Assembly (NCBI GenBank): GCA_918797485.1
Contig: CAKKNE010000001.1
Span: forward strand, 4,588,001-4,652,000
Direction: 5' to 3'
Source of the DNA: Pelagomonas calceolata
Taxonomy: Eukaryota
Length of the DNA: 64,000 bases
Shown: positions 1-64,000 of the stretch, one piece after another
Layout: each line of letters opens with the position of its first letter
How positions within the stretch are numbered: the first letter of the stretch is position 1
Translations under genes and position numbers: made by a program
Notes under the pieces: generated by a model
The model's input: only the letters and a program-made list of their open reading frames with translations
What the model was told of the DNA's origin: nothing
The model's database searches: none

Positions 1-3000
1 TCCGCGTCCTTCAACGGAAACGCGCCCCCTACGAGTCGCTGGTGCGTCCGCAGGAACGCGCTCAGACTAACATTTGACGAGGACGCCTCGCGCTTCAGTA
101 AGCGCCGCACGAGGTCGATCGATACAGGTTCCTCGCCGCCCCACAGCTTTTTAGGCCCGTGCAGCGCCTCGTCCAGTAATGTCGAACTGGAGAGGGCGTC
201 GGCCGCGTCGTCAATAGCTATCGTTGGAGCGTTGCCCCGGACGTCCTCAAAAAGTTTCCGCGCGGCTTCGTTTGATGACGACGGCATTGCAGCCTCGGGG
301 TCCAAATCCAAGAACCGCACGTTGAGCTCCGCGCCAAGCAGCGTCGGCTCTTCCGGTTTGACTACTTCTTCCTCCTCTTCTACGGGTGTAGGCGGCGGCT
401 TTTCAGGTGATACGCCAATGAGTAACGCGTCCTGGAGGATGGACGTGCACTCCAGCAGACTTTTCGCGTCCATGCCCCGCGACGGTCGCGGCGCCAACCC
501 CGGCGCCTTTTCGCCGAAGGGCCGCGGGTTGCCCTTGGAGCGCCTTGCGACGAAGGGGAGGCGGTGCTTGACCGGTGAAGAAGGCTTCTTCTTCTTCCGC
601 TTCTTGGGCACCGTGTTCTCCTTGTCTAATGTGGTCAAGGGATCCTCCACATGATGATGACGGTAGGTGCTGACGTCTCTCGTAGGAGCGTCCACACAAA
701 GGCGTCTCGACGCTCTATCGAAAACGCGTTTTGTGGACGCGTGTTGCTGGCTCCAGGCTTTGCACGTCTTACCGGCGAATGGGGCATCCGTACAACTAGC
801 CAACAACAACTCGCGCGCCGTCCGAGGCGCATGGTGCCGGACGGCTTCGTACAGTAAAGACGGTGATGACGAGTTGGACCTAATCAGAGACGGCGGGACG
901 TCGTCTTCCCGATCGCCGTCGTCATATTCGATGGAGTAGGAACCGTCATGCACTGCCACAATTTTGCCACCATACCACTCGTCGCCGCCCTCGAAGCGCG
1001 CTTCGACTTGTTGATTCATTGATAAAGTTGACTGCACCGAATCCGGGTCCGCCCCGAGACCGATCGCGAGCGCGCACATTTCCGCCGAACCGGCGTCGTC
1101 GCCGCCGCACCTCTCCAAAGCTACTCGCAAGCAGCCCGCGGCCTCTCTACTACATTCGGCCGCGTCCTCTCTTAACAGACGCCTTCCAAGCACTTTTAGG
1201 GAGTCGACGGCGCCGCGCGTCGCGTGAAAGTGTAACGCACCGCTCACGACGGCCTTGACCGTCGAACCGCTCGCGAGCGCCACGTCCACGAGCGCGTCCA
1301 GCCGCTCGGGGTCGGCGCACTCGCGGATCAGTGAAGCGACCAGCGCCTTGTCATCAATGCGTCGTTTCCTGATGATGGCCGGGGCGTCCCGCATGTATCT
1401 CGCCGCGCCGAGGGCCGCCGCTTCGATCATCGCGGCGTCGTCCTCTATTGTTATATCCTCGCCAATCTCCATCATAACCCGTTTCTGGAGGTCCTCGCAC
1501 GGTTTTAGGGAAACCAGCAGATCCCGCGCGGTCCTTCGCCAGTTGTCCGGCCTACTGATAGCGTAGGCGTCGCCTTGTAAACACCCGAGGCGCGTCAACA
1601 CCTCCTCGGCGCAATTGACGTGAGAGCCCCGCAAGCAGATGAAGAGGGCGTCCTGGTAGCATTGAGTGGGCACAGAAACAGCGGGCGCGTCCCCGCACAC
1701 CGGTGAAGCGTTCCCCTTCTCGGGCGACAGGAGGTCCAAGGCGTCATTTGAAGGTGGCGCCGCTACTACTACAGAGGAGGACGTCGTCCAGGCGTCGGCT
1801 GGTAAGCGTGATACGGCCAACAGCGCGTCCCGGTTATCCGCGCAGCAACATAGGGCAGCGCAGGCGACGGCGCCGCGCTCCGAACGCCGCTTCAGGAGCG
1901 AAGCACCCCTATCGGTCGTGGCGAACGCCAACAAATCTACGGCCAACGCCACCGCCGCCGCGTCGTTCGCACGGCAGGCCCCGGCCAATGACGTTATCAT
2001 ACCTTGAGCAACCGCCGGCGGCACTTGGACTCGATCCTCGTCGGCGGCCACGAGCCAAAACTCGTCCTCGTACCCGATCCGACAGATCTGTTCGTTCACG
2101 GGATCGGCCCAGCGCACGACGCACAAACCGGGCTCATTTAATTCCGGCCGTCTTATTTGCGGATAGCTCCCCCGCTTGTCTCCATCAAGGTCGGTCCATG
2201 CTTTCACCAAACCTTCGGCACCTACCCGAGGGTGCTGTCTCTGATGATCACCCCATTCATGGACCCACGACGGGTTTCTTTTGACTCTCAGATCCACTCT
2301 CACTATAGCCGGCGTGATGACTGTGGACGTGCCGCCCAGGCCCTTGCAGAGGACTCGGGCGGCATCCAAAGCGCCGTGCGCGGCGGCGCCGATCAACGCC
2401 GCCGTTCGCGGCGGCTCGACGCCTTCATCTTTACAAGCTCGCAGTAAAAGCTCGACGCACTTCTTTGAAGAAGTCTTCCCGGCGACGCGCACCTCTGCTG
2501 ACGCCACATTCGTGTCCGAGGGCGCGTCCTGCACAAATCCACCACACGCGGCAACTAAAGCGCCCTCGGTCTTCGCGCCGTTCTCGACCAACAACTGGAC
2601 GGCCTGGAACTGCCCCGAGCCGGCGGCGCAGCAGAGGGCCGTGGGCCACCTTTCCTCTATACTCATATCGACGTCGGCGCCCTTGTCCAGTAAAGCTCTG
2701 ACGCACTTTAAAGCGCTTGTTTCGGCTAACGCAGCTCTAGTCATGGGCGAGATGCCGTGCGATGCCACCTTCGACGCTAAGTCCAGGGCCTTGGCGGCCT
2801 TGAGGGACGCGTCATGGCCGCGCCGGGCCGCGGCCTCCACGGTGGCCCGGGCCACAGTTACACCGGGGTGCCGCGCGGCGACGATCGCGTCGACGACTCG
2901 ATCGGGGGCTCCATAACTACTTCCGGCCCAGCCCTTCGCGGCTTGTGCGGCGCCGTCGGAGTCGTACCACAGGATTCGGTCGCGCTGTAAGCGCAAAGCG

Positions 3001-6000
3001 TCCGCTTTACTGGATGCGGCGGCGCGCAGGGCGATGAACAATGGTGAGCCAATCGGACTCGACGCGTCGGGGTCGGCGCCGGCCGCCAATAGTAACAAAC
3101 AGGCGGCCTCGCGCGGCGGCACCAGAGCAAAGCTCTTCCCCACGTCACCGCAGCGCGGCGGTGGTGGTGAATGGGGGAATTTTAAGGAGGAAGACGCCTC
3201 CACATACGCATGATCCGACCCCCACGCGTCGCAGTCTCCTTCCTCAGGCGAGAGGAAGCCCCATCTCGAGGCTCGCAAACCACAAGCGACGTGGAGCGGC
3301 GCCAACCCAGAAGCGTCCCGCTGGTTCACATCTATATGACCCTCCACTATGAGCAAACGCGCCGCGTCCAGGCAGCCGTAGGCCAGCAGGTGGTTCAGCA
3401 CCGCGGGCGTCGTTCGGATCTGGTTTCGGCAGAGCCATTTTACATCAGACTCAGAATCGGGGAGCCAGCTCCAGGGCGTCAGGTCGTCACCAGTACCGGG
3501 CCACGCTTCACCATCGTCGGGAGCTGATGAAGCGCCCCGCCTCTCGAGCTCGTCGGCGAGTGCGTGGCATCGGGCTCGCCTCGCGGCACCGACCAGGGAC
3601 TTAGTTCCGGTGTTCAGGGACGCGCCCGCGTCCAGCAACGCGAGGGCCGTTCGCGACCGGCCGTGCTGGCAGGCGCGCATCAACAAATCTTCGTTGACGG
3701 ACGCGCCCGCCTCCGTCAGAGCTTCCACGAGGGCCGCGCCGGCGGCGTCCGGAGCTATAATACGCCGCGTCCCGCCCTTAATACCCCTGAGCGCATCCTG
3801 GAGGCAGGCCCCGAGCCACTCCGATACATCCTCCTGGAAGTACTGCGCTGATGACGGGTGCCTTATCAATAATGACGTCCAGGCGGCCCGCCTTCTCAAT
3901 TCCGCGATATTTTGGAGACGTGCCTCCGGGGATTCTGATGCGGCCTTGCGCAGGTCTCGTGCTGAGTCTGAAGACGTTTTGAGCAGCGACGCGATCGCCG
4001 GCACCGCCCCCTCCAGAGCTTTGGCGCGGAAGGCGGCACCGTTGTCACACGACATTCGAATGACGTCGGGGCACAGCGCCAAACCCAAACAGGCGCCGTC
4101 GAGGGGCATGGCGTAGGCGTCGCCCACTTCCCTTCGTAACGTCTCGGCCTCCCTCACTAATATAGATACGGCCTCGCCAACATGCCGCCCCTGGTCCTCG
4201 GCGTCCCTCAAACTATTAGAGGCGCACCACGGTCTATCCGAAGCCCAGGGTCTTCTTCTTAACACCTCGGGACACCGCAACCGCACCGCGGTCACGCACG
4301 GAATGCTCTCGCCGAGCCACTTCTCCAGTGATGAATCCCTCAGACACGCCTCGTGCAGATCGTGTAAAGGGCGTACGAAGGGATCATCGTGCGCCGTGAA
4401 GGGCCACCGGTTCTCGAATCCCAGGGACGCGCGCATCATTTTAGTCGGCGCTTGCGATAGTGGAGAGACGGCGTAGTCTCCATGACATCGCGCCGCCTCG
4501 CCCGCGCCGCACTGTTTTCCTGAAAGCAGGTCGTCGTCCGTGCCCGCCAGCTCCCTTAGCCACGAGCTCACGGCGCCGTCGACAGACTCCAGACAGAGCG
4601 CACACACACAAGCCGCCGCGTCCCTGGCGCCCTTGGCGTCATCCACATCATCGTCATCTAGGAGTGGAGGGCCTTGCAGGACTTCCGTCGCCAGTAAAAA
4701 CACGGAGAAGGACGGCAGCGCGGACGCCAGCCGGTCTACGGAAGGTCTCATGCTTTTTGTCATATCAGAGGTCTGGGCCGCCACGCCCAGCAGTTTCCCT
4801 TCGTCATCATCATTTGACGTCAGCGACGTCTCCCGTTCGGAATCGCAGCGCGCGCGCGCCGCGTCTGCGGCCGCGAGGTAGGCGTCGAAGAGCTTTCGAG
4901 CCGACGACGCGAAGCTCGCACGTTCCTCCGGCGACGCGCCCTTTAAGATGAATGCGGCCGCCACGGCCACCTCGCCTATTGTCCGCCACGATTCACTGGC
5001 TTCGTCTGTCATTGTTCTCGGCGCGGCCCACGCCTTGTCGTCCTCGAGGGCTATGAGTTGCTTCAGGCAGGCTTCAATTAACAATGAGAGCGGCCCCGCG
5101 CGCAGCGCCTCCCTTATACTTTGCCGCGCTTCCGGTAAATTTGGGACGCGGTCCGCGTCGTCGATCGCAAAAAGCTCCGCTTCGATGACGCGCCGCGCCC
5201 GCTGCGGCACCGCCTCCAGCAGTTTTTGCCGCTGGCCGTGCATCAAGCCGTCTCCCAATAGTCCGAACTGGTCGCGAATCGCTTTTTCCGTGGCGCGTGC
5301 CAGCTGCGCTTTCCCACCAAGAGAGGACCCTTCCACAACACAAGCGCACCAGGCGGCCACTTTACTGACAGACCACGTTTGAGTGTTGGGCACCTCATCT
5401 TTCCTCGATAGATGGAGCGCCAAGGCCGAGGGGCACCGCCTATGAACCCGTTCCTTGCCGGAACCTTCCAACGCAGCGGCAATGAGGGCGGCCGCCGTCG
5501 CCAACCCATGCGAGGGCGTGGACTTGACGACCTCACTGAGAGTATGAGCGGCCGCCGCCGCGTCCTTCGCTATCAAGTGGCAGAGAAGCCGCGAGCCGGG
5601 GCCGAATCCCAACGCAATATCACCTTGACTATCGCCGGCCGTCCAGAAGGATGAGGACAGGTCCCCGAAGATCAACGAAGCGCGCACATGTGGTTGATTG
5701 GTATGCCACTGCTGCACGGCCTTTGTTAAATAAGTCGGAGGTGCGAGGAACATGTCCGCCTGGCGGCTGCGGCCGTCCCTGCCGCCCAGAATGCATTTGA
5801 GGGACCCGAGCATGTTCACCAAACTCGTATCTGTAAATAACGCTCTCCGTAAACCACCGTCCGACGACACCGTCTTTATGTTCATGTCGATCCGCCCGTC
5901 GAGGGCCTCCTCTATTATCGACACTTGATCTAGCTCAACAAATCCGGGCGTCGCCCGCCGGCAAGCTCTATGGGCCCTTAGTATGTCGGACCGCAGCGCG

Positions 6001-6863
6001 TACCAGTACGCCGCGAAGCGGTCCGCGCGGTTCTTCGACCCACGCACGGCCGCGTCGTCGGCGTCCCACCAGCGTGGTAGGGGCGACCCTTTTATCGAGC
6101 ATGATGCGTCGGAGACCAGCCTTCCAATAGCATGGCGCGCCGCGCAGGTCAGGGGCCACTCGTCTTCATTTGATGAGCGGACGCACAGCGGTAGTGCCGC
6201 GTGGAGCCACGCTAATCTAGCGTTCGTCGAGAGCGGCACGTCGGGCCGCAGGGCGTTGACGAGGCACTGCGCCGCGAGGCTCCGTCCCGGTGGCGTGCGA
6301 ACATTCAGTAGCGTCGTAGGGCCGCCGCAGCTCTCTGATAAACCATCGAGGGCGTGCGCCGTCGCCTCGTTCGTGCTTCGACAAAAGCTCTTGTGATGGC
6401 GCTCGTCGTCGCTCAATAGCGTCGTCAGCGCGACGCCCTCCTCGCTCACCTCGTATTTTCCTCTAACACGAGTTAAGGCGAGCGGCCCGAGCGCTCTAAT
6501 AGCGTCAGATAACGCCGTCGCGAGCGCGTCGACGCCGCGGTGGCGCGCGGCCCAGACGGCGCCCGTCGGCCGCCTCCTCTCAGAATGCTGGCGCGTCCAC
6601 CACGCTTCATGATTGGGCTGCGCCGCGCGCGCCCGGCGCTTCTCGAGAGTGTTGTGAACGGCGAAGGGCCACGTGCTCAACTCGAGCGCTAAATCAGCCA
6701 TGCCCGACGGCCGCGTCGCACTTTTTTTGGAGGGCGGGTCGTCGTCGACGGTCCAGCTGCCCATGCTCTCGTCGCCCTCGCAGACGTCGTTGTCTTCAAA
6801 AGCCGTCACCGAGTCCTGGCTGCCCAGGGCGCTCGGCTCGGACGCGTGGCTTTGCTGGTCCAT
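1..6863 (-). CDS. Very large (>2280 aa, runs off the left edge) predicted helical protein with a Tudor/Agenet-like domain and basic NLS
   Basis: ATG at 6863 (MDQQSHASEP...). The frame was open wherever I checked it by hand (1-60, 900-1160, 4860-4960). Its absence from the ORF track fits an ORF with no stop inside the window. VEARFEGGDEWYGGKIVAVHDGSYSIEYDDGD (~900-1010) is Tudor/Agenet-like; PKKRKKKK lies near 590-610. Confidence 0.7.
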   Translation of the reverse strand, partial: MDQQSHASEPSALGSQDSVTAFEDNDVCEGDESMGSWTVDDDPPSKKSATRPSGMADLALELSTWPFAVHNTLEKRRARAAQPNHEAWWTRQHSERRRPTGAVWAARHRGVDALATALSDAIRALGPLALTRVRGKYEVSEEGVALTTLLSDDERHHKSFCRSTNEATAHALDGLSESCGGPTTLLNVRTPPGRSLAAQCLVNALRPDVPLSTNARLAWLHAALPLCVRSSNEDEWPLTCAARHAIGRLVSDASCSIKGSPLPRWWDADDAAVRGSKNRADRFAAYWYALRSDILRAHRACRRATPGFVELDQVSIIEEALDGRIDMNIKTVSSDGGLRRALFTDTSLVNMLGSLKCILGGRDGRSRQADMFLAPPTYLTKAVQQWHTNQPHVRASLIFGDLSSSFWTAGDSQGDIALGFGPGSRLLCHLIAKDAAAAAHTLSEVVKSTPSHGLATAAALIAAALEGSGKERVHRRCPSALALHLSRKDEVPNTQTWSVSKVAAWCACVVEGSSLGGKAQLARATEKAIRDQFGLLGDGLMHGQRQKLLEAVPQRARRVIEAELFAIDDADRVPNLPEARQSIREALRAGPLSLLIEACLKQLIALEDDKAWAAPRTMTDEASESWRTIGEVAVAAAFILKGASPEERASFASSARKLFDAYLAAADAARARCDSERETSLTSNDDDEGKLLGVAAQTSDMTKSMRPSVDRLASALPSFSVFLLATEVLQGPPLLDDDDVDDAKGARDAAACVCALCLESVDGAVSSWLRELAGTDDDLLSGKQCGAGEAARCHGDYAVSPLSQAPTKMMRASLGFENRWPFTAHDDPFVRPLHDLHEACLRDSSLEKWLGESIPCVTAVRLRCPEVLRRRPWASDRPWCASNSLRDAEDQGRHVGEAVSILVREAETLRREVGDAYAMPLDGACLGLALCPDVIRMSCDNGAAFRAKALEGAVPAIASLLKTSSDSARDLRKAASESPEARLQNIAELRRRAAWTSLLIRHPSSAQYFQEDVSEWLGACLQDALRGIKGGTRRIIAPDAAGAALVEALTEAGASVNEDLLMRACQHGRSRTALALLDAGASLNTGTKSLVGAARRARCHALADELERRGASSAPDDGEAWPGTGDDLTPWSWLPDSESDVKWLCRNQIRTTPAVLNHLLAYGCLDAARLLIVEGHIDVNQRDASGLAPLHVACGLRASRWGFLSPEEGDCDAWGSDHAYVEASSSLKFPHSPPPPRCGDVGKSFALVPPREAACLLLLAAGADPDASSPIGSPLFIALRAAASSKADALRLQRDRILWYDSDGAAQAAKGWAGSSYGAPDRVVDAIVAARHPGVTVARATVEAAARRGHDASLKAAKALDLASKVASHGISPMTRAALAETSALKCVRALLDKGADVDMSIEERWPTALCCAAGSGQFQAVQLLVENGAKTEGALVAACGGFVQDAPSDTNVASAEVRVAGKTSSKKCVELLLRACKDEGVEPPRTAALIGAAAHGALDAARVLCKGLGGTSTVITPAIVRVDLRVKRNPSWVHEWGDHQRQHPRVGAEGLVKAWTDLDGDKRGSYPQIRRPELNEPGLCVVRWADPVNEQICRIGYEDEFWLVAADEDRVQVPPAVAQGMITSLAGACRANDAAAVALAVDLLAFATTDRGASLLKRRSERGAVACAALCCCADNRDALLAVSRLPADAWTTSSSVVVAAPPSNDALDLLSPEKGNASPVCGDAPAVSVPTQCYQDALFICLRGSHVNCAEEVLTRLGCLQGDAYAISRPDNWRRTARDLLVSLKPCEDLQKRVMMEIGEDITIEDDAAMIEAAALGAARYMRDAPAIIRKRRIDDKALVASLIRECADPERLDALVDVALASGSTVKAVVSGALHFHATRGAVDSLKVLGRRLLREDAAECSREAAGCLRVALERCGGDDAGSAEMCALAIGLGADPDSVQSTLSMNQQVEARFEGGDEWYGGKIVAVHDGSYSIEYDDGDREDDVPPSLIRSNSSSPSLLYEAVRHHAPRTARELLLASCTDAPFAGKTCKAWSQQHASTKRVFDRASRRLCVDAPTRDVSTYRHHHVEDPLTTLDKENTVPKKRKKKKPSSPVKHRLPFVARRSKGNPRPFGEKAPGLAPRPSRGMDAKSLLECTSILQDALLIGVSPEKPPPTPVEEEEEVVKPEEPTLLGAELNVRFLDLDPEAAMPSSSNEAARKLFEDVRGNAPTIAIDDAADALSSSTLLDEALHGPKKLWGGEEPVSIDLVRRLLKREASSSNVSLSAFLRTHQRLVGGAFPLKDA

Positions 6864-7479
6864 TGTGTCCTCTGGTTATTTTTCCGTTTTTGGTGCCAAT
6901 CGCGCTGCGCGACCGCGCGACGGGTATGCCGGGCTGCCTCGGCAGGTTTTGCGCGGCTTTGGGGCTGCCTGGGCAGCACGCAGTCGCACCGCGGCCGCAC
7001 AGTTGACTGCTCGAGTCTGTGCCCCGTACAAAGTTTGTTCATCACCCACCCGTCGGAGGACGGCGTTGCCCCGGGCCCGAGTACCTCTGGGTCTGCCCGC
7101 GGGGGCTTTGGACGCATAGAGAACGCCGACCTCGCGCCGAGGCCGGCGCGGAAGTTTCAGGTGTGCGAGCGGGTAGGGGCAGCCCCGGGCGCCACCCGTG
7201 GGGCCCTGTGACGGGTAGAAGACGCAGACCGCGCGCAAAAGCCGATGTTGCATATTTGGTTGGTCCAGCGGGACCGGCTCGTCCAGTAGACTACGTTTAG
7301 GTTTGTCCGCGCACTATACAACAGGCAACGGCTGCCAAACGCCCGGCACACGCCGCCGACGCGTCGCGTACACCACCGTTGCACTGCCCGCGGCAGCTGA
7401 TCGGCCGCGCGCCGCCCGCGCACCGCGCGAGACAGCACAGGTCCGGCAACTACCGGAAAAGGCTGCCCGACGCGCACCA

Positions 7480-8877
7480 ATGATGCGGCGCAACCTCTCG
7501 GAGGGCAGCGACGAGAGCCCGCGCGACGTCCAGCAGCTCGAGGCCACGGAGCGCCGCCTCGCGCGGCGCCTCCAGCTCCTCGACGAGTTGAAAGCGAGAG
7601 ACCTCCACGAGTGCAGCTGGACGGGCGACGCGCGGCTCGTCGCGGCCCATCTAGATGATGCAGCTAGGAAAGGAGGCCTGCGCGCGCGCAAGGATGTGAA
7701 AGCGGCGCGCAAGAAGTTGCGCGCGTTGGAACGCGAGGCGGACGCGATGGCCCGGCGCCAGAGCAGCGACGGCGAGGCGTCGGAGTGCGAGATCGCCGTG
7801 GCCTACGACGAGAAAGTGGATGATGCCCGCGAGGCGCTGCAGGCGGCGGAGGCGCGCGTCGAGGTTTCCGAAAGGGAGGCGCGCGTCGCCGCCGCGAACT
7901 TGGTCGACTCGTCGGAGTTCGGCGAGGGCTACCGGCCGATCCACTACGCGGCCTATGCCGGTCACCATGAGGTCGTGGCCTTGTTGTTGAACAACGGCGC
8001 TCGACCTGGTGAGAAGAACGAGGCCGGCTGCACGCCTCTCTTCCTCGCGGCGCAGCAGGGCAAGGCGGCGGTCGTGGAGACGTTGCGACGGAACGACCCC
8101 GGGTTTGACGTGACGCGCAAGCGCGACTGGGTCGACGCCGGCGACGGGAGATATTTGTGCCCTTTGGATGTCTGTAGACCCGCGGACGGCAAGCGCGTCC
8201 CTTCGAGGGCGGCGACGCGCGACGCGCTCATGGAGGGCCTCGACAAGATCGATGTCAGGCCGCCGCCGGCGCCCTTGCTCACGGTGAGTGAACATGGCGG
8301 CCTCGAGGTGTCCTGGACGCCGGACCACTACGAGGTCCAGACCGGCGGGTTGGACGCGCCGCCCGTCCACGCTCTGAAAATCAAGATCGTGCCCTCTGAT
8401 AACGGCGCGGATCCGGCGGCGATCATGGTGATCCGCGCGACGGCCGAGCGCGCGCGCATTCTTACTGGTTTTGAGCGCGGCCGCGTCGAGCCGGGCGTCT
8501 CCTACGTCGCCGTCTGCGCGCGCGTCTCGGCGGCCGGCGCGTCGGCCTACTCGGCGCCGTCGGAGCCGGCGATTGCCGCGGAGCCGGTCGAGCGCGAGGC
8601 GCCGAGCCGCGACGTTGATGACGTGGCGCGGGAGCCCGCGCAACGGGTCCACCCGAAGATCGCGCGCGCGCGCGCCGCCATGCTCACGAACCGCGAGAAG
8701 CGCCGCCGCGTCCAGGAGCTGATCCGAACACCCATGGCGTCGTCGTCACGCCCGTCGCCGCGCGGCGCGTTCGACGCGGAACCCGCGGCCGCGGCGCCCG
8801 GGCCCGCCGCCGGGGACGCCCTCGACCTCCTCGACGACGACGATGATGAGGTCCCGGCGCCCGCGCCTGCCCCCTAG
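7480..8877 (+). CDS. Ankyrin-repeat protein with coiled coil and C-terminal FN3-like domain
   Basis: Ankyrin motifs GYRPIHYAAYAGHHEVVALLLNNGA and GCTPLFLAAQQGKAAVVETL. PPPAP...LEVSW...PGVSYVAVCARVSAAGASAYSAPS resembles FN3. First ATG at 7480. Confidence 0.75.
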   Translation: MMRRNLSEGSDESPRDVQQLEATERRLARRLQLLDELKARDLHECSWTGDARLVAAHLDDAARKGGLRARKDVKAARKKLRALEREADAMARRQSSDGEASECEIAVAYDEKVDDAREALQAAEARVEVSEREARVAAANLVDSSEFGEGYRPIHYAAYAGHHEVVALLLNNGARPGEKNEAGCTPLFLAAQQGKAAVVETLRRNDPGFDVTRKRDWVDAGDGRYLCPLDVCRPADGKRVPSRAATRDALMEGLDKIDVRPPPAPLLTVSEHGGLEVSWTPDHYEVQTGGLDAPPVHALKIKIVPSDNGADPAAIMVIRATAERARILTGFERGRVEPGVSYVAVCARVSAAGASAYSAPSEPAIAAEPVEREAPSRDVDDVAREPAQRVHPKIARARAAMLTNREKRRRVQELIRTPMASSSRPSPRGAFDAEPAAAAPGPAAGDALDLLDDDDDEVPAPAPAP

Positions 8878-8971
8878 CTCTTTTTTAACTACCGATACTA
8901 CTGCGTATGCCCTAGTCGCAGAGCCGACGTGAGGCCTGCGTGAACTTTATTTACTCGGGAGTCGGGGCCGC

Positions 8972-9907
8972 CTAGCTAGAGGTCGCCTTGGCGTCGTTCG
9001 CGCGGCCTTTCGCGAGAGCGTGCTTTAAGCTGTTGTCCTTTTTCGGGCGGCGGCGGGGGCGGCGGCGACGCTTCGAAGCCGGGGGCTGCTTGACCGCGCC
9101 GCCGCATCTGTGCACCAACGCCTGCAGCACCCGGACGGCCTCGCGGTCTATCCGAGCCATGGTCGATGATTCGATCGTCGTCGGCCGCGCGGGATTATCG
9201 AGGACGAAATAGACTTCCGTCTGACGCTTGCCCTTCGGAAATCTCGCGACCTTTTTGAAGTTGACAAGCCAATACCCAGCTGTTTCGATGACATGCTGCT
9301 GTTCACTTTGCAACACCTTTTTCAACTGTCTTTCCATCGCATGAACCGCCGAGAGCAAGGCGTCGCGGGGCACCGCGATGTTGGTCGACGCGGATAAATC
9401 AAGCGTCGTCGAGCTAGAATCTTTGTGGACCGGCCCGCGCCAGAGACGCAACTGCGTCTCCCACGATCGGATCTTCTTCTTCGAGGGATTGACATGTAGG
9501 TCACGCATCTGCGCGTCAAAGTCGTCGTCGACCTCGTGCCTTCGCGGCGGCGCGAAATTCTCGAAGCCAAAGCACTCCGTTCGCCCGTCGTACACGCTTT
9601 TGAGCGTCGTCGCGAGGTCGTCTAGGAGGGACTTCACGGCGTGCGCGTCCACCTGCTTCTGCGGCGGCGGCCGCCGCGGAGCCGCGACGGCCTTGCGGCC
9701 CTTGCTGCGAACCGTGCTGCTTCCGGGATGGCCGGAGAGCGGCTTTGCCGGCGCGGTGAACGAATCGCACATATCCGTCTCCGTCAGGGAGTCGCGCGTG
9801 TCCATTCTCTCGAATCTGGGCAGCCCTTTCTGGGGGGCCTGAGGAGCCTTGGGCGGCGGCGGCTGACGTGCCCGCATCCTCCGCAGCTGATCTTCCAAGG
9901 ACGACAT
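8972..9907 (-). CDS. Hypothetical protein
   Basis: ORF from MSSLEDQL... with protein-like composition; no recognisable domain. Confidence 0.55.
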   Translation of the reverse strand: MSSLEDQLRRMRARQPPPPKAPQAPQKGLPRFERMDTRDSLTETDMCDSFTAPAKPLSGHPGSSTVRSKGRKAVAAPRRPPPQKQVDAHAVKSLLDDLATTLKSVYDGRTECFGFENFAPPRRHEVDDDFDAQMRDLHVNPSKKKIRSWETQLRLWRGPVHKDSSSTTLDLSASTNIAVPRDALLSAVHAMERQLKKVLQSEQQHVIETAGYWLVNFKKVARFPKGKRQTEVYFVLDNPARPTTIESSTMARIDREAVRVLQALVHRCGGAVKQPPASKRRRRPRRRPKKDNSLKHALAKGRANDAKATSS

Positions 9908-10139
9908 TCTCTGCCCGTTGGCTGGTCCCAAATTGCCAGTGAAGCGCCGGCGTGAAAACAAGGCTCATGATGAGACGATCCCGCACGAAGCAGCTCCGCG
10001 CACACGCCGTCGCCGCGACCTCTCGGGGTCGCCGCGGACCTCTCGGGGTGCCGCGGACATCTCGGGAAAGTCTAGAGGAAGAGTCCAGAAATATCAATAT
10101 TTCAGATTAGTGAGAGCGGGGAGGCGCGGACGGGGTACT

Positions 10140-10760
10140 CTACCCGAGTACCGTCTGCATCTGGCACTTCGTGCCGTAGTAGCCCGAGAAGCATTTGCAG
10201 AGGCCCGAGTCGTAGTCGCACAATCCTCTTCCCGAGCAGTCCCGGCCCTTCGTGTTGCCCATGCCCGAGAGGATGTCCGTGCCCGACGGGCACTCCTGGA
10301 GGCTACAGTCGGGGCCACGGAATCCGAGATCGCAGACGCACCCCACGTGCTTCATGGCGTCCCAGGGCGTCGAGTAGACCGTGCCCGCTTCCGAGGCGAG
10401 CTGCTTCTGCGTGTAGCAGATGCCGCGGTCCGAGCAGTCGTTCGGGCAGGAAGTGCGCTCGCACGCGATGCCCTCGTAGCCGTCGAAGCAGTCGCACTCG
10501 CCGGACTTGCGGTCGCAGGAGCCCTGGTTGGAGCACTCGGCCATGCCGTGGACGTCGTTGTGGCCGGCGACGGGGTACTTGACCCAGGCCGTGTCCTTGG
10601 GGCACGTGCGCTCCGAGCAGTCGGCGGCCTGCCAGGCCGTGTCGTTGTTCGGGCGGAGGTGGCAGGTGCAGCGGTCGTCGGCGCCGCACGAGCCGTGGCC
10701 GGAGCAGCCGTTCGGGCAGTAGGCGTAGGCCGAGGCGGCGAGGAGGAGGAGCTTGTACAT
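10140..10760 (-). CDS. Secreted Cys-rich EGF/tenascin-like protein, resembling the stramenopile Sig/Ocm mastigoneme (flagellar hair) family
   Basis: Signal peptide [13 protein letters not shown] and four EGF-like units ([71 protein letters not shown]). Strong GC3 bias. Confidence 0.75.
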
Positions 10761-11624
10761 CGTTTTGTGGTGTGGTGTTTTTTTTGTTTCTGCGAGGGGG
10801 GGGCGCGGCGTCGGGTCCGGGGCTCTCAGCGCGCGCGCGGCGGGGCGGCGGCCGGCGGCGGCCCGGGCAGCCCCCGGGAGCTGCGCTCGGTGGGAGCCGG
10901 AGCAGCCCGTGGGAGCGAGGGCACGCGGCGCGATGCCGGGCAGCCCTAGCGCCGCGGGGCGGCCTATTGGTCCAGCGAGCTTATTTAACGAGCGTCTGCT
11001 CTTCGCAGAGCAGGGACGTCGCGGTGAAGCGGGACTCCCAGGATCCGAGGCGATGGTCCTTTTCAGTGTGTTGGCAGCCTAATTTTGTAGTTGCGCGGGC
11101 TGTAACCTTGTCAAAAGAGCCTCCAAAGCTGGTCCAGCGGCTATAATCTCTGCCAGTGGAATTACTAGTGTAGCTTCTAGTTACACGAGGCGCACAAAAT
11201 ATTGCGTCCGGAAATGTCCTGAACGAGGCCTGCACGCTGCCGGGCACCCCTAAAGCCCTATGCGTACGCGTCCAAAAAAATCGGCGCGCGTCCGCGACCG
11301 CGCCAGGCCTCGGAGACAACTGTTGGAAGAAACCTCTAAAATGAGGAGATACCGTCCCCGGGGCGTGTCTTCAAGGGCTCCCGCGCTAGGAAACCCGCGT
11401 GCGCTAGCGGCATGTAAGACACTAGGGATGCCTAACAAAACAACACAAGCGCCGCCGCGACAAGCGCTACGCATCGATTGCGCTAGCCGGCACTGGTTTC
11501 GATACCATTTCTGCGAACCACAGCGCAGCGCTTGGCCGCACGGCGTGAAGCGACACCTGCTTTGTACTGGGGCTACAGACAAAGCTTGCAAAGTTCCTCA
11601 CGAACGCGCGGCAGCCATCCGAAC

Positions 11625-12384
11625 ATGGCATCGGTCGCCGAGCTCCTCCCTAGAGCCGCGCGCCTGAAGTATGAATTAGAAGTGCAGCTACGAGCGGTCG
11701 AGCAGGGCGCCGGCGACGCGGGCGACTGCGGCATGGGTCTGCGCGAGCTCTTCACGCAGATTAACACGCTGCGCCAGTTGCTCAACGCGGAGCGGCCCGA
11801 GCGGCGCAATCTCTGGAAGGTCAAGATTGACGAATTGGGCCACGAGGCGCAGTTCCTCTCGAACGATTTGAGGAGGGTCACGAACTTCCACCAGCACCAA
11901 CGGGAACGGGACTCGCTCTTCCGGCGGCGGGCCGGGGCGGCGCCGTCGTCGGCCCACGACGATTTGTTAGAGGCCGAGGACAGCTACGCGCGGTCGGGGA
12001 ACCAGGTCGACCGCGGCGTCCCGTGACGTTCCGCTCATGGAGGTGGTGAATTGGACCGCGCGTCGCCGCGATGGCGTGGAGGTGGTGGAAAAGGCACCGG
12101 CACGCCATCGCCGCGACGACGCACCGCCGCGTCCTCACGAGCGTGCCACGCAGGTCGACGAGCTCATGGAGACCGGCCGCGCGTCGCTCGATTCATTGCG
12201 GGCGCAGCGCGAGCGGCTCAAGAACACGCACCGGAATGCGTTAGATATGATCAACAAGCTCGGGCTCTCGGACACGGTCATGAAGCTGATCAACTCGCGG
12301 AACCGGCAGGACCGCAAGATCGTGGTCGGCGGCTTCGTGTTCTTGTTCGTGCTGTTCTACCTGTGCATGCGGTGGCGCGGGTAA
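11625..12384 (+). CDS. Golgi Qb-SNARE of the membrin/GOSR2/Bos1 family (2 exons; intron 12006-12153)
   Basis: Two ORFs join in frame across a GT...CAG intron (SGNQ|VDELMETG). SNARE helix LRAQRERLKNTHRNALDMINKLGLSDTVMKLI, then RQDRKI and a C-terminal TM segment. Confidence 0.85.
12006..12153 (+). mobile_element. 148-nt intron, probably a diverged introner-related element
   Basis: GTCGAC is repeated at the donor and directly after the acceptor. The end CCACGCAG resembles the introner end CCACACAG. It contains the introner core GATGGCGTGGAGG and its complement CACGCCATCG. Confidence 0.55.
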
Positions 12385-13098
12385 GTACGTGTGTGTTGTA
12401 GTCGCGGTGCGCGCGCGCGCCCCGGCCCGACGGCGCGGAGGCCGGCGCCACCGCTCCCGGGCGCCAGGTCCTCTCCGCGGGCATCGTCTCCGCGGGGCCG
12501 TGCGAGCCCTGAATTCAAGCAGGTGCGGGTCCTTCAGTCTAGGGGCGGATCCCGACGCACGGCCTCGTGGCGCGGAACGGGGAGGCCCTCTAAGAGTATG
12601 TCCTAGACTCGTAAAATGGAGATTAGCGCGAGGAGAGCCTACGCGCGGCTTCTTCGGCGGCGGCGCGCTTCTTCGGGCGTTGCGTCTCCTCGGTGGCGGC
12701 GCGGCCGCGTTTCTGGCGCGCGCGCGGCTTTGCCGGCGCGGCCTTCTTGATGCGTTTGGGAACGGTGCGCAGGACCTTAATTAGCGCTGAGATTTTTTGG
12801 AGAGAGCAGAATCGATAATCTATGTGATTGTGGTTAGCGAGAGCGAGGGAAAAAGCGTGCGGGTTCCCTGGCTTGGCGCTCCCCCACAGGCGCGGGAGGG
12901 AACGGCGTGGTGCATCTGTCCCTGCAACGCCACGATCGTGCTCGACGGCGGCGGGGGCGGCGGCGGCGTTGGCGGCCCGGCGGCGCCCGACGAGTGGGAG
13001 CCCGAGGAGGAGTGGCTCCGCAACTACATGCGCAACGTGAAGATGCACCGCGGCTGATTCTTCTGGGACATAGGACTACGAGATAGGACTACTAGTCT

Positions 13099-13145
13099 GG
13101 GAGTTTTAAAATCAAAAGCAGCGCATGCTCCGTCACGCAACTCCC
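13099..13145 (-). promoter_or_regulatory. Candidate SECIS element (compact, non-canonical)
   Basis: Minus strand reads GGGAGTT-GC-GTGAC-GGAGCA-TGCGC-TGCTTT-TGAT-TTTAA-AACTCCC: a 7-bp helix I, a GUGA/GA core and a short helix II, immediately 3' of the stop of a gene with an in-frame catalytic TGA. Lacks the apical AAR motif. Confidence 0.5.
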
Positions 13146-13149
13146 GTAT

Positions 13150-14802
13150 CTAGAGGCGCCCCCTCGCGCCGGGACTCAGGTAGGAGACGTAGTATCGCTT
13201 CGCCGCGTCGAGCATCTCGCCCTCGGGGCAGATCGACTCCTGGCACGACGCTCGGTCGCGGATGGCACGCGTCCACGCGGCCAATGAGTCGAAGGCGCGA
13301 AGAATGTCACCTTCGAAGTCGATGCCGCGGAAGTATGGCCTGCGTGGAAGGTGATGTGAACGGCGTCGACGCGAGCTGCCCGACACCGCACCCGACAGCG
13401 TGACGAAGAAGCGCTGGACCCACGGCGCGGCGACGCATTCCGCGAAGCTAAAATCGTCGCCGAGCAGGAACGGCGCTCTATCGAGCAGCTCGTCGACCGC
13501 CGCGAGCCGGTCGACGAAAAGAGCGCGTCGCTCCTCCGCCTGAGCGTCGCTCGAAGCCCGCAGCAGATCGTAGTACGTCGTCTCGACGTCGGCCCAGCGC
13601 GCCAGGAAGCGTTCTATCCTCTCGAGATCGTCCGGCGTGCGCGGATACAGCTCCGGACCGCCGACGTACTCAGCGATGTACCTCGCCACAACGGTACTTT
13701 CGATGACGAGCTCCTGACCGTGTTCCAACAGCGGGACGAGGGCCGTGCCGGAGCCCACCCGTTTGTACTTTTCAACAAATTCCGCAGGCTTGGCCTTGAG
13801 GTCGATGATCCGGTGGTCGAACTGGATATTCTTTTCTAACAACGCGATCCAGGCCCTTTGCGCGAAGGGTCATACGCCGCTATTCCACAGCGCCACCTTG
13901 CCGCTCGCCTTTTCTTTGATCGCGTCCGTGCCGTCCACGAATCTAGCCTCGACGTTGTATTCCCTCGACTCGTCCAGTGTTTTGATTCCGTTGCTCGTGT
14001 CGAGCAGCACTCTCCGCGTCGTCCGCGTCGAGACGTCGATGTCTAGATCCGAAGCCGCCGCAGCTGCGACGACGGTCGCGACGTCGTCCACGGACGACGG
14101 TGGCGTGAGACTGAGCTTCGTGACTAAATCCTCGCCGCGGTAGCCCACGCTGCCGATCGCTTTATTCGCATCCCTCGCAAAGCGCGCGAAGGGGTTGTCG
14201 ACGGCCTTGATGCGTGCCGAGCCCGGTTCGACGACCTCGTGCGGGCACACCACGACGGCGTCGGCGCCAAAATTCCGCACGGCGGCATCGAGCGCGTCGG
14301 CCTTGCCTTCAAAATACCCCGGGATGCCTCCCGCGAGGCCGTTCTCGGCGTCCGCAGCGACGCCGACGAGGACGTATCGGCCGACGCCGGCCTCCTTGGC
14401 AGCCTTCGCTATGGCTTCGTTCGGCGGGCCGTTCTTCGCGCGGTACTCCTCCTGATCCTGGGGACTGTACGACGCAAATAGAACAGGGATGTCGCCCGTG
14501 CCCGTCGGCGAGGCCTTGGCGCCCGTGAAGCCGCCCACGCAGCTTATGCAGGCGCCGGCGCCGTCCAGCGCGGCGGCGATATTGTCGTTGCCGGCGTCGG
14601 CGGCGACCCAGTCCACCTGGTCCATCCAGGGCTCGGCGTCCGCCGGCCGGCCGGAGCGGCTCACGGACGTGACGGCGACGCCTTTCGCGGCGAGCGTTTT
14701 GCAGACGGCTTTGCCGATGAATCCGCTGCCTCCAATCACGCATGTCTTCAGCGCTGCTGCCGTCGTCAAGACCGCTAGGACCGCGCATCGCAACATCATC
14801 AT
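13150..14802 (-). CDS. Probable selenoprotein: signal peptide + NAD(P)-binding Rossmann (SDR/epimerase-like) domain fused to an omega/DHAR-type glutathione S-transferase with Sec at the active site (~531 aa; intron 13340-13396)
   Basis: GGSGFIG nucleotide-binding motif. The TGA at 13872-13870 is followed in frame by PFAQRAWIALLEK, then the GST motifs VPLLE, ESTVVARYI and PFLLGDDFSFAE. The downstream ORF has no ATG start of its own ahead of the GST motifs. Confidence 0.85.
13340..13396 (-). other. 57-nt stop-free 3n GT-AG intron in the GST domain
   Basis: GTCGGG...CTTCCACGCAG. Removal converts VTL-SGAVSGSSRRRRSHHLPRR-PYFRG into VTLPYFRG. Confidence 0.7.
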
Positions 14803-15107
14803 AGGCGTTCTGTGAGGTGATGCTCTCCCGGAGAGCTTTGGAGGTGATGTGCTCTCCGGAGCTTTGGACCCAACTTGAGACAGAGATACGCGAGCAGGCG
14901 ATCGAAAAGTGAGCTAGGCGACCCCTGGCGAGCGCTGCCGGTGCGACAGCGACCTTACGACGCCATGGCAGCGGACGAGCCTCGATCTGCACGCGCCTTA
15001 GGCTACGGGTTTTACGGGTTTTACGCGCTCAACACCTATGCACAAAGCCCATGTGCATGCGTGCGAGGATTTACAAAACCGCCTTAGGGCGCGCGCCTCA
15101 CAAGGCA

Positions 15108-15848
15108 TCAGTCCAGGATCTCGTCAAGTTCATCGAACGACGGGAAGAACTTGGGCGTCACCTGCTTGTACGCCCGGTAGGCCGGGTGGATGCGCTCGAG
15201 CTCCTTTTCCTCGTATGCCGACTTGGCGTCGAGCAGCAAGTACAGGAGAAACACGACCAGCAGGCGCTGGAAGCTTTCGGTCGCTACGGAAAGACCCCCC
15301 GCCGCAACAAGTAACCCCCCGTAAATCGGATGTCGCACGTACGAAAACGCGCCCGTCGTCTTGAGCTCGTTGCCCTCGACCGGCGCGGCGAATGGCGTCA
15401 AGTTCCCCGCACCCAGATCAAGCACGCCCTTGGCGATGGCGCCGATTCCCGCCACGACCAAGCCCGGGCCCAGCAGCGTCTCGATGGCGCCGCCGACGAC
15501 CGGCACGTCTCCGACCAAGAGCAGGAGGAGCAACGCGGCCTGCCCGGCCACGTACACGATGCTCGGGCCGGACTGCTCGACCTGGACGTTGCTCTTCACG
15601 CTGTCCACGTATTCCTGCGCGGCGTCCCGCACGTTCGACTCCGTGCCGCGGGCAGCCATGCGTTGCGTGAAGTCTTGCAGCATGTTCGTTTCGACCTCGT
15701 CGACGGACTGCTCCGGGGCGTCCAACGGTGCCGGCGCCGGCGGTGCTTCCTCCAAATCCGCCCTGAGGGAGAGCACCGGCTGCTTTATCCTAAGTGCTGG
15801 CGCGAAGGCTGCTGCACCAGCGATGAATAATGCGCTGCGCAGCATCAT
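15108..15848 (-). CDS. Plastid-targeted ICMT/PEMT-family membrane methyltransferase
   Basis: AAAFAP bipartite targeting motif. LKTTGAFSYVRHPIYGG and EEKELERIHPAYRAYKQVTPKFFP are family signatures. Confidence 0.85.
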   Translation of the reverse strand: MMLRSALFIAGAAAFAPALRIKQPVLSLRADLEEAPPAPAPLDAPEQSVDEVETNMLQDFTQRMAARGTESNVRDAAQEYVDSVKSNVQVEQSGPSIVYVAGQAALLLLLLVGDVPVVGGAIETLLGPGLVVAGIGAIAKGVLDLGAGNLTPFAAPVEGNELKTTGAFSYVRHPIYGGLLVAAGGLSVATESFQRLLVVFLLYLLLDAKSAYEEKELERIHPAYRAYKQVTPKFFPSFDELDEILD

Positions 15849-16144
15849 CGTATGGAGGAGCTGTGGAGGAGCTGTGGCCACTACGAGGCCGTGCTGCGGT
15901 TCTGAGAGTCGTTTGACGGCACCGCGTTCGTGCGACGCGAGAAGCTGGCGTCCTAAACACTACGCGAATACCCGCGGCACGAAGTATACAGGCCAAAAAG
16001 CTGCCAGATCCACAAATCCGCACAAATCCGCCGCTAGCGTCATGTAAGACACTAGCTCCGCACAAGCGTGCGCTATCAGCTCCTTCTTCGCGCTTTCGGG
16101 ACTACATAGGCGCGAGATGCAAGTACCACAATAAGACGATTACA

Positions 16145-16678
16145 CTATCGCTCGCCCGCAGCGACGGCGGGCGGGTCCTCGACGTCGTCGTCGCCGCCGC
16201 CGCGCTGGTCGTAGAACCAGCGGTACCGCGACGCCTCGAGGCCGTCGAGGGGGCCCGCCGCCGGTTTCGACGATTGCGCAGAAAGGTAGGGGTCGTGCGC
16301 GCGAACGGTCGCGACGACGGCCGCGAACGAGTGCGGCTCGCTTACCGCGAGGTCCGCGAGGACCTTGCGGTTCAGGTCTATGTCTGCCGTCCGCAGGCCG
16401 CAAATCAGCCGGTTGTAGGCCACGCCGTGCTCTCGGCTCCCCGCGTTGATGGTCCGGATCCAGCTCTTGCGCATCTCGCGTTTTTTCACCTTGCGGTCGC
16501 GAAAGGCGTACTGCCAGGCCTTCTCGACGCGCTGCACCGCAATCCGGAAGCAGTTCGTCCTTCCGCGGTAGCCCTTGGCGAGCTTGACGAACTTCTTGTG
16601 CTTGCGGCTCGCGAAGTCGCGTGCGGGCACCAGCGGCGCGCGGGCCGCCGGCGCGAGGAGGCGGCGCGCGGCGAGCAT
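16145..16678 (-). CDS. MRPL20: Mitochondrial ribosomal protein bL20
   Basis: LAKGYRGR...[27 protein letters not shown]...[10 protein letters not shown], preceded by an Arg/Ala-rich presequence. Confidence 0.93.
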
Positions 16679-17138
16679 TGCTGCGACTTCACGCCGTGGC
16701 GGGGTGTGGTCCTTCTTGACGCGCCGCGTCGGCGTCAGCGACGGCAGCCTGAGTGGCTTGAGTGCTGCGGCGCTCGCGCTTGCGGGACCTAGGCTACCGT
16801 GAATTTGCTGTGAGGGCTCGAGAACGTATCGCGGCCCGCAGCGGCGCGTCAGCTCGCGTCAGCTCGCGGTTCAGCCGTGTAATCGAGCTAGCGGACATAA
16901 AGACACACTAGCAAAAGGAAGCCGGCACTCTTTTTTGCGGCCGACAAGGGCATACTGCAGCCACAATCGCCGTGCTGTAGCCGCATTTGTCATTTCACTG
17001 CATCCTCGCAGCCTCTGGCTGCCCTTCGGGCCGCCCCGGCAGCACTGCGGCTAGCACACTCAAATAAGCACTTGGTGAGCGCGCCGCAGCGAGGCGCAGC
17101 GACATCAATCGCAAGCGCTGCACGACGACAAAAAAGCG

Positions 17139-18116
17139 ATGCTCGAGGAGCAGGCCTACGACCGCATCGACGCCGCGGATGACGACGCCGCCGCGGACGC
17201 GCCGCCCGCCGTCGGCCCCGGCGGGCTGCAAAACGTCTCGCAGACGTCGGCCTGGGCGGCCAGCGGCCGGGCGTCCGCGCCGCCGCCGCGCGCGCGGCCC
17301 CGCCGGGCGCCGCGACGGGCGCCGCCGCCGCCGCGCACGCCGCCCAAGATTAGACTGGAAAATAAAGTGCGGCAGTCGCTCCGGCAGGCGACGCACGACC
17401 TGCGGCCCGGGCGCGCGTCGAAGGACGAGCGACGGCGCGTGGCGCTCGCGGTCGTGGCGGTCCACGTGTTTTTGGCGCGGAAGCTCGGCGCCTGTACTCC
17501 TATTGTTGTTGTGGTCGGCGCCACGAGCGCTGTCTTCGCTCTACGACACCACGACGACGACGCAGCTTTGAGAAATGCGAGAAGCTACGCGCGACGATTT
17601 CTCTCCTACGCGTTAACGGCGGCATTAACAGCGCTCCGGAACTCGCGGACGTACTACGCGCAGCTCGAGCGCGTCGTGCCGCCCCAGGTGCTGCGGGGCG
17701 TCGCCGGCGCGTGGGCCTGGCGCGTCGCGCAGTTCCTGTGGTCCGCCGAGGCGTGCGCGACGTCGCTGCGGCACGCGGCCGTCGCCGGCGCGGCGCTCGC
17801 CTGCTACGCGGCGGCGTCGGCGCGGACCGCGCCCTCGCTGGCCGTCGCCGTGGGGATCTTGCACTGCGCGCTGGCCCTGGTCGCGCGCCTCGGCGGCGCC
17901 GACGCCGTCGCCGTGGCCGTCGCGGGCCTCGCGTGGGCGCGGCCGGACGTGGGGCCCGGGCGGCCCGCGCGCGACTTCGGCGTCGCGCGCGTCGCCGCGG
18001 GGCCGGCGCGCGGCGGCGGCCGCGTCGCGGACCGGTCCGAGGTCTACCTCGGCGCGTGCCTCGTCTGGATGTCGGGGCGGGACCTGTCCGTTGAGCGAAG
18101 GCCGCCAGACGATTAA
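17139..18116 (+). CDS. Hypothetical membrane protein
   Basis: 325-aa ORF with several hydrophobic stretches and GC3 bias; no recognised domain. Confidence 0.5.
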   Translation: MLEEQAYDRIDAADDDAAADAPPAVGPGGLQNVSQTSAWAASGRASAPPPRARPRRAPRRAPPPPRTPPKIRLENKVRQSLRQATHDLRPGRASKDERRRVALAVVAVHVFLARKLGACTPIVVVVGATSAVFALRHHDDDAALRNARSYARRFLSYALTAALTALRNSRTYYAQLERVVPPQVLRGVAGAWAWRVAQFLWSAEACATSLRHAAVAGAALACYAAASARTAPSLAVAVGILHCALALVARLGGADAVAVAVAGLAWARPDVGPGRPARDFGVARVAAGPARGGGRVADRSEVYLGACLVWMSGRDLSVERRPPDD

Positions 18117-18153
18117 TTTTGAAAGGGAAGCAACTGGGGGAAACTTTTTTTAC

Positions 18154-19500
18154 TCAGGGCAGCGACTGGTAGTTGTAGGCCGCGGGGTCGGTGTGCGCGC
18201 ACGTGATCGCGCGGCCGCCGAACCAGCGCCCGTGGAGCGCCAACGCGGCCGCGTTCGCTGAGGAAGCGTCTGCAAACAGGACGTGCACCAAGCCGCGCGG
18301 GTCCGACCCGTCCACGTAGACGTGCTTGACGTCGCCCTTGCTCCGGCACTCCTCCGTGACGTCGGCCTTGATGTCGTCGCGCCAGGTGGCGCCGTCCTCC
18401 TTCGCCGGGTCGAACATGTTCGTGATCGTAAACGCAGCAGTAGGCGCGCCGACGCCGCTTTGCGCTGGCGGCGGCGCGAGGCCCGCGCGCTGGCCCAGGG
18501 CGTTCATGAGGTTGGCCCTCCCATCCGCACCTAACGCCACGCCGTCACCACCAGAATTGTCGAACTTCCAGTCTCCAGCTGAGGCCGCGCCCATGACGGT
18601 CGCCCCCGGCTCGTAGAACTGGACGGAGATCGGCGTGCCCGCTCCTAATTCAATGCCCGCGATTTTCGTCGAGGCCTTCATGGCATCCTCGGCCTTCACA
18701 AAAGAGACAACAGCAGAGCCAGGCGCGACGGTAGACATATCAACCGACTCCACATCCCCGAACGGAGCTAATACGGTCCGCAAGTCGCCCTCCGTGATGT
18801 TCGGATGTAAATTACCTACGAGTAACTTCCTTCGCGGCGCCGCGGCCCGTTGATCAATTTCGGCCTGCTGCTCGGCGGCGGCCGCGGATTCTTGTTTGGC
18901 CAGGAAGTTCTTCTCGGCCTCCGACGCCTTCACTAAGATAGGAAAGCGCTGGAAGTCCGGCACGGTGCCGTTCAACATCAAAACCATGGGCACGCTCTCG
19001 AGGTCATTCAACTCAACATATGCATAACCCTTGTGTCTATTGGTATATTTGTCGCGGATCATGATCACATCTCGGACCTTCCCGACCTTCTCGAAGAACT
19101 TGCGGATCTGCTTCTCCGTGGCCTTCATCACTAACTGCGACACGAAGACCGTCCGTTGGTCCTTGGTCAAATCATCAATTTCCGTCTGCTGCCTGATCTT
19201 GTGGATGTCGTCGGCGGTGGCGCCGCGGGGCACCTGGGGCGCCTGCGCCGCCGGTCGCCCGCCGCCGGGCTGGTCCAGGCCGCGCCCGTAGTGGCCCTCG
19301 GAGTAGTCCCCGAGCGCCGGGTTCTTCGACCCGCTCCGCGTCCGGTCGCGGCTGCGGTCGCGGCGGCGCCGGCCGCGGCTCCGGCTCCGCGAGCGGTCGC
19401 GGCGGCGCCGGCCGCGCGACCGGCTCCTACTTCTATAGCCGCGGCGGTCATCTCTTCGGCTCCGGTCCCGGTCGCCGTCGCGGCTCCGCGGCCTATCCAT
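18154..19500 (-). CDS. RBM39: RBM39/CAPER-like splicing factor (RS domain, 2 RRMs, UHM)
   Basis: RS-rich N-terminus; KDQRTVFVSQL, KGYAYVEL, PILVKASEAEKN; ITNMFDP...DIKADVTEEC...LHGRWFGGRAI. Confidence 0.9.
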   Translation of the reverse strand: MDRPRSRDGDRDRSRRDDRRGYRSRSRSRGRRRRDRSRSRSRGRRRRDRSRDRTRSGSKNPALGDYSEGHYGRGLDQPGGGRPAAQAPQVPRGATADDIHKIRQQTEIDDLTKDQRTVFVSQLVMKATEKQIRKFFEKVGKVRDVIMIRDKYTNRHKGYAYVELNDLESVPMVLMLNGTVPDFQRFPILVKASEAEKNFLAKQESAAAAEQQAEIDQRAAAPRRKLLVGNLHPNITEGDLRTVLAPFGDVESVDMSTVAPGSAVVSFVKAEDAMKASTKIAGIELGAGTPISVQFYEPGATVMGAASAGDWKFDNSGGDGVALGADGRANLMNALGQRAGLAPPPAQSGVGAPTAAFTITNMFDPAKEDGATWRDDIKADVTEECRSKGDVKHVYVDGSDPRGLVHVLFADASSANAAALALHGRWFGGRAITCAHTDPAAYNYQSLP

Positions 19501-20216
19501 GGAGCTCAGTCGAGGGGTTGGGGAAGTTTGGTACGCCGGGGGCTCTTCGCACGGCGTTGACGGCCTGCGGTGTTCGCGTCGCCTGTGGGGCTGACCTGCC
19601 GCGCGCGTGTACCTACAGCGGCGACGGCGAAGGCCTACAAAGCAAAGCGCCACGGGAGCGAGCCTGGAGCGAGCCTACAATCAAATAGAGCAACCAGACG
19701 GCGCAGCGCAGCGACCAAGATATATTGAAAAAGGTTCGCGCGAGCAGGCGACACCCGCTTTTGCTGATCGAGCTCTTTAGGAGGAGCTGGCTAGTGTTTT
19801 ACGCCGCTAGCTCAGGTCTCAGCCGTCCTAGCGCCGAGTCTTTGCTCCTCCGTGCGTACATCCTCGCGCCGGCCGCCAGTGCATCGCCCTAACCAAACGA
19901 AAAGCGTGTCGTGCGTCGTTGCTGTGGGCGAAACGCCGACGAGGTGACGCTGTTTGGAGCAGCCTGACGAGCACTAAGGCTGGGGAGTCTAAGACAAAGC
20001 TAAAGATAAATCAATTGCGATCGAGCCCCGGGCCTCCTGAGCTCGCGGGTTTCTACGTCGACAGCCATTTCTAGCACCGTAACATCGACGCTAGGTTCCT
20101 CAGGATTCTTAGGCCTCGCGCCCCTGGCCCATGACTCTTGACGCCGGGTAGTCCCGTCCTGTCCAGAACTGGACATGCAAGTATCTAGCTTGGCTCCGAG
20201 TCATAAGGTCAATAAA

Positions 20217-21814
20217 TTACTCGCCGGCCGCCGCCCGCAGCCGCTCCCAGTGCGCGACGGCCGCGCCGACGAGCGCGTAGGCGTCGTGCGTGCCGTCGGC
20301 GCAGTTGAAACAGAGCGTGGCCTGGCCGCCGACGGTGGACAAAGCAGCTCCGACGGCTACACCGGGCGGCGGCGGCAGGAACGGCACGACGCGCTTCACC
20401 GGCCGGCCGCAGATCGTCAGGGCGACGGGCGGGCCCCGCACATTTGTGAGGGCCACGGCGCACCCGCCCGCCGACGCCCGCAGCGACGCGGGCACCCACG
20501 CCCTCGGGAGGCACCGGCCCGCGAGCCGGGCCGCGTGGTAGGCCACGACGGCCCGGGCGCCGCCGCGCAGCGCGCCGCCCACGCCGTCGCGGACCCGTCT
20601 CAGGTGCGCGGCCTCGTCGCGCCCGGGCAGGGGCAGCCGCGCAACGACCGCGCCGATATGATTGCCCACGTCCACACCGGGCGGCAACGCGCCGCCATAA
20701 AGGTGCACCGGCACGGCGCACGCCACCGCGTCTCTCGAAACGGACGTCCGCAGCGCGGCCGCGACCAGCGCCGCGTAGAGGTCGTTGACGGTCGCGCCGG
20801 GCGCCAGCTTCTTCGCGACGCGCTTGAGCAGCGCGACGTCGGCGAAGTCCGACGCCCACGCGACGGTCCGCGGGCCCCGCCGCCGCGGCGGGGGCCGCGG
20901 CGCCGCGACGACCATCCACAACGACGCCAGCACGGCCCGGAGCAGGCGCAGCGACATGACGAGCGGCCCGAACATCACACGCAGCAGGCGCGCCAGCCGG
21001 CTCCGCCGCCGCCGCCGGGGCCCCTGCCTCAGCAGCGCGTCGATTTCCTCGCGCTGGTCCGACAGATTGCCGAACAGGGCCCCGAACGACGCGCCGTCGG
21101 CGATGCAGTGGTGCGACCGCAGGAGGACGTCCGTGCCCGCGCCGCGCGGCCAGACGAGCGCCTCCCACCAGGGCCGCTTCTCCAGCGTGCCCCTTAAAGG
21201 TAGGTCGAGGACCCTGGCGATCGTCCTTGGTAAATCCATCGTCGGCCGCGCCTCCATGACCTGTGTGGAAATCAACCAGTGCGTCGGGTGCACAAAACTT
21301 CACGAAGTCATTTCTCGGCGATGACGTGGCCGCAAGGTCGAGCGGCGAGGAACCGGCATCGCCACGCCATCGATCAGGCATCGCGTCGATGACGTGGAGG
21401 ACGACTCGATTGTCAACTCTGAACGCGTCGTAAAATTTTGATTTCCACACAGTCCATGACGACGGGCGTCGCCTCCTCCGTCGTCAGATCCTCGACGAAC
21501 TCCAGCCGCTCGGCGTCGACGCGGCTCCGGAGGCGCGGCGACGCCGGCGCGACGCGGTCCGCGAGCGCGCGCTCGAGGTCCCTGGCCGCGAGCGGCGCGC
21601 CGCCCAGCTCGAGCAGCACGGCGGGCACCGACGGCGCGTCCCGCGTCTCCGACAGCAGCGCGAAGCGGCCGATCGGCGTGAGCCGCCGCCGGACCGCGTC
21701 GCAGTCCGTCGGCGGCGCGTCGCAGTCCGTCGGCGGCGGCGCCGCGAGCGACGCCGCGCACGCGCCGGCGGCGTACCTGGCCGCGGCCGTCCAGGGGACG
21801 CGGGCGGCCCACAT
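20217..21814 (-). CDS. Wax ester synthase/diacylglycerol acyltransferase (WS/DGAT) family (2 exons; intron 21261-21460)
   Basis: Catalytic HHCIADG, plus ATVND and TNVRGP motifs. Exons join as EEATPV|VMEARPT once the introner is removed. Confidence 0.85.
21261..21452. mobile_element. Introner element copy 1 (192 bp, non-autonomous TIR transposon)
   Basis: TIR CTGTGTGGAAATC...GATTTCCACACAG. Perfect 8-bp TSD TCCATGAC at 21253-21260 and 21453-21460. Confidence 0.93.
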
Positions 21815-22181
21815 CTTTTCGCTGAGGCGTTGAGGTGGTGTTCTGGCGCCGCGACGGCGGTGTTTCGCTGACGCGTTGAGTGGTGCTCTTCCGCCGCGAC
21901 AGCGGAGATTCCAAAAACCTCTCTCTCACACACAGCAAAAAACTACTGCCCGCGAGGCGACAGCTGTTGATCTTGCTGCGGCAGGATTGTACTGACAGAG
22001 TGGTGCTCTGGTAGAGAGCTGCTGCCGCGCTCACGCGCGCTGGCGGCCGGAGCTCCCGTGCTCTCACAGACTGCCAGAGAGCTGCTGAGGACTGGCGCGT
22101 AATTGGCGTCGAGCATACGCAAGCGCTCGCCGGCGTGTCGCGACCTACGACGGAAAACCAAAATCAGCAACAAAGTGATCG

Positions 22182-23324
22182 ATGCTGCGCGTCGCGTCCC
22201 GCAGCAGGCTCCTGGCCGGCGGCACATCATCGCTGCGCATCCGCGTACCGCACCGAGGCGTGCTCAGCCAGGCTGCCAACAAGCGCCTCGACGAGCTGGC
22301 CACGCGCCACGAGGAGCTCTCCAAGAAGGTGCAGGCGGGACACGACGCGAACGCGATGCGCGAGCTGCACGGCCTCGACGACGTGCTCGAGCGGCGCCGC
22401 GCGCTCGCCGCGGCGACGAGCGAGCTCGACGATTTGCGAGAACTCCTCGACGACGTCGACGCCGACATCCGCGCCGAGGCGGAGCGGGAGCTGGACAAGG
22501 TGAAGGCGACCGTAGAGACGCTCGAAGCGGCCCTCAAGGCCAAGCTCGCGCCGGGCGACGCGACGGACGCGGCGGCGTCGTGCCTCGTGGAGATCCGCGC
22601 GGCCGCCGGCGGCGACGAGGCCTCGGTCTTCGCCAAGGACCTGTTGGGCATGTACGAGAAGTACTGCCAAGCGAAAGGCTGGCGCTTCGCGGCGCACGAC
22701 GTCAGGAGGACGGAGTTCGGCGGCGTCGCGAGCGCCATGGCTGAGGTGACGGGAGAGGGCTGCTACGCGGCCTTGCGCTTCGAGAGCGGCGTCCACCGCG
22801 TCCAGCGCGTGCCGACGAACGACGTTAGGATTCACACGTCGACGGCGTCGGTCGTCGTCCTACCCGGTGTCGACCAGATCGAGTTCACGCTAGATGAAAA
22901 CGACGTGCGCATCGACACGTTCCGCGCGTCCGGCGCCGGCGGCCAGCACGTCAACACGACGAACTCCGCCGTGCGCGCGACGCACCTCCCCACGAACACC
23001 GTGGTCTCGATCCAGGACGAGCGGAGCCAGCACCGCAACAAGGCCAAGGCGCTGGAGCTGTTGGCGCGGCGCGTCGGCGGCGCGCTCGCGCAGCGCCGGG
23101 CGGCCGAGGAGTCGGCGCAACGACTCTCGTTGCGCGGCTCGGGCGACCGGAGCGAGCGCATCCGGACATATAACGCTCCGCACGATCGGGTCACCGATCA
23201 CCGCTGCCAAGTGACGAGTCCCGGCGTGCCGCGCGTGCTCGGCGGTGAGATCGAGGTGTTCGTCGACGCGCTGATCCAGCTCGACGCCGACGAGCGCGTC
23301 GCCGCGTTCGAGGCGTCGTCTTAG
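22182..23324 (+). CDS. Organellar (probably mitochondrial) class I peptide chain release factor RF1
   Basis: EIRAAAGGDEA, ESGVHRVQRVPT, GAGGQHVN (GGQ motif), GDRSERIRTYN; N-terminal presequence. Confidence 0.92.
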   Translation: MLRVASRSRLLAGGTSSLRIRVPHRGVLSQAANKRLDELATRHEELSKKVQAGHDANAMRELHGLDDVLERRRALAAATSELDDLRELLDDVDADIRAEAERELDKVKATVETLEAALKAKLAPGDATDAAASCLVEIRAAAGGDEASVFAKDLLGMYEKYCQAKGWRFAAHDVRRTEFGGVASAMAEVTGEGCYAALRFESGVHRVQRVPTNDVRIHTSTASVVVLPGVDQIEFTLDENDVRIDTFRASGAGGQHVNTTNSAVRATHLPTNTVVSIQDERSQHRNKAKALELLARRVGGALAQRRAAEESAQRLSLRGSGDRSERIRTYNAPHDRVTDHRCQVTSPGVPRVLGGEIEVFVDALIQLDADERVAAFEASS

Positions 23325-23366
23325 GTTCGCCCGCGCGCGACTGTTGTGTGTAATGTCCTAGTGTAC

Positions 23367-24197
23367 TTAGCGCCTCGGCAGCACGTGCACGTGCGCGTGG
23401 GGCACGCTCTGGCCCGCGGCGATTCCGTCCTGCACGGCCACGTTCGCGCCCGTCGCGCCGTACTCCTCCGTGATCATCGCGTGGACCCGCCGCGCGGCGC
23501 GCCAGAGGTCTCTATGCAACTCCTCGTCCATCTCGCCGAGCGTCGGCACGACGGCCTTGGGCACGACAAGCACGTGGCCCTCGACCAGCGGCTTGAGGTT
23601 GACGAGGGCCCGGCAGGTCCCGGACTCGAAGAAGACCTGCGACGCGTCGACCGCGAACGGGCCGAACGTCACGTCGGCGGGCTCCGGGAACGGCTCGCCC
23701 CGCCGCCGGTAGCGCGCCGCCTCCGCGGCCATGTCCTCGGCGCTCCGCGGTTTGCGCGCGGCGTCGTCGGGCACGTCGAGCGTCACCGGCGCGCCGCACG
23801 CGTCGAGCGGCGTCCAGCCGTCGATGAGGCCGTAGATCTCGTCGTTGTTCGCGAGGTCGCCCTTCACGCGCGGCACGACGTGCGCGTGGACGTGGGCCAC
23901 GGGCTGGCCCGCGGACGTTCCGTCCTTGAGGGCCACGTTGAAGGCGTCCGCCGCTGGTGTGAGTTGCTGCGCGCGCCGGATCGCTACCGCTAAATCATCA
24001 CCCTCCTCCTCCGTGAGGTCGGCGTAGCGCTCGACGGGCCGCTTCGGCGCCACGACGACGTGGCCCGGCAGCACGGGCCGCAGGTCCCGGACGACGACGG
24101 ATAGCGGCGTCTCGAGCGCGATTTGCGCCGGCCGCAGCGCGACGGGGCCCAGGCGAAGCGCGTGTGACGCGGCGGCCATCGTCGCCAGGCGGCGCAT
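23367..24197 (-). CDS. FHIT-like HIT hydrolase with two tandem HIT domains
   Basis: Two copies of (R/K)P(V/L)xxGHVxVxPK and the triads HVHAHVVPR and HAHVHVLPR. Likely start MRRLATM at 24197. Confidence 0.85.
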   Translation of the reverse strand: MRRLATMAAASHALRLGPVALRPAQIALETPLSVVVRDLRPVLPGHVVVAPKRPVERYADLTEEEGDDLAVAIRRAQQLTPAADAFNVALKDGTSAGQPVAHVHAHVVPRVKGDLANNDEIYGLIDGWTPLDACGAPVTLDVPDDAARKPRSAEDMAAEAARYRRRGEPFPEPADVTFGPFAVDASQVFFESGTCRALVNLKPLVEGHVLVVPKAVVPTLGEMDEELHRDLWRAARRVHAMITEEYGATGANVAVQDGIAAGQSVPHAHVHVLPRR

Positions 24198-24813
24198 CAA
24201 ATTTTCTTCGTCCTGCGCTTTTTGCAGCAGTGCGGCTCTCGCCGCGACTACGTCTCGCTGCGACGACGTATCGCTGCGACGACGTATCGCTGCGACGCGT
24301 ATGGCCTTTTGTTGCAGTGCAGTGCGCACTCCGTCGGAGACCTCCGCAGCTTTTTCAGCTTTTTCCTGCCAGATCGCTTGATGCGTAATCTGTAGATTTT
24401 CTCGAGAGTCCAAGCACCACCGAACGAGCCTGTTGTGTGTGCAGCTAATGCAAAGACCAGGGCATCTCTCCAAAAGCCTCTCAAGTCGCATCGATGCCGA
24501 GCTCAGCGTAGGGGCAGTCCGGACGATTCCTCCAGACGAATGCACCGGTCCGCGAAGGTCCAAAGCCTTGGAGGGCCAAAAACCCGCCAGGAGGCGCATC
24601 TTACCCATCTTACGTCGTTCGACAACTGAGCGCACGGGTGATACGACGTGGGAACGGTCGACGGCGGTCCCGTCGCGCGGCGCGTGCTGCTGCTGCCTCT
24701 GTCCTGCCAAAGTAGCGGCGCTCAGCCGCCGCAGCCGCGCCAGGGAGCGAAGAAAACAAGGCGCCGAGCCTCTGCCGCCTCCCGCGCGACCCACCGAACG
24801 ACTCAGAGGACGA

Positions 24814-24939
24814 GCGACGCCGCGGCGCCGCTGGCTAAGGCCCTCCAAAGGAAGCAGCCGCTTTGCCAGCTTAGCGACGCGAGCGCCCGACAGAAACGAT
24901 GGGCGACGCCGCCGCGCCGCTGGCCGAGGCCCTCCAAAG
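24814..24939. repeat. Imperfect ~37-bp direct repeat, 89-bp period, between divergent genes
   Basis: GCGACGCCGCGGCGCCGCTGGCTAAGGCCCTCCAAAG at 24814 vs GCGACGCCGCCGCGCCGCTGGCCGAGGCCCTCCAAAG at 24903. Confidence 0.7.
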
Positions 24940-26323
24940 CGCAGCGGCCTGGGCCGGCCAAGCGACGACGAACCTGGGCCGCCCGCCGACGAGCCCCTGC
25001 TGGTCCCTCGTCGTGCCGACCGTCGCCGTCGCCACGACGATCCTGCTGAAGGAGGACCGGCCGCGAAAAGCAGCCGAGCAGCGGCCGGTCCCGGGCGCGA
25101 CGTTTTATGACGCGATGCGCCTCCGGTCGGCCGTCTCATTTATTCTCGAGTTAATGTGCTGCATGCTAGCCTACGCTGTATCCTATCTGAGACGACCAAA
25201 AACCGAGAAGGACGTCGTCGCGATCTACTGCGGCTTCGGCTTCATCCCCGGCGAAAAGAATGGGTGGGACGGCAATGCCCTAAAGCGGGGCGCGGGCGGC
25301 TCGGAGCAGTGCGCCATCCGGTTAGCAAGGGGCCTCGTGCACCGGGGCCGGCGCGTCACCGTCTACTCCGGACGGATGAAGCGCTCAATTAATATCGAGG
25401 GCGTCACGTACGCGCCGGCGGCGAGCTTCGACGTGCGCGGCACGTATAACGCCGTCGTCGTCTGGCGCGTGCCCCAGATTTTACTGGTCCAGGCCTGGCT
25501 CGGGCGGTCGCTGGACACGAAAGCTCTCAGTTTTTGGATCCACGACGGCTCGTATCTAGCCATGCTCCACGCCGCCGGTTCTACTTTCCGCGCGCAGATA
25601 CGACGGGCCGTGCGCGTCGCCGACGCCGTCGTGTATCCGAGCCGCGAGATGCGCGTCGCGCAGTTCGGCGCGCTCTTTCCGTCTTCTGATTTTCATGATG
25701 GCGGCCGCGACGTCCTCTCAAAAGCGATGGTCGTGCCGCACGGCGTACCGCGCTACTTCGATGACGTCGACGATGTCGAAAGGCGGGACGGCTGGCTGCT
25801 CTGGCCGGTGTCGCCCGAGCGCGGCCTCGCCGAATTATTGAGGATGCTGCCGGCCTTGCGACGCGCCGTGAAATCAAGGGGAGGCGACTTCCGGGTGGTC
25901 GTGTGCCACCTGCGGGGCGGCTACCACGAAAACACAAAACTGGAGCTGCCGGACGACGTCGTCTTCGCGGGGATGCTACCACCAAAACGGCTCGCGGCGA
26001 TGCTGCGGAGCTGCGCGCTCTTCGTGTTTCCGTCGGCCGTGCCCGAGGCTTTTAGCCTGGCGACGTGGGAGTGCGCGCTGCACGGCGTGATTCCCGTCGT
26101 CTACGGCCTCGGCGCGCTCGCGGCGCTCGGGCGCGTCGGCTGCCCCTGCGTCGCGCCCGGCGACGCGGCGGCGCTCGAGGCCGCGGCCGTCGAACTGCTG
26201 GCGGCGCCGGACGCGGCGGCGGCGCGGCGGCGGGACGTCGTCGCCCGCGCGCGCGCGGCCGCGCGGGACTGGGCCGGGACGGCGCGCTTCTGGGAGGCCA
26301 CGGCCCTGCGGGCGCCGTCCTAA
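24899..26323 (+). CDS. GT-B fold glycosyltransferase (GT4-like); start uncertain
   Basis: GAGGSEQ N-terminal loop; SPERGL; FVFPSAVPEAFSLATWECALHG (E-x7-E motif). Confidence 0.8.
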   Translation: MGDAAAPLAEALQSAAAWAGQATTNLGRPPTSPCWSLVVPTVAVATTILLKEDRPRKAAEQRPVPGATFYDAMRLRSAVSFILELMCCMLAYAVSYLRRPKTEKDVVAIYCGFGFIPGEKNGWDGNALKRGAGGSEQCAIRLARGLVHRGRRVTVYSGRMKRSINIEGVTYAPAASFDVRGTYNAVVVWRVPQILLVQAWLGRSLDTKALSFWIHDGSYLAMLHAAGSTFRAQIRRAVRVADAVVYPSREMRVAQFGALFPSSDFHDGGRDVLSKAMVVPHGVPRYFDDVDDVERRDGWLLWPVSPERGLAELLRMLPALRRAVKSRGGDFRVVVCHLRGGYHENTKLELPDDVVFAGMLPPKRLAAMLRSCALFVFPSAVPEAFSLATWECALHGVIPVVYGLGALAALGRVGCPCVAPGDAAALEAAAVELLAAPDAAAARRRDVVARARAAARDWAGTARFWEATALRAPS

Positions 26324-26706
26324 GTTTTGCTTATTCATTCTCTCCCGCTGGCAGCAGCGCCCTGTCGAGTACAGACCACGACTCCTCCGCCGGCGCGCCG
26401 AGAAATTAGGGTATTAATTAAACCCGCAGCCCCCGCGGCGGTCGTGACTTCGGTCGTGGCGGCTAGGCGGCCTAGCTCTAAGCAAAGCAACCCGAATTTA
26501 CGGCGCAAAGGACCTAGACGTGTCAGCGACTCGGGAGGCGTGGTCTAAACGCGACAGGGCAGCGCCTAGAGGCAAGCACATATGTACATTACTCGCGCGT
26601 CGCGGCGGGATGGTTCGCCGTCGGAGGCGCGGGCGCGGTCAGTTGAGGTACGTGTTGAGGTGAAGCGGGCGGTCGGATGGAATGAAATGAGACGGAGGAG
26701 GGGGCG

Positions 26707-27279
26707 TCAGAGGAAGCGTAGGCCCGCGTCGTCGCGCGTTACGCGGAGCCGGAGCGTCGACTCGGGCTGGATGTGGTACTCGCGGAGCTCCATGTGGTCC
26801 TGGAGGTCCGTACTACCGTGCATGAGGCGCTGCTTGCGGGCCGACACCGCGCCCTTGGAGTGCAGCTTCTTCTTCACGTCGAGGACCGTGTCCGTGGGCG
26901 CGACGTCGAGCAGCGTGATGACGCCGCTCTTGGTGGAGACGTAGAGCTGCATGTGCTCCGCCATGAGCTCGACGTTCTCCTTGGACGGCACGCGGTAGAG
27001 CCGCGTCGGCGGGCGCAGCTCGTCCTCGCTGGCGCGCTGGCCGATGCTCAGGAGCCGCGACTGGATCTCGCTGTCGGGCAGCAGGAGCGCGTCGTCGCTG
27101 GCGTGGCTCGACGCGAGGCCGCTGTCGCTCGCCTGGGCCGACGACCGACGGCTCGACGGCTCGTCGCTCGGGAGCGAGTAGACGACGCCCTTGTCGCTGC
27201 CGACGAGCTGCCCGGGCACCCAGGGCTCGGGCGTCGGCGGCGCGGCGTCGTCCTCCGGCGCCGAGCTGCTGCAGCCCAT
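26707..27279 (-). CDS. N-acylated (MGCSSS) protein with a C-terminal ubiquitin-like domain
   Basis: MQLYVSTKSG...TDTVLDVKKKL...QRLMHGSTDLQD...YHIQPESTLRL is ubiquitin-like and lacks the GG terminus. MGC myristoylation/palmitoylation motif. Confidence 0.8.
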   Translation of the reverse strand: MGCSSSAPEDDAAPPTPEPWVPGQLVGSDKGVVYSLPSDEPSSRRSSAQASDSGLASSHASDDALLLPDSEIQSRLLSIGQRASEDELRPPTRLYRVPSKENVELMAEHMQLYVSTKSGVITLLDVAPTDTVLDVKKKLHSKGAVSARKQRLMHGSTDLQDHMELREYHIQPESTLRLRVTRDDAGLRFL

Positions 27280-27294
27280 CGCGCGCGATGCCGG

Positions 27295-27412
27295 CGCCGC
27301 GCCCGCCGCCCGCGCGGGTTCTCTTGCGATGCCGCGCGCCGCCCGCGCGGGAGTCTCTTGCGATGCCGCGCCCGCCGCCCGCGCGGGAGTCTCTTGCGAT
27401 GCGCCGCCCGCG
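27295..27412. repeat. Tandem repeat, about 3 copies of a 33-36 bp unit, upstream of the ubiquitin-like gene
   Basis: Recurring CGCCGCCCGCGCGGG(A/T)(G)TCTCTTGCGATGC. Confidence 0.8.
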
Positions 27413-27755
27413 CTACTGCTCCTGCTCTTGCCCGGCTGCAAGGATTGCCTTGCAAGGATTGCAGGACGCGACGCCTGGGTGCCGCACGCCCAAGCGGCTC
27501 CGCGAGCGTCTGCGCGTGGTCCGCGGCGGCAATGGGCAGCAATATCTTGCGCTTGGTCGCCGGCTCGCGCGGTTTAAGCGCCGATCATCATCATTTGATG
27601 GTCGAATTGCGACGAACCTAGCATGCCAGCCGTGAGAGCCGTCAGCCACGTTGAGCTGTGTCGGCGTTTGATCTTGGTTTGGAATGATCCGATGTTCAAA
27701 AACCCGTTTCACTGAGAGCTGCCGGCGCCGGCTGTGGGGAGCCCTGCTGGTCAGG

Positions 27756-28754
27756 ATGAGCACCCCAAAACGCAGACGCGACGAGGACGTCTCCGATGCG
27801 CCGCTTACGCTGCGCGAGGCCGAGACGAGCCTGCGCGGCGCCGCAGGGCTGCGGGAAGCACTCGCACGACACAGCTACGCCGTAGTCGCGCTCGACGCCG
27901 CCGACGCGCTGGCGGTGCGAAACTGCGCAGAGGCTGGTCTCGCCTATTTTAATACACCGGAGGCCACGAAACGCACGCACCGCCACGTCTTCAGCGACGC
28001 GGGCGGCGCCGGGCTCTGCGGCTGGAACAAGCCGCACGCTGCGAAGGAGGTGCTGCGCCTGCGACGCGGCGGGCCGCCGCCTCCGGTCGCCGCCGCCGCC
28101 GCCTTCGGCGTCGTCGAGCGCTGCGCGTGCGCGGCCTGGTGCGCCGTCGCGTCACTCGTTCCGGAGCATGTTGATCTCCAGGCGATGGGCTGTCAAGTCG
28201 GGAGCGGCGGCGGCGGCGCGGTGTCGAGCAGTCCGTTCGATTTGATGTTTTATCCCAACGACGCCGCCGCCGCGCGCGTCCCGAACAGCACGCCGCACGT
28301 CGACAGCCCGGGCCTCGTAACCGTCATCCCGGTCGCGGCGACGCCGGGCCTGCGGGTCCGCAACCGGAGCGGGGTCTGGCGCGACGTCGAGGCGACGGGG
28401 CGGCCTTGTGAAGAGGTCGTCATCCTCGTGGACGCGGCGCTGCAAGCTCTCTCGAAGGGCGCCCTGGAGGCCTGCACGCACGAGGTGGCCAAGGCCGACG
28501 AGCCGCGGCTGTCGCTCGTCTACGAGCTGCGGCCCGCGATGGACATTGGCCGCGCCATCTTGGAGGGAGACTGGCCGCCGGACGAAGAGGACTGCCCGCT
28601 GTTTATGACGGCGCCGCCAAGGGGGGGCGTGTCTGAAAACGCGGCGCTGGCGGGCCTCGCCGCTTTGGTCGACGAGGAAGACGAAGACGACCCGCCAGCA
28701 AAGCGGCGCAGGACGTCCGTCGGCGAGGCGCAGGTGGAGCTGGCGCTGCTGTGA
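27756..28754 (+). CDS. 2-oxoglutarate/Fe(II)-dependent dioxygenase (IPNS-like fold)
   Basis: PHVD (HxD), THEV (distal His) and RLS (RxS) motifs; GL.V...G.W.DV. Confidence 0.8.
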   Translation: MSTPKRRRDEDVSDAPLTLREAETSLRGAAGLREALARHSYAVVALDAADALAVRNCAEAGLAYFNTPEATKRTHRHVFSDAGGAGLCGWNKPHAAKEVLRLRRGGPPPPVAAAAAFGVVERCACAAWCAVASLVPEHVDLQAMGCQVGSGGGGAVSSSPFDLMFYPNDAAAARVPNSTPHVDSPGLVTVIPVAATPGLRVRNRSGVWRDVEATGRPCEEVVILVDAALQALSKGALEACTHEVAKADEPRLSLVYELRPAMDIGRAILEGDWPPDEEDCPLFMTAPPRGGVSENAALAGLAALVDEEDEDDPPAKRRRTSVGEAQVELALL

Positions 28755-28894
28755 ACTCGTCGACCCCGCTGCTCGCGCCTCGCGCAGGGTTGTACGTTTT
28801 CGTAGTGTTGTCGTGTACTTCTAGTAAGATATAATTGCTCGTTAATTCGGACAGGAACTCAGCCTGAGGAGGGAGCGGGGGGGGAAAGGAATTT

Positions 28895-31800
28895 TCACCG
28901 CGCAGGAGTATCGGGGCCGCCGCGTAGCTCGGCTTTGATCGCGGCGAACGTCGGCCGCGCGTCCGGCTCGTGGGCCCAGCACCGTTGCATGAGCGCGACG
29001 AGGTCCGCGGGCGCGTCGCCATCGATCTTCGGGCGGTCCTTCTGAATGCACACCTGCATCATGATTTGCATCTGATTGAGGCCCGACCATGGCGTATCTC
29101 CGGTAAGTACCTCGAAGACGATCATGCCGTAGGCGTACACGTCGCCCTTTTCGGTGAAAATGTTGTGCTGGAGTAATTCGGGCGCCATGTACGCAGGCGT
29201 GCCTTTGGCGTCGCCCCCGGCCGTCGCCTGCGTCGCCGCCGTGGCCAGCGACTCGGATTTGCTCAAACCGAAGTCCGTCACCTTGCAGCGCCGGTCGCCG
29301 TCGAGGAGGATGTTTAACGTCTTGAGGTCGCGATGCTCCACGCCCTTGGAGTAGAGGTACGCCATCCCGAGCGAGATGTCCGATAGCCAGCTCCTCCGCT
29401 GCGCTTCGTCAATACTTGCCGCGTCGTCGGCGTCGAGCGCCTCGCGCAGGTCACCGCCGCCGCAGTACTCGACGACCAAGCCCAGCCAAGTTGTGTCCGT
29501 TGTCACCACCCCATACACGGCGACGATGCGTGGGCTCCTGAGCTTGACCATGATTGCGAGCTCGGTCGAGAAGTCCTTCATCATCTTGTTCCGCTTCGTC
29601 GCCGTGATGCCGACCTGTGTGGAAACCAGTGTGTCGGGTGCACCCAACAATTCTTCACTAAGTCACCTCGCAGCGATGGCGCGGCTTTTTTTTGGCTCGG
29701 TCGAGCGGCGAGGAACCGGCATCGCCACGCCATCGAGCAGGCGGCGCGTCGATGGCGTGGAGGACGACGCGGCGATTCAGCACGAACGCGCCGTGAATTT
29801 TTGATTTCCACACAGATGCCGACGAGACTCATCTTCTTCAGCGCGACCACGTCGCCTTGGTACGAAGCCTTGTGAACGGCGCCCTGCGAGCCCTTCGCGA
29901 TGGGCTTCTCTTCGACCGAGTCCAACTCGATCTCCAGCTCCTCGAGCGCCCTATCTTTATCCTGGCGCGCCAGCGCGCGGCCCCGCAGCTTCGAGTTCTT
30001 CGCCGCCACCATCTCTTTCACTTCGTCGAGCGACTCCTGCTGCTTCGTGTTCTGGTCGATGACGGTGCTCACGTCCGCGGCGATCTGGTCCAGCTTCAGG
30101 CCGAGCGCCGAGAGCTCCTCGCTCTCGACGGCGCTGCCCTTCTGGATGCCGCACATGATCGCCGCCCGCTGCGCCGCCGCCTGGTTGTTCGCGTCGACCG
30201 TCTGCTGGCCCAGCAGCTGGATCAAGCCCTCGATCTTCTCGAACCGCTGCGCCTGGAGCGCGAGCTGTTGGAGGTCCAACGCCGAGCCGAGCTCGTTGCT
30301 GAGCTCGCAGAGCCGCTTGTCGAGGAGACCAAAGCGCCGCGCGTCGAGCGAGCCGGAGCAGAGCTTCTTAAACGCGCCCTTCTTCGAGAACTGCTGGAGA
30401 AACTTGGCCGCCTCGTCGAGCGCCTGGCCGATGGCCGTCACCGTCCGAGCGACGGCCTCGACCTGTCCCGTCGGCAGGCCCTGCGTCGCTTTGACGACGT
30501 CCTGGAGCTTCTGGGCGATCTCCGTTCCGCGCCGCTGCAGCATGGCCGCGGCTTCCTTGTTGAAGCGCACCTGACGCACCGCGAGGCCGAGTTCGGCCAA
30601 CGCGCTCGTGAACGGCATCAGACACATATTGAGCGGCGGCGGCGCGGCCGCGGGGAGCGCCGCCAGAACCCCGGAGAGCGGCCCGAGGATGTCCATCTGC
30701 GACGCCGTGAGCGCGGCGCCGGCCGCGGCGCCGGCCGCGGCGCCGGCCGCGGCGCCACCGAAGGCGAGCTTGTTGCCCGTGGCGGACGCGGCCGCCGGTT
30801 GCGGCGCCGGTTGCCGCACCGGTTGAGGCGCCGGCACCGGCACCTGGAGCTGGGTCCCGGGTCCAGCCCCGGGCGGGACGACGATGTCTATGGGTTGTCC
30901 CGATGGCGTCATAACCCGGAGCGTGGTGCCAGGCGCCGCGCCCGGTGGAATTGTGATGGTCATGGTCTGCTGCTGCGAATAAGGCGCGGCGGGCGCTTTG
31001 TCCGGCTTCGCGGCGGGCGCGACCTTCGTGCCCTCGTCCTTTTTCTTGCACATCATCTTGCGGCAGAGGTAAACGATGCCGCAGAGGCAGCATAATGGTA
31101 ACATGACGCAGACTATGAGGATGAAGGCGATGCAACCGCCGTCGCACTCGTCCTCTTCGTACGCCGTTGGGGACTTGGTCGAGACCGGCTGCGCTGCAAC
31201 GGGCGCAGCCACAGCATCGACAGTCGCCGTCGCGAAAACGCTGGAGACACCCGCGTCGGCCGCGGCGGTCTGAACGGCAGCGTCGAAGACGGTGGCTGTG
31301 GGAACCAATGCAACTGCGGCCGTCGCGTCCGCCATGGTTGCGTAGAGAATTGTGTAGTCGACGACGACGCTGCCGCTCTGGAGACGCCTTCGGCCAGATG
31401 AAAACGTCACGGTAACCCTGTTGGCTTGGACGTCGTACACGTCGGCGACTGCCGACGCGTAGACGCCCGCGTTCGACTCTGCGTCCGCCAGCGAGATGCC
31501 CGCGCAAGTCATCGATCCCTCGAGGGCGCCGTCGGAGTTGGTGGGCAATACTTGCGGCGTTGGCGGGGGCGTCGCGCAGTTGTCCATTTGCACGACGCCG
31601 CAGGACGTCGACGCGCACGGGGTGCCGGGGAACGAGGGATTGACGTCGTCGCCCACGCACCAGCCGAGGTCCTGGTTAAAGGCCGAGGCACCGTTGAACA
31701 TCCCACTCATATCTAAGACGCCATCAACCACCCAACCACTGATGTCCTGGTTGAAGGCCGAGGCGCCGAAGAACATCGCGCTCATATCCGTGACGCTGTC

Positions 31801-34047
31801 GACCGCCCAACCACTGATGTCCTGGTCGAAGGCCGAGGCAGAGGTGAACATGAAGCCCATCTCATTGACGTTGGCAACGCTCCAGCCGCCAATATTCTGA
31901 TTGAACGACGAGGCGTACCAGAACATCCCGTACATGCTCGTAACGCCAGAGGTGTCCCACGCGCCGATGTCCTCGTTGAAGGACGCCGCGGCCGTGTTGC
32001 AGTACCCATATCCTGAGTGGTCATCAGGGCTTGCACAAAACAAATACGACATGTCCGTCACCCCTGCGGTCGCCCACGTAGAAATGTGGCCGTAGGTCGC
32101 CTCGGCGGCCGCCTGGTCGTCAAACCAAGCCGCGACGGCCGCCCTGATGTTGGCGTCCGTGACGTCGCCCTTGGCGGTCGGCCGCGGCGTCGGGCGCGGC
32201 GTCGGTTTGTCCGTCGGGCGCGGCGACGGCTGCGGCGAAGGACCAGGTGTTGTCGGCATGGACGTGGGCCGCGGCGTCGGCCATTGAGTAACTTTGCAGA
32301 GAGGCTTCGATCCGCCGTGTTCTTCTGGCACGTCGTACCAACGACCTGTCGACTCGACGCCCTCCGTCTCGCAGCAGTTCATAATGGCGTACCTTTCGTC
32401 GTTCCCCTCGTGATTATTCGGTTCCCAATCCTCCCAGTTCGAATAGCCCCAGGGGACGTAGTCGTAGTCGTCGCAGCCCGACGAGGTCCCCTCGACCTGC
32501 AGCTCAAGCACCCACTCGGTAGAGTACAGCTGGAGCGGCGCGTCGAGCGAGTTGCCACTCTCGGCATGATACGTGCTTCCGGTCTGGCTCGACGTCGCCT
32601 CGACGTCGCCGTTGATGAAAATCGACATCGCCGGCGCGTTGGCAGACGAAGAGAACACGACCGTCACCCAGTCGGTCGATTCCAGCCGTGAGTGCGTATC
32701 CCGGTGCCCCACAAACGCCATGCATGGGCCGCCTGCATTCTTATCTTGAGAGACCACGCTGTTGAGGCACATGTGCGTCGTATATTGATCGCTGTCGCCA
32801 AGCGTGAGCCACGCCACGACGTGCCCCTCGAAGTCGTACAGGGTCCAACCTTCAAGACTCCTTCCATCGTTCACGTCTTGAGCTCTGAATCGGAGCTCGG
32901 CGCCGTCCGGGTTAAAGTCGGACAGGACCAATTGTCTGCTCCCGACGGAGGCAATGTTACAGGCGTAAGTCACCTCCGAGTCGTCCACCCACTGCCACGT
33001 CTGGCTCTCCTTGGGCGTCGACGCGTCGCCGCCGACTTCTTCGAGGCCGATCCAGCACGACGAGTCGCCGCAGGCCTCGCGCGCCAGCTCGTTTTCGGTC
33101 GCGCTATGGATGGTCGCGATCTCGGCGCCTATGCTCTGGCAATAGGATTCGGCCGCTGCGTAGTCGCCCGCCTGGCTTCCCGCGACGAAAAGGGGGTTTG
33201 TACCCGGGCAGCACGTGTATTCACAGTCGTCCTCGGTCGGGTTTGGCGGCATCGGGGTGTAGCCGTTCGCGCATGTCGCCGGTTCGCCCCAATCCATCGA
33301 GGCGCAGCAGTCGTAACCATCTCCGCCATCGGTGGACGTGCAGTAGTCCGCGCGACAGCCGTTCGCCCACCTCCAGTCCTCGTACCAGTACTGGACGGCA
33401 AGCGCGTCGTTGCTGCATCCGACGGTGAGTACGTAGTTGCCCGCCGCGCCCGCGTCGCGCGCGTAGTCGGTGTCGCAGTCCGTCTCGAGTGTTTCGCCGT
33501 GATCCGAATAGCCGGTGACCTGGAGCACGTACGTTTCGCCGGCCTGGAGCGGCTGGGAGGTCCAGACGTCCTCGCGGGGCTCCTCGCGACCGTCGAGTGC
33601 GCGGCAAACGTCCTCGCCGGGGTCGTCCCACTCGCCGATGAGACTCACCGCGCCGGCGTGCGGCGCGGGCGATCGGAGGCAGGTGTCCGCCTCGTAGTCG
33701 ACGACGTCGTAGAGGTAAAGATATGTGTCGTAGTCGGAGCCGCACGTCGAGAAGTGGTAGTAGGCCGTCTCGGAGGGCGTGATCACATAGAAGTGGTCGG
33801 GCGCGTCGTTGCCCGAGAGCCAGTGCGCCGCATTGGCTGTGGACTCATGTCTAGTCTCACCGCACGCGATATTTTCGACGAACACGTCGTCCTCGAGTCG
33901 GCGGCCGCGCTCTTTCGGCGCGCTGACCTCGGCGACGAGGCGCTCGGCCGGGGCCGCGGCGCCTCCCGCCAGCAGCAGCACGCCGGCGAGGCGGCATAAA
34001 GCAGCCCCGGCGCCGCGCGCAGCGCGTTTTCTTTGGGGGCTGCGCAT
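28895..34047 (-). CDS. Single-pass receptor kinase: mosaic ectodomain (PPC-like beta domain, Cys-rich module, C-type lectin, DUF285/BspA-like repeats, SEA-like), TM, MLKL-like four-helix bundle, TKL kinase (intron 29615-29823; possible 35-nt intron 28864-28898)
   Basis: Signal-like N-terminus and TM CIAFILIVCVMLPLCCLCGIVYLC. Kinase motifs VALKK, HRDLKTLN, DFG and GTPAYMAPE. Exons join as KKMSL|VGITATK after introner removal. Confidence 0.85.
29615..29815. mobile_element. Introner element copy 2 (201 bp)
   Basis: CTGTGTGGAAA...TTTCCACACAG TIR. Perfect TSD ATGCCGAC at 29607-29614 and 29816-29823. Interior similar to copies 1 and 4. Confidence 0.93.
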
Positions 34048-34149
34048 CGCAATCGTGGTGCCTCGCGCTGGGATTGGTCTGGCTTGTCCCGATTGTGCCA
34101 CGCGGGCCTTTTCTCGCTTACTGGGAGCCGTTGGGCTGCCTCTGGTAGC

Positions 34150-34228
34150 AGCAACCCGTGAATCTGGCGGCAGCGCCCCAACAAGTGGTAGCTAGCAACC
34201 CGTGAATCTGGCGGCAGCGCCCAACAAG
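34150..34228. repeat. Tandem duplication of ~36 bp upstream of the receptor kinase
   Basis: AGCAACCCGTGAATCTGGCGGCAGCGCCC(C)AACAAG occurs twice with a 44-bp period. Confidence 0.85.
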
Positions 34229-34419
34229 CAGCTCGCCCTCAACTCCTCACACCAGCCGCAGCTTGCTAGTGTCTTTATTACAGGACGCGCGTGCTAACGA
34301 CTTGTCTCGCGGGCTTAGTGGCTTTCCTGATAATTCATCGAAGAGGCGTATGAAAAGCCGACGCGGGTGAAAGTGAGCGGTAGCAGCACCGTGCTAAACA
34401 TACCTATAAGAACCCCGGC

Positions 34420-36033
34420 CTACCGCGACACGGGCTCCGCGACGGGCTCCGCCGCCGGCTCCGCGGCGGGCCCCTTTCGCGCGGCGGCGAGGCCCGCGCG
34501 GAGGTCCGCGAGGTACGCGTAGTAGGCGTCGGGCCGCCACCGCGCTTCCGTGTACGGCGTGTGCGGCCCGATCAGGTCGCCGCCGCGCGAGAGGAACGGT
34601 CCGACGAGCTTGTCGAGCAGGTGGGGCAGCGAGTTCAGGAGCATGGGCGCCATGAAGCGCTTCGGGATGCAGGCCCACCAGACGAGGCCGCCCATCCAGA
34701 CGTGGCCCGCGCCCGACAGGCGCCAGCTCAGGAAGTGCTCCCAGAGCGCGTCCGGGAGCCGGAAGAAGCCCGTGAAGAAGTCGCGCAGCTCGCGCGGGTT
34801 CAGCACGCAGAGCAGCTCGAACCCAAAGTGCATGAAGTCCCGCTGCCGCCGGTCGTCCGCGGGCCACGTCGCGGCCCAGGCCGCCTCGGAGAGCGCGTCG
34901 AAGGCGTCTCCGTCGGTGTCGCCGCGCGCCGCCACGCGCCGCGCCTCCGCCAGCCGGGGGTGCGCCGCGAGCGCCGCGCCGACGCGCGGCGCGACTTCCA
35001 AGGCCCGCGCGACCATGTAGCCCGACGCGGGGTGGACGCACGACGCCGTCGCGCCGCATCCCACAACACGCTGCGGCACGACGGGGTCCATGCCGCCCAT
35101 GGGGATGGCCGCGCGCTCGCTCTCGAGGACCTCGAAGTGCTCGATGCCGTACGAAACAGATAGTCTTTTTCGAAGGCGCGCCTCGAGGTCCGCCGAGTCC
35201 GCGCCCGGTCTAGATACAAGCACCGTCTCCTCGAAGAAGATCTCGGTGTCGGAGATGGGCATGACGTACATGAACGTGGGAAAGCGCTCGTTCCGCTTCC
35301 TCATTTCATCGTCGCCGCCGATGTACTCGTCCCGATAGTCCATGAGCACCAACTTGTCGAGGGGGAAGGGGTGCTTCTCCACTTTGAGGAGCGCGCCGTA
35401 GGTCACCTGGTAGCCGGGGTCGAACGCGACGTCGTGTTTTACAAATTTCCTCCTAAATCCAGTAGCGTCGACGACGACGCAGGCGCGGACGGAGGAACCG
35501 TCGTCGAATTCCACCGCGGTGCCCTCGACGTCCACCGCACGCTTCGTCAGGAGCGTCGCGCCGCCCGCGGCGCACGCGTCGACCAGGCGCCGCTTCAGCC
35601 GTTTCCGATCCACGCGGCCGTAGGGCCGCTGGAGCGTGACGTTCTCCAGCGCGCCCGGCGCCGCGTCCTCGAAGACGACCGAGGACTCCGTCCAGACGAC
35701 GTCGACGCAGTCGTCGAAGCCGAGCGGTTCGACCTCGTCGATCCAGACGCCGTAGTTGTTCGGCCAGTCCCGCCCGAGCGCGGGGTCCGCGACGCACACT
35801 TTTAATCCGCGAGCGGCGCACTCGGCGGCCGTCGCGAGGCCCGCCGGGCCGGCGCCGCAGATGGCGACGTCGTAGACGTCGTCGTCATGCTGCGGCGCTG
35901 CGGCGCCGTTAGCCGGCGCACTCTTGAGGGCGGCGAGCCGCGGTCGGCCCGTCAAGGTGGTGCGCGGCCCTGGCGTCAGCGGAGCTGCAGCGGCAAGCAG
36001 AGTCGCCGCGGCGACCAGATGTCGTCGCCGCAT
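34420..36033 (-). CDS. LCYB: Lycopene beta-cyclase, plastid-targeted
   Basis: FAD motif DVAICGAGPAG; WPNNYGVWIDE, MDYRD, PTFMYVMP, FFEETVLV, VHPASGYMV. Confidence 0.9.
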   Translation of the reverse strand: MRRRHLVAAATLLAAAAPLTPGPRTTLTGRPRLAALKSAPANGAAAPQHDDDVYDVAICGAGPAGLATAAECAARGLKVCVADPALGRDWPNNYGVWIDEVEPLGFDDCVDVVWTESSVVFEDAAPGALENVTLQRPYGRVDRKRLKRRLVDACAAGGATLLTKRAVDVEGTAVEFDDGSSVRACVVVDATGFRRKFVKHDVAFDPGYQVTYGALLKVEKHPFPLDKLVLMDYRDEYIGGDDEMRKRNERFPTFMYVMPISDTEIFFEETVLVSRPGADSADLEARLRKRLSVSYGIEHFEVLESERAAIPMGGMDPVVPQRVVGCGATASCVHPASGYMVARALEVAPRVGAALAAHPRLAEARRVAARGDTDGDAFDALSEAAWAATWPADDRRQRDFMHFGFELLCVLNPRELRDFFTGFFRLPDALWEHFLSWRLSGAGHVWMGGLVWWACIPKRFMAPMLLNSLPHLLDKLVGPFLSRGGDLIGPHTPYTEARWRPDAYYAYLADLRAGLAAARKGPAAEPAAEPVAEPVSR

Positions 36034-36239
36034 CTCAAGGCACTGCACCGTATCGCTCCTGTTGGTCTACGCTGCTCTGCGTTGCCACGACTGCTGCAGA
36101 TGTCTTCGTCAAGTCGTGTGGGTTGTGAGTGAGGCCTAGTGTGTCACAAGTAGCTGCAGTGTCTCAACGGAGGCCGCGTACGACATCCGAGTCCAACTTG
36201 TGTGCGTGCTTAACCGCTACTCGGAAGTTAGAAAAACCA

Positions 36240-39233
36240 CTACGCCCGCCCCGTCCCGTCGAACGCGTCCAGCGGCGCCGAGTCGTGGAACGGCAGCGCG
36301 AGGATCGCCGCGTCGTGGAGGCAGGACGCGTCGGGCGTCGCGGCGAGGTGCGACGCCGCGAGCCCCACACTCAGGTCGCGCGCGACGAGTTGGGCGGCCT
36401 CCTGGCGCGCGAGGTCCTCGGGGCCGTCGGGCGCCGCCCAGACCGAGAGCACGTCGCCGGGCAGCGCGTCGGCGACGTCGAGCCGGTGCGCGTGCCAGGC
36501 CCAGGGCGACCCGCGCGGGTAGTACGCGTCGGGCTCGTCGGGCGTCGCCGTCTCGCCCGCGCGCGAGCCCGAGGCGAGGCCGTCGGACACGCCGCCCCCG
36601 AGCGGCCGCGACCGGACGAGGTGCCAGCGGAAGCCGACGGGCGCCGGGTGCACGCACGTCGCCCAGCTCACGACGAGCTGGCCCGCGACCGGCGCGTACG
36701 CGCGCCCGACGCAGCGCCAGGCGCTCCGCGGCGGCGGCGCGGGCAGGCAGGGCCGCTCGCGGCGCATCGTCGCGACCTCCGCGGGCGACCAGGCCAGCGC
36801 GAAGCCGTCGTCGGCCCCGTCGCGCGCGGCGCCGCAGGCCGCGCGCACGGCCGCGGCGGCGTTCAGGATCGCCCGGCCCAGAGCCGAGGGCGGCGGCGCG
36901 TCGGCCGCGTCCTCCGCGTCCTCCGGCGCGCTCGCCGCCGCCTCGCGCTCGCGCTCCGCCCGCCGCAGGGCCTCGCCGTCGACCTCGGGGGGCCGCGCGA
37001 CGAGGGGCCCGGCGCCGGCCGCGTAGCGGAGCGTCGCGTCGGGCGGCATGTCGCAGACGGTCGGCGCCGCCTCGTCGCCCGCGTCGTCCTCGCGGATCGT
37101 GATGGTGCGCGTCCGCCCGCCGCCGCCCGCGGACCGGCGCGTCACCTCGAGGCGGTCCGCCGCGCGGCGGGCGAAGGCCGCGACGTCCGCGGCGCGCGCG
37201 CCCGCGGCGCGCGCGCCCCGCAGCTCGAAGAGGCCGGCGCTCTGCGCGCCGGCCTTGAGCAGGGCCGCGCAGGCGTCCGCGCCGAGGTCGTTCCGGCCCA
37301 CGTTCACCGACGCCAGCGTCGGCGACCGCTTCAGCGCCAGCGCGAGCGCGCGCGCGCCGCGCTGGCCGATGCGGTTCGCGGACACGTCGAGCACCGTCAG
37401 CGACGGCGCCCGCGGCCCGGGCGGCGCCGCCGGCGCGGCCGGCGCCGGCGCCTCGCGGCCCGCCCGCTTCCGGTCCTTGGCGCCCCGGCGCGGCGGCGGC
37501 TTCTTCGCCGCCGCCTTCTTTTCCTTTTTCTCCTTCGCGGGCGGCGGTTTCTTTCCTTCGCGCGCGTCGCGGCGCGCACGCGCGAAGGCGTCGCGCGCGG
37601 ACGGGCCGTCGTCGGCCGCCCGCGCCGCGAGGCCGAGCTTGCGCGCGCGGGCGTCGCCGTCGTCGCGCGCACGCTTGTCGACCGCGAGGTCGTAGTAGCC
37701 GTCGGGCTGGGGTTTGCGCAGGGACCCGTCCAGGGCGGCCGCGAGGGCCAGGACGCCGGCGTCGCCGATGCCGTTGTGCGTCAGGTTTAAATACGTGAGG
37801 CCCGCCGCGCGCGCGTCGCCGGGGTCCGCGCCGGCGACGAGCGAGGCCGCCAGGTCCGCGGCCCCGCGGGGGCCGACGAAGGCGAAGGACAGGTCCAGCG
37901 CCGTCAGGCGCCGCATGCGCGCGAGGCTCTGGACGGCGTCGCGCGTGATTTGGGCGCCGCGCAGCGCGAGCGCGACGAGCGCCGCGAGCTGCGGCGCGCC
38001 GTCCGCATCGTCGAGGCTTATCTTGTCCAGGAACGCCGCGGCGTTCAGGGGCCGCGAGTCGCCGGAGGCTTTCGCGGTCGCGGTCGTCGCGCCGCGGCGC
38101 GCCGCCTTTTTGGGAGTTGGCCGCTTCTTTGGAGCGGCCTTTTTGGTGGGGGGCGGCGGCGGGGGCATTGATGATACGGCGTCCGGCGCGTTCGGGTCGT
38201 CGGGCAGGATGGGGTTGTCGGCGAGCGGGTGCCCGCGCGTCCGCCGCCCGAGGACCATGCGCCGCGGCACTTCTCCGTCCCGCGCGAGGCGCGGGTCGTC
38301 GCCCAGCGTGCACGTCACTTCAAACAGCTTCTGCAGGTGGCCCTCCTTGGACCGATTGTACAGGGCCTCGCCGAGCGCCGCGCCGGCGCCCCGCTCGCCG
38401 GCGAAGCCGTTGCCCGCCAGGCACAGCCGCTGGAGCCGCGTGCCCGACGCGCCCGAGGCGTCGGCGAGCGCCCGGCAGACCGCCTCGAGGCCCCGCAGGC
38501 CCAGCGCGTTGCCCTCCAGATCCAAGACGCGCAGCCGCTGCGCCGCGACGAACTCGGAGAGCGCCGGCTCGCAGGCGTCCGTCAGGTCGTTCTCCGCCAG
38601 GAGGGCGTGCGACACGGAGCACGCCTGCGGCGCCTGGTCCTCCGTCGCGGCCCGCGCGTGCACGCGCTTCACGAGCGTCGCGAAGCGCCCGTCGCCCGCC
38701 TGGGCGCCGCTCAGGTCCACGACGTCGTCCGCGCCCTCGTCCTCGTCCTCGAAGCCGCCCTGGGCGTCGGCCTGCGCCCGGACGAGGGGCCGCGACCGCG
38801 GCGCGCGCGCGGGCGGCGCCGGCGCGTGCGCGCGACGCAGGCCGCCCCTCGTCGCCGCGGCGCCCTCGGCGCGCTCCCGCCAGGCGTCGCGTTCGCGCTT
38901 TATGGCCTCATTCTCCTCGCGGAGCCGCTCCGTCCGCAGCGCGCGGAGGTCGCGCTCCAAATCCACGAGAGTCTCGATGCCCTCGGCCAGCTCCTCCTGC
39001 TCCTGCGACGGCGTCGGCGACGGCTCCCGGCTCGTCGACCGCGACCGCGAGGACCGCGAGCTGTAGTCCGAGTCGCTGTAGTCCGAGACGCGGCCGCGGC
39101 GCCGGTCCTTGCGGCCCTTGCGCTTCGGCGACGGCGTCCGGCCCTTCTTCTTGCCGGCGCGGCCCTTCGGCGACGGCGTGCGGCCCTTCTTCTTGCCGCC
39201 GCGGGCGGGCGCCGTCCGGGCGCCGCGCACCAT
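36240..39233 (-). CDS. RNI-like leucine-rich repeat protein with basic/RS N-terminus
   Basis: Repeats LRVLDLEGNALG, LTYLNLTHNGIGDAG and LTVLDVSANRIGQRG; 997-aa ORF with strong GC3. Confidence 0.8.
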   Translation of the reverse strand: MVRGARTAPARGGKKKGRTPSPKGRAGKKKGRTPSPKRKGRKDRRRGRVSDYSDSDYSSRSSRSRSTSREPSPTPSQEQEELAEGIETLVDLERDLRALRTERLREENEAIKRERDAWRERAEGAAATRGGLRRAHAPAPPARAPRSRPLVRAQADAQGGFEDEDEGADDVVDLSGAQAGDGRFATLVKRVHARAATEDQAPQACSVSHALLAENDLTDACEPALSEFVAAQRLRVLDLEGNALGLRGLEAVCRALADASGASGTRLQRLCLAGNGFAGERGAGAALGEALYNRSKEGHLQKLFEVTCTLGDDPRLARDGEVPRRMVLGRRTRGHPLADNPILPDDPNAPDAVSSMPPPPPPTKKAAPKKRPTPKKAARRGATTATAKASGDSRPLNAAAFLDKISLDDADGAPQLAALVALALRGAQITRDAVQSLARMRRLTALDLSFAFVGPRGAADLAASLVAGADPGDARAAGLTYLNLTHNGIGDAGVLALAAALDGSLRKPQPDGYYDLAVDKRARDDGDARARKLGLAARAADDGPSARDAFARARRDAREGKKPPPAKEKKEKKAAAKKPPPRRGAKDRKRAGREAPAPAAPAAPPGPRAPSLTVLDVSANRIGQRGARALALALKRSPTLASVNVGRNDLGADACAALLKAGAQSAGLFELRGARAAGARAADVAAFARRAADRLEVTRRSAGGGGRTRTITIREDDAGDEAAPTVCDMPPDATLRYAAGAGPLVARPPEVDGEALRRAEREREAAASAPEDAEDAADAPPPSALGRAILNAAAAVRAACGAARDGADDGFALAWSPAEVATMRRERPCLPAPPPRSAWRCVGRAYAPVAGQLVVSWATCVHPAPVGFRWHLVRSRPLGGGVSDGLASGSRAGETATPDEPDAYYPRGSPWAWHAHRLDVADALPGDVLSVWAAPDGPEDLARQEAAQLVARDLSVGLAASHLAATPDASCLHDAAILALPFHDSAPLDAFDGTGRA

Positions 39234-39522
39234 GGTTTTTTTGCTGCGCGTGCGAGGCCGCGCGCGACGCGGGCAGCCCCCGAGTTCGGCTCGACGACTG
39301 CTGCTCCCGGCGCAGCCGCGTGGGTGTTCCTGCTGCGGTCGTTTCGCGGCGCAAACAGCCCCTCGTGTGAATTTGGCAGCTAACTGGCAGGGTAGAGATA
39401 GGGTATCAGGGAGGGGGTAGAGCTAGGCCTTACGAGGCCTGGCCAGCTGGTTGGATGACCGGGTCCCGGCGGTGCTTCGACTACTGCCTTGGAGATCGGG
39501 ACGCTGTTTTTATTCCTACACT

Positions 39523-39981
39523 CTACCCGACCGCGCACCCCTCGTCGCGCCCAGCGGCCGGGCTCCCGTTCGCGTCGAAGGCAAGGCATCCCGCGCCCGT
39601 CGACGCAAACGTATCGTCGTACTCCGGGATGGCGCGCCGCGACGACTCGCGCGGCCGGCGCCGCGACCGCCGCTTCCGCGGCGATTCGCAGTCGTCGTCA
39701 ATGTCGACTTCGGCGAAAGGCGACAGCGGCGACAGCACGACGAGGGGGTCGGCCACCCCACTAGCGTATTTCTCGGCCGGCGGCGGCGCCACCCAGTCGT
39801 CAAAGGTCATCGGGCCCGGCGGCCGCCGCGGCGTCGGCCGCAGGACGGGCGGCGCCGCGATCGGCGGCGTTCGCGGCGGCGTTCGCGGCGGCGGCGGCAT
39901 CACGTACGGCGCGTCGGCGGGCGACGGCGGCGGTGCGCGGGGCACTGTCGCCATCCGTTGCGAGGCAGAGGGAAATATCAT
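39523..39981 (-). CDS. Possible small Pro-rich hypothetical protein
   Basis: GC3-biased frame only; low complexity. Confidence 0.3.
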   Translation of the reverse strand: MIFPSASQRMATVPRAPPPSPADAPYVMPPPPRTPPRTPPIAAPPVLRPTPRRPPGPMTFDDWVAPPPAEKYASGVADPLVVLSPLSPFAEVDIDDDCESPRKRRSRRRPRESSRRAIPEYDDTFASTGAGCLAFDANGSPAAGRDEGCAVG

Positions 39982-40180
39982 CTCCGTCGGCGCGCGTTCC
40001 TCACGCGCTGCGCTCCTCTGGTTCGCTCGTCATCCTTCGTCGCGGCCACTGTTCGCAGCAAAACGTCCTCAACGGAAGACATAAAGTGTGTTCGCATACT
40101 GTTGGCTAGCTGTAAGACACTAGCAAAGCAACGGCTCGATCGACTCGTTTGGCCCGCGTTTCACGTCCTACTGTTGCAAG

Positions 40181-42205
40181 ATGCCGAGGATCTTCGACAA
40201 GGACAACACGGAGCACACTGCGGAGGTCGAGCGCTGCGTAAAAGCCGCGAAGGCGCAGACGCCGCCCATCACCGAGTGTGCAGCGCTGCTGGCCGAGGTG
40301 CTGAAAAACTCGTCCATCGATTTCCGAACCGACACTCCCAAAAACAAAAGAAAAGTGAGCCGCTACATCCAAGAGAACTTCTGCACGGCGGCGGACATCG
40401 CCCCCCGCATCCCCGACTCGTGGCACAAGTACGCGACGCCGGCCTCGCCGCTCGACGAGCTGATTGTGCCCGTGCTGCTCGCCGGCACCATGATAGTGAT
40501 CGCGTACTACAGCTGCATGAAGGCGGGCATTAGATACGGGGTCAAGGTGCGCGACCGCGGCTCGATCGGCTTCGCGCCCGCGGCGATGAAGGGCAAGACG
40601 GACGAAGAGAAAGACAAAGCGGCGCGGGACGCGGCGCTCTTCGAGACGTTAGTCGCGCTGCTCATGCACCCGGACCACCAGGGCCAGCAGAAGTTCATCA
40701 AGGACCTCAAACTGAGGACGCGCGTCATGGCGGAGGTCAAGAAGCGCCTCGCGGCCAAGGGCGTCGTGGCGCCCATGATGGGCGGCGCGGGCAAGAACAT
40801 CGGGCCCGGCATGGCGCTCTCGCGCGACCGCAAGACGATCAGCGTCCGGTGGTTCGTGGACGGCGTCCGCCAGCCCGACGCGACGTTCGACTACAACACC
40901 GCGGGCCGAATCGCCGCCGCCGAGTTCGTCCTCAAGAATTGCGGCCACGCCGTGCGCCTCGCGCAGCTCGAGGAGAACCGGAAGGCCTTCGAGAACGGCG
41001 TCCCTCTCCACCTCCTCCCCCACAAGATCGGCCAGGCCGCCGTCGACGCGCGGGAGGGCAAGGCCCTCACGCTGCCGTTGTGGTTAGTGGAGTCGTCGGA
41101 CGAGTCGTCGGACGAGTCGTCGGACGAGGAGATGCCCGGCGCGCCCGACGACGCCGATGAAGAGGAGCGCGGCGCGCGGCCGCGGCGACGCGCGCGCGCC
41201 AAACCCGCGGACGGCACGGACGTGAGCGACGACGACGCGGCGCACGCGCGGCAGCCGAAGCGCGCGCGAGCCGCCCCGGACGTGGTGTCGCTGACCCGCG
41301 CCGAAGTCCGCGATTTATTGAAGCTCGTGCCGACGCCGCGGCGCGGCGCCACGGACAGCTCCGACTCGGACGACGACTCGGACGAGGGCTCGGTCTCGGC
41401 GCGCGACGCCGGCGCCGCGGACGCCGCGTCGCCGCTGCGGCGCGTCGTGGACCACGAGGACCTGCCGCCGTCGCTGCGCGTGGATCCGAGCTGGAGACGC
41501 GACGGCGACGCTTCTGATGAAGATGACGATAGCGACGACGACTGGGCAGTGTCTTTGGGTCCGCCGCTGGTCTTCCATCCCGCCTACGTGGCGTTGGTCC
41601 GGGCCGTCGATGCCAGGAGCCGACGGGACGACGAGCCCGGCGAGTACTGCAGAGCTACGCGCGACGCCGCGCCCTTGTGTGAGAAGTTGGAGCGCCTCCA
41701 CGCCGACACTCTGCGCGACTACGACATTTCGTTTGCGCGGAACTGGCAGTTCTTCTGGCCGTGCAACACGTCGCAGTTGTTGGGCATGGCCCACGTCGAC
41801 GGGCGTCTTTACGGCTATTGGCAGGAAGCGCTGAGCCTCCCACGGGAGCGGTGGCTCGACCACATTAACGACCGCTTCTGGGCCGACCGCGCGCTCGCGT
41901 GCCAGGTACTCCGGCGAGAGTACGGCATCGCCGACGACGTGGAGCTGCCCGAGTTGCTCTTCGGCGAGCTGCGCGGGTTGTGGGTCGTCGCCGCGATGTA
42001 CAATGCCGTAGAACTTCCGTTCTGCGCGCTCGTACTCCGGCCGCGCTCGCTAGACTGCCGCTGGTTTTCCCACGGCGCCGTCCTTGACCCGTATGAGGTC
42101 AAGCGCTACTACGGTCACAAGCGCTTCAAAGTCGTCACTGAATCCGTCGCCTACGCCGAGGGCATCCGCAAGGTCAAGGAACAGGCCGGCGTCTTAGGTC
42201 TCTAA
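40181..42205 (+). CDS. Hypothetical 674-aa protein with an AP2-like segment and acidic linker
   Basis: Long GC3-biased ORF. ISVRWFVDGVRQPDATFDYNTAGRIAAAEF loosely resembles AP2 DNA-binding domains. Confidence 0.65.
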   Translation: MPRIFDKDNTEHTAEVERCVKAAKAQTPPITECAALLAEVLKNSSIDFRTDTPKNKRKVSRYIQENFCTAADIAPRIPDSWHKYATPASPLDELIVPVLLAGTMIVIAYYSCMKAGIRYGVKVRDRGSIGFAPAAMKGKTDEEKDKAARDAALFETLVALLMHPDHQGQQKFIKDLKLRTRVMAEVKKRLAAKGVVAPMMGGAGKNIGPGMALSRDRKTISVRWFVDGVRQPDATFDYNTAGRIAAAEFVLKNCGHAVRLAQLEENRKAFENGVPLHLLPHKIGQAAVDAREGKALTLPLWLVESSDESSDESSDEEMPGAPDDADEEERGARPRRRARAKPADGTDVSDDDAAHARQPKRARAAPDVVSLTRAEVRDLLKLVPTPRRGATDSSDSDDDSDEGSVSARDAGAADAASPLRRVVDHEDLPPSLRVDPSWRRDGDASDEDDDSDDDWAVSLGPPLVFHPAYVALVRAVDARSRRDDEPGEYCRATRDAAPLCEKLERLHADTLRDYDISFARNWQFFWPCNTSQLLGMAHVDGRLYGYWQEALSLPRERWLDHINDRFWADRALACQVLRREYGIADDVELPELLFGELRGLWVVAAMYNAVELPFCALVLRPRSLDCRWFSHGAVLDPYEVKRYYGHKRFKVVTESVAYAEGIRKVKEQAGVLGL

Positions 42206-43523
42206 TAATAATTACTTGCCAGTATTGCCTCGTCGCGGCCGCCCTCACTGAAAAGCGAGGAGCCCTCACGCTATTCGCGCGGAGCGGTCCGGAGACCCCC
42301 GCTTCCGCAACGCCTACGTCCGCGTCGGGCTCGCCTACGGATGCGGTGGATCCCGCGCCGCGACGCCGCGCGTTCCCGCGTTGGCTCAAACCTCGGGCCG
42401 CAGTTTTTCGCGGCAAAGACGTCGAGAGAGGCGTCCCTAGGAGTGTCAATACGGATCCGGGGCTCGCGTCCGGTGCGCGTTTCGATGGGACTTCAATCGA
42501 GTAGAGCTTGGCTGCTCTCGGTGGCCACACAGTATTTGATCCGGTGAATCCAGCGCGTTTGCCGTGTTTGCGAGTACTCAGGGCGAGCTTGTTCGAATCG
42601 ATCTGAATGAAACGACGAAGGCCCGCATAGAGCCTTGCGCGCCGCACGACTCATTGCAACCTTCATGACAAGCAGGCTGCAACTAATGTCGTCGGCCTGC
42701 GGGCGGCGGGCCGCGAGGGCTCTGGCATTTGCTAATAGAGTGCGTCGCGACGCTCGCCGATAATTTCCGATCTACGATTGGTGCGCCGCCCGGCGTTGCG
42801 AGGCCGGCGGCGCTCCTGTTCCTGGACGCGTCGAGAAATTACGGCGGCTCGTTCTGTACTATCAACGAATTCATGGCCTGCCCTTTTGTTGAAGGACCAA
42901 ATGGCCTTTTCCACGCGTCTGCGTACGCAGTAGCGGCGCGGGTGGCCGACGCGACGGCCTTCGCGTGTAAGTGATATGTAACATAGAGTTCGATAGCTTA
43001 AAGTCTTAAAAATCCGCGAGCGGCCTCCTACGACGCCGCCGCGACCGCTGATGCGACCGCCCGCGCGGGCCGGCGGCGCTTCGCGGGCGGCGCCTCGGCC
43101 GGCGCATCGACGGCGCTGCGGCAGCAGCGCTGTGATGGCGTGCGCTTGCAGCAGAACATGATAAAGGTGGCCGGGCGTCCTCGCAACCCGCTGGGGCAGC
43201 CTTGGTAGTCAGACTGGGGCAGCCTCGCAGTCAGAGCACCCTTGCAAATCTGCGGTGTCAAGGTAAGATAAGGTACCTTACCCTACATATGAGTACCGCA
43301 GTACAGTACTTTTTGGCTGGGCGGTGATTTCGAGTTTTTCAGAGCTATTTGCAATGGGTGCCACCTCTGGCGCAGAGCCAAGCTATGGTTCGAACCTTGC
43401 GCGCCGCTCAAAACTGATTCTCGGTCTCTCGGCAGCCGTGCTGGGCCTCTTCCTCGTTGCACGCATCGTCGTCGAGGACATTTTACCGCGATTCGGCATC
43501 AGTGGCGGCTCGTCCACGCTGCG

Positions 43524-43991
43524 ATGGTGGTGATTCGAATGTTTCGCGCGGTGCCGAAGCGTTTCGGACCGCGCGCGGCGCCCGCGACCGCGGTGCCGAG
43601 GCGCTTCGGGCACGCGGCACATCCGTCGCGACGCCGCCCGTTCGCGTCCGAGCGGCTCACGGGCGTCATGGGGCTGCCCGTCGACGCGGCGCCGGCCGAC
43701 GTGAAGCGCAGATACCGCGCGCTGGCGCTGGAGACGCACCCCGACCGCCTCCCCAGCAGCGCGACGGCCGCCGACCGCGAACGCGCCAGGCAGCGCTTCG
43801 CCCGGCTCTCGGGCGAGTACGACGCGCGCCTGAAGGGCCGACCGCCGCGCGACCCCTACGAGGGCACGCTCGACCCCGTCTCCGAGGCGGACCAGCTGCG
43901 CGCGCTCGGCTTCATGGTGGTCGCGAAACTCGCGACGATCTTCGTACCCATTGCGGGGCTCGCGGCGGTCGTCGTGGCCCGCGCTAGCTAG
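43524..43991 (+). CDS. Small J-domain (DnaJ) protein with C-terminal TM, probably mitochondrial
   Basis: DVKRRYRALALETHPDR (HPD motif) followed by FARLSGEY. Confidence 0.85.
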   Translation: MVVIRMFRAVPKRFGPRAAPATAVPRRFGHAAHPSRRRPFASERLTGVMGLPVDAAPADVKRRYRALALETHPDRLPSSATAADRERARQRFARLSGEYDARLKGRPPRDPYEGTLDPVSEADQLRALGFMVVAKLATIFVPIAGLAAVVVARAS

Positions 43992-44340
43992 CGCCGAGGT
44001 GCTATTATTTGTTGTGTTGATAGATCGTGCGACGGCTAGCGGGCGGGGCCCTTCGTGGTGTGTTTTGCGCCGCTCGCCGCAACGCTCTTTTTTCGAACCG
44101 CCTAAAAAACGCTTCTCTCGGCCCCCGCGTTTCGATGAAGCCTTTTCAGTCGGAGCCGCTGGCGCTAGTAGGTATATCATCAAATCATCATCATGAACAT
44201 CATGCGCGCTACAAACAGCACGCGACCTAAGGGAAGGGGAAGCCCTCGCAACGCAGCCCGCACGGTCGCGAAGGTACCGTAGGTATCAAAACAAGCGCAG
44301 CGTCCTCCCTGAGGTCCTGGGCTTGCCCTCGCAACGCAGC

Positions 44341-46944
44341 ATGGGGGACGAGGATGCCGATGGCGGCTGCTGTACCATCAAGCGCGGCTCCGGGATCTGC
44401 ATCCTCGTGCTCTCCATCATCTCCTTCGTCGGCACCGTCATCTGCGCGCTCATCGCGTCCTTCACGCACATGCCCCTCTACGCGGCCTTCGGCTGGATCC
44501 ACTTCGTCCTCCTCATTTACCTCATCTCGGCCACCTCGGCCTACGTGTGCTGCCGCGCGTGCGGCAGCAAGGTCACGGGGGGGCTCGCCGTCGGCTACTG
44601 CGTCCTCGCCTTCGTGACCTTCATCGTCCTCGCGACGGGGCAGCAGTCCGCCATGGAGCACTATTGCGAAGGTACGGTGGAGTGCGCCTCCATCTCAGAC
44701 TGGGGCGATCATGATCCCGAGTGCGGGCACAAGACGTCGTCCTTCTCGCTGTGCTGGTTGCCGGAGACGGACGACCGCCGCCGCCGTCTCGCCGCAGCGC
44801 CAGCGTACGCTGAACCGGAAGAAGCTTCTGAGAAGAAAAAGGAGAAGACGAAGAAGAAAGATAGAAAGAAAGACCACACCATTACCAAGAGTTCCAAGAT
44901 CAAGACCAATGAGTCTCCGAGCTCGTCAGTCCAAAGCCTTGAGCAGCGGCGCGTGCTCGTCACGTCGTGCCCCATAACGAGGGATTTCTGCACGAACGAC
45001 GCCTCGCTCCCGGACAACTGCAATTGTGGGGATTGTGGCTACCCGGCGTGCGGCGATTGCGACTGCGATTACTACGGCGACGGACAGTGCTGCACGGGCA
45101 GCTGCACGAGCTGGTTATCGGCGCACGAGCGCTGCCACGACGCGCATGCCACGGGAGACGACGTGAGCTGCTGCGTCGGGGGCGACATCCGGGCGACGTG
45201 TCAGTGCGCCGCGCACTACGAGTGGTGGGACGACCGCCGGCTCTCCGCCGTCGACGAGCCGCGGCGTCTGGGTCACTGCTGCGACTACGGCGCGTACTGC
45301 TCTTGCATGGAGTCGGAGCTCGGCGCCGGCTGCACTGCGCCCGACTGCGGCGGCGACGACTGGGACGAGGACGACGAGGAATGCGACATCGAGACGTTCA
45401 GCGACCTCAATTCCTCTCCAGTCGGCACGACGAACCACGGCGCCGGAGACGGGTGGTGCTACAGCGACCTGGACGAATTCGTGGGCTGCGCGGCGTCGCC
45501 GGGCGACTGCTGGGCGATGTGCCTAGGCTACTACGGCGACGGCCTGGTGGCCATCGACTGGTGGTCGGATGAGGGCGGCCAGTGCTACTGCCAACACGAG
45601 TGCGAGTGCATGGAAGACGTCGGCGCCGGCGCAGGCTACACTGTCACGCGCGACTCGAGGGTCGGCGCGCTGCCGCACGAGTGTGGCCCCGACGAGGGCG
45701 ATGGCGGCGACTGGGACGAGGACGACGACGAGGACTGGATGTGGGAGAACGGCTGCCGCCCGGACTACTGCACCTCCTGGGCCAATGACTGCTGCGCCTC
45801 GATGGATTGGGGCGAACCGGCGACATGCGCGAACAGCTACACTCCGATGCCGTCAAACCCGTCCGAGGACGCCTGTGAATACACGTGCTGCCCCGCGTCT
45901 GTCACCGTGTCTGGCAGCGTGACCCTCTACGAGGACAAGAGCCGCGGCGCGGGATGCGACGCGCTCAGTTATATCAACAACGTCGTGGACGCGGACTCCG
46001 CTGACCACTGCTGCCAGGATGAGGACTATTGTTGCGATTACGGGTCATGCGCCTCTGATTCCGACTATTGTGGCCACCGGTTTCACTGCCCGGAATTCCG
46101 CGTTACCGGCGACCTCACCTTCGAAGGCATCACGTACGAAGCGGCGCAGGACAACACCGAAGTCTTCGTCGCCGCCGTCGCCGATCTCTGCGGCGTGGCC
46201 GCGTCCGCCGTGACCGTGGAAATATGGAGGGCCCGCCGCCGTCGCCTCGCGGAGGGAATCTTGGTGACGTACACCGTGTCCGTCGCGACCGCGAACGAGG
46301 CTCAAACGGTCACGAGCGTGATTTCGAGCAGCTCGACAGCAGACGTCGACGCCGCAATCAGCAAAGCCGCGACGGACGCGGGCGTCGACGACGATTTCGA
46401 CGTCGTTACGACGACCAACGTGGGTACGCCCACGACCCTGAGGTCGGACGGTACGCACGTTGACCCGACGTGGTACTACTCGAAGTGGCCCGACGACTGC
46501 CAGCACGGCGGTGGAGGCGACGACGTCTGCCGCGCGTTCAGGACACAAGACGACTGCATCAACTATTGCTATCAGGACGACGACGACGAGCAGTGCGAGG
46601 ACGTGGACGACCCGGAAGACTGCAATTGGTCGATCGTTACGCACGTCAACGCGGTGGCCGGCTGGTCGACGTTTTTTGCAGGGCTGGTGCTCTTTCCGAC
46701 TCTCGTGTGGGTCGTGCTCCTCTTCTTGGTCCCGGACCCGCAAGCTGCTGCGCCCGTGACCGCGGCGGTGGAGTTGCCACGCATGCAACCCCAAGTGATG
46801 ATGGTATCGCCCGTATCGCCGGGGGGCGGGCAACCTCAGGTGATCATGGGCCAGCCCCAGATTGTCCAGGCGGGGCAAGCTCCGGTGATCATGGGCCAGC
46901 CCCAGGTTGTCCAGGGTGCCCCGTCGAAGCTCGCCGAGTTCTAG
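44341..46944 (+). CDS. Multi-pass membrane protein with a large Cys/Asp-rich extracellular region
   Basis: Three N-terminal hydrophobic helices, many Cys clusters, an RRRL-containing SEA-like segment, a C-terminal TM and a Q/P-rich tail. Confidence 0.75.
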   Translation: MGDEDADGGCCTIKRGSGICILVLSIISFVGTVICALIASFTHMPLYAAFGWIHFVLLIYLISATSAYVCCRACGSKVTGGLAVGYCVLAFVTFIVLATGQQSAMEHYCEGTVECASISDWGDHDPECGHKTSSFSLCWLPETDDRRRRLAAAPAYAEPEEASEKKKEKTKKKDRKKDHTITKSSKIKTNESPSSSVQSLEQRRVLVTSCPITRDFCTNDASLPDNCNCGDCGYPACGDCDCDYYGDGQCCTGSCTSWLSAHERCHDAHATGDDVSCCVGGDIRATCQCAAHYEWWDDRRLSAVDEPRRLGHCCDYGAYCSCMESELGAGCTAPDCGGDDWDEDDEECDIETFSDLNSSPVGTTNHGAGDGWCYSDLDEFVGCAASPGDCWAMCLGYYGDGLVAIDWWSDEGGQCYCQHECECMEDVGAGAGYTVTRDSRVGALPHECGPDEGDGGDWDEDDDEDWMWENGCRPDYCTSWANDCCASMDWGEPATCANSYTPMPSNPSEDACEYTCCPASVTVSGSVTLYEDKSRGAGCDALSYINNVVDADSADHCCQDEDYCCDYGSCASDSDYCGHRFHCPEFRVTGDLTFEGITYEAAQDNTEVFVAAVADLCGVAASAVTVEIWRARRRRLAEGILVTYTVSVATANEAQTVTSVISSSSTADVDAAISKAATDAGVDDDFDVVTTTNVGTPTTLRSDGTHVDPTWYYSKWPDDCQHGGGGDDVCRAFRTQDDCINYCYQDDDDEQCEDVDDPEDCNWSIVTHVNAVAGWSTFFAGLVLFPTLVWVVLLFLVPDPQAAAPVTAAVELPRMQPQVMMVSPVSPGGGQPQVIMGQPQIVQAGQAPVIMGQPQVVQGAPSKLAEF

Positions 46945-47430
46945 GCCACCGTCCTCGAGTTGAGATTCCTCAGAGCCCCGGCTTCTACCCGATCCGGCTC
47001 CCTCTCTCCCTCCCCCTTGCCACATGTCCAGACCGCCATCCACGTGGAGCATACTATTCACGTCAAAGGTCTAAGTACCTAAATTGCAGACTTGGAGTTT
47101 AGACGGGTGGAAAGGGCTAGTTCCGACGAGCGGCGCAAAACTCACTAGGGCCTGTGCCCTGTACCGCTAACAGTACGGGCACGGGGAAGACACCGCGCGT
47201 CGCCGATCCATTGGCCGGGCGGGCTTCGCCTCTTCGTAACAAACTTCGTAACATATATATAAGTATACATATATGTACCGTCAGGGGACTACAAAAACGG
47301 GGTATGCCTTTTACCCGGGCCCGTTAGGTGCGGCGCAAACCTTGATGACACCGCACGAGTGCCTAGTTTACGCGTGTCGGCTCTCCATGTACATATAGAT
47401 GATTTGTTGACTAGGAGATATTGACACAAA

Positions 47431-49662
47431 ATGCGCCGCCTCGTCGCGCTACTCGCCACGACCGCGCGCGCCCAGACGCCGCGCCGCGTGCACGGCTTCG
47501 ACGTCCGGACGAAGGCGGGCCACGCCTTCAAGTGCCTCGACGCGTTTATCGCGCCGGCGCCGTGGAACGCGAGCGCGCCCGCGCTGATCGGCATATGCCA
47601 TCCCGGCCACCGCCAGCTGACCTGGGCCGGGGGCCGCTGCGGCTTTCGTTACGCGTCCACAGAAATGGATGCGCGCGTCGCGAGGGAGGCGGGCCACGAG
47701 GTCTTCGCCTGCGCCGTGCCGCCCACCGAGCAGCTCGACGGCAAGTTTTTGGGCGCGCGCCTCACGGACGGCGATCATAATAAAGCGATAAGCGTGACGG
47801 CGTCGACGTGGCCCTGGCGCCAGCGCTCTAAGAAATACGGCGTGGCGGTGACGTTCATGGGCAAGGACGTCGCCTGCGGCCTTAATAAAGGATTCGAGGC
47901 GCACTGCTTCCGGGACTGGCTCGAGTGGCACCGCCTGCTCGGCGCGGACCACTTTCTGGCGTACGACAACGGGTCGCGCGGGGACCACGCGTGGCTCCGG
48001 GTCGCGCGGCACTACGCGCGGCGCGGGCTGCTCACGCTCGTCGACTGGCCCTACCAGCTCGGCGGCGAGGGCACGACGGGCAACAACGTCGCGCAGCGCG
48101 CGCAGCTCTCGCACGCGGCCTTCGCGTTCTCGCCGCGCGTGGCCTGGCTCGGGACCTTTGACGTCGACGAGTTCTTCGCGCAAGCCGGTGTGGAAACCAT
48201 GGATCGATCTGAGGCGGTCGCGCAGGTCCCGGTGCCGCTCGGCAAAGCACCACAACTCAACGCGTCGATCAAAAAGCTCCTCGACGGCGTCGACGCGCCG
48301 GCGTTCCCCGACGAGGCGTATTCCGTCGTCGCCCCGATGCGCGACGCCCAGGCGCCGGACACGTGTCTTACATCAAACGGCGCGACGACGCGCCTCGCGG
48401 CCTGCTTTTACCTGTGTTGAAATCAAAATTTTACGGCGCGTTCAAGAATTGTCGTGCACCCGACGCACTGGTTGGTTTCCACACAGGCTCGTACTACCAC
48501 GCGACGGACGAGCGGGGCCACCCCAAGGCCTTTCGCCGCGGCGGCCGCGCGCACCCCATCTTCAGCCCCCACCGCGCCAAGGTCCTGCACGGGCCGGCGC
48601 GGGGCGCGACCCTCTGTGTGGAAATCAACCAGTCCGTCGGGTGCACGACAATTCTTCACTAAGTCATTTCTCGGCGATGACGCGGCCGTCCTGGCTCCGT
48701 CGAGCGGTGAGGAACCGGCATCGCCACGCCATCGAGCAGGCGTCGCGTCGATGGCGTGGAGGTCGACACGGTGATTCAGACGAACGCACCGTAAAATTTT
48801 GATTTCCACACAGGCGACCCTGGACGACGCGGCACACTTCGTGCACTACACGGGCCGCTACGGCTGCGGCGCGGCCGAATCCGCGGGCTGCGTCTTGTAC
48901 GAGGCGCTCCGGGCGTCGCCGGCCGTCGCGCGGCTCGAAGCGGTACTAGCGACGCTCCCGCCGCTCCCGATCCCGGCCCAGGCGCCCGTGTCGCCGGTGA
49001 CGCCACGGCCGACGCTCGCGAAGAATTCGGGCCCCTGGGCGCCGGACGAGGTAAAACGCTTCGACGCCGCGTTCAAGCGCTTCTATAACGACGGCCTCCC
49101 CGATTGGTCGGGCCGCGCTGCGGCCTACGTGGGGACGCGGGACAAGTACCAGGTCCAGACGTTCAAGCGCGCCCGCGTAAAACAAAAAGACCCTTACTAC
49201 ACTAGTACCCGACCCACGCGTGGTCGCAGCCGAGGTCGCGGAGCTCGACGGCGTCGAGCCACGCGCACTGGCAGCAGTAGGCCGCGTGGCCGTCGGCGGC
49301 CTCGGCCTCCTCCAGCAATCGCGCTGGATCGGGGTGGTAGTTCCGGAAGTGCAGGTACGCGGCGGTCGGCCGCCACCGGTAGCCCGGGAAGCGCGACACG
49401 TCGTGCGCGCACTTCGTGCAGCGCAGCCGCGCGGACACGACGCCGCGCATCTTCGACGGCGCGGCGCCGGCCGCGAAGCGCGCGCCGCCGACGAGCGCCG
49501 TCTTCCGCCTGCCCGGCTGCGGCGGCGGCGGCGCCCGGTCCTGGGCGAGGCGCGCGAAGAGCGACGACGCGCCGCCGCTCTTCTTTGATGGCGGGACCTT
49601 CGGCGGCGGCGGGTCGTCGCGGACCTTCGGCGACGGGCGGGGCGCCGCGTCCGCGCGCATGA
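47431..49662 (+). CDS. GT92/DUF23-like glycosyltransferase with a C-terminal Myb/SANT-like segment (introns 48404-48486 and 48606-48813; 3' end uncertain)
   Basis: DWLEWHRLLGADHFLAYDNGS and WLGTFDVDEF (DxD) motifs. Removing two introners restores the frame (AAC|SYYH...HPK; RG|ATLDDAAHFVHY). Confidence 0.75.
48412..48486. mobile_element. Introner element copy 3 (75 bp, internally deleted, opposite genomic orientation)
   Basis: CTGTGTTGAAATC...GGTTTCCACACAG. Degenerate TSD GCTTTTAC/GCTCGTAC (6 of 8 match). Confidence 0.85.
48614..48813. mobile_element. Introner element copy 4 (200 bp)
   Basis: TIR CTGTGTGGAAATC...GATTTCCACACAG. Perfect TSD GCGACCCT at 48606-48613 and 48814-48821. Confidence 0.93.
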
Positions 49663-50152
49663 CCTTCGGTGACGGGAGGAGCGCCGCCGCGCGCGTGACC
49701 GACGGCAGCGCGAGCGCCGGCGCGCGCACGGGCGACGGCGTCGCGGGCAGGCCGCCCGCGAAGGTCTGCTGCATCGGCACGCCGAAGGCGTCGAAGGCCG
49801 GCACGTAGGACTCGATGGACGCCTCCGCCGGCGAGCCGCCCCGCAGCACGCCCGGCGAGGCCGCCGCGGGCGTCAACGCGCAGGCGTCGAAGGACGCGGG
49901 CCGCCGCGCCGCGCTCTTCGAGGGCGCCGCCGCGGCGGGCTTCTGCGGCGTCCGCGCGGCGGGGCTGCACGTCCGCGGCGTCGCGATGCGCAGCGCGCGC
50001 GTCGGGCTCGCCACGGGGCTGTTCGACGCGTCGCGGAGCGGCGCCTCGCGCGGCACGAAGCGGCTCCGGCGCACGGCCAGGTACGTCCGGAAGTTGTCGG
50101 GCCGCGGCGCCGTCGGCGTCTTGGGCTGCTTGTCGTCGGTGAAGCGCGCCAT
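49202..50152 (-). CDS. CFAP418/C8orf37-like ciliary protein
   Basis: C-terminal LRCTKC...W....AYLHFRNYHPD...AYCCQCAW matches the family signature. Confidence 0.75.
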   Translation of the reverse strand: MARFTDDKQPKTPTAPRPDNFRTYLAVRRSRFVPREAPLRDASNSPVASPTRALRIATPRTCSPAARTPQKPAAAAPSKSAARRPASFDACALTPAAASPGVLRGGSPAEASIESYVPAFDAFGVPMQQTFAGGLPATPSPVRAPALALPSVTRAAALLPSPKVMRADAAPRPSPKVRDDPPPPKVPPSKKSGGASSLFARLAQDRAPPPPQPGRRKTALVGGARFAAGAAPSKMRGVVSARLRCTKCAHDVSRFPGYRWRPTAAYLHFRNYHPDPARLLEEAEAADGHAAYCCQCAWLDAVELRDLGCDHAWVGY

Positions 50153-50534
50153 GGCGGGGCAGCCCGCTATCGCACGCGCGGCGGTTTTACGCGGGAGTGC
50201 CGGGCTGCGCGAGGTAAGGGGGGCGCAGAGAAGACGTCCACGCCGTTACGGGTGGTGCTGCGCGGCGCCGGTCGCGTTCCCAGAGGCCAACAATTATGCG
50301 CTGCACGCTCGACGGCGCGCTGAAGATTCCCGGCCGACGGCCGCCGAGGCCTCCCGGGGCCGCCCCGAGGCCTCGTCTGGCCTCCGAGCATTCCTCTCGC
50401 ACCGCGTGGTGCTCGGCTAGTAGGTCCCTTAGCGCCGAGGCGCTCTGCAACGCAGCGCCCCACTCGACTGTCGCGACCGCGCGGCAGCCCAACGCACAAA
50501 ACTGGCGGTCTCCCAGGCACCCGCGGCGGCGGCC

Positions 50535-51722
50535 ATGGCGCCGCCTGAGCCGCGCAGCGTCGTCGCGTGGCTGGATACCGTGAAGAGAGGCTACGGCAAG
50601 CGCTACAGCAAGTACTTCGACGAGCTGGGCGTCGAGGACGAGGAAGATGTCAGGCGCATGCGGCCGGCGCGCGTTGATGAGTTAAGGGAGATCCTCGCGA
50701 AGGCGAACGTGAAGCCCGTGCAACTCGATTATCTCGCGGACGCCATCGACGCGTGCCGCGAGAATAGGAGGTTGGTCGGGCGGCCTCCGAACTCACCGGA
50801 AGTGCTCCAGCGGCCGCGGACGGCGCCCACCAAGAAGGCGCCCGAGGCGTCGCCTCATTTATTCCGGCCCGACACGTCGGCGGAACGCGCATTGAGGAAC
50901 CGACGGCCCCAGACCGCTCAACCCAAGAAGAAGGATTATGGAATTGAGGACCGGCAACTCGTGAGCAGTCGACCCGGGTCGGCACCCGCCCAGTCCCAGT
51001 CCCACAGCACCGCGCGCGCGCTCATCATGCCGCAGCCTCCAAGTTATTGGGCGGAACCTTCTGATTTGCCTTCGAATATCGTTTCACGAAGAAGGCGGCG
51101 GCCGAAAAGTAGTTCAGGAGGCACCAAAGCAGTCAATTGGACGCAGCGCGAGGCGCCGGGCTACGAGTCTCTCAAAAGGCGCCAGCAGACCGAGGAGCTC
51201 GGGCGTAGAAGACGTTTAGCGTGTCTGGGTAGCTGGGAAAATGATCCCGACCCGCGCGCGCCCTCGGACGAAAAAACGTGTAGAGTCAAAAGGGATCCGG
51301 AAAGCGGCATCTGGCAGCTGGCCATCGACCCGAAGCGCCAGGAGATCTACGAGCGGATCAAGAAACCGGTCCGGTTGGACGGCGACCATCGCGCCGCGAT
51401 CCAGAATCGGGAGAAGTTCCGGCAAGAACAGGCCCAGAAGTATAAACATAGGGTCAAAGTGCAAAAGGACCAGTCGGGTCTCTGGGCCATGGACCTCACG
51501 AAGGACGGCGAGGTGAACGAGGGTCGGCAGGAGACGTGGCAGCGCGTCGCGCAGCCCTTCCGCATCCGCGGGACGCACGTCCACGCCATCGCCACCGCCA
51601 AAGCCGAGGAGAAGGCGCGGCGCGAGAACGCGAAGAAGTTCTACTACGACTCCGCCGAGGGCCGGGAGTGGTGCGACCGCGTGTCCCAGCCGCTCCGCGC
51701 CGCGGCTAAGTTCAAAGGGTGA
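50535..51722 (+). CDS. Hypothetical protein with an N-terminal SAM-like domain
   Basis: VVAWLDTV...YSKYFDELGVEDEEDV is SAM-like. Internal repeat VKRDPESGIW / VQKDQSGLW. Confidence 0.65.
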   Translation: MAPPEPRSVVAWLDTVKRGYGKRYSKYFDELGVEDEEDVRRMRPARVDELREILAKANVKPVQLDYLADAIDACRENRRLVGRPPNSPEVLQRPRTAPTKKAPEASPHLFRPDTSAERALRNRRPQTAQPKKKDYGIEDRQLVSSRPGSAPAQSQSHSTARALIMPQPPSYWAEPSDLPSNIVSRRRRRPKSSSGGTKAVNWTQREAPGYESLKRRQQTEELGRRRRLACLGSWENDPDPRAPSDEKTCRVKRDPESGIWQLAIDPKRQEIYERIKKPVRLDGDHRAAIQNREKFRQEQAQKYKHRVKVQKDQSGLWAMDLTKDGEVNEGRQETWQRVAQPFRIRGTHVHAIATAKAEEKARRENAKKFYYDSAEGREWCDRVSQPLRAAAKFKG

Positions 51723-51725
51723 TTC

Positions 51726-52292
51726 TTACTCTTCTTTTGGCTTCTTCTTGAACATATCCATCAACTTGCCCATGACGTCGGCGTCGGGGTCCTCGTAGCC
51801 CTGGTCCACGTAGGGCAGCCGCAGGTCGAAGCGCTCGCCGTTGTCGTATTCTCCGCCGACTCCCGCCTCGCCGCCCAGACCGAAGGACGGCAGAGGGATC
51901 GGCAGGCCCCCTTCCCGCTTCTTGCCGTCCGTGCCGAGGCCCGTCTTCAGGTCGCCAATCTCCCCGCTGTCTCGCAGCTTCTTCCAGCCTATCAACGAGT
52001 CCTGCGTCGGGTCGCGCTGGAACGCCCACTTCGTTACTTGCTCCTGTGTCGCCTTTTGCCGGTTGGCGTCGACGCTGTCGAAGTATTTGTTCGTGGCCTC
52101 CTTGGACTGGCGCCGCTTGAGCACGTCCTGCTGGATGCGCCACTGCTCGTCTTTCGCAGCGTTCTTCGCCGGATCGTCGCTGCCGAAGAGGTCCTCGAAG
52201 AAGCCGTGGCGGCGCGTTTGGACGGCGCGGCGCGGGGCGGCGGGCTGGAGGGCTGCGGCCGCCGCGACGACGAGGGCTGCGGTTGCCTTCAT
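51726..52292 (-). CDS. Probable plastid-targeted hypothetical protein
   Basis: Signal plus transit peptide (MKATAALVVAAAAALQP...); GC3-biased ORF. Confidence 0.7.
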   Translation of the reverse strand: MKATAALVVAAAAALQPAAPRRAVQTRRHGFFEDLFGSDDPAKNAAKDEQWRIQQDVLKRRQSKEATNKYFDSVDANRQKATQEQVTKWAFQRDPTQDSLIGWKKLRDSGEIGDLKTGLGTDGKKREGGLPIPLPSFGLGGEAGVGGEYDNGERFDLRLPYVDQGYEDPDADVMGKLMDMFKKKPKEE

Positions 52293-52659
52293 TTCACACC
52301 TCGGCTCGATTGATGTCGAGCTCTCACTGCTGCTCAGCACCGGGAGAGCACTCAATTGCCGATTGAGAGAGCACTTGTCTCAGGGTCTGGTGATGCGCAG
52401 CACGGAAGGCGAGTTAAGGATCGATGCGGGAGGCTCAGAAATCGGTCCTTTTGCACGTATTTGCGCAGGATCGGCCGCCGATGCGAAAAGCCAGCTAGCG
52501 GTCTGTAACACACTAGAAAGGCATGAAAAAACGCGCCTGGCAGCCGTCACGTGGCACCACGCCCTCGCCGACCCGACGTGACAACTTCCTGAACCCACCT
52601 GCGAGCCCCACGACCGCCGTTGCGACGAATAGGCCCGCGAGCCACGCGCACGAAAAAAA

Positions 52660-53085
52660 ATGGCTGCCGCGGCCCCAGCAGCACCCCAGCCCTTCAGCCC
52701 CCAGGAGCACGCGCGCTTCGTAGAGGGCGTCGAGCAGTACTGCCGGGCCCACGCCGGCCAGGTCGGCGGCGACGCGTGCTGGGCCGCGATCGCATCCCAC
52801 GTGCAGAACCGGAGCGCGGACGAGCTCAAGGCGCACGCGCAATATTATTTGATGAGCTTACAGTCGAGGAGCCCCGAGCTCGCGCGGGCGCCGACGCCCG
52901 TCATCTGGACGGCCGAGGAGAACGCGTACTTCGAGGCCCAACTAGCGGTCGTCGACGAGGGCAGCCCCCAGCGCTTCGCGACGATCGCTTCTGGATTACC
53001 GGACAAGAGCGAGGACGACGTGAGGACGTGGTACGAGAAGCTCCTCGGGGATTTGTTGGAGATCGAGCGCGGCGCGCGCGCGTAA
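52660..53085 (+). CDS. Small two-repeat Myb/SANT protein
   Basis: FSPQEHARFVEG...WAAIASHVQNRSADELKAHAQYY and WTAEENAYFE...IASGLPDKSEDDV. Confidence 0.8.
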   Translation: MAAAAPAAPQPFSPQEHARFVEGVEQYCRAHAGQVGGDACWAAIASHVQNRSADELKAHAQYYLMSLQSRSPELARAPTPVIWTAEENAYFEAQLAVVDEGSPQRFATIASGLPDKSEDDVRTWYEKLLGDLLEIERGARA

Positions 53086-53238
53086 CTAGATGCTTAGGAG
53101 CTCCTCTCGGCCCGGCGGGTCCAGCCCATCCCTGGGCCCCAGTGGTGCATCGTCCCACGCCGCGGCCGCGTCGGTACGCCACATGGGCCGCCGAACGCGC
53201 CACGTAGATCGTGTGATGATACAGCGATACTTACGGGC

Positions 53239-54741
53239 CTAGACGCTCAGGAGCTCGGGGTGGGCCACATAGTGGGCGAAGGCCTGGAGGAAGGCCGCCG
53301 CCGTCGGCTCGTCGACGACGCGGCGGTCCGACGACAGCCGCGACGTCATCGTCGTGACCTGCCTCACGTCACCGTTCTCCATCGTAAGCTTGTTGACACC
53401 CCCACCGACAGCTAAGATGCAGGCCTGGGGCGGGTTCACGACGGCGCTGAACTCCGTGATGCCGAACATCCCCAAGTTCGACACCGTGAAGGTGCCGCCC
53501 TGGAACTCCTCGGGCTTCAGCTTGTTGTCTTTTGCACGTGTCGCGAGGTCTCTCACCTCGGCCGAGATGACGCTCAGCCCTTTGCCGGCCGCGTCGAAGA
53601 CGATCGGCGTGATCAACCCCGCCGGCGTCGCCACGGCCACACTAATATCAATTTGATCATTTGGTACACTCGTAGTGCCGTCCCAGGACGAGTTCGCGCG
53701 CGGGACGTCCCGCAACGCCAAAGCTACGGCCTTGATCACGACGTCGTTCACGGAGACCTTGACCCCGAATTCATTCATGAGGTGCTTCCGCAACTTGGCC
53801 ACGCCAGCTAAGTCGGCCTCGATCGACGAAAAGGCGTGGGGCACGAAGGCCCTAGATTCCGTCAAGCGCTTGGCGATGACCTTGCGCATCGTCGTCGCCG
53901 GCACATCTTCGAAAGGGGCGCCGCTCGTGGGTATGGTGGAGGGGTCGAAGGGCACCCTGGGTAAAGGCTGGAATGGTTCGGTTTGTGGGGCCGCGGCCGG
54001 TGCCGCGGCCGCCGCCGTCGGGGCTGCTGCTGCCGCCCCGAGCGCCGGGAAGGCCGTGCCCGCTGCGAGCGCCTCGAGTACGTCGCCCTTCGTGATGCGG
54101 CCGCCCTTGCCCGAGCCGACCAGACCGCTCACGTCGATGTTTTGGGAACGGCTCATAAAAGCCGCCGCGGGCATCAGCCGCGCGTCGGGGTTCGCCGCGG
54201 GCCCCGCGGCGGCGGGCGCGGCCGCGGCCGGCGCCGGCGCCGCCGGCGCCGCCGCCTCCGCCGCGGCCGGCGCCGCGGCCGGCGGCGCCGCGGCGGCTGG
54301 CGCCTCGAAGTCCGCGAAAGCTCCGGCGTCCGCGGCGTCCTCGACTTTGACCAAGATCGGCGTGCCGATGGCGATCTCGGTGCCCTCGGGCTGCAGGAGC
54401 CGCGCGACGACGCCCTCGTCCTGGGCCGTAAAATCGATCGTCGCCTTGTCCGTCTCGATCTCGCAGATCGTGTCGCCCTCGCCGAAGCTCCCCCCTTCCT
54501 CTACGTGCCACTTCTGGATCGTGCCGACCTCCATCGTCGGCGACAGCGCGGGGAGGCCCACGACCTCGTGCGCCGGGTACGAGAGCGCGCGCGCGGCGAG
54601 GCGGCGGCCCGGGCGTTGGGTTAAAGCCCGCGTGGCCAGCGCGCGGCTCGGGCGTTGGGTGGCCGCCCGCGTGGCCAGCGTGCGCGGACGCTGCGCCGCG
54701 GCACGCGCGCACGGCCTCAGGAGCGCGCGGAGGACGCGCAT
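53239..54741 (-). CDS. Mitochondrial pyruvate dehydrogenase E2-family subunit, probably E3-binding protein (PDHX-like)
   Basis: Lipoyl domain (EIETDKA), E3-binding domain (GSGKGGRITKGDV) and core domain with DRRVVD in place of catalytic DHRVVD. Confidence 0.85.
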   Translation of the reverse strand: MRVLRALLRPCARAAAQRPRTLATRAATQRPSRALATRALTQRPGRRLAARALSYPAHEVVGLPALSPTMEVGTIQKWHVEEGGSFGEGDTICEIETDKATIDFTAQDEGVVARLLQPEGTEIAIGTPILVKVEDAADAGAFADFEAPAAAAPPAAAPAAAEAAAPAAPAPAAAAPAAAGPAANPDARLMPAAAFMSRSQNIDVSGLVGSGKGGRITKGDVLEALAAGTAFPALGAAAAAPTAAAAAPAAAPQTEPFQPLPRVPFDPSTIPTSGAPFEDVPATTMRKVIAKRLTESRAFVPHAFSSIEADLAGVAKLRKHLMNEFGVKVSVNDVVIKAVALALRDVPRANSSWDGTTSVPNDQIDISVAVATPAGLITPIVFDAAGKGLSVISAEVRDLATRAKDNKLKPEEFQGGTFTVSNLGMFGITEFSAVVNPPQACILAVGGGVNKLTMENGDVRQVTTMTSRLSSDRRVVDEPTAAAFLQAFAHYVAHPELLSV

Positions 54742-55076
54742 TTGTATGAACTTAAGCAAGGCTGTGGTCGTAGGCCTGAGGAAGCGTTTGGACAACTCCA
54801 GTGGCTTGCGGGAGCAACGTGTGCCGCACAGGGCCCGATAAAAGCGTGTGGAAGGCGCCTTAATATTCGACAGCTAGCTGTTAGACACTAGCAACGCGGC
54901 GCCGCCACTAGTCCACAATACGTATCGCCACTAGTCCCAGCATCGTAACAATATATAAAAGTCCGGGCTGCTACTGCGTGCGGCGCGGCGCGCTTTCGGC
55001 GCGAGCAGGCGCCGCGTCGACGGCGTGGAGGGGATTGTGGACCGTGTATATATGAAGTAAGTAAACAACAGTAGTA

Positions 55077-57188
55077 TTAGATCTTGTAGATCGGCGGCCC
55101 CCTTCCTTCAAATGGGTCGACCGGCGCCGCACTGGGAGGCTTCTTCCTTTCCACCTCGTCCTCGAAGAAGGGCTTGACGGATTCCGTCTTCCGCATAACT
55201 TCGTTCGTCGTGTCCAGCCGGAGCTGGTAGATCAATCTAGCCATCTCCGCGAGGCGCCACTCCCGCTCCTTATGGAGGTGGAAGCCCCAGTACTCATCAA
55301 CGACCTTCTGGTCCGCCTCCGCGAGGCACATCTGCGTCCTTTCTGACGCCTCGCGCTTCACCTCCAGCACCTTGCGCTTCTGTATTTCATCAGCCGCGAT
55401 GCGCGCGTCGGCGGCGCGGATCACGCCATCCGCTCGGAACTGCTCCCGCAACTTCTTCAGCCGCAACTTTTCGGCGTTCCTGGCGCGTATTCTAGCTTCT
55501 CGAGCAGCCTGCTCCTGCTTGAGCTTCTTCTCCCGCAAGTCATCCACCATCAGCGCGTCGTGGACCCAGCCCTCGCAGTCGGTGGAGAACTCGCGCTTCG
55601 CTATCGACTCGGAATGTTCCCTGAAGGCTTTGCGAGAAGCGTCCGACCGCCGCTCAAAGTCCGCGGCCTCCCGCCTAAAAGCTCGCAATTCCTCCGTCTC
55701 GTCCCTCACCACGAGAGGTGTCAACCCGAACGTCGCCGCCGCCGCCGCCGCCGTCAGCGGCACGCCATCATCAGAAAACTCCCTCTTGCGGGAAGAGATG
55801 CCGTTGTTCTGCACCTCATCTCTCCTCCACCGCTCCTTCCGAGGTGCACAATTAGTACGCGCTTCTTTCTCCGACTGCAGTCGGAAATACAAGTCCCGCC
55901 GCGCGAGTTGCCGCTCCATCACCTCTCTATCTTTAGATTTCATCGTCTCCGCGATCCTTCTAGTATAATCGACCACGGCTGACCGGGCGACCTCCTTCGC
56001 TTCCGCAGCGTCATCCAGCAAAAGCTGCCGCGCTCGTTGCTCCGCCTGTCTTCGTTTAAGTTCCGCCCGCGTCTCGACGTTCTCGCGCACTTCATTCAAA
56101 GCGATGATGGCCACATGGAGTAAACTTCGACGGTGCTCCGCCGTCCACCAGGCCGCCCTCGCTTTTTCATTCGCCATGCGCGCCTCGAGCTGCTTGAACT
56201 TTTTTTTACCGGTTAAGTGGTGGTATTCTCTATCATTGGCTAGATGAGCCATCACACCGTACACACCTCGTCGACATTCGGGACATATGCGAGCCGTGTC
56301 AATGCGAAAATTGTAGCCCTTCTTGTCGAAAATGACACAAGCATCCGAATCCTCGAGGCCAAGCTTTCTCAACTCACTGCTGTTGGCATCGGACGGGTCC
56401 TCACTCCGCTCCTCGAAGCAGTAGACGTCGGGCGTGAACGGTAACGCCAATTTATTTTGACTCGTTTCCTCCTCTAGCCCTTGCTCCAGGAGATATTGTT
56501 CCTCGTGCGCGTGCTTTATCCTGCATAAGGGACAGTACTTCGGCGGCAGTTCATTCAAAAGCTGTAGCACGCAGACCATGGGCAACAACTTCCCACACGC
56601 CCGTCCCACCTTCTTCTGCTCCGCGTGCGTCATCTTTCTCATCAAATCTATCAATTCAGTCCGCTGCGCTCGAGGTAGTTCGGGCAGTTCCCGCCATCTC
56701 TCCTCAACAAAGCAGGCGTGTAAATCCACGATCATCCCTGCTTCCTCGGCGTCGTCTTGAAAAGCAGTAACCAACGCTTCGCAAGACGTAGGCCCGTACT
56801 TGCTCAACAACGAATCGCAGCAAAAAAAAGCCCGCAACTGTTGGTCCTCATCAGTAACAACCTCGCTCAAAATCTCCGTGAAGACGCGTCTGTGACTCGG
56901 ATCCATGCGCGACATGACGCGCACACACATTTCTTGATGTGGCGCCGGCATCGACTCCACGAGGTCGTCGATTAGTTTCATCATTTCCGCTCCGGAACTG
57001 TTGGGCCGCGACGAGGAGGACGATCTAGGTCTCAACGATGACTTGGGCGTCTTCACGCGGGCCGGCGGCGTCTGGCGGTCGCGGTTGCTCAATGGCTTCT
57101 TCTTGGGCGTCTTGGAGGGCGGCGGGGGCAGCTCGCGCTTGCTGCCCATGGCGCCGAAGACGGCCATGGGGTTCAGGGAGAGGGCCAT
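55077..57188 (-). CDS. Hypothetical coiled-coil protein
   Basis: ~700-aa ORF with an E/R/K-rich C-terminal half and two CxxC pairs. Confidence 0.7.
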   Translation of the reverse strand: MALSLNPMAVFGAMGSKRELPPPPSKTPKKKPLSNRDRQTPPARVKTPKSSLRPRSSSSSRPNSSGAEMMKLIDDLVESMPAPHQEMCVRVMSRMDPSHRRVFTEILSEVVTDEDQQLRAFFCCDSLLSKYGPTSCEALVTAFQDDAEEAGMIVDLHACFVEERWRELPELPRAQRTELIDLMRKMTHAEQKKVGRACGKLLPMVCVLQLLNELPPKYCPLCRIKHAHEEQYLLEQGLEEETSQNKLALPFTPDVYCFEERSEDPSDANSSELRKLGLEDSDACVIFDKKGYNFRIDTARICPECRRGVYGVMAHLANDREYHHLTGKKKFKQLEARMANEKARAAWWTAEHRRSLLHVAIIALNEVRENVETRAELKRRQAEQRARQLLLDDAAEAKEVARSAVVDYTRRIAETMKSKDREVMERQLARRDLYFRLQSEKEARTNCAPRKERWRRDEVQNNGISSRKREFSDDGVPLTAAAAAATFGLTPLVVRDETEELRAFRREAADFERRSDASRKAFREHSESIAKREFSTDCEGWVHDALMVDDLREKKLKQEQAAREARIRARNAEKLRLKKLREQFRADGVIRAADARIAADEIQKRKVLEVKREASERTQMCLAEADQKVVDEYWGFHLHKEREWRLAEMARLIYQLRLDTTNEVMRKTESVKPFFEDEVERKKPPSAAPVDPFEGRGPPIYKI

Positions 57189-57420
57189 CGTGGCTGCCCT
57201 TGCCCTGGGCTTGGCCTTTGCCCCCGGAGCCGGCGGAGCGGCTGAGCTGCGGCTCCGACGGCGGACGCCGCTCGGCGCTATGCTAGTGTGTCGATAACCT
57301 AGGTTCATGGCTTGCTCTCCGGGCTCGCACGGCCTGTAATCGCTGCTATCGATCGAAGTCGTGCTGGCGGAGCAGCCTCGAGACACCACTGACAACGCTG
57401 ATTGCATCGATTTGTAAAGA

Positions 57421-58366
57421 ATGGCAGAGAACCGCAAACGACAGCAGCCCCCCTCCCCGGCGTCGCGGAAGGCCCAGCGCCGCGAGGCCGAGTCGATCTG
57501 GGCTGCCCTCCATGCGCGGCACTGCGTGTACTGCCATGAATGGGTGTTCCGATATATATATATATACGCTCTTCGCCCGCTGCGCCGAGGCCATCAAGCG
57601 CCGCGGCGACGGCGGTGCGATCATCGACACGCTCCCGGCGTCGATGCGGGACCGCGTGCGCGCCGCGCGGTGGTCGGCGCGGTGCAGGGGCCCGCCGCAC
57701 AACGCTCACTGGCCGGAGCGCATCGACAAGTTCAGCTTTAGTCATTCGCGCTGGAAACTCGAGTGCTGGCGCTGCGACAAGAGGTGGATCGCCGACTCGA
57801 ACGTCGGCGACGAGAAGCCCTCTAATTGGCACACCTGGGAGGGGCACCCGCGACCAAAAATCGCCGGAGACGACGGGTGCGCCGTGCCGGGCCACGCGTT
57901 CGGCGTCGAGGGCCTGCGGGAGCGGTACGCGCGGTTTCCCGGGGACTTGACTACTCTGTGGGACGAAGGACAATGTACGACGGTCCTCTCCGAGAAACTC
58001 ACGGCGGCCGGGTGCCTGGCGGACGACGTCGTCAACCGCACGGCGGAGGACATCTGCGCCTCGTATTTCAAACCCGACGACCCGTACGTCGAGTGCCGCG
58101 AGTGCTTCGCGCTCGACTGGCGGCACGGCGTCGGCGCGGGGTTGCTGGCCGCCCAGAAGGGCTGGGAACCGCCGGCGGCCGACGAGGCCACGAGCGCCAC
58201 GACCATTGGCGTGTTCCGCGCCGTCGTCGACGCCTCCGTGGACGACGCCATCGCCGCGGCCGCGGCCGAGGCCCCGCCCCGGCTCGGCGAGGCCGTGGCG
58301 ACCCTGCCGTACGGGGCGCGTGCGGTCGAGCCGCTGGGCAACGGCAACGTCCGGTATATTTTTTAA
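57421..58366 (+). CDS. Cys-rich hypothetical protein, frameshifted at an (AT)n tract (pseudogene, polymorphism or assembly error)
   Basis: The ATG ORF at 57421 and the downstream GC3-biased frame switch at (AT)7A, 57552-57566. Confidence 0.5.
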
Positions 58367-58378
58367 CACATGACTCTC

Positions 58379-59947
58379 TTACCCCTTCGCCAGCAGCGAC
58401 GACATCTTGTCCGACGCGTTCAGGTCCCCGCCATCGACCTCATCATCTTCTAAATCGGCGAACTCGTCGTCGTCGCCGGCCTCCTCTTCTGCTGCTCTTG
58501 GATCTTCATAAGGATATTCGGTTAAGCCGGGCTGCTGGATGAGGGGTTTCGACCAGTGCGGCCGCGGGTGCCACCTCAATAGCTCCAAGTCAAAAATCAA
58601 CTTCGCGTAGGGCGGTATCAATGGCTTCACGCCATGCTCGCCGTACGCGTATTCCGCGGATATCGTAAGTTTCGACCGTTCCCCGAAACTCATCTGCAGG
58701 ACCCCGCGGTCCCAGCCCTTGATGACCTGGCCGATACCTAACACGAATTCGAAGGTCTGCTTGGCTTTCCTCGTATTCTCAACCTCCTTGCCCGTATCGG
58801 CGATCTTGCACACGTAATGACACCGCACGACGTCGCCGATCTGGGGGTAGGTCTCTTCGTCGCCCGGGAAGAGCACGTCGATCTGGATGTTGTCCCGGTC
58901 CCGCTTCAGCTCGAGCAACTCCTCCTCCGTCGGCAGCAGGTCGTCGCCGTCTTCCACAATCGCCTCCTCCTTCGTCTTTTCTTCTTCGTCGTCGCTGTCG
59001 GAGTAGCTTTCCTCCGAAGAAGATTTGTCGGACTCGTCCATGTCGCCGTCCACTTCTTCGGCCTGGATGTCGATGTCGTCGTCGCCGCCGGCTTCGCGTC
59101 GCTCGTACCTCAGCTTGTATTTCTTGAGGGCAATGTCTATTTTCCTCTGATGGAGCCGTTTCGTGATGCCTAGCTCCCGGAAGTCGTCCTCATCCATGTT
59201 CAGCAATAGTAACCCATCAACTTTCGAAGCTAGGACCGCAGGCACGTACTCCTCGAGGTCCATCTCGAGGAACCACGCGACTATATGTTCATTCCGCCAC
59301 TCGTCGAAATGTCTAGAGCGCTTCTGGCCCTTCAGGGCGTTGGCCATGCGTTCCAGTCGCAGATCTTTGTCGAGCTTCGCATGTGTGCTGGTTTTGGCCT
59401 CGTAGGCCTCCCTCTTGGCATCTTCTACTTCTTTCTTCAGTCTTTCAATCTCGGAATCCTTACTGACAATCAACTGAGAATCGGGACCGAGCTCCGGCGC
59501 GGCATCTTCAGCTTTGATTAAGCTCAAAGCTTCGGCGGGGTTGTCCCACCGGACTTCATTCGTTCTGACATTGGTATAGTAGTAATCCCCCGAATCGGGA
59601 TCGAAGTCCTTCCGATACACCTCCCTCATCACTTTTGTGACCTCTTTTCTCGCTAATGCACTTCTCATGACGGCCTGGATCGTCGTCGCACAAGAAATGG
59701 CTCGTCGATCCGTGCGGTACGGCGGACACGCCTTGAGAATCAAGGGAGGGTCCCAGAGCGAGTCGCCGGTCATCTTGTTGTAGTAAAAGTACTCCTCTGA
59801 TTCCGCATCATACCCGATCTCGTAGACCCGCCGCGCGATGATCATGAGCAACGAACCGCCCTTCTTCGCCCGTACCAAGCCCTGGATCTTCGAGGCGGCC
59901 TGCCTCCGCACCTTCCAGGCCGGCGCACTTAGGTCGAGGGGGGCCAT
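58379..59947 (-). CDS. IQ-WW-IQ-WW-SAM-FKBP peptidyl-prolyl isomerase
   Basis: IQ motifs (AASKIQGLVR, ATTIQAVMR), WW-like YFYYNKMTGDSLWDPP, SAM (VDGLLLLNMDEDDFRELGI) and FKBP (GQVIKGWD, AYG, IPPYAKLIFDLELL). Confidence 0.88.
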   Translation of the reverse strand: MAPLDLSAPAWKVRRQAASKIQGLVRAKKGGSLLMIIARRVYEIGYDAESEEYFYYNKMTGDSLWDPPLILKACPPYRTDRRAISCATTIQAVMRSALARKEVTKVMREVYRKDFDPDSGDYYYTNVRTNEVRWDNPAEALSLIKAEDAAPELGPDSQLIVSKDSEIERLKKEVEDAKREAYEAKTSTHAKLDKDLRLERMANALKGQKRSRHFDEWRNEHIVAWFLEMDLEEYVPAVLASKVDGLLLLNMDEDDFRELGITKRLHQRKIDIALKKYKLRYERREAGGDDDIDIQAEEVDGDMDESDKSSSEESYSDSDDEEEKTKEEAIVEDGDDLLPTEEELLELKRDRDNIQIDVLFPGDEETYPQIGDVVRCHYVCKIADTGKEVENTRKAKQTFEFVLGIGQVIKGWDRGVLQMSFGERSKLTISAEYAYGEHGVKPLIPPYAKLIFDLELLRWHPRPHWSKPLIQQPGLTEYPYEDPRAAEEEAGDDDEFADLEDDEVDGGDLNASDKMSSLLAKG

Positions 59948-60714
59948 GGCTGCTGTGTTGTGTGTGGGTGCTGCCCCAGCGGTCGCGAGTTATGTATTCC
60001 GGTGCTGCTCGTGGGGCTGCAGCAGCTTCGCGTTCGTTGGCTGCCGACCCGTGCGCCCGCCGCGGCGGCTGCCCCAACGCGTTTGGTGCCCAAGCCCAGC
60101 CGCCGACGAGGAGCCACTAGAAATCGGCCAAACGTCCACTCTTCCGGCCATGGGTGCGTTGAAGAGTGCTCCCGTCGCCGAGAGGTACCGAAGAGGCCTC
60201 CAAACTCCCCTTTTGCCATCCCGTTTGGTGGGGCTCCTGTTGCCGACGAAGCCAGACAAAGCGCCGTCCCAGCGCCCCAATATCGCGCGGCGGAAGCTAT
60301 CGCAGCGCGAGCGGACGCAGACGACCCGCCGCGGCGCTGTGCTCGTTTTTTTCGGCGCGCCACGCGACGCTCCGGCCGCGCAGGCGAAAAAACAAGATAC
60401 CTCTCGCGGCTCCCAAAAGAGCCCGTGCGCCGCCGTGTCCGTCACCCCAACCGCCTCCAAGAGTGCCCCACGCACCCAAGTACCCCGCGCGCCGCCGTTA
60501 CGCGCCGCGCGCGCACCCCCAAAAATGTTCGCGTCGCACAGGCGAAACCGTGACCACAAAACCACCTACGCCGGCTCCACACGAGCCCGCACGCCCCAGC
60601 GTCCACGTCCACACGACTGCGTTACCGCCGCGACCGCAGGCGAACACCTCGGCAAACATCACGACCCCGCGTCCTACAAACGCGCCCCCTTCGTCCCCCC
60701 TTAGGCGAGCGAAC

Positions 60715-61715
60715 ATGTCGTCCAAGGCCAAGGCTGCCAAGGAGGAAGCCCCGTTGTCGCCGACGAAGAAGGGCAAGAAGTCGACGAAAGGCAACAGTCC
60801 GAAGAAGGACCCGAAGTCGCCGGCCAAGGTCAAGTCTGTGACGAAGGCGGCGGAGACGCCCGTCAAGACATCGAGCAAGAAGAAGGCGGCGGAGACGCCG
60901 CAGACCAAACCGAAGGAGAAGAAGACCGGCCCCTACGAGGCGCGCTGGAAGAAGGCCATGTACGTTTTCCCTTGATATACTTTCTATCACATATACACGT
61001 AGGAGCATCTTCCAGAAGTTCCAGCCCGGGTTAGGACACGACGGCACCGGTTTGTATGGTACATTGACAGCCGGCACGATGCGCACGATGATTGAAAGAT
61101 GTGAAGTGGTAGGACGGACGCACGTCGACGTCGGCGCGGCCGACGGCAAAGTGTTGCTGGGGGCTTTATCGCTCGGCGCGGCGCACGTCTATGGCGTCGA
61201 GATTTCGGGAGACGGTCTACAGACGAAGTTCGAGGGCATGCGCGACGTGCTGGCCCAGAGCCACAGCATGGGCGCGTCGTCGGCGCGCCTCGCTTGTAGC
61301 ATCGACATCTGCGATTTACGAGGAGCTACCGTCGAGGCTTGGTTAAATGAAGTCTTCAACGAGTCCGACGATACGGAGATTACCGTGAGTGCGGTCTGGC
61401 ACGGGTACGTTCTTTACTTTGATATGTTTATGACATACGTTATATAGGTTCAACACCGAGGCCAAGGAAACTTTACTCAGCGCGTGCGCCCGGTCACAGC
61501 GCGTGACGCGCTTTTCATTGATAGGCCCCGCCAAAAGAGATTACGGCAACCCCGAGGCTGTTATTGATTGGGTCGGCCAGCAGGGCGGCGCGTGCAAATT
61601 GGTAGGGGACGACAAGGGCCACCTGTCGGGGAGCGGCGAGAACCAGCGCATCATGACCTTCGAGAAAACGGACGCCGGGTCCTCGCCGCAGCGGGCGCTC
61701 GCCTTCGACGACTAG
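60715..61715 (+). CDS. DOT1-like class I methyltransferase with a Lys-rich N-terminus (introns 60960-61002 and 61405-61447)
   Basis: Three exons join in frame across two GT-AG introns. LYGTL, VDVGAADG and VYGVEI motifs; K/P/A/S-rich N-terminus. Confidence 0.65.
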
Positions 61716-62071
61716 TAGCTCTATCATCATCTCGCTCGGCGCCGACGTTCTGCCGCGGCGCGCCCCTGTTCGACCCGCGTATATCATGGATTAATATAGA
61801 CTACAGAGAGTCGCTTATCGTGGCTATAGCCCCTCTCGCGGACCCCGCGTACGCGTCTCCGGCGTGGAAAACCCGTTTTGTCACGGGCGCGTCGCGGCGC
61901 GCGTAGCGTGGAGGCGCAATAAAGCGGCAGTGAGGTGCGCTCGCACTGATTCGTGACTAGCTCGACACTGCTCGTCAGCTCGCGCCGCTACGAGCCACTG
62001 AGAGATCTCAATTGAGTCACAATTTGAGTGCTTTGGCCCTGGGAAGGCCCTGGGAAGCCAATACGCGCGAG

Positions 62072-63361
62072 ATGGTCCTGGACGAGCATGTTGTGGACGC
62101 CGCGACGTTCGGTGACGTCAACCTGGTGTCGGCCTGGCTCCACAGCTTGGAGCGTCCAGGAGACATAAACGAGGTCGACGCCGACGGAACGACGGTCCTT
62201 AATCTGTGTGCAAGAGGTTTTGACAATCATTATCTTGACGACGACAACGAGGCGGTGGAGAACGAGGTCGCCATCGTAAAAATGATTCTAGCGAAAGGAG
62301 GAGCAAACGTGAACCTCGCGGATAAATACGGCTGGACACCGCTACATCATGCTTGCGATTCGAACCCCCTATTTGGCTTGGCTGTGATTCGTGCATTACT
62401 CGCGGCGGGCGCCGACATCAACGCGAAGACATCAGGGGTTCGGAAAGAAGACTCCTTCGGGGTAGTCGCGGCCGTCCAGACGCCGCTCGCTACTGCTATT
62501 GACTGGTTTCGGTGCGCCGCTGACGACACGGCCCCGGCTGGCTTCGATGCGGAATGCACGCGCACTGCGCTGGAATATGTCGCTCTACTTCTACGTCACG
62601 GCGCGTCACTTGATGACTGCTGGGCCGGCGCGCCGGTGGAGAATTTGCTGCGCCACGTCGAGGACCGGACGACGCCGGCCATGGAGATGTGGTTCGGTAA
62701 TGATAAGTGGGCTGCCAGCACCCCGCAGGACTTGTCCCAAAACGAACATTTCCTCGCGTGTAAGGCTCTTGTTAAGAAGGCGCGCAGCGAACCGCGCAAG
62801 ACGGTCCTCACGCTCCGGGCCCTCGCGATCAAAGGCCGGGCCAAGACGACCGACCCTGTTATGAAATTTCTCGTCGGCATTCCCGACGGCGTTACCGGAA
62901 ACGTCCTCTCATTCTGGCCCCCGGCAACGCGATATATCGCGGCGCGACGGCCGGGCACGAGCCAGCTGCCGTATCGGCCGAAGCGCGAAGTTGAGGTGGT
63001 GAAGGCCCCAACGTGTTACGTCTGCGGCCGTAGCAATCGTCCCAATGGTTGTCCGGGCTGCTTTGGTGCCAGGCCTGGGTTCGACAGGCACACGGAGAAT
63101 GTCCACCACGCCATCAGTATGAGCCCGGCCTACAGCGGCAAGTCGTTCGAGGAGCTGCGGCTCGAGGACTACGAGCTGGGGCGGGACGCCGGGAAGTGGT
63201 GGATCGGGGGGACGTTGCAGATCAACAACGATAGGGATATGGCCGCCGCGCTAGACGCGCTCCAGCTCGGTCTCCCATCCGACAGCAACTTGATCTGTCG
63301 ATTCGAAGAGCCCACATACGGCTCCCCCAGACTAGACAATGAAGGAAACATAATCACGTAG
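62072..63361 (+). CDS. Ankyrin-repeat protein with a C-terminal CxxC/CxxC motif and Nup98 GLEBS-like motif
   Basis: GANVNLADKYGWTPLHHAC and LLAAGADINAK; CYVC...CPGC; HAISMSPAYSGKSFEELRLEDY. Confidence 0.8.
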   Translation: MVLDEHVVDAATFGDVNLVSAWLHSLERPGDINEVDADGTTVLNLCARGFDNHYLDDDNEAVENEVAIVKMILAKGGANVNLADKYGWTPLHHACDSNPLFGLAVIRALLAAGADINAKTSGVRKEDSFGVVAAVQTPLATAIDWFRCAADDTAPAGFDAECTRTALEYVALLLRHGASLDDCWAGAPVENLLRHVEDRTTPAMEMWFGNDKWAASTPQDLSQNEHFLACKALVKKARSEPRKTVLTLRALAIKGRAKTTDPVMKFLVGIPDGVTGNVLSFWPPATRYIAARRPGTSQLPYRPKREVEVVKAPTCYVCGRSNRPNGCPGCFGARPGFDRHTENVHHAISMSPAYSGKSFEELRLEDYELGRDAGKWWIGGTLQINNDRDMAAALDALQLGLPSDSNLICRFEEPTYGSPRLDNEGNIIT

Positions 63362-63395
63362 TAACACTTAAGAACTTATGGTCAATATCACGAAA

Positions 63396-63980
63396 TCACT
63401 CCCCGACGATCGCCCGCGTCGGCTCCTCTTGTAACAAGCGCGCCACGACGTCGATCGCCGACGTCGTGTGGTCGCTCAGGCCCGACGACGCCGGCGGCCG
63501 TTCAAATAACTCGGCGAGCGTCGCGTTCAGCTCCCGTCTTAATTCCCTCAGTAAAACCGCGGTCCGCGCCGGCGTCTTCACGAGGCGGATCCAGCGCGCG
63601 ATCGTGACCTCTCGTTTCGCGTGGGCCACGTCGACGTCGCCCGGGTACATCAGCAACAGTGCGAAGGGCGTCGCCACGGCGCAGCCTCCCAGCAACAACC
63701 GCCCGCGGCCCGCCTCCCATCTCCTCGAGAAAAAGGCCACGTGGCACGCCTTCTCATCCAGATCGGAAGCTGCTAACATCGACGACTGGGCCAGTCGAGC
63801 TCGATCGAAGCGCACGGCCGGTCTTATACGTTGCGTGGACGTGTCTTCGCCGGAGGCTTTTGCTGAAGCTATCTTCGGTACACTTAACTCCGTATGCGAG
63901 GCATTCAGCGAACCTTTCGAGCCGTTCTGCGCCACAGCGTCGACGCGCGCGACATGGGGAGCTAGAGCACCCACTAACAC
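63396..63980 (-). CDS. Hypothetical protein (start uncertain)
   Basis: Open frame with a hydrophobic segment; no recognised domain. Confidence 0.4.
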   Translation of the reverse strand: MLVGALAPHVARVDAVAQNGSKGSLNASHTELSVPKIASAKASGEDTSTQRIRPAVRFDRARLAQSSMLAASDLDEKACHVAFFSRRWEAGRGRLLLGGCAVATPFALLLMYPGDVDVAHAKREVTIARWIRLVKTPARTAVLLRELRRELNATLAELFERPPASSGLSDHTTSAIDVVARLLQEEPTRAIVGE

Positions 63981-64000
63981 CGCAGCAATGACATTTGCGT

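What the first reader, a model, noticed from the sequence alone, without database searches (positions are those of the whole stretch)
13150..14802. Hidden selenoprotein: Rossmann-fold domain fused through an in-frame UGA to a Sec-containing omega/DHAR-type GST
Seen: the 310-aa NAD(P)-binding ORF ends ...KVALWNSGV-TGA (13872-13870) and the same frame continues PFAQRAWIALLEK into a complete GST fold. Established: omega/lambda/DHAR GSTs have a catalytic CP(F/Y)AQR motif, and pelagophytes such as Aureococcus have very large selenoproteomes. Inference: the TGA encodes selenocysteine (UPFAQR), giving one ~531-aa signal-peptide-bearing redox fusion that gene callers would split or truncate. If UGA decoding depends on selenium, Se limitation would yield only the Rossmann half, a possible Se-dependent switch. 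I do not know this domain combination from elsewhere.
Basis: partly seen in the sequence, partly recalled or inferred. Interest (0 to 1): 0.9.

Follow-up and report, generated by a model that had tools for sequence, protein, structure and literature searches.

The report
Fused algal selenoprotein with miniature SECIS
In a marine alga, one messenger RNA joins a reductase-like gene to a glutathione-transferase gene across a UGA "stop" codon that is likely read as selenocysteine, and the likely recoding signal is an RNA hairpin only half the standard height, which published search rules would discard.

Summary
Observation confirmed. A 310-aa signal-peptide + NDUFA9-like atypical SDR frame runs through TGA 13872-13870 into a cysteinyl-type GST (closest solved: Leishmania TDR1, poplar lambda GSTs). 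RNA reads show one spliced transcript across the TGA, with no variant letter; the product would be 531 aa. TGA stands at the catalytic Cys column in 7 of 7 metagenome loci covering it. Sec-GSTs are already published for algae; the SDR fusion is not in what I read, and looks recent: a 79-80% identical SDR relative is unfused, and diatom GST orthologues stand alone. No conserved canonical SECIS lies downstream. Instead, 13 nt after the stop sits a conserved compact element: GUGAC/UGAU core, 6-bp helix II, 5-6-nt loop, no apical AA. It fails SECISearch3's limits, is unique in the window by a post-hoc pattern, and in other alleles overlaps the stop codon or lies inside the ORF. Sec insertion, the hairpin's function and the selenium switch are untested. 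This scan had not noted this protein before; one unchecked note reports a short-stem SECIS in a giant virus. New variant of a known kind.

The parts
14749..14802 (-). Predicted N-terminal signal peptide (about residues 1-18), judged by eye; plastid targeting inferred
   Evidence: Sequence: hydrophobic stretch ending AAA-L. Unfused SDR relatives have the same short leader. Stand-alone diatom GST orthologues have a signal peptide plus Ser-rich leader. No predictor was run.
13903..14748 (-). Atypical SDR (Rossmann) domain, NDUFA9-like, with GGSGFIG, SRSGR and YFEGK (YxxxK) motifs
   Evidence: Pfam NAD_binding_10; profile vs PDB, best hits NDUFA9-type subunits E=7e-20; AF2 model pLDDT 89.8; Foldseek NDUFA9/NSDHL/TIP30
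13870..13872 (-). In-frame TGA, codon 311, at the catalytic Cys column of cysteinyl GSTs; likely selenocysteine
   Evidence: TGA in 7 of 7 loci covering it; aligns with the C of CP(Y/F)AQR in poplar lambda GSTs and CPF in TDR1; unchanged in RNA reads
13153..13902 (-). GST domain of the cysteinyl (TDR1/lambda/DHAR/omega) group; its first strand KVALWN lies upstream of the TGA
   Evidence: Pfam, PDB sequence search, tree
13340..13396 (-). 57-nt GT..AG in-frame intron; absent in loci L001, L002, L005 and L009
   Evidence: Spliced joints in RNA; allele comparison
13150..13152 (-). True stop codon TAG
13099..13145 (-). Compact SECIS-like element: helix I GGGAGTT (13145-13139) with AACTCCC (13105-13099); 5' core GTGAC 13136-13132; 6-bp helix II 13131-13126 with 13120-13115; loop 13125-13121; 3' core TGAT 13114-13111; no apical AA
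   Evidence: Fold, conservation in L001, L002, L009 and partly L005, pair count, rarity, inside the transcript

Best explanation
This is one spliced, expressed gene in which an atypical SDR is joined in frame to a cysteinyl-type glutathione transferase, with UGA311 likely decoded as selenocysteine under the direction of a predicted miniature SECIS hairpin just behind the stop codon. Inferred origin: a recent rearrangement joined a complete SDR gene to the first strand of a stand-alone algal Sec-GST, whose own targeting leader was lost, so both domains now share one promoter and one signal peptide, probably for the plastid. Inferred chemistry: Sec acts like the catalytic Cys of lambda/omega GSTs and TDR1. 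It attacks a glutathione conjugate or mixed disulfide (or reduces dehydroascorbate), forms Se-SG and is recycled by GSH. The SDR binds NADP(H) as a largely independent domain. Because termination at UGA311 would release a complete SDR plus 9 residues, recoding efficiency, and so selenium supply, would set the ratio of SDR-only to SDR-GST protein.
For: Shown: one transcript across an unedited TGA. TGA in 7 of 7 covering loci, and in frame with the SDR in the 6 long enough to tell, at about 84-94% DNA identity to the window. No Met between residues 60 and 511, so the GST cannot start at an AUG after the TGA. Both halves show codon-level constraint against L001, L002 and L005: SDR 39/11, 27/10, 30/9 and GST 31/23, 20/17, 24/31 synonymous/non-synonymous changed codons. 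TGA is an ordinary stop in 5 of 14 frames checked. In a tree of 57 hand-picked rows, the 18 rows outside the algal clade all have Cys. Inside the 39-row clade (100/98), 25 records lack the catalytic motif (mostly starting just after it), 6 have W, 6 C, 1 L, plus this gene. The NCBI Skeletonema model skips exactly the 28 residues holding this column, where a JGI record of the same cluster has W; this fits a TGA in the diatom orthologue. Unfused SDR relatives (P0006, 79-80% identical; P0007-P0010) end where the GST begins. The compact element is the only match of its pattern in 128 kb of both strands, 2 of 20000 local shuffles give one, and its core is invariant while the DNA right after it diverges. 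Established: GST is a known algal selenoprotein family (PMC7539508, PMC5917014).
Against: No protein-level evidence of Sec. The organism's Sec machinery could not be checked (no genome held). The element fails published SECIS limits (stem2 below 7, loop below 8, no AA) and Rfam found no SECIS. Its folding energy is unremarkable (z -0.7 to -1.8). Covariation rests on 4 sequences in about 2 haplotype classes: one A-U to G-C double change, not significant (82 of 500 shuffles), and helix II of L009 needs a bulge. The pattern was drawn from the element itself. The W residues in diatom records are only inferred to be TGA read under another code; I saw no DNA for them. In the three raw runs, depth over the SDR 5' half (1-21 in bins 14147-14783) is lower than over the GST exon bins (27-65), which fits poly(A) 3' bias but does not exclude shorter transcripts. 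Nothing shows that the two domains act together.
Confidence: 0.72

Rival explanations
1. UGA311 is Sec, but the compact hairpin is not the SECIS. Recoding uses another signal (coding-region element, longer 3' UTR isoform), and the hairpin is a kink-turn or 3'-end element with another job.
For: The element breaks the length rules and lacks the apical AA said to be essential in mammals. Loose+-type hits occur in the coding region of the window allele. The core also reads as a generic kink-turn (own knowledge).
Against: The loose+ hits differ between alleles (2 in the window, 3 in L001, 2 in L002, 0 in L009; none shared with the window; none in the 3' UTR). Reads end by about 13055-13145, and the next gene converges 92 nt after the stop, leaving no room for a canonical SECIS. 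The only such element in the window sits behind the UGA gene.
Confidence: 0.13
2. The domains are functionally coupled: NADPH bound by the SDR feeds a shared pathway with the Sec-GST, for example reduction and deglutathionylation of quinone-type conjugates in the plastid, and the fusion was selected for channelling.
For: Linker of only a few residues; both halves constrained. Atypical SDRs such as Coq11 are tied to quinone synthesis (PMC9483114). Likeness to Coq11/At1g32220 is recalled, not tested.
Against: The fusion is confined to one close cluster; no other fused record among the proteins held or among longer proteins (weak test). No substrate evidence. This is not exclusive of the best explanation: it differs only in why the fusion persists.
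Confidence: 0.15
3. UGA311 is passed by ordinary leaky read-through (Cys, Trp or Arg inserted), or is a real stop with a decaying GST remnant behind it.
For: W stands at this column in 6 tree rows and L in 1. Public annotation stops at the TGA.
Against: TGA, never TAA or TAG, in 7 of 7 loci; exact match to the catalytic Cys column; GST half intact and constrained; SECIS-like core behind the gene; standard-code gene callers avoid the same column in Skeletonema.
Confidence: 0.06

Closest known systems
Algal Sec-containing GST family (Jiang et al. 2020, PMC7539508; Aureococcus GST selenoprotein named in PMC5917014)
   Same: GST fold with UGA at the catalytic position in a marine alga.
   Different: Fusions listed in section 11 of that paper are SELENOM-pVHL, SELENOM-ShKT and GST-MSRA; no SDR-GST. 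I could not compare sequences: the supplement and the Gobler 2011/2013 papers were unreadable.
Cysteinyl GSTs: Leishmania TDR1 (PDB 4ags), poplar GST lambda 1 and 3 (4pqh, 4pqi), DHAR (5d9t), human GSTO1 (1eem)
   Same: CP(F/Y)xxR active-site motif position, cis-Pro VP motif and ES motif.
   Different: Sec in place of Cys, an N-terminal SDR, and a distinct algal clade (WNSGV-U-PFAQR, C-terminal YYVSY).
NDUFA9-like atypical SDRs (complex I 39-kDa subunit; Coq11 and plant Coq11A/B as described in PMC9483114)
   Same: Best PDB profile and fold hits are NDUFA9-type; GxxGxxG and YxxxK present.
   Different: Signal peptide, C-terminal beta-hairpin, fused to a GST. Coq11 orthology was not tested (no reference sequence available).
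Eukaryotic SECIS types I and II (SECISearch3, PMC3753652); GUGA-core SECIS of Ostreococcus (PMC2375036)
   Same: 3' UTR position, helix I, internal loop, RUGAN/NGAN core with G before UGA.
   Different: Helix II 6 bp instead of 10-13 (patterns) or 14-15 (human, PMC2761289); loop 5-6 nt; no apical AA/CC; in other alleles it overlaps the stop codon or lies in the ORF.

Membership tests
Eukaryotic selenoprotein gene | In-frame UGA at a column that is Cys in homologues | tested here: met
Eukaryotic selenoprotein gene | UGA retained in the mature mRNA, with coding constraint after it | tested here: met
Eukaryotic selenoprotein gene | Sec machinery (tRNA-Sec, eEFSec, SBP2, SecS) in the genome | not testable with these tools
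   no genome held
Eukaryotic selenoprotein gene | Selenium found in the protein | not testable with these tools
   needs 75Se or MS
Canonical eukaryotic SECIS (type I/II) | RUGAN ... NGAN core with tandem GA pairs | tested here: met
   GUGAC/UGAU invariant in 4 of 4 full copies
Canonical eukaryotic SECIS (type I/II) | Helix I below the core | tested here: met
   6-7 bp, 91.7% of cells paired, one double change; statistically weak
Canonical eukaryotic SECIS (type I/II) | Helix II of at least 7 bp (filter) or 10-13 bp (patterns) | tested here: not met
   6 bp against limits
Canonical eukaryotic SECIS (type I/II) | Apical loop of at least 8 nt with unpaired AA/AR or CC | tested here: not met
   loop UGCGC / UUCGCG, 5-6 nt, no AA
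Canonical eukaryotic SECIS (type I/II) | More than 51-111 nt downstream of the recoded UGA | tested here: met
   676 nt in the spliced mRNA; limit
Cysteinyl GSTs (lambda/omega/DHAR/TDR1) | GST N- and C-domains with CPx(x)QR-type active site | tested here: met
Cysteinyl GSTs (lambda/omega/DHAR/TDR1) | Assignment to one named class | tested here: inconclusive
   best hits TDR1 and lambda by phmmer, DHAR and omega by profile; the tree held no named references
Cysteinyl GSTs (lambda/omega/DHAR/TDR1) | Deglutathionylation, thioltransferase or DHAR activity | not testable with these tools
   needs an assay
Atypical SDR, NDUFA9-like | Rossmann fold with GxxGxxG; YxxxK | tested here: met
Coq11 / At1g32220 subfamily | Orthology to yeast Coq11 or the Arabidopsis proteins | not tested
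   resemblance recalled; no reference sequence in any call

The most novel reading that the evidence does not exclude
This algal lineage recodes UGA with a minimal SECIS (kink-turn core plus a 6-bp cap, no apical adenosines) that works even when it overlaps the stop codon or is translated. Its selenoproteome is then under-counted by SECIS-first searches and its eEFSec/SBP2 contacts differ from the mammalian model. In this gene, the weak signal also acts as a selenium rheostat between a stand-alone SDR and an SDR-Sec-GST.
Probability: 0.35. Interest if true: 0.82.

Novelty: new variant of a known kind. Interest (0 to 1): 0.6.

Why it matters
The mammalian rule holds that a fixed helix II length and apical adenosines are essential for Sec insertion (PMC2761289). 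A natural eukaryotic SECIS of about 47 nt without either would test that rule directly, give a very small recoding cassette, and imply hidden selenoproteins in abundant ocean picoalgae. The gene itself is mis-annotated in public databases: 13 of 15 listed cluster members end at the Sec column, and the diatom orthologue has lost its active site to a spurious intron. The fusion offers a clean assay of selenium-dependent product ratio in a phytoplankton.

Tried and rejected
Own genome: none held, so no other selenoprotein genes of this organism could be checked for the same short SECIS. Rfam scan of 12300-13900: 3 chance hits, no SECIS. Related loci in prokaryote genomes and viral contigs: none. 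A pattern scan for the element in viral contigs gave 1 hit (L010), inside a coding region, dismissed as chance. First pair count used a structure off by one column and was redone; there MAFFT's gap placement under-counts helix II for the window row. A fused-protein alignment mis-placed the distant SDR rows, so I did not fold the full-length protein. No complex job was sent. Search for longer fused homologues: none (weak). In the metatranscriptome lay 87 variant rows were hidden, so it gives no proof that the TGA is invariant there. NCBIfam gave no family above cut-off. ESM Atlas gave only generic epimerase/NAD-binding clusters. Global TGA reassignment rejected: TGA ends 5 of 14 frames checked. 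Literature searches with no relevant hit: Pelagomonas + selenoprotein, SECIS + diatom + short stem (36), SECIS + helix II + length + shortening (71), SECIS + atypical + apical + stramenopile (74), selenocysteine + omega + glutathione transferase + algae (88), short/compact/minimal/truncated/shorter/unusual SECIS (96; 16 listed, judged mostly from titles and abstract starts).

Full report
OBSERVATION. The minus-strand frame from 14802 reads 310 residues to ...KVALWNSGV, meets TGA at 13872-13870, and continues PFAQRAWIALLEK... to TAG at 13152-13150. Pfam places NAD_binding_10 (E 1.4e-12) before the TGA and GST_N_2 (1.6e-11) and GST_C_2 (1e-7) after it. The host is a marine eukaryotic alga. That it is a pelagophyte is my inference from gene style and relatives, not a tool result; no genome was held.

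TRANSCRIPT. Three raw poly(A) runs of one sample cover the whole gene on the expected strand. They show a single joint, a 57-nt GT..AG intron at 13396-13340 (13, 13 and 17 reads), and no other letter at the TGA at a 3% threshold. One 1834-nt contig of a fourth, probably RNA, run spans 14987-13097 with that intron removed. The spliced frame gives 531 residues with one internal stop at codon 311, and Met only at 1-3, 60 and 511, so the GST cannot start from an AUG after the TGA. A contig from a probable DNA run of another study matches 13830-14212 without difference. Depth over the SDR 5' half is lower than over the GST; 3' bias explains this most simply, but shorter transcripts are not excluded. 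TGA is a normal stop in this genome: it ends 5 of 14 frames I checked.

CONSERVATION OF THE UGA. A metagenome scan gave 9 loci. 7 cover the codon and all 7 have TGA; in the 6 long enough to tell, it is in frame with the SDR. Against three alleles, changed codons are synonymous/non-synonymous 39/11, 27/10, 30/9 in the SDR and 31/23, 20/17, 24/31 in the GST; both halves are constrained, the GST less so. The codon aligns with the catalytic Cys of poplar lambda GSTs and Leishmania TDR1, the best PDB hits; a profile search puts DHAR and GSTO1 first. In a tree of 57 rows (the window plus 56 chosen by hand from 195 other GST hits), all 18 rows outside a 39-row algal clade (100/98) carry Cys. Inside it, 25 records lack the motif, mostly beginning just after it, 6 carry W, 6 C and 1 L. 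W is what a gene caller using TGA=Trp would print (inference). In support, the NCBI Skeletonema marinoi model KAK1742571.1 omits exactly the 28 residues around this column that a JGI record of the same cluster has. So a stand-alone, leader-bearing Sec-GST probably exists in diatoms.

THE FUSION. The SDR half is an NDUFA9-like atypical SDR (profile E 7e-20; model pLDDT 89.8; Foldseek) with GGSGFIG, SRSGR and YFEGK. A basic residue after strand 2 suggests NADP(H) (own knowledge). Of 15 listed members of its 129-member cluster, 13 end at the Sec column and 2 end earlier, at an allele-specific insert. The exact 310-aa truncation is what NCBI, JGI, UniRef and MMETSP hold. A relative at 79-80% identity (P0006 cluster) and more distant ones (P0007-P0010) end right after the last SDR helix. 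Among all proteins held (129 SDR hits, 196 GST hits) only my read-through matched both halves, and a search for longer forms found none (weak). The fusion is therefore recent and narrow, with almost no linker.

THE 3' ELEMENT. Rfam finds no SECIS. My implementation of a loose+-type SECISearch pattern finds only scattered hits, none shared between the window and other alleles and none in the 3' UTR. The space between the stop and the convergent next gene is 92 nt. It holds, 13 nt after the stop, helix I (7 bp), GUGAC, a 6-bp helix II, a 5-nt loop, UGAU and the other arm of helix I. The core and the 5' arm of helix II are identical in the window, L001, L002 and L009, while the DNA beyond diverges. 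Helix I shows one A-U to G-C double change and helix II a G-U to G-C change; with four sequences this is not significant (82 of 500 shuffles). A pattern drawn from the element matches only here in 128 kb, 0.3 times per shuffled window, and in 2 of 20000 local shuffles (post hoc). SECISearch3 discards stem2 below 7 bp and apical loops below 8 nt, and its patterns need 10-13 bp followed by AA, AR or CC. So this is not a member of canonical type I/II, though it likely works like one. Among 47 close GST records, 33 end at a stop before the element, as here; 10 end ...GVV/GVA, where the stop is the 5' core UGA itself (seen as DNA in L001, L002, L005); 2 end ...LRDGAFACF, a reading through the hairpin to the 3' core UGA (inferred from protein); 2 lack the end motif. 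The element survives these rearrangements of the stop, which argues for selection on it.

MECHANISM. Shown: gene anatomy, transcript, conservation, misannotation. Inferred: Sec insertion (about 0.9); the compact hairpin as the signal (about 0.75 given Sec); GSTL/omega-like deglutathionylation or DHAR chemistry through a Se-SG intermediate; plastid location; largely independent domains; Se-dependent product ratio, with mRNA decay as the alternative.

LITERATURE. PMC7539508 (abstract, passages, sections 5 and 11; supplement unreadable) lists GST among 42 algal selenoprotein families and three fusions, none with an SDR. PMC5917014 (passages) names an Aureococcus GST selenoprotein. PMC3753652 (passages, supplement passages), PMC2761289, PMC2375036, PMC2746813, PMC9483114 and PMC6254913 (passages only) gave SECIS rules and Coq11 context. 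Gobler 2011 and 2013 were not held; they may already show this GST clade or short SECIS forms. Ten searches turned up no SDR-GST selenoprotein and no short-stem eukaryotic SECIS in what I saw. This scan had no note on this protein or element; one unchecked note describes a short-stem SECIS in a giant virus.

VERDICT. A real hidden selenoprotein gene, very probably. The Sec-GST is a known kind; the fusion is a new, lineage-limited variant; the miniature SECIS is the part most worth testing. Interest 0.6.

Noticed in passing
window 13340-13396 (-); L006 about 2185-2257 and L007 about 600-672: Intron presence/absence polymorphism within this gene: the window's 57-nt intron is missing in L001, L002, L005 and L009, while L006 and L007 carry a 72-nt GC..AG insert in the SDR half that the window lacks and that resembles window 21259-21292. 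Suggests mobile introner-type elements (family recalled, not tested).
   Followed up: partly
window 12890-13057 (+); L002 1369-2394 (-); L009 about 580-1050: The convergent downstream gene is a scramblase (PF03803) in L002, is shorter in L009, and in the window only its last roughly 50 codons remain, joined to unrelated sequence.
   Followed up: partly
window 15108-15848 (-): Upstream neighbour is a PEMT/ICMT-like membrane methyltransferase with an apparent plastid leader; the order is conserved in L003, L004 and L006.
   Followed up: partly
proteins P0158 and P0161 (Skeletonema marinoi KAK1742571.1, KAK1736177.1): Public GST models lack the whole active-site segment, probably through a spurious intron around an in-frame TGA; likely unrecognised diatom selenoproteins.
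   Followed up: partly
protein P0193: A member of the same GST clade has Leu at the catalytic column (LWNSGV-L-PYAQR); a real loss or an error.
   Followed up: no
L003, L004, L006 starts; proteins P0002-P0005, P0116-P0128: Two unrelated signal-peptide/5' UTR haplotypes (MMxRCAVLAV... and MIKHALL...) occur on otherwise about 90% identical alleles of this gene.
   Followed up: no
window 34420-36033 (-), 23367-24300 (-), 10140-10760 (-): Lycopene cyclase, a two-HIT-domain protein and a teneurin-like EGF protein lie in the window; ordinary.
   Followed up: no

Follow-up and report, generated by a model that had tools for sequence, protein, structure and literature searches.

Results

Four related elements interrupt three genes

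The window analysed here, a 64-kb stretch of Pelagomonas calceolata DNA, carries four related elements with terminal inverted repeats (TIRs) and target site duplications (TSDs) in three host genes. All four were found where the original prediction had placed them, with sizes of 192, 201, 75 and 200 bp for copies 1 to 4. The features are as follows (coordinates in the window, strand, description).

20217..21814, minus: gene of the wax ester synthase/DGAT type (WS_DGAT_C) that hosts copy 1; the predicted spliced product has 465 aa
21261..21452, plus: copy 1, 192 bp long, both 15-bp TIRs perfect, antisense to host
21253..21460, minus: copy 1 with perfect TSDs (21253-21260, 21453-21460); predicted 200-nt GT-AG intron 21460-21261, indel-free homologues, thin RNA coverage
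28895..34047, minus: large gene for a receptor-like kinase that hosts copy 2; domains are C-type lectin, DUF285 repeats, a weak MLKL_N and kinase
29615..29815, plus: copy 2, 201 bp, antisense to host
29607..29823, minus: copy 2 with perfect TSDs (29607-29614, 29816-29823); 209-nt GT-AG intron 29823-29615, skipped in RNA
47431..49100, plus: glycosyltransferase family 92-like gene that hosts copies 3 and 4 and the stub; its 3' end is not fixed
48132..48139, plus: empty GC-starting site, with a family member in alleles P0027 and P0076; position inferred from protein translations
48178..48225, plus: fifth, degenerate candidate, an in-frame GC..AG stub of 48 nt; TIR-like start at 48186 with 2 mismatches in 13
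48412..48486, minus: copy 3, reduced to 75 bp by internal deletion (43 bp of the left part and 32 bp of the right), without hairpin
48404..48494, plus: copy 3 with imperfect TSDs (48404-48411, 48487-48494; 6/8); predicted 83-nt GC-AG intron 48404-48486
48614..48813, plus: copy 4, 200 bp long with perfect TIRs, in the sense direction of its host; the hairpin has its arms at 48724-48735 and 48748-48759
48606..48821, plus: copy 4 with perfect TSDs (48606-48613, 48814-48821); predicted 208-nt GC-AG intron 48606-48813
48854..48861, plus: empty GC..AC site, with members of varying length in alleles P0067, P0071, P0077 and P0079; position inferred from protein translations

Within the window, paired TIR matches were confined to copies 1-4, and an nhmmer profile recovered copies 1, 2 and 4 with E-values of 5e-70 to 2e-64 and copy 3 as two separate matches, one per half. 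The four copies are 82-89% identical. Their shared TIR spans 15 bp, without mismatch in copies 1 and 4. Perfect 8-bp TSDs flank copies 1, 2 and 4 as proposed, and the pair at copy 3 (GCTTTTAC / GCTCGTAC) is identical at 6 of 8 positions. The internal hairpin that had been described as conserved pairs perfectly in copies 2 and 4; copy 1 has one mismatch in it, and copy 3 lacks it. Copy 3, whose host is on the plus strand, is inverted relative to the other three; with respect to their hosts, copies 1-3 therefore share one orientation and copy 4 has the other. A DNA contig from run X2 was identical to the window (0 differences) over 47000-48473, in the region of copy 3. Copy 2 sits in the early part of the kinase domain of its host. 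The 48-nt stub, overlooked in the original prediction, is missing from four alleles of its host gene and found in others, and is likely a decayed family copy. A 30-bp interior-like match at 55002-55031 lacks the element ends and was not counted as a copy.

Predicted splicing removes each element with one TSD

The intron lengths of 200, 209 and 208 nt for copies 1, 2 and 4 were the same as first proposed, and copy 3 gives 83 nt; as none of the four is divisible by 3, retention would shift the frame in every case. When the element and one TSD were removed in silico, the resulting proteins were colinear with uninterrupted homologues, with no indel, at all four sites. This held for copy 1 against P0001 (94%) and P0002 (81%), for copy 2 against P0080 (98% over exon 2) as well as further kinases, and for copies 3 and 4 against four alleles from which both are missing (P0067, P0071, P0077 and P0079).

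At copy 2, the predicted 209-nt skip was found in stranded RNA (joint 29605-29815, cut +9). In run X24 it has CT..AC ends and 72 reads with 44 starts on a single strand; it is present in contigs of runs X6 and X10 too, with 0 occurrences in DNA run X14. Most reads near copy 2 carry other letters (119/132 at 29366 and 109/140 at 30369), so the junction reads may largely come from paralogues that never held the element. Among the joints listed, none belonged to copies 1, 3 or 4 or to the stub, where coverage is thin. The claim that splicing restores the frame exactly at four sites is thus upheld by homologues at each of them and, at copy 2 only, by RNA. In polyA RNA, thousands of reads showed other copies still joined to their flanks (3278 at the left end), indicating either incomplete splicing of some copies or their location in untranslated regions.

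TSD sequences reveal a sense-strand donor bias

Family statistics were drawn from 120 metagenome loci, in which there were 92 two-ended copies. The majority length of family copies was 203 bp. TSDs of the copies with two flanks (n=90) were perfect in 47 cases and matched at 7/8 positions in 23, that is, at least 7/8 in 70/90. GT or GC opened the TSD on at least one strand at 67 of 68 unique sites, and on both strands at 22/67 compared with 9.6% expected (p=1.5e-7). Host strand was called by a codon heuristic, which left 13/54 sites uncalled; another 14/68 were without enough flank. Among strand-called copies, the TSD started with GT or GC in 40/41 on the sense strand versus 14/41 on the antisense strand (p=2e-10), GC accounting for 12/41 of the sense starts. 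Elements lay in either orientation (23 versus 18), and the sense GT/GC start was seen in both. Together, the homologues at four sites, the RNA skip at copy 2 and this sense-strand bias support splicing in which the TSD supplies the donor and the TIR the acceptor, as originally proposed. Similar sequence recurs at unrelated genic positions with boundaries that are splice sites, as in introners, subject to the paralogue caveat at copy 2.

Selection for splicing could by itself produce so strong an asymmetry between strands, with no intrinsic target preference. We regard this as unlikely, as the unselected antisense side is enriched as well: it has GT in 10/41 against a background of 5.9% (p=1e-4) and T at position 2 in 19/41 against 17.5%, figures that strand-call errors could inflate. 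Moreover, perfect TSDs (n=47) have T at position 2 in 28/47 and A at position 7 in 28/47. The GT-rich antisense side points to a GT..AC-type target preference plus selection. The 8-bp targets of hobo (GTNCGNAC) and the P element (GTCCGGAC) are listed in PMC3276498 (Table 4), and hAT (hobo) and P elements share an 8-bp TSD with a palindromic GT..AC target motif (Tables 3-4).

The TIR itself contains an in-frame rival donor in all four copies, a GT at position 5, use of which would leave 12 nt (four residues). It is improbable, somewhat more so than selection acting alone, that some copies, especially copies 3 and 4 with their GC TSDs, are spliced from it. A TIR-internal donor has been described for an Aureococcus sp. 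family (PMC9860276 Fig. 2F), and GC donors make up 42/340 introns of a published P. calceolata family, fam2, versus 12/41 GC starts here. The public gene model of copy 1 (CAH0366104.1) also takes a TIR-internal donor, with a later acceptor and one additional residue, an example of how gene models can misplace the junctions of such introns. However, the RNA joint at copy 2 skips 209 nt, not 197, and among TSDs that do not start with GT, GC opens 12/13 on the sense strand versus 4/31 on the antisense strand (p=1e-6). This selection of GC on the sense strand, for which there would otherwise be no reason, argues that the TIR donor is not sufficient. That these are ordinary, unspliced MITEs that inactivate their hosts is very improbable: run X21 shows hardly any expression of the gene that holds copies 3 and 4 (exon depth about 0-2) and polyA reads containing the element from other loci are abundant, but host exons still have long open frames with their domains intact, donor bias follows the host strand and copy 2 is skipped in RNA.

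A proposed model for intron gain by transposition

With TIRs, TSDs of fixed length and no coding capacity, the elements have the anatomy of TIR DNA transposons (MITEs). We consider it highly probable that they are non-coding, ~203-bp TIR elements with 8-bp TSDs that were moved by a transposase, are spliced out with one TSD and have been shrinking since a past burst. A putative cut-and-paste transposase would have moved them, probably preferring palindromic GT/GC-N4-AC/GC targets like those of hobo and P elements, and such a preference would raise the share of spliceable insertions. The donor is the GT or GC that opens the upstream TSD copy, as the TSD statistics show. Because the TIR begins with CTG, a CAG acceptor is available at both ends and either orientation is workable. 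Splicing would then remove the element with one TSD copy, as seen in RNA at one site and predicted from homologues at the other three, and selection would purge coding insertions without a sense-strand donor. Allele comparisons suggest that, once the burst was over, copies diverged and became shorter in situ through internal deletions that spare ~30 bp per end, and that they may end as short introns of ordinary look.

Relation to known families

The introner elements of Aureococcus anophagefferens (Huff, Zilberman and Roy, 2016; summarised in PMC9860276) are reportedly short non-autonomous TIR elements that carry one splice site and co-opt the other from the TSD. They are also reported to insert into nucleosome linkers. 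The elements described here are likewise short, non-autonomous and TIR-bounded, with a TSD-co-opted splice site and unchanged mRNA length; A. anophagefferens belongs to a different pelagophyte genus, and the likeness is drawn from anatomy and splicing, not sequence. Typical hAT ends start with CAG or TAG, unlike the CTG..CAG ends here. Termini were CTG in 205/214 end matches and CAG in none, so a CAG-ended ancestral TIR was not seen in this sample, which is biased because the scan used a pattern with a fixed right end. The TSDs show the nTnnnnAn-type 8-bp preference of hAT elements, which does not discriminate hAT since P elements share it.

The family had been called unidentifiable from the window. 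It is likely the published P. calceolata fam2, matched by description (species, length, TIR and splice mode) and not by sequence; no transposase was found. In PMC12130899 (file 8, row 1080), fam2 is given as 202 bp with a 13-bp TIR, co-opting the 5' and carrying the 3' splice site, and is labelled hAT, with a Repbase blastn match to hATv-2N1_EHux and no transposase match in the same row. As tabulated there (Gozashti et al. 2025), fam2 is like the family here in species (from a named protein match), GT and GC donors, AG acceptor and co-opt 5'/carry 3' mode; its length and TIR compare with a 203-bp majority and 15 bp here. Three further families of that table, fam1, fam3 and fam39, may be the same or sister families. 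The passages of Guerin et al. 2022 (PMC9481584) on P. calceolata report 956 putative introner elements and a ~210-bp intron peak, which agrees with the intron lengths here. No TIR or consensus letters for fam2 were found in those supplements of PMC12130899 that were searched, and a full-text literature search with the TIR letters had only unrelated papers among the matches listed. A literature search on the nucleosome repeat length of P. calceolata yielded nothing relevant.

As the intron-making mechanism is already published, and the family probably too, our result is mainly a confirmation. It adds a target motif, which would account for how this P. calceolata family came to be an introner. 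It also adds differences in intron presence between wild alleles of an alga that is abundant in the open ocean, and a visible route from element to plain short intron. The portions of PMC12130899 and PMC9481584 consulted gave no TSD consensus for the P. calceolata family and mentioned neither polymorphism between alleles nor hot spots of deletion.

Searches for a transposase, a vector and a conserved RNA structure

No autonomous partner was found among the 120 short metagenome loci. At least 130 bases upstream were available at 16/30 one-ended loci, each of which showed a truncated or degenerate copy within host DNA. Open reading frames at loci L041 and L005 were rejected as candidates, each being preceded, as host genes are, by a common upstream motif, with no transposase domain in the two scanned. 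No hAT Pfam row was present among the rows of the published annotation listed. In IMG/VR, the right-end pattern had 3 matches, none an element by profile search, and the left-end pattern had 0, which gave no viral vector. GTDB genomes contained 1 match, at the end of a 2.7-kb, 64%-GC MAG contig, and it is probably contamination. The hairpin arms are 97.9% and 97.4% conserved compared with 91.6% for the rest of the interior; of 468 pair cells, 448 were the same, 9 wobble, 11 broken and 0 compensatory, and the hairpin was rejected as a conserved RNA structure given this lack of compensatory pairs and its absence from copy 3. Summed contig depth over copy 4 was ~1,700 (X4) to 3,000 (X2) times that of the flank, which is not a copy number. 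Four copies in 64 kb point to a family copy number of the order of thousands.

Wild alleles differ in intron content

The family had been described as recently active. Mean pairwise identity was 90.5% and the maximum 96.6% among 39 full-length copies, which speaks for a past burst and not for present activity. Presence and absence did vary in metagenomes, where wild alleles of one gene hold different subsets of five insertion sites, and the site of copy 1 was uninterrupted in P0002-cluster proteins on 18-50 kb contigs. Orthologous sites are thus empty in close relatives, as for recently gained introners. Deletions that shorten the copies concentrate at hot spots.

Taking these observations jointly, we lean slightly towards the view that wild Pelagomonas alleles display the full life cycle of a transposon-born intron, in which a transposase with a palindromic GT..AC target preference, which provides splice donors beforehand, seeds different lineages and copies shrink via hot spots. 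This reading takes in five sites within ~390 coding bases of one gene, with different introns per lineage, and two deletion hot spots ~30 bp inside each end, one centred in a perfect 16-bp palindrome. Under it, sizes would go from 200 to 75 to ~40 bp and on to short introns of ordinary look.

Four introner copies and their predicted excision

Copies 1–4, confirmed at the positions of the original prediction, are the sole paired matches to the 15-bp terminal inverted repeat (TIR) in the 64-kb window. They lie in three host genes, with a fifth, degenerate candidate nearby:

21261-21452, copy 1, in a WS/DGAT-type gene
29615-29815, copy 2, in a large lectin/DUF285/kinase gene, inside its kinase domain
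48412-48486, copy 3, in a glycosyltransferase-92-like gene
48614-48813, copy 4, in the same glycosyltransferase-92-like gene
48178-48225, 48-nt stub with a TIR-like start, missing from four alleles and found in others

The full-length copies 1, 2 and 4 share 82-89% identity; in copy 3, which lies inverted, 43 bases of the left end are fused to 32 of the right. The 8-bp target-site duplications (TSDs) are perfect at copies 1, 2 and 4; copy 3 has 6 of 8 matching positions. The stub likely descends from the same family, judging from 13 bases. Removal of each element with one TSD would excise introns of 200, 209, 83 and 208 nt for copies 1–4. As none is a multiple of three, each needs removal for the host frame to survive. 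Short element-interior matches lacking ends occur at 55002-55031 and 12053-12118, the latter being a small inverted repeat of its own.

For copy 2, we detected the predicted 209-nt GT-AG skip in raw run X24 (72 reads with 44 starts, on a single strand) and in contigs from runs X6 and X10; it was absent from metagenome DNA run X14. Most reads near copy 2 derive from paralogs or alleles, given the other letters in 119 of 132 (position 29366) and 109 of 140 (position 30369), and these source loci may never have contained the element. Close paralogs of this gene are many. Among the joints listed (270 and 281 more occur in the RNA mapping), none was a junction at copy 1, where RNA depth was below 7, or at copies 3 and 4, with exon depth of ∼0-2 in X21. 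Other copies remain attached to their flanks in many polyA RNA reads (3278 at the left end). In thousands of reads, one abundant polyA transcript from elsewhere in the genome, mapping at 48614 and 21258, has a family member still attached to its flank. The public copy-1 gene model places the donor 12 nt and the acceptor 9 nt further on; an in-frame +12-nt donor is available in all four copies.

Protein comparisons supported exact removal. The joined copy-1 protein is colinear with P0001 (94%) and P0002 (81%), with no indel at the junction. Contigs of 18-50 kb carry members of the P0002 cluster with no interruption at this site; a sister lineage therefore likely has an empty site here. Five proteins that read out of the TIR at this point (P0003, P0034, P0052, P0055 and P0058) indicate that other alleles carry the insertion too. 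The species is identified by CAH0366104.1, a protein assigned to Pelagomonas calceolata: the predicted copy-1 host protein is identical to it outside the junction. The copy-2 site is spanned indel-free by P0080 (98%) and other kinases. Four alleles span both the copy-3 and copy-4 sites without indels before reaching a family member elsewhere, which suggests that they are genomic and empty at both sites.

Target preference of the family

A metagenome scan with the right end as pattern returned at least 120 loci. Among the matches listed, 92 of 122 right ends paired with a left end, giving copies of 51-239 bp (exactly 203 bp in 21, below 190 bp in 55). TSDs in the 90 listed copies with two flanks were perfect in 47, 7/8 in 23, 6/8 in 6 and worse in 14. 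The 70 copies with at least 7/8, less 2 duplicates, left 68 sites for analysis. In this listed set, the TSD starts with GT or GC on at least one strand at 67 of 68 sites, and on both strands at 22 of 67, versus 9.6% expected (p=1.5e-7). A codon heuristic called the host strand for 41 of 54 copies with enough flank. Among these listed, heuristically oriented copies, sense-strand TSDs start with GT (28), GC (12) or CC (1), on the antisense side 14 of 41 have GT/GC and 10 of 41 have GT (background for GT, 5.9%), and elements lie in either orientation to the host (23 versus 18).

We read these strand statistics as a palindromic target preference that would be reinforced by selection favouring a donor on the sense strand, whether GT or GC. 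Palindromic 8-bp targets are known for hobo (GTNCGNAC) and for P (GTCCGGAC) elements (PMC3276498 Table 4), and the Pelagomonas element would share such a preference. The metagenome loci listed, the scanned ORFs and part of the published annotation yielded neither a long element nor a transposase, so the superfamily may be hAT, P or another. Viral matches to the element ends were also inspected; none is an element.

Age, decay and allele differences

The 39 full-length copies have a mean pairwise identity of 90.5% (maximum 96.6%), consistent with a past burst; their identities give no sign of present activity. Substitutions in these copies are more frequent at CpG than elsewhere (0.074 versus 0.047 per site), C>T being commonest, a bias compatible with CpG methylation. 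Among 66 deletions of at least 10 nt in 48 shortened copies, 26 start at element positions 29-35, in the middle of a perfect palindrome of 16 bp (23-38), and 16 end at 169-175. These copies come from short-read assemblies, in which artefacts are possible, though a DNA contig does match copy 3.

Alleles also differ in how long the element is at a given site: P0029 has a longer copy 3, and a site at 48854 has three lengths. The glycosyltransferase-92-like gene has five sites within ∼390 coding bases, with differing subsets occupied. Its alleles match at ∼81-95% in protein over aligned parts, and some may be paralogs or come from sister species.

Relation to published introners

The introner family is real and well supported; it belongs to a known kind and has probably been catalogued already. 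For P. calceolata, published analyses describe 956 putative introner elements, which have TIRs, AG acceptors and GT or GC donors, and an intron-length peak at ∼210 bp (PMC9481584), together with 11 listed introner families. One of these, fam2, comprises 340 introns of 202 bp with a 13-bp TIR (281 GT and 42 GC), annotated 'co-opt 5′ carry 3′' and labelled hAT (PMC12130899). The mechanism with TSD donor and TIR acceptor, and a +12-nt variant, have been described (PMC9860276). The portions of the literature searched report neither a target motif for this family nor its allele polymorphism or deletion hot spots, which Huff et al. 2016 or further supplements may contain. Of all this, it is the population-level details that merit further study.

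Other features of the window

The copy-2 host has a possible receptor/cell-death-type architecture, as judged from its predicted domains, and shares inverted matches of 107 bp (95%) and 50 bp (90%) with the gene at 44197-46941. The shared module is cysteine-rich and coding. The MLKL N-terminal match (E=1e-4) is below cut-off.

28895-34047, minus strand, copy-2 host: C-type lectin, DUF285 repeats, likely membrane span, weak MLKL N-terminal match, kinase
33206-33383 and 45728-45893, inverted matches shared by the kinase gene and the 44197-46941 gene
11403, 16033 and 52494 (plus strand) and 19791 (minus strand), GCTAGCG-N-GTAA-N-CACTAG motif

This ∼22-bp motif occurs four times in the window versus none in 20 shuffles, with ∼30 matches in metagenome loci L005-L108. 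Often found shortly upstream of an ATG, it looks like a core promoter element of the Pelagomonas host. Two more repeats with high copy number by DNA-run read depth, at 47200-47260 and 26350-26690, are unrelated to the introner.

What the first reader, a model, noticed from the sequence alone, without database searches (positions are those of the whole stretch)
28895..31140. Transmembrane receptor carrying an MLKL-like four-helix bundle and an active kinase: candidate one-protein sensor-executor of cell death
Seen: between the TM helix (~31060-31135) and the kinase lies a helical domain (~30270-30620), ELGLAVRQVRFNKEAAAMLQRRGTEIAQKLQD...IGQALDEAAKFLQQFSKKGAFKKLCSGSLDARRFGLLDKRLCELSNELGSALDL, followed by a brace-like coiled region. 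Established: this pattern (V..NK....L..R; L..A..F...F.K....KK......F..LD..L) matches the MLKL N-terminal/HeLo-like (MCAfunc-related) membrane-permeabilising domain. Animal and plant MLKLs are soluble and pair it with a pseudokinase. Here the kinase keeps VALK, HRDLK and DFG and is tethered to a lectin-type ectodomain. Inference: an algal innate-immune receptor coupling glycan or pathogen sensing directly to a necroptosis-like effector.
Basis: inference. Interest (0 to 1): 0.85.

Follow-up and report, generated by a model that had tools for sequence, protein, structure and literature searches.

The report
Algal receptor kinase with MLKL domain
A marine alga transcribes a gene for a predicted cell-surface receptor whose inner part joins a helix bundle related to the animal cell-death protein MLKL to an intact-looking kinase; the bundle likely works as a brake and clustering switch for the kinase rather than as a pore, but neither role has been tested.

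Summary
Observation confirmed; interpretation partly supported. One minus-strand gene (ATG 34047 to stop 28895, 1647 aa) encodes: ectodomain (split C-type lectin, ConA-like, DUF285), one TM helix, Gly/Ala linker, MLKL-homologous bundle, brace-like coil and a kinase with intact motifs. A 209-nt introner-type intron inside the kinase is spliced in RNA reads. Homology to MLKL is solid: Pfam MLKL_N reaches its cut-off, and a family profile ranks seven MLKL chains first (best E 2e-7). The confident model has an extra helix capping the place of MLKL's free N-terminus. The receptor layout recurs in Aureococcus and marine metagenomes with swapped ectodomains; soluble paralogues exist. MLKL domain plus active kinase is already known (wheat Pm13), where the bundle does not kill and the kinase does. 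With the blocked N-terminus, this makes a regulated receptor kinase likelier (0.5) than a one-protein pore-forming executor (0.2). I found no transmembrane receptor carrying this domain in ten paper searches. Function is untested.

The parts
28895..34047 (-). Whole gene, two exons, 1647 aa after splicing: single-pass receptor kinase with an MLKL-type cytoplasmic cassette
   Evidence: frames, intron; stranded RNA depth along the gene, spliced joint
33952..34047 (-). Predicted signal peptide (basic n-region, hydrophobic stretch at residues 14-32)
   Evidence: hydropathy only, KD 1.69; no dedicated predictor run
33190..33906 (-). Unassigned ectodomain modules (a beta-rich domain also seen in P0017 and P0023; a Cys-rich module with a 70% identical copy at window 45748-45918)
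   Evidence: no Pfam or NCBIfam hit
32290..33189 (-). C-type lectin domain split by an inserted ConA/LamG-like domain (32964-32440); the C-terminal half carries EPN and WYD motifs
   Evidence: Lectin_C 35.6 bits, cut-off 22.6; Laminin_G_3 E 0.006, below cut-off; insert covered by RNA reads; meaning of EPN/WYD as sugar-site motifs is recalled
32176..32283 (-). Pro/Thr-rich stalk
   Evidence: sequence
31618..32172 (-). DUF285 (PARCEL) repeat solenoid
   Evidence: PF03382 E 3e-40; TIGR02167 below cut-off
31186..31545 (-). Membrane-proximal domain with an RRRL motif; SEA-like by recalled resemblance only
   Evidence: motif in 8 of 15 records with a long N-terminus; no Pfam or PDB support
31063..31134 (-). 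Transmembrane helix followed by a basic patch and a KVAP motif
30820..30972 (-). Small Pro/Gly beta-module, present here and in P0007, at the C-terminus in P0017 and P0020
   Evidence: no significant Pfam hit
30697..30774 (-). Gly/Ala-rich linker directly before the bundle, conserved in the family
30646..30705 (-). Extra N-terminal helix alpha0 (like helix hG of basidiomycete MLKL-likes), followed by a Pro turn that is invariant in the 37 aligned rows that cover it
30274..30633 (-). MLKL-homologous four-helix bundle with the short cross helix between helices 3 and 4
   Evidence: dN/dS 0.13-0.21 in 5 of 6 loci
29932..30273 (-). Brace-like helical linker
   Evidence: family profile aligns to human MLKL 18-193, through the brace; dN/dS 0.13-0.22 in 5 of 5 loci
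29824..29931 (-). Kinase N-lobe, exon 1 part (AKGSQG loop, VALK)
29615..29823 (-). 209-nt introner-type intron: 11-bp terminal inverted repeats, 8-9-bp target-site duplication, GT taken from the duplication
   Evidence: spliced; intron-free form in P0042 and P0035
28895..29614 (-). Kinase exon 2 (alphaC Glu, HRDLK..N, DFG, APE): TKL-type RD kinase
   Evidence: PF07714 E 5.6e-53

Best explanation
This gene encodes a predicted single-pass receptor kinase whose cytoplasmic part is an MLKL-type cassette, and the bundle likely acts as an autoinhibitory clamp while the brace-like coil would cluster the kinase, so that the output is likely phosphorylation and not a pore. Shown: one transcribed gene, the domain order, homology of the bundle to MLKL, intact kinase motifs, purifying selection on bundle and coil, a multigene family with swapped ectodomains and soluble members. 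Inferred: a ligand or contact clusters the ectodomains; clustering releases the bundle; the coil brings the kinases together; trans-autophosphorylation starts a defence or stress response, possibly cell death further downstream. The ligand is unknown; the exchange of ectodomains fits recognition of varied foreign surfaces (I put a defence role at a little over even).
For: Domain order and single frame; 4 of 11 metagenome loci hold TM and bundle in one stop-free frame, L001 through to the kinase end; NCBI Aureococcus proteins KAK7232288.1, KAH8076711.1 and KAK7240453.1 carry DUF285, TM, bundle and full kinase. MLKL residue 1 aligns to model residue 29-30 in three MLKL structures, so the end that MLKL needs free is capped by helix alpha0 and tied to the TM; N-terminal tags compromise MLKL killing (PMC7305131, passages). 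In Pm13 the bundle and bundle+brace did not kill, brace-kinase did, and this needed kinase activity; the authors propose an inhibitory bundle (PMC11297308, passages). HRDLK..N is kept in the 21 of 48 records that show this motif. Helix alpha0 shows no clear constraint (dN/dS under 0.5 in 2 of 9 comparisons, 18 codons only) whereas the bundle core does. No segment of the linker-alpha0 region reaches TM-level hydropathy (maxima 1.17-1.91).
Against: All function is by analogy; Pm13 is an independent fusion in grasses with a soluble protein. The bundle keeps features that a killer would use: an invariant Pro turn, conserved Asn-Lys, Arg and a basic KKG loop, net charge +4, and in this copy a Met at the position of MLKL's start (not kept in Aureococcus). 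Distant relatives carry the same bundle without any kinase (WWE, SAM, collagen-like partners), so the bundle has a role that does not need a kinase. Two paralogues swap in a different kinase behind a nearly identical bundle (P0013, P0019), which argues against a fine-tuned bundle-kinase interface.
Confidence: 0.5

Rival explanations
1. One-protein sensor-executor: receptor clustering and autophosphorylation release the Gly/Ala linker-alpha0-alpha1 hairpin, which inserts into the membrane, either while tethered or after proteolytic release, to form a cation channel or pore.
For: True MLKL homology; the TM anchor holds the bundle 31-126 residues from the membrane; an Ala/Gly-rich stretch precedes the bundle in 13 of 17 distant relatives with a long N-terminus; HeLo-type killers release an N-terminal helix (PMC10197012, passages).
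Against: Blocked N-terminus; no TM-level hydropathy in the hairpin; Pm13 result; death activity of MLKL-likes with extra N-terminal helices is called open in PMC9815663; no cleavage shown.
Confidence: 0.2
2. Two-component system: the receptor is the sensor and nucleates or phosphorylates soluble paralogues whose bundle sits about 30 residues from the N-terminus; those are the executors.
For: Soluble paralogues are real genes: L002 and L010 have an in-frame stop upstream of the ATG, a shared non-coding upstream stretch (85% identical) and no TM segment in any of the three forward frames; their bundles are about 90% identical to the receptor's, so mixed oligomers are plausible.
Against: The soluble genes come from other samples; no whole genome was held to show that they coexist with this gene. 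They still carry linker and alpha0 in front of the MLKL start. None of the Aureococcus-named records looks soluble.
Confidence: 0.15
3. Non-immune environmental or contact receptor (light, nutrient, adhesion or flagellar signalling) in which the bundle is only a structural spacer.
For: 45 of 75 DUF285 genes of Pelagomonas calceolata are higher in low light, and DUF285 genes rise under nitrate limitation (10.64898/2026.09.29.755320, passages); the gene is expressed in culture RNA (growth conditions not shown); the kinase is of the RD type (that many immune receptor kinases are non-RD is recalled).
Against: A spacer would not need the conserved surface residues and the dN/dS of 0.13-0.21; ectodomain swapping and family expansion fit conflict better; DUF285 genes are in flux between Aureococcus and its giant virus (10.1101/2024.10.30.620910, passages).
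Confidence: 0.12
4. Artefact: an assembly chimera or two separate genes.
For: Raw reads of X21 give depth 0 on the gene's strand at 30713-30813, the Gly/Ala repeat, and no listed read or contig bridges TM to bundle; kinase depth is several times the ectodomain depth; L003 has a frameshift between TM and bundle.
Against: One uninterrupted frame; the same layout in independent assemblies and in another genus; an exact contig spans 30763-31408 and contig depth is non-zero in every bin for X1 and X2; paralogues sharing the kinase, or 3' bias, explain the depth step.
Confidence: 0.03

Closest known systems
Wheat Pm13 / MLKL-K and the Poaceae MLKL_NTD-kinase proteins (PMC10951266, PMC11297308)
   Same: MLKL-type four-helix bundle, helical brace, kinase with intact catalytic motifs, expanded family, repeated domain fusion.
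   Different: Pm13 is soluble with no signal peptide and the bundle at its N-terminus; its kinase is RLK/Pelle. Here the cassette hangs below an ectodomain and TM helix. The plant survey lists PLAC8, single, tandem, kinase, WD40, BRX and NLR fusions and no transmembrane receptor.
Animal MLKL and Arabidopsis AtMLKLs (PDB 6lk5, 6ux8, 4btf, 6ka4)
   Same: Homologous bundle and brace (profile E 2.3e-7; Z 9.4-10.7, rmsd 2.8-3.1).
   Different: They are soluble, begin with the bundle and carry a pseudokinase; here there is an extra helix, a TM tether and an intact kinase.
Basidiomycete MLKL-like (BaMLKL) and Goodbye-like domains of fungal NLRs (PMC9815663)
   Same: Extra N-terminal helix before the four-helix core and a short cross helix between helices 3 and 4; nearest Atlas clusters are basidiomycete and oomycete MLKL-likes (0.93-0.94).
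   Different: There the domain heads NLRs or amyloid-controlled effectors; here it is internal in a receptor kinase. Their death activity is also unproven.
Single-pass receptor-like kinases (plant RLK/RLCK; oomycete LRR-RLKs, seen as search listings only)
   Same: Variable ectodomain, one TM helix, cytoplasmic kinase, receptor and soluble members in one family.
   Different: I know of none (recalled, and none in the searches) with an MLKL-type bundle and brace between TM and kinase.

Membership tests
MLKL (animal and plant) | Four-helix bundle homologous to MLKL_N | tested here: met
   Foldseek alone gave no E<=0.001 (best TM 0.61 to 2msv)
MLKL (animal and plant) | Brace helices after the bundle | tested here: met
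   profile aligns to human MLKL 18-193; helix runs on in the model
MLKL (animal and plant) | Bundle at the free N-terminus of a soluble protein | tested here: not met
   MLKL residue 1 = model residue 29, about residue 1140 of the receptor
MLKL (animal and plant) | C-terminal pseudokinase | tested here: not met
   VALK, alphaC Glu, HRDLK..N, DFG and APE present; activity itself not assayed
MLKL (animal and plant) | Membrane permeabilisation by the bundle | not testable with these tools
   needs liposome or cell assays
MLKL-K / Pm13-type kinase fusion proteins | MLKL_NTD + brace + kinase with catalytic motifs | tested here: met
MLKL-K / Pm13-type kinase fusion proteins | Soluble, no signal peptide or TM helix | tested here: not met
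   TM helix KD 2.95; TM in 20 of 37 family records
MLKL-K / Pm13-type kinase fusion proteins | RLK/Pelle-family kinase | not tested
   only the Pfam class PK_Tyr_Ser-Thr was determined
Basidiomycete MLKL-like domain (BaMLKL) | Extra N-terminal helix plus short cross helix on the four-helix core | tested here: met
   model helices 4-23 and 114-120 against the description; no direct superposition with a BaMLKL model was possible
Basidiomycete MLKL-like domain (BaMLKL) | N-terminal domain of an NLR or of an amyloid-controlled effector | tested here: not met
   no NACHT or NB-ARC hit in either exon; the domain is internal
Single-pass receptor kinase | Ectodomain, one TM helix and cytoplasmic kinase in one protein | tested here: met
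Single-pass receptor kinase | Cleavable signal peptide and surface localisation | tested here: inconclusive
   hydropathy peak of 1.69 only
C-type lectin domain | Lectin_C profile above cut-off | tested here: met
   35.6 bits against 22.6
C-type lectin domain | Calcium-dependent sugar binding | not testable with these tools
   EPN and WYD are in the sequence; their meaning is recalled
SEA domain | Profile or fold match for the membrane-proximal domain | tested here: inconclusive
Introner element | Terminal inverted repeats, target-site duplication, about 210 nt, further copies, spliced | tested here: met
   210-bp intron peak ascribed to introners in P. calceolata (PMC9481584, passages)

The most novel reading that the evidence does not exclude
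Pelagophyte algae have built a family of surface receptors that sense, phosphorylate and execute in one chain: clustering by a virus or foreign glycan releases the tethered MLKL-type hairpin to open the cell's own membrane, a necroptosis-like suicide defence in globally abundant phytoplankton without NLR, RIPK3 or separate effector.
Probability: 0.2. Interest if true: 0.9.

Novelty: new variant of a known kind. Interest (0 to 1): 0.66.

Why it matters
The parts are known; their union in a surface receptor is, by the searches made, not described. It extends the MLKL/HeLo/RPW8 domain to an expressed, expanded receptor family in pelagophytes, which include an abundant open-ocean picoalga and the brown-tide alga with a cultured giant virus, so a candidate for how phytoplankton sense attack becomes testable. 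It also gives a natural test of an open question named in PMC9815663: whether MLKL-like bundles with an N-terminal extension still kill or have become regulatory modules. Receptor and soluble paralogues with nearly identical bundles make matched test pairs.

Tried and rejected
No whole genome was held, so paralogues per genome were not counted; the window holds no second copy of bundle or kinase. Single-sequence search of PDB gave nothing (best E 0.27). The confident model also gave no Foldseek match at E<=0.001 in PDB or in viral structures; in the wide structural search designed bundles and GCP4 tie with MLKL, so the fold match alone is not decisive and the homology rests. No viral contig encodes a relative (6 pattern matches, 0 confirmed). 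One search covered only proteins of 2896-5000 residues and is uninformative. The trimer prediction for bundle plus brace returned no verdict (0.29, mark 0.32; alignment not used) and is used neither way. The SEA-domain guess found no support. A conserved internal start at the MLKL position is rejected: the Met is absent in Aureococcus. The tree of 31 rows is mostly unresolved (9 of 28 inner branches starred); soluble and receptor forms mix in one shallow group, no root was tested, and no order of events is claimed. dN/dS for the kinase was not obtained (no ungapped match). Expression under virus infection was not tested: the passages of PMC5917014 do not mention kinases and its two supplements were listed but not read.
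Full report
Gene and observation. The finding lies in one minus-strand gene. A single stop-free frame runs from an ATG at 34047 to 29824 (1408 aa); a 209-nt GT..AG intron (29823-29615) splits the kinase just after VALKKMSL; exon 2 ends at the stop at 28895; the spliced protein has 1647 residues. The intron has 11-bp terminal inverted repeats and a target-site duplication, and further copies lie at about 21260-21452 and 48185-48813; an intron peak at about 210 bp is ascribed to introners in Pelagomonas calceolata (PMC9481584, passages). With the closest named relatives all from Aureococcus anophagefferens (7 of 25 hits, 53-70% identical), the source is inferred to be a pelagophyte alga, probably Pelagomonas; this is not shown.

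Transcription. In four poly-A runs of one sample (6-12% of each read), reads lie on the gene's strand from 28902 to about 34300, and the intron is skipped in 57, 35, 42 and 43 reads. Against this: depth falls to 1-2 at 30711-30911 and to 0 on the gene's strand at 30713-30813 in run X21, the Gly/Ala repeat; no listed read or contig bridges TM and bundle; and fewer than half of the laid reads are 99% alike (941 of 2258 in X21), so paralogues or alleles contribute, above all over the kinase. A contig of X1 (RNA by guess) matches 30763-31408 without a difference. The fusion therefore rests on the open frame and on its recurrence elsewhere, not on one read.

Anatomy. From the N-terminus: a predicted signal peptide (hydropathy only), unassigned beta-rich and Cys-rich modules, a C-type lectin domain (35.6 bits, cut-off 22.6) split by a ConA-like insert (E 0.006, below cut-off), a Pro/Thr stalk, DUF285 repeats (E 3e-40), a membrane-proximal domain with an RRRL motif, the TM helix, a small Pro/Gly module, a Gly/Ala linker, the bundle, a coil of about 114 residues and a kinase of the PK_Tyr_Ser-Thr class with VALK, alphaC Glu, HRDLK..N, DFG and APE.

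The bundle is an MLKL homologue. The isolated domain scores 27.3 bits on Pfam MLKL_N (cut-off 27, E 2.8e-6); 22 of 25 homologues hit the same model at E<=0.01, all below cut-off. A search of 1.84 billion representatives gave 65 proteins; of the 32 I scanned, 14 hit MLKL_N at E<=0.001 and 3 pass the cut-off. A profile of 24 family sequences ranks MLKL chains first, 7 of the first 7 (human full length E 2.3e-7 over residues 18-193, through the brace; mouse 6.3e-5; next hit 0.022). The Atlas places the domain next to basidiomycete and oomycete MLKL-like clusters (0.93-0.94). With a 47-row alignment AlphaFold2 gives pLDDT 90.3 and pTM 0.84: helices 4-10 and 13-23, then the four-helix core with a short cross helix at 114-120. 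Foldseek finds no match at E<=0.001, though MLKL 2msv has the highest TM-score among the rows listed (0.61, rmsd 2.9). The wide search gives AtMLKL3 Z 10.7 (rmsd 3.1, 131 aligned), human MLKL 10.0 and mouse 9.4, tied with designed bundles and GCP4; such Z values are generic for helical bundles. In all three, MLKL's first residue aligns at model residue 29-30. The extra front helix and the cross helix match the description of basidiomycete MLKL-likes (PMC9815663, passages), whose death activity the authors leave open.

It is a family. Of 48 homologue records, 37 include helix alpha0; 20 of these 37 have a TM-level segment within 200 residues upstream, 31-106 residues from alpha0 (126 here); the records include strains, alleles and fragments and are not independent. 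Of 11 metagenome loci, 4 hold TM and bundle in one stop-free frame, 1 has a frameshift between them, 2 are soluble genes, and the rest are cut or fragmentary. Named Aureococcus proteins carry DUF285, TM, bundle and full kinase. Ectodomains vary: DUF285 in 7 of 25, Fea1 in 2, Lectin_C in none reported, one WD40 protein without TM. Two paralogues have another kinase behind the same bundle. Bundle and coil are under purifying selection (dN/dS 0.13-0.21 in 5 of 6 loci, the sixth frameshifted at 0.81; coil 0.13-0.22 in 5 of 5), whereas the 18 codons of alpha0 show no clear constraint. Among 27 distant relatives (about 25-45% identical; one named, Mallomonas annulata), 17 have 60 or more residues before alpha0, none of them a TM-level segment, and 13 of the 17 an Ala/Gly-rich stretch; partners include WWE, SAM and collagen-like domains. 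An internal bundle is thus common in these eukaryotes; the TM receptor form was seen only in the pelagophyte group.

How it most likely works. In Pm13 neither the bundle nor bundle plus brace killed cells, brace-kinase did, kinase-dead did not, and the authors propose an inhibitory bundle (PMC11297308, passages and section 12). N-terminal tags compromise MLKL killing (PMC7305131, passages), and HeLo-type and NLR killers rely on an N-terminal helix (PMC10197012 and PMC9950082, passages). Here that end is capped and tethered, and the linker-alpha0 region is not hydrophobic enough for a plain TM helix. I therefore put at 0.5 a receptor kinase in which clustering lifts the bundle and the coil brings kinases together; at 0.2 the direct sensor-executor; at 0.15 a receptor working through soluble paralogues; at 0.12 a non-immune receptor with a spacer bundle; at 0.03 an artefact. 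Against my reading: kinase-free relatives and kinase swaps show the bundle has a role of its own, and basic residues are kept. On the input: DUF285 genes are in flux between Aureococcus and its giant virus, which has 38 of them (10.1101/2024.10.30.620910 and PMC10720644, passages), but DUF285 genes also follow light and nitrate (10.64898/2026.09.29.755320, passages). No evidence ties this gene to infection.

Novelty. Ten full-text searches were made; those aimed at the architecture were 19, 20, 45, 68, 89 and 91, of which I saw listings and abstract starts and read passages of the papers named here. None describes a TM receptor with an MLKL-type bundle; MLKL with Aureococcus returns one review whose MLKL passages concern poxviruses and caliciviruses (PMC10583209). 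The plant survey of MLKL_NTD fusions lists no TM receptor; 12 of 20 supplementary files of PMC10951266 were searched without a relevant hit, 8 were not, and other supplements were not read, so a listed but undiscussed case is possible; subscription papers are not covered. The scan's own notes held no look-alike by sequence and none in this genome; a word search showed a WD40-Roc-COR protein with an internal MLKL-like bundle in a marine protist, unchecked here. Verdict: a real, expressed, new variant of the MLKL-kinase kind, a surface-receptor form; interest 0.66.

Noticed in passing
window 21260-21452, 48185-48486 (possibly nested), 48613-48813: Further copies of the same introner-type element, two with clear target-site duplications; reads with loose ends show many more copies in the transcriptome.
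   Followed up: partly
window 44341-46944 (+): An 867-aa membrane protein that shares the Cys-rich module (70% identical) and the RRRL membrane-proximal domain with the receptor but has no bundle or kinase: module shuffling among surface proteins.
   Followed up: partly
window 34420-36066 (-): Upstream neighbour that looks like a lycopene cyclase (recalled resemblance, not scanned).
   Followed up: no
window 32290-33189 (-): C-type lectin domain interrupted by a 175-residue ConA/LamG-like insert that is covered by RNA reads; paralogous reads skip about 568 nt here.
   Followed up: partly
P0097, P0099: Proteins with several WWE domains, Ala/Gly repeats and an internal MLKL_N domain above cut-off: candidate ADP-ribose-sensing MLKL-likes of unnamed eukaryotes.
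   Followed up: no
P0076, P0085, P0087, P0096 (Mallomonas annulata): A family of long proteins with Ala/Gly repeats, an internal MLKL-like bundle and collagen-like repeats, without kinase.
   Followed up: no
L009 3-1952; P0013, P0019: Nearly identical bundle and brace fused to a different kinase (DLG motif) and a Tudor-like domain.
   Followed up: partly
L002 1516 and L010 1495 (ATG): Soluble paralogues sharing an 85% identical upstream non-coding stretch; L010 begins with a remnant of the receptor's juxtamembrane VAP motif.
   Followed up: partly
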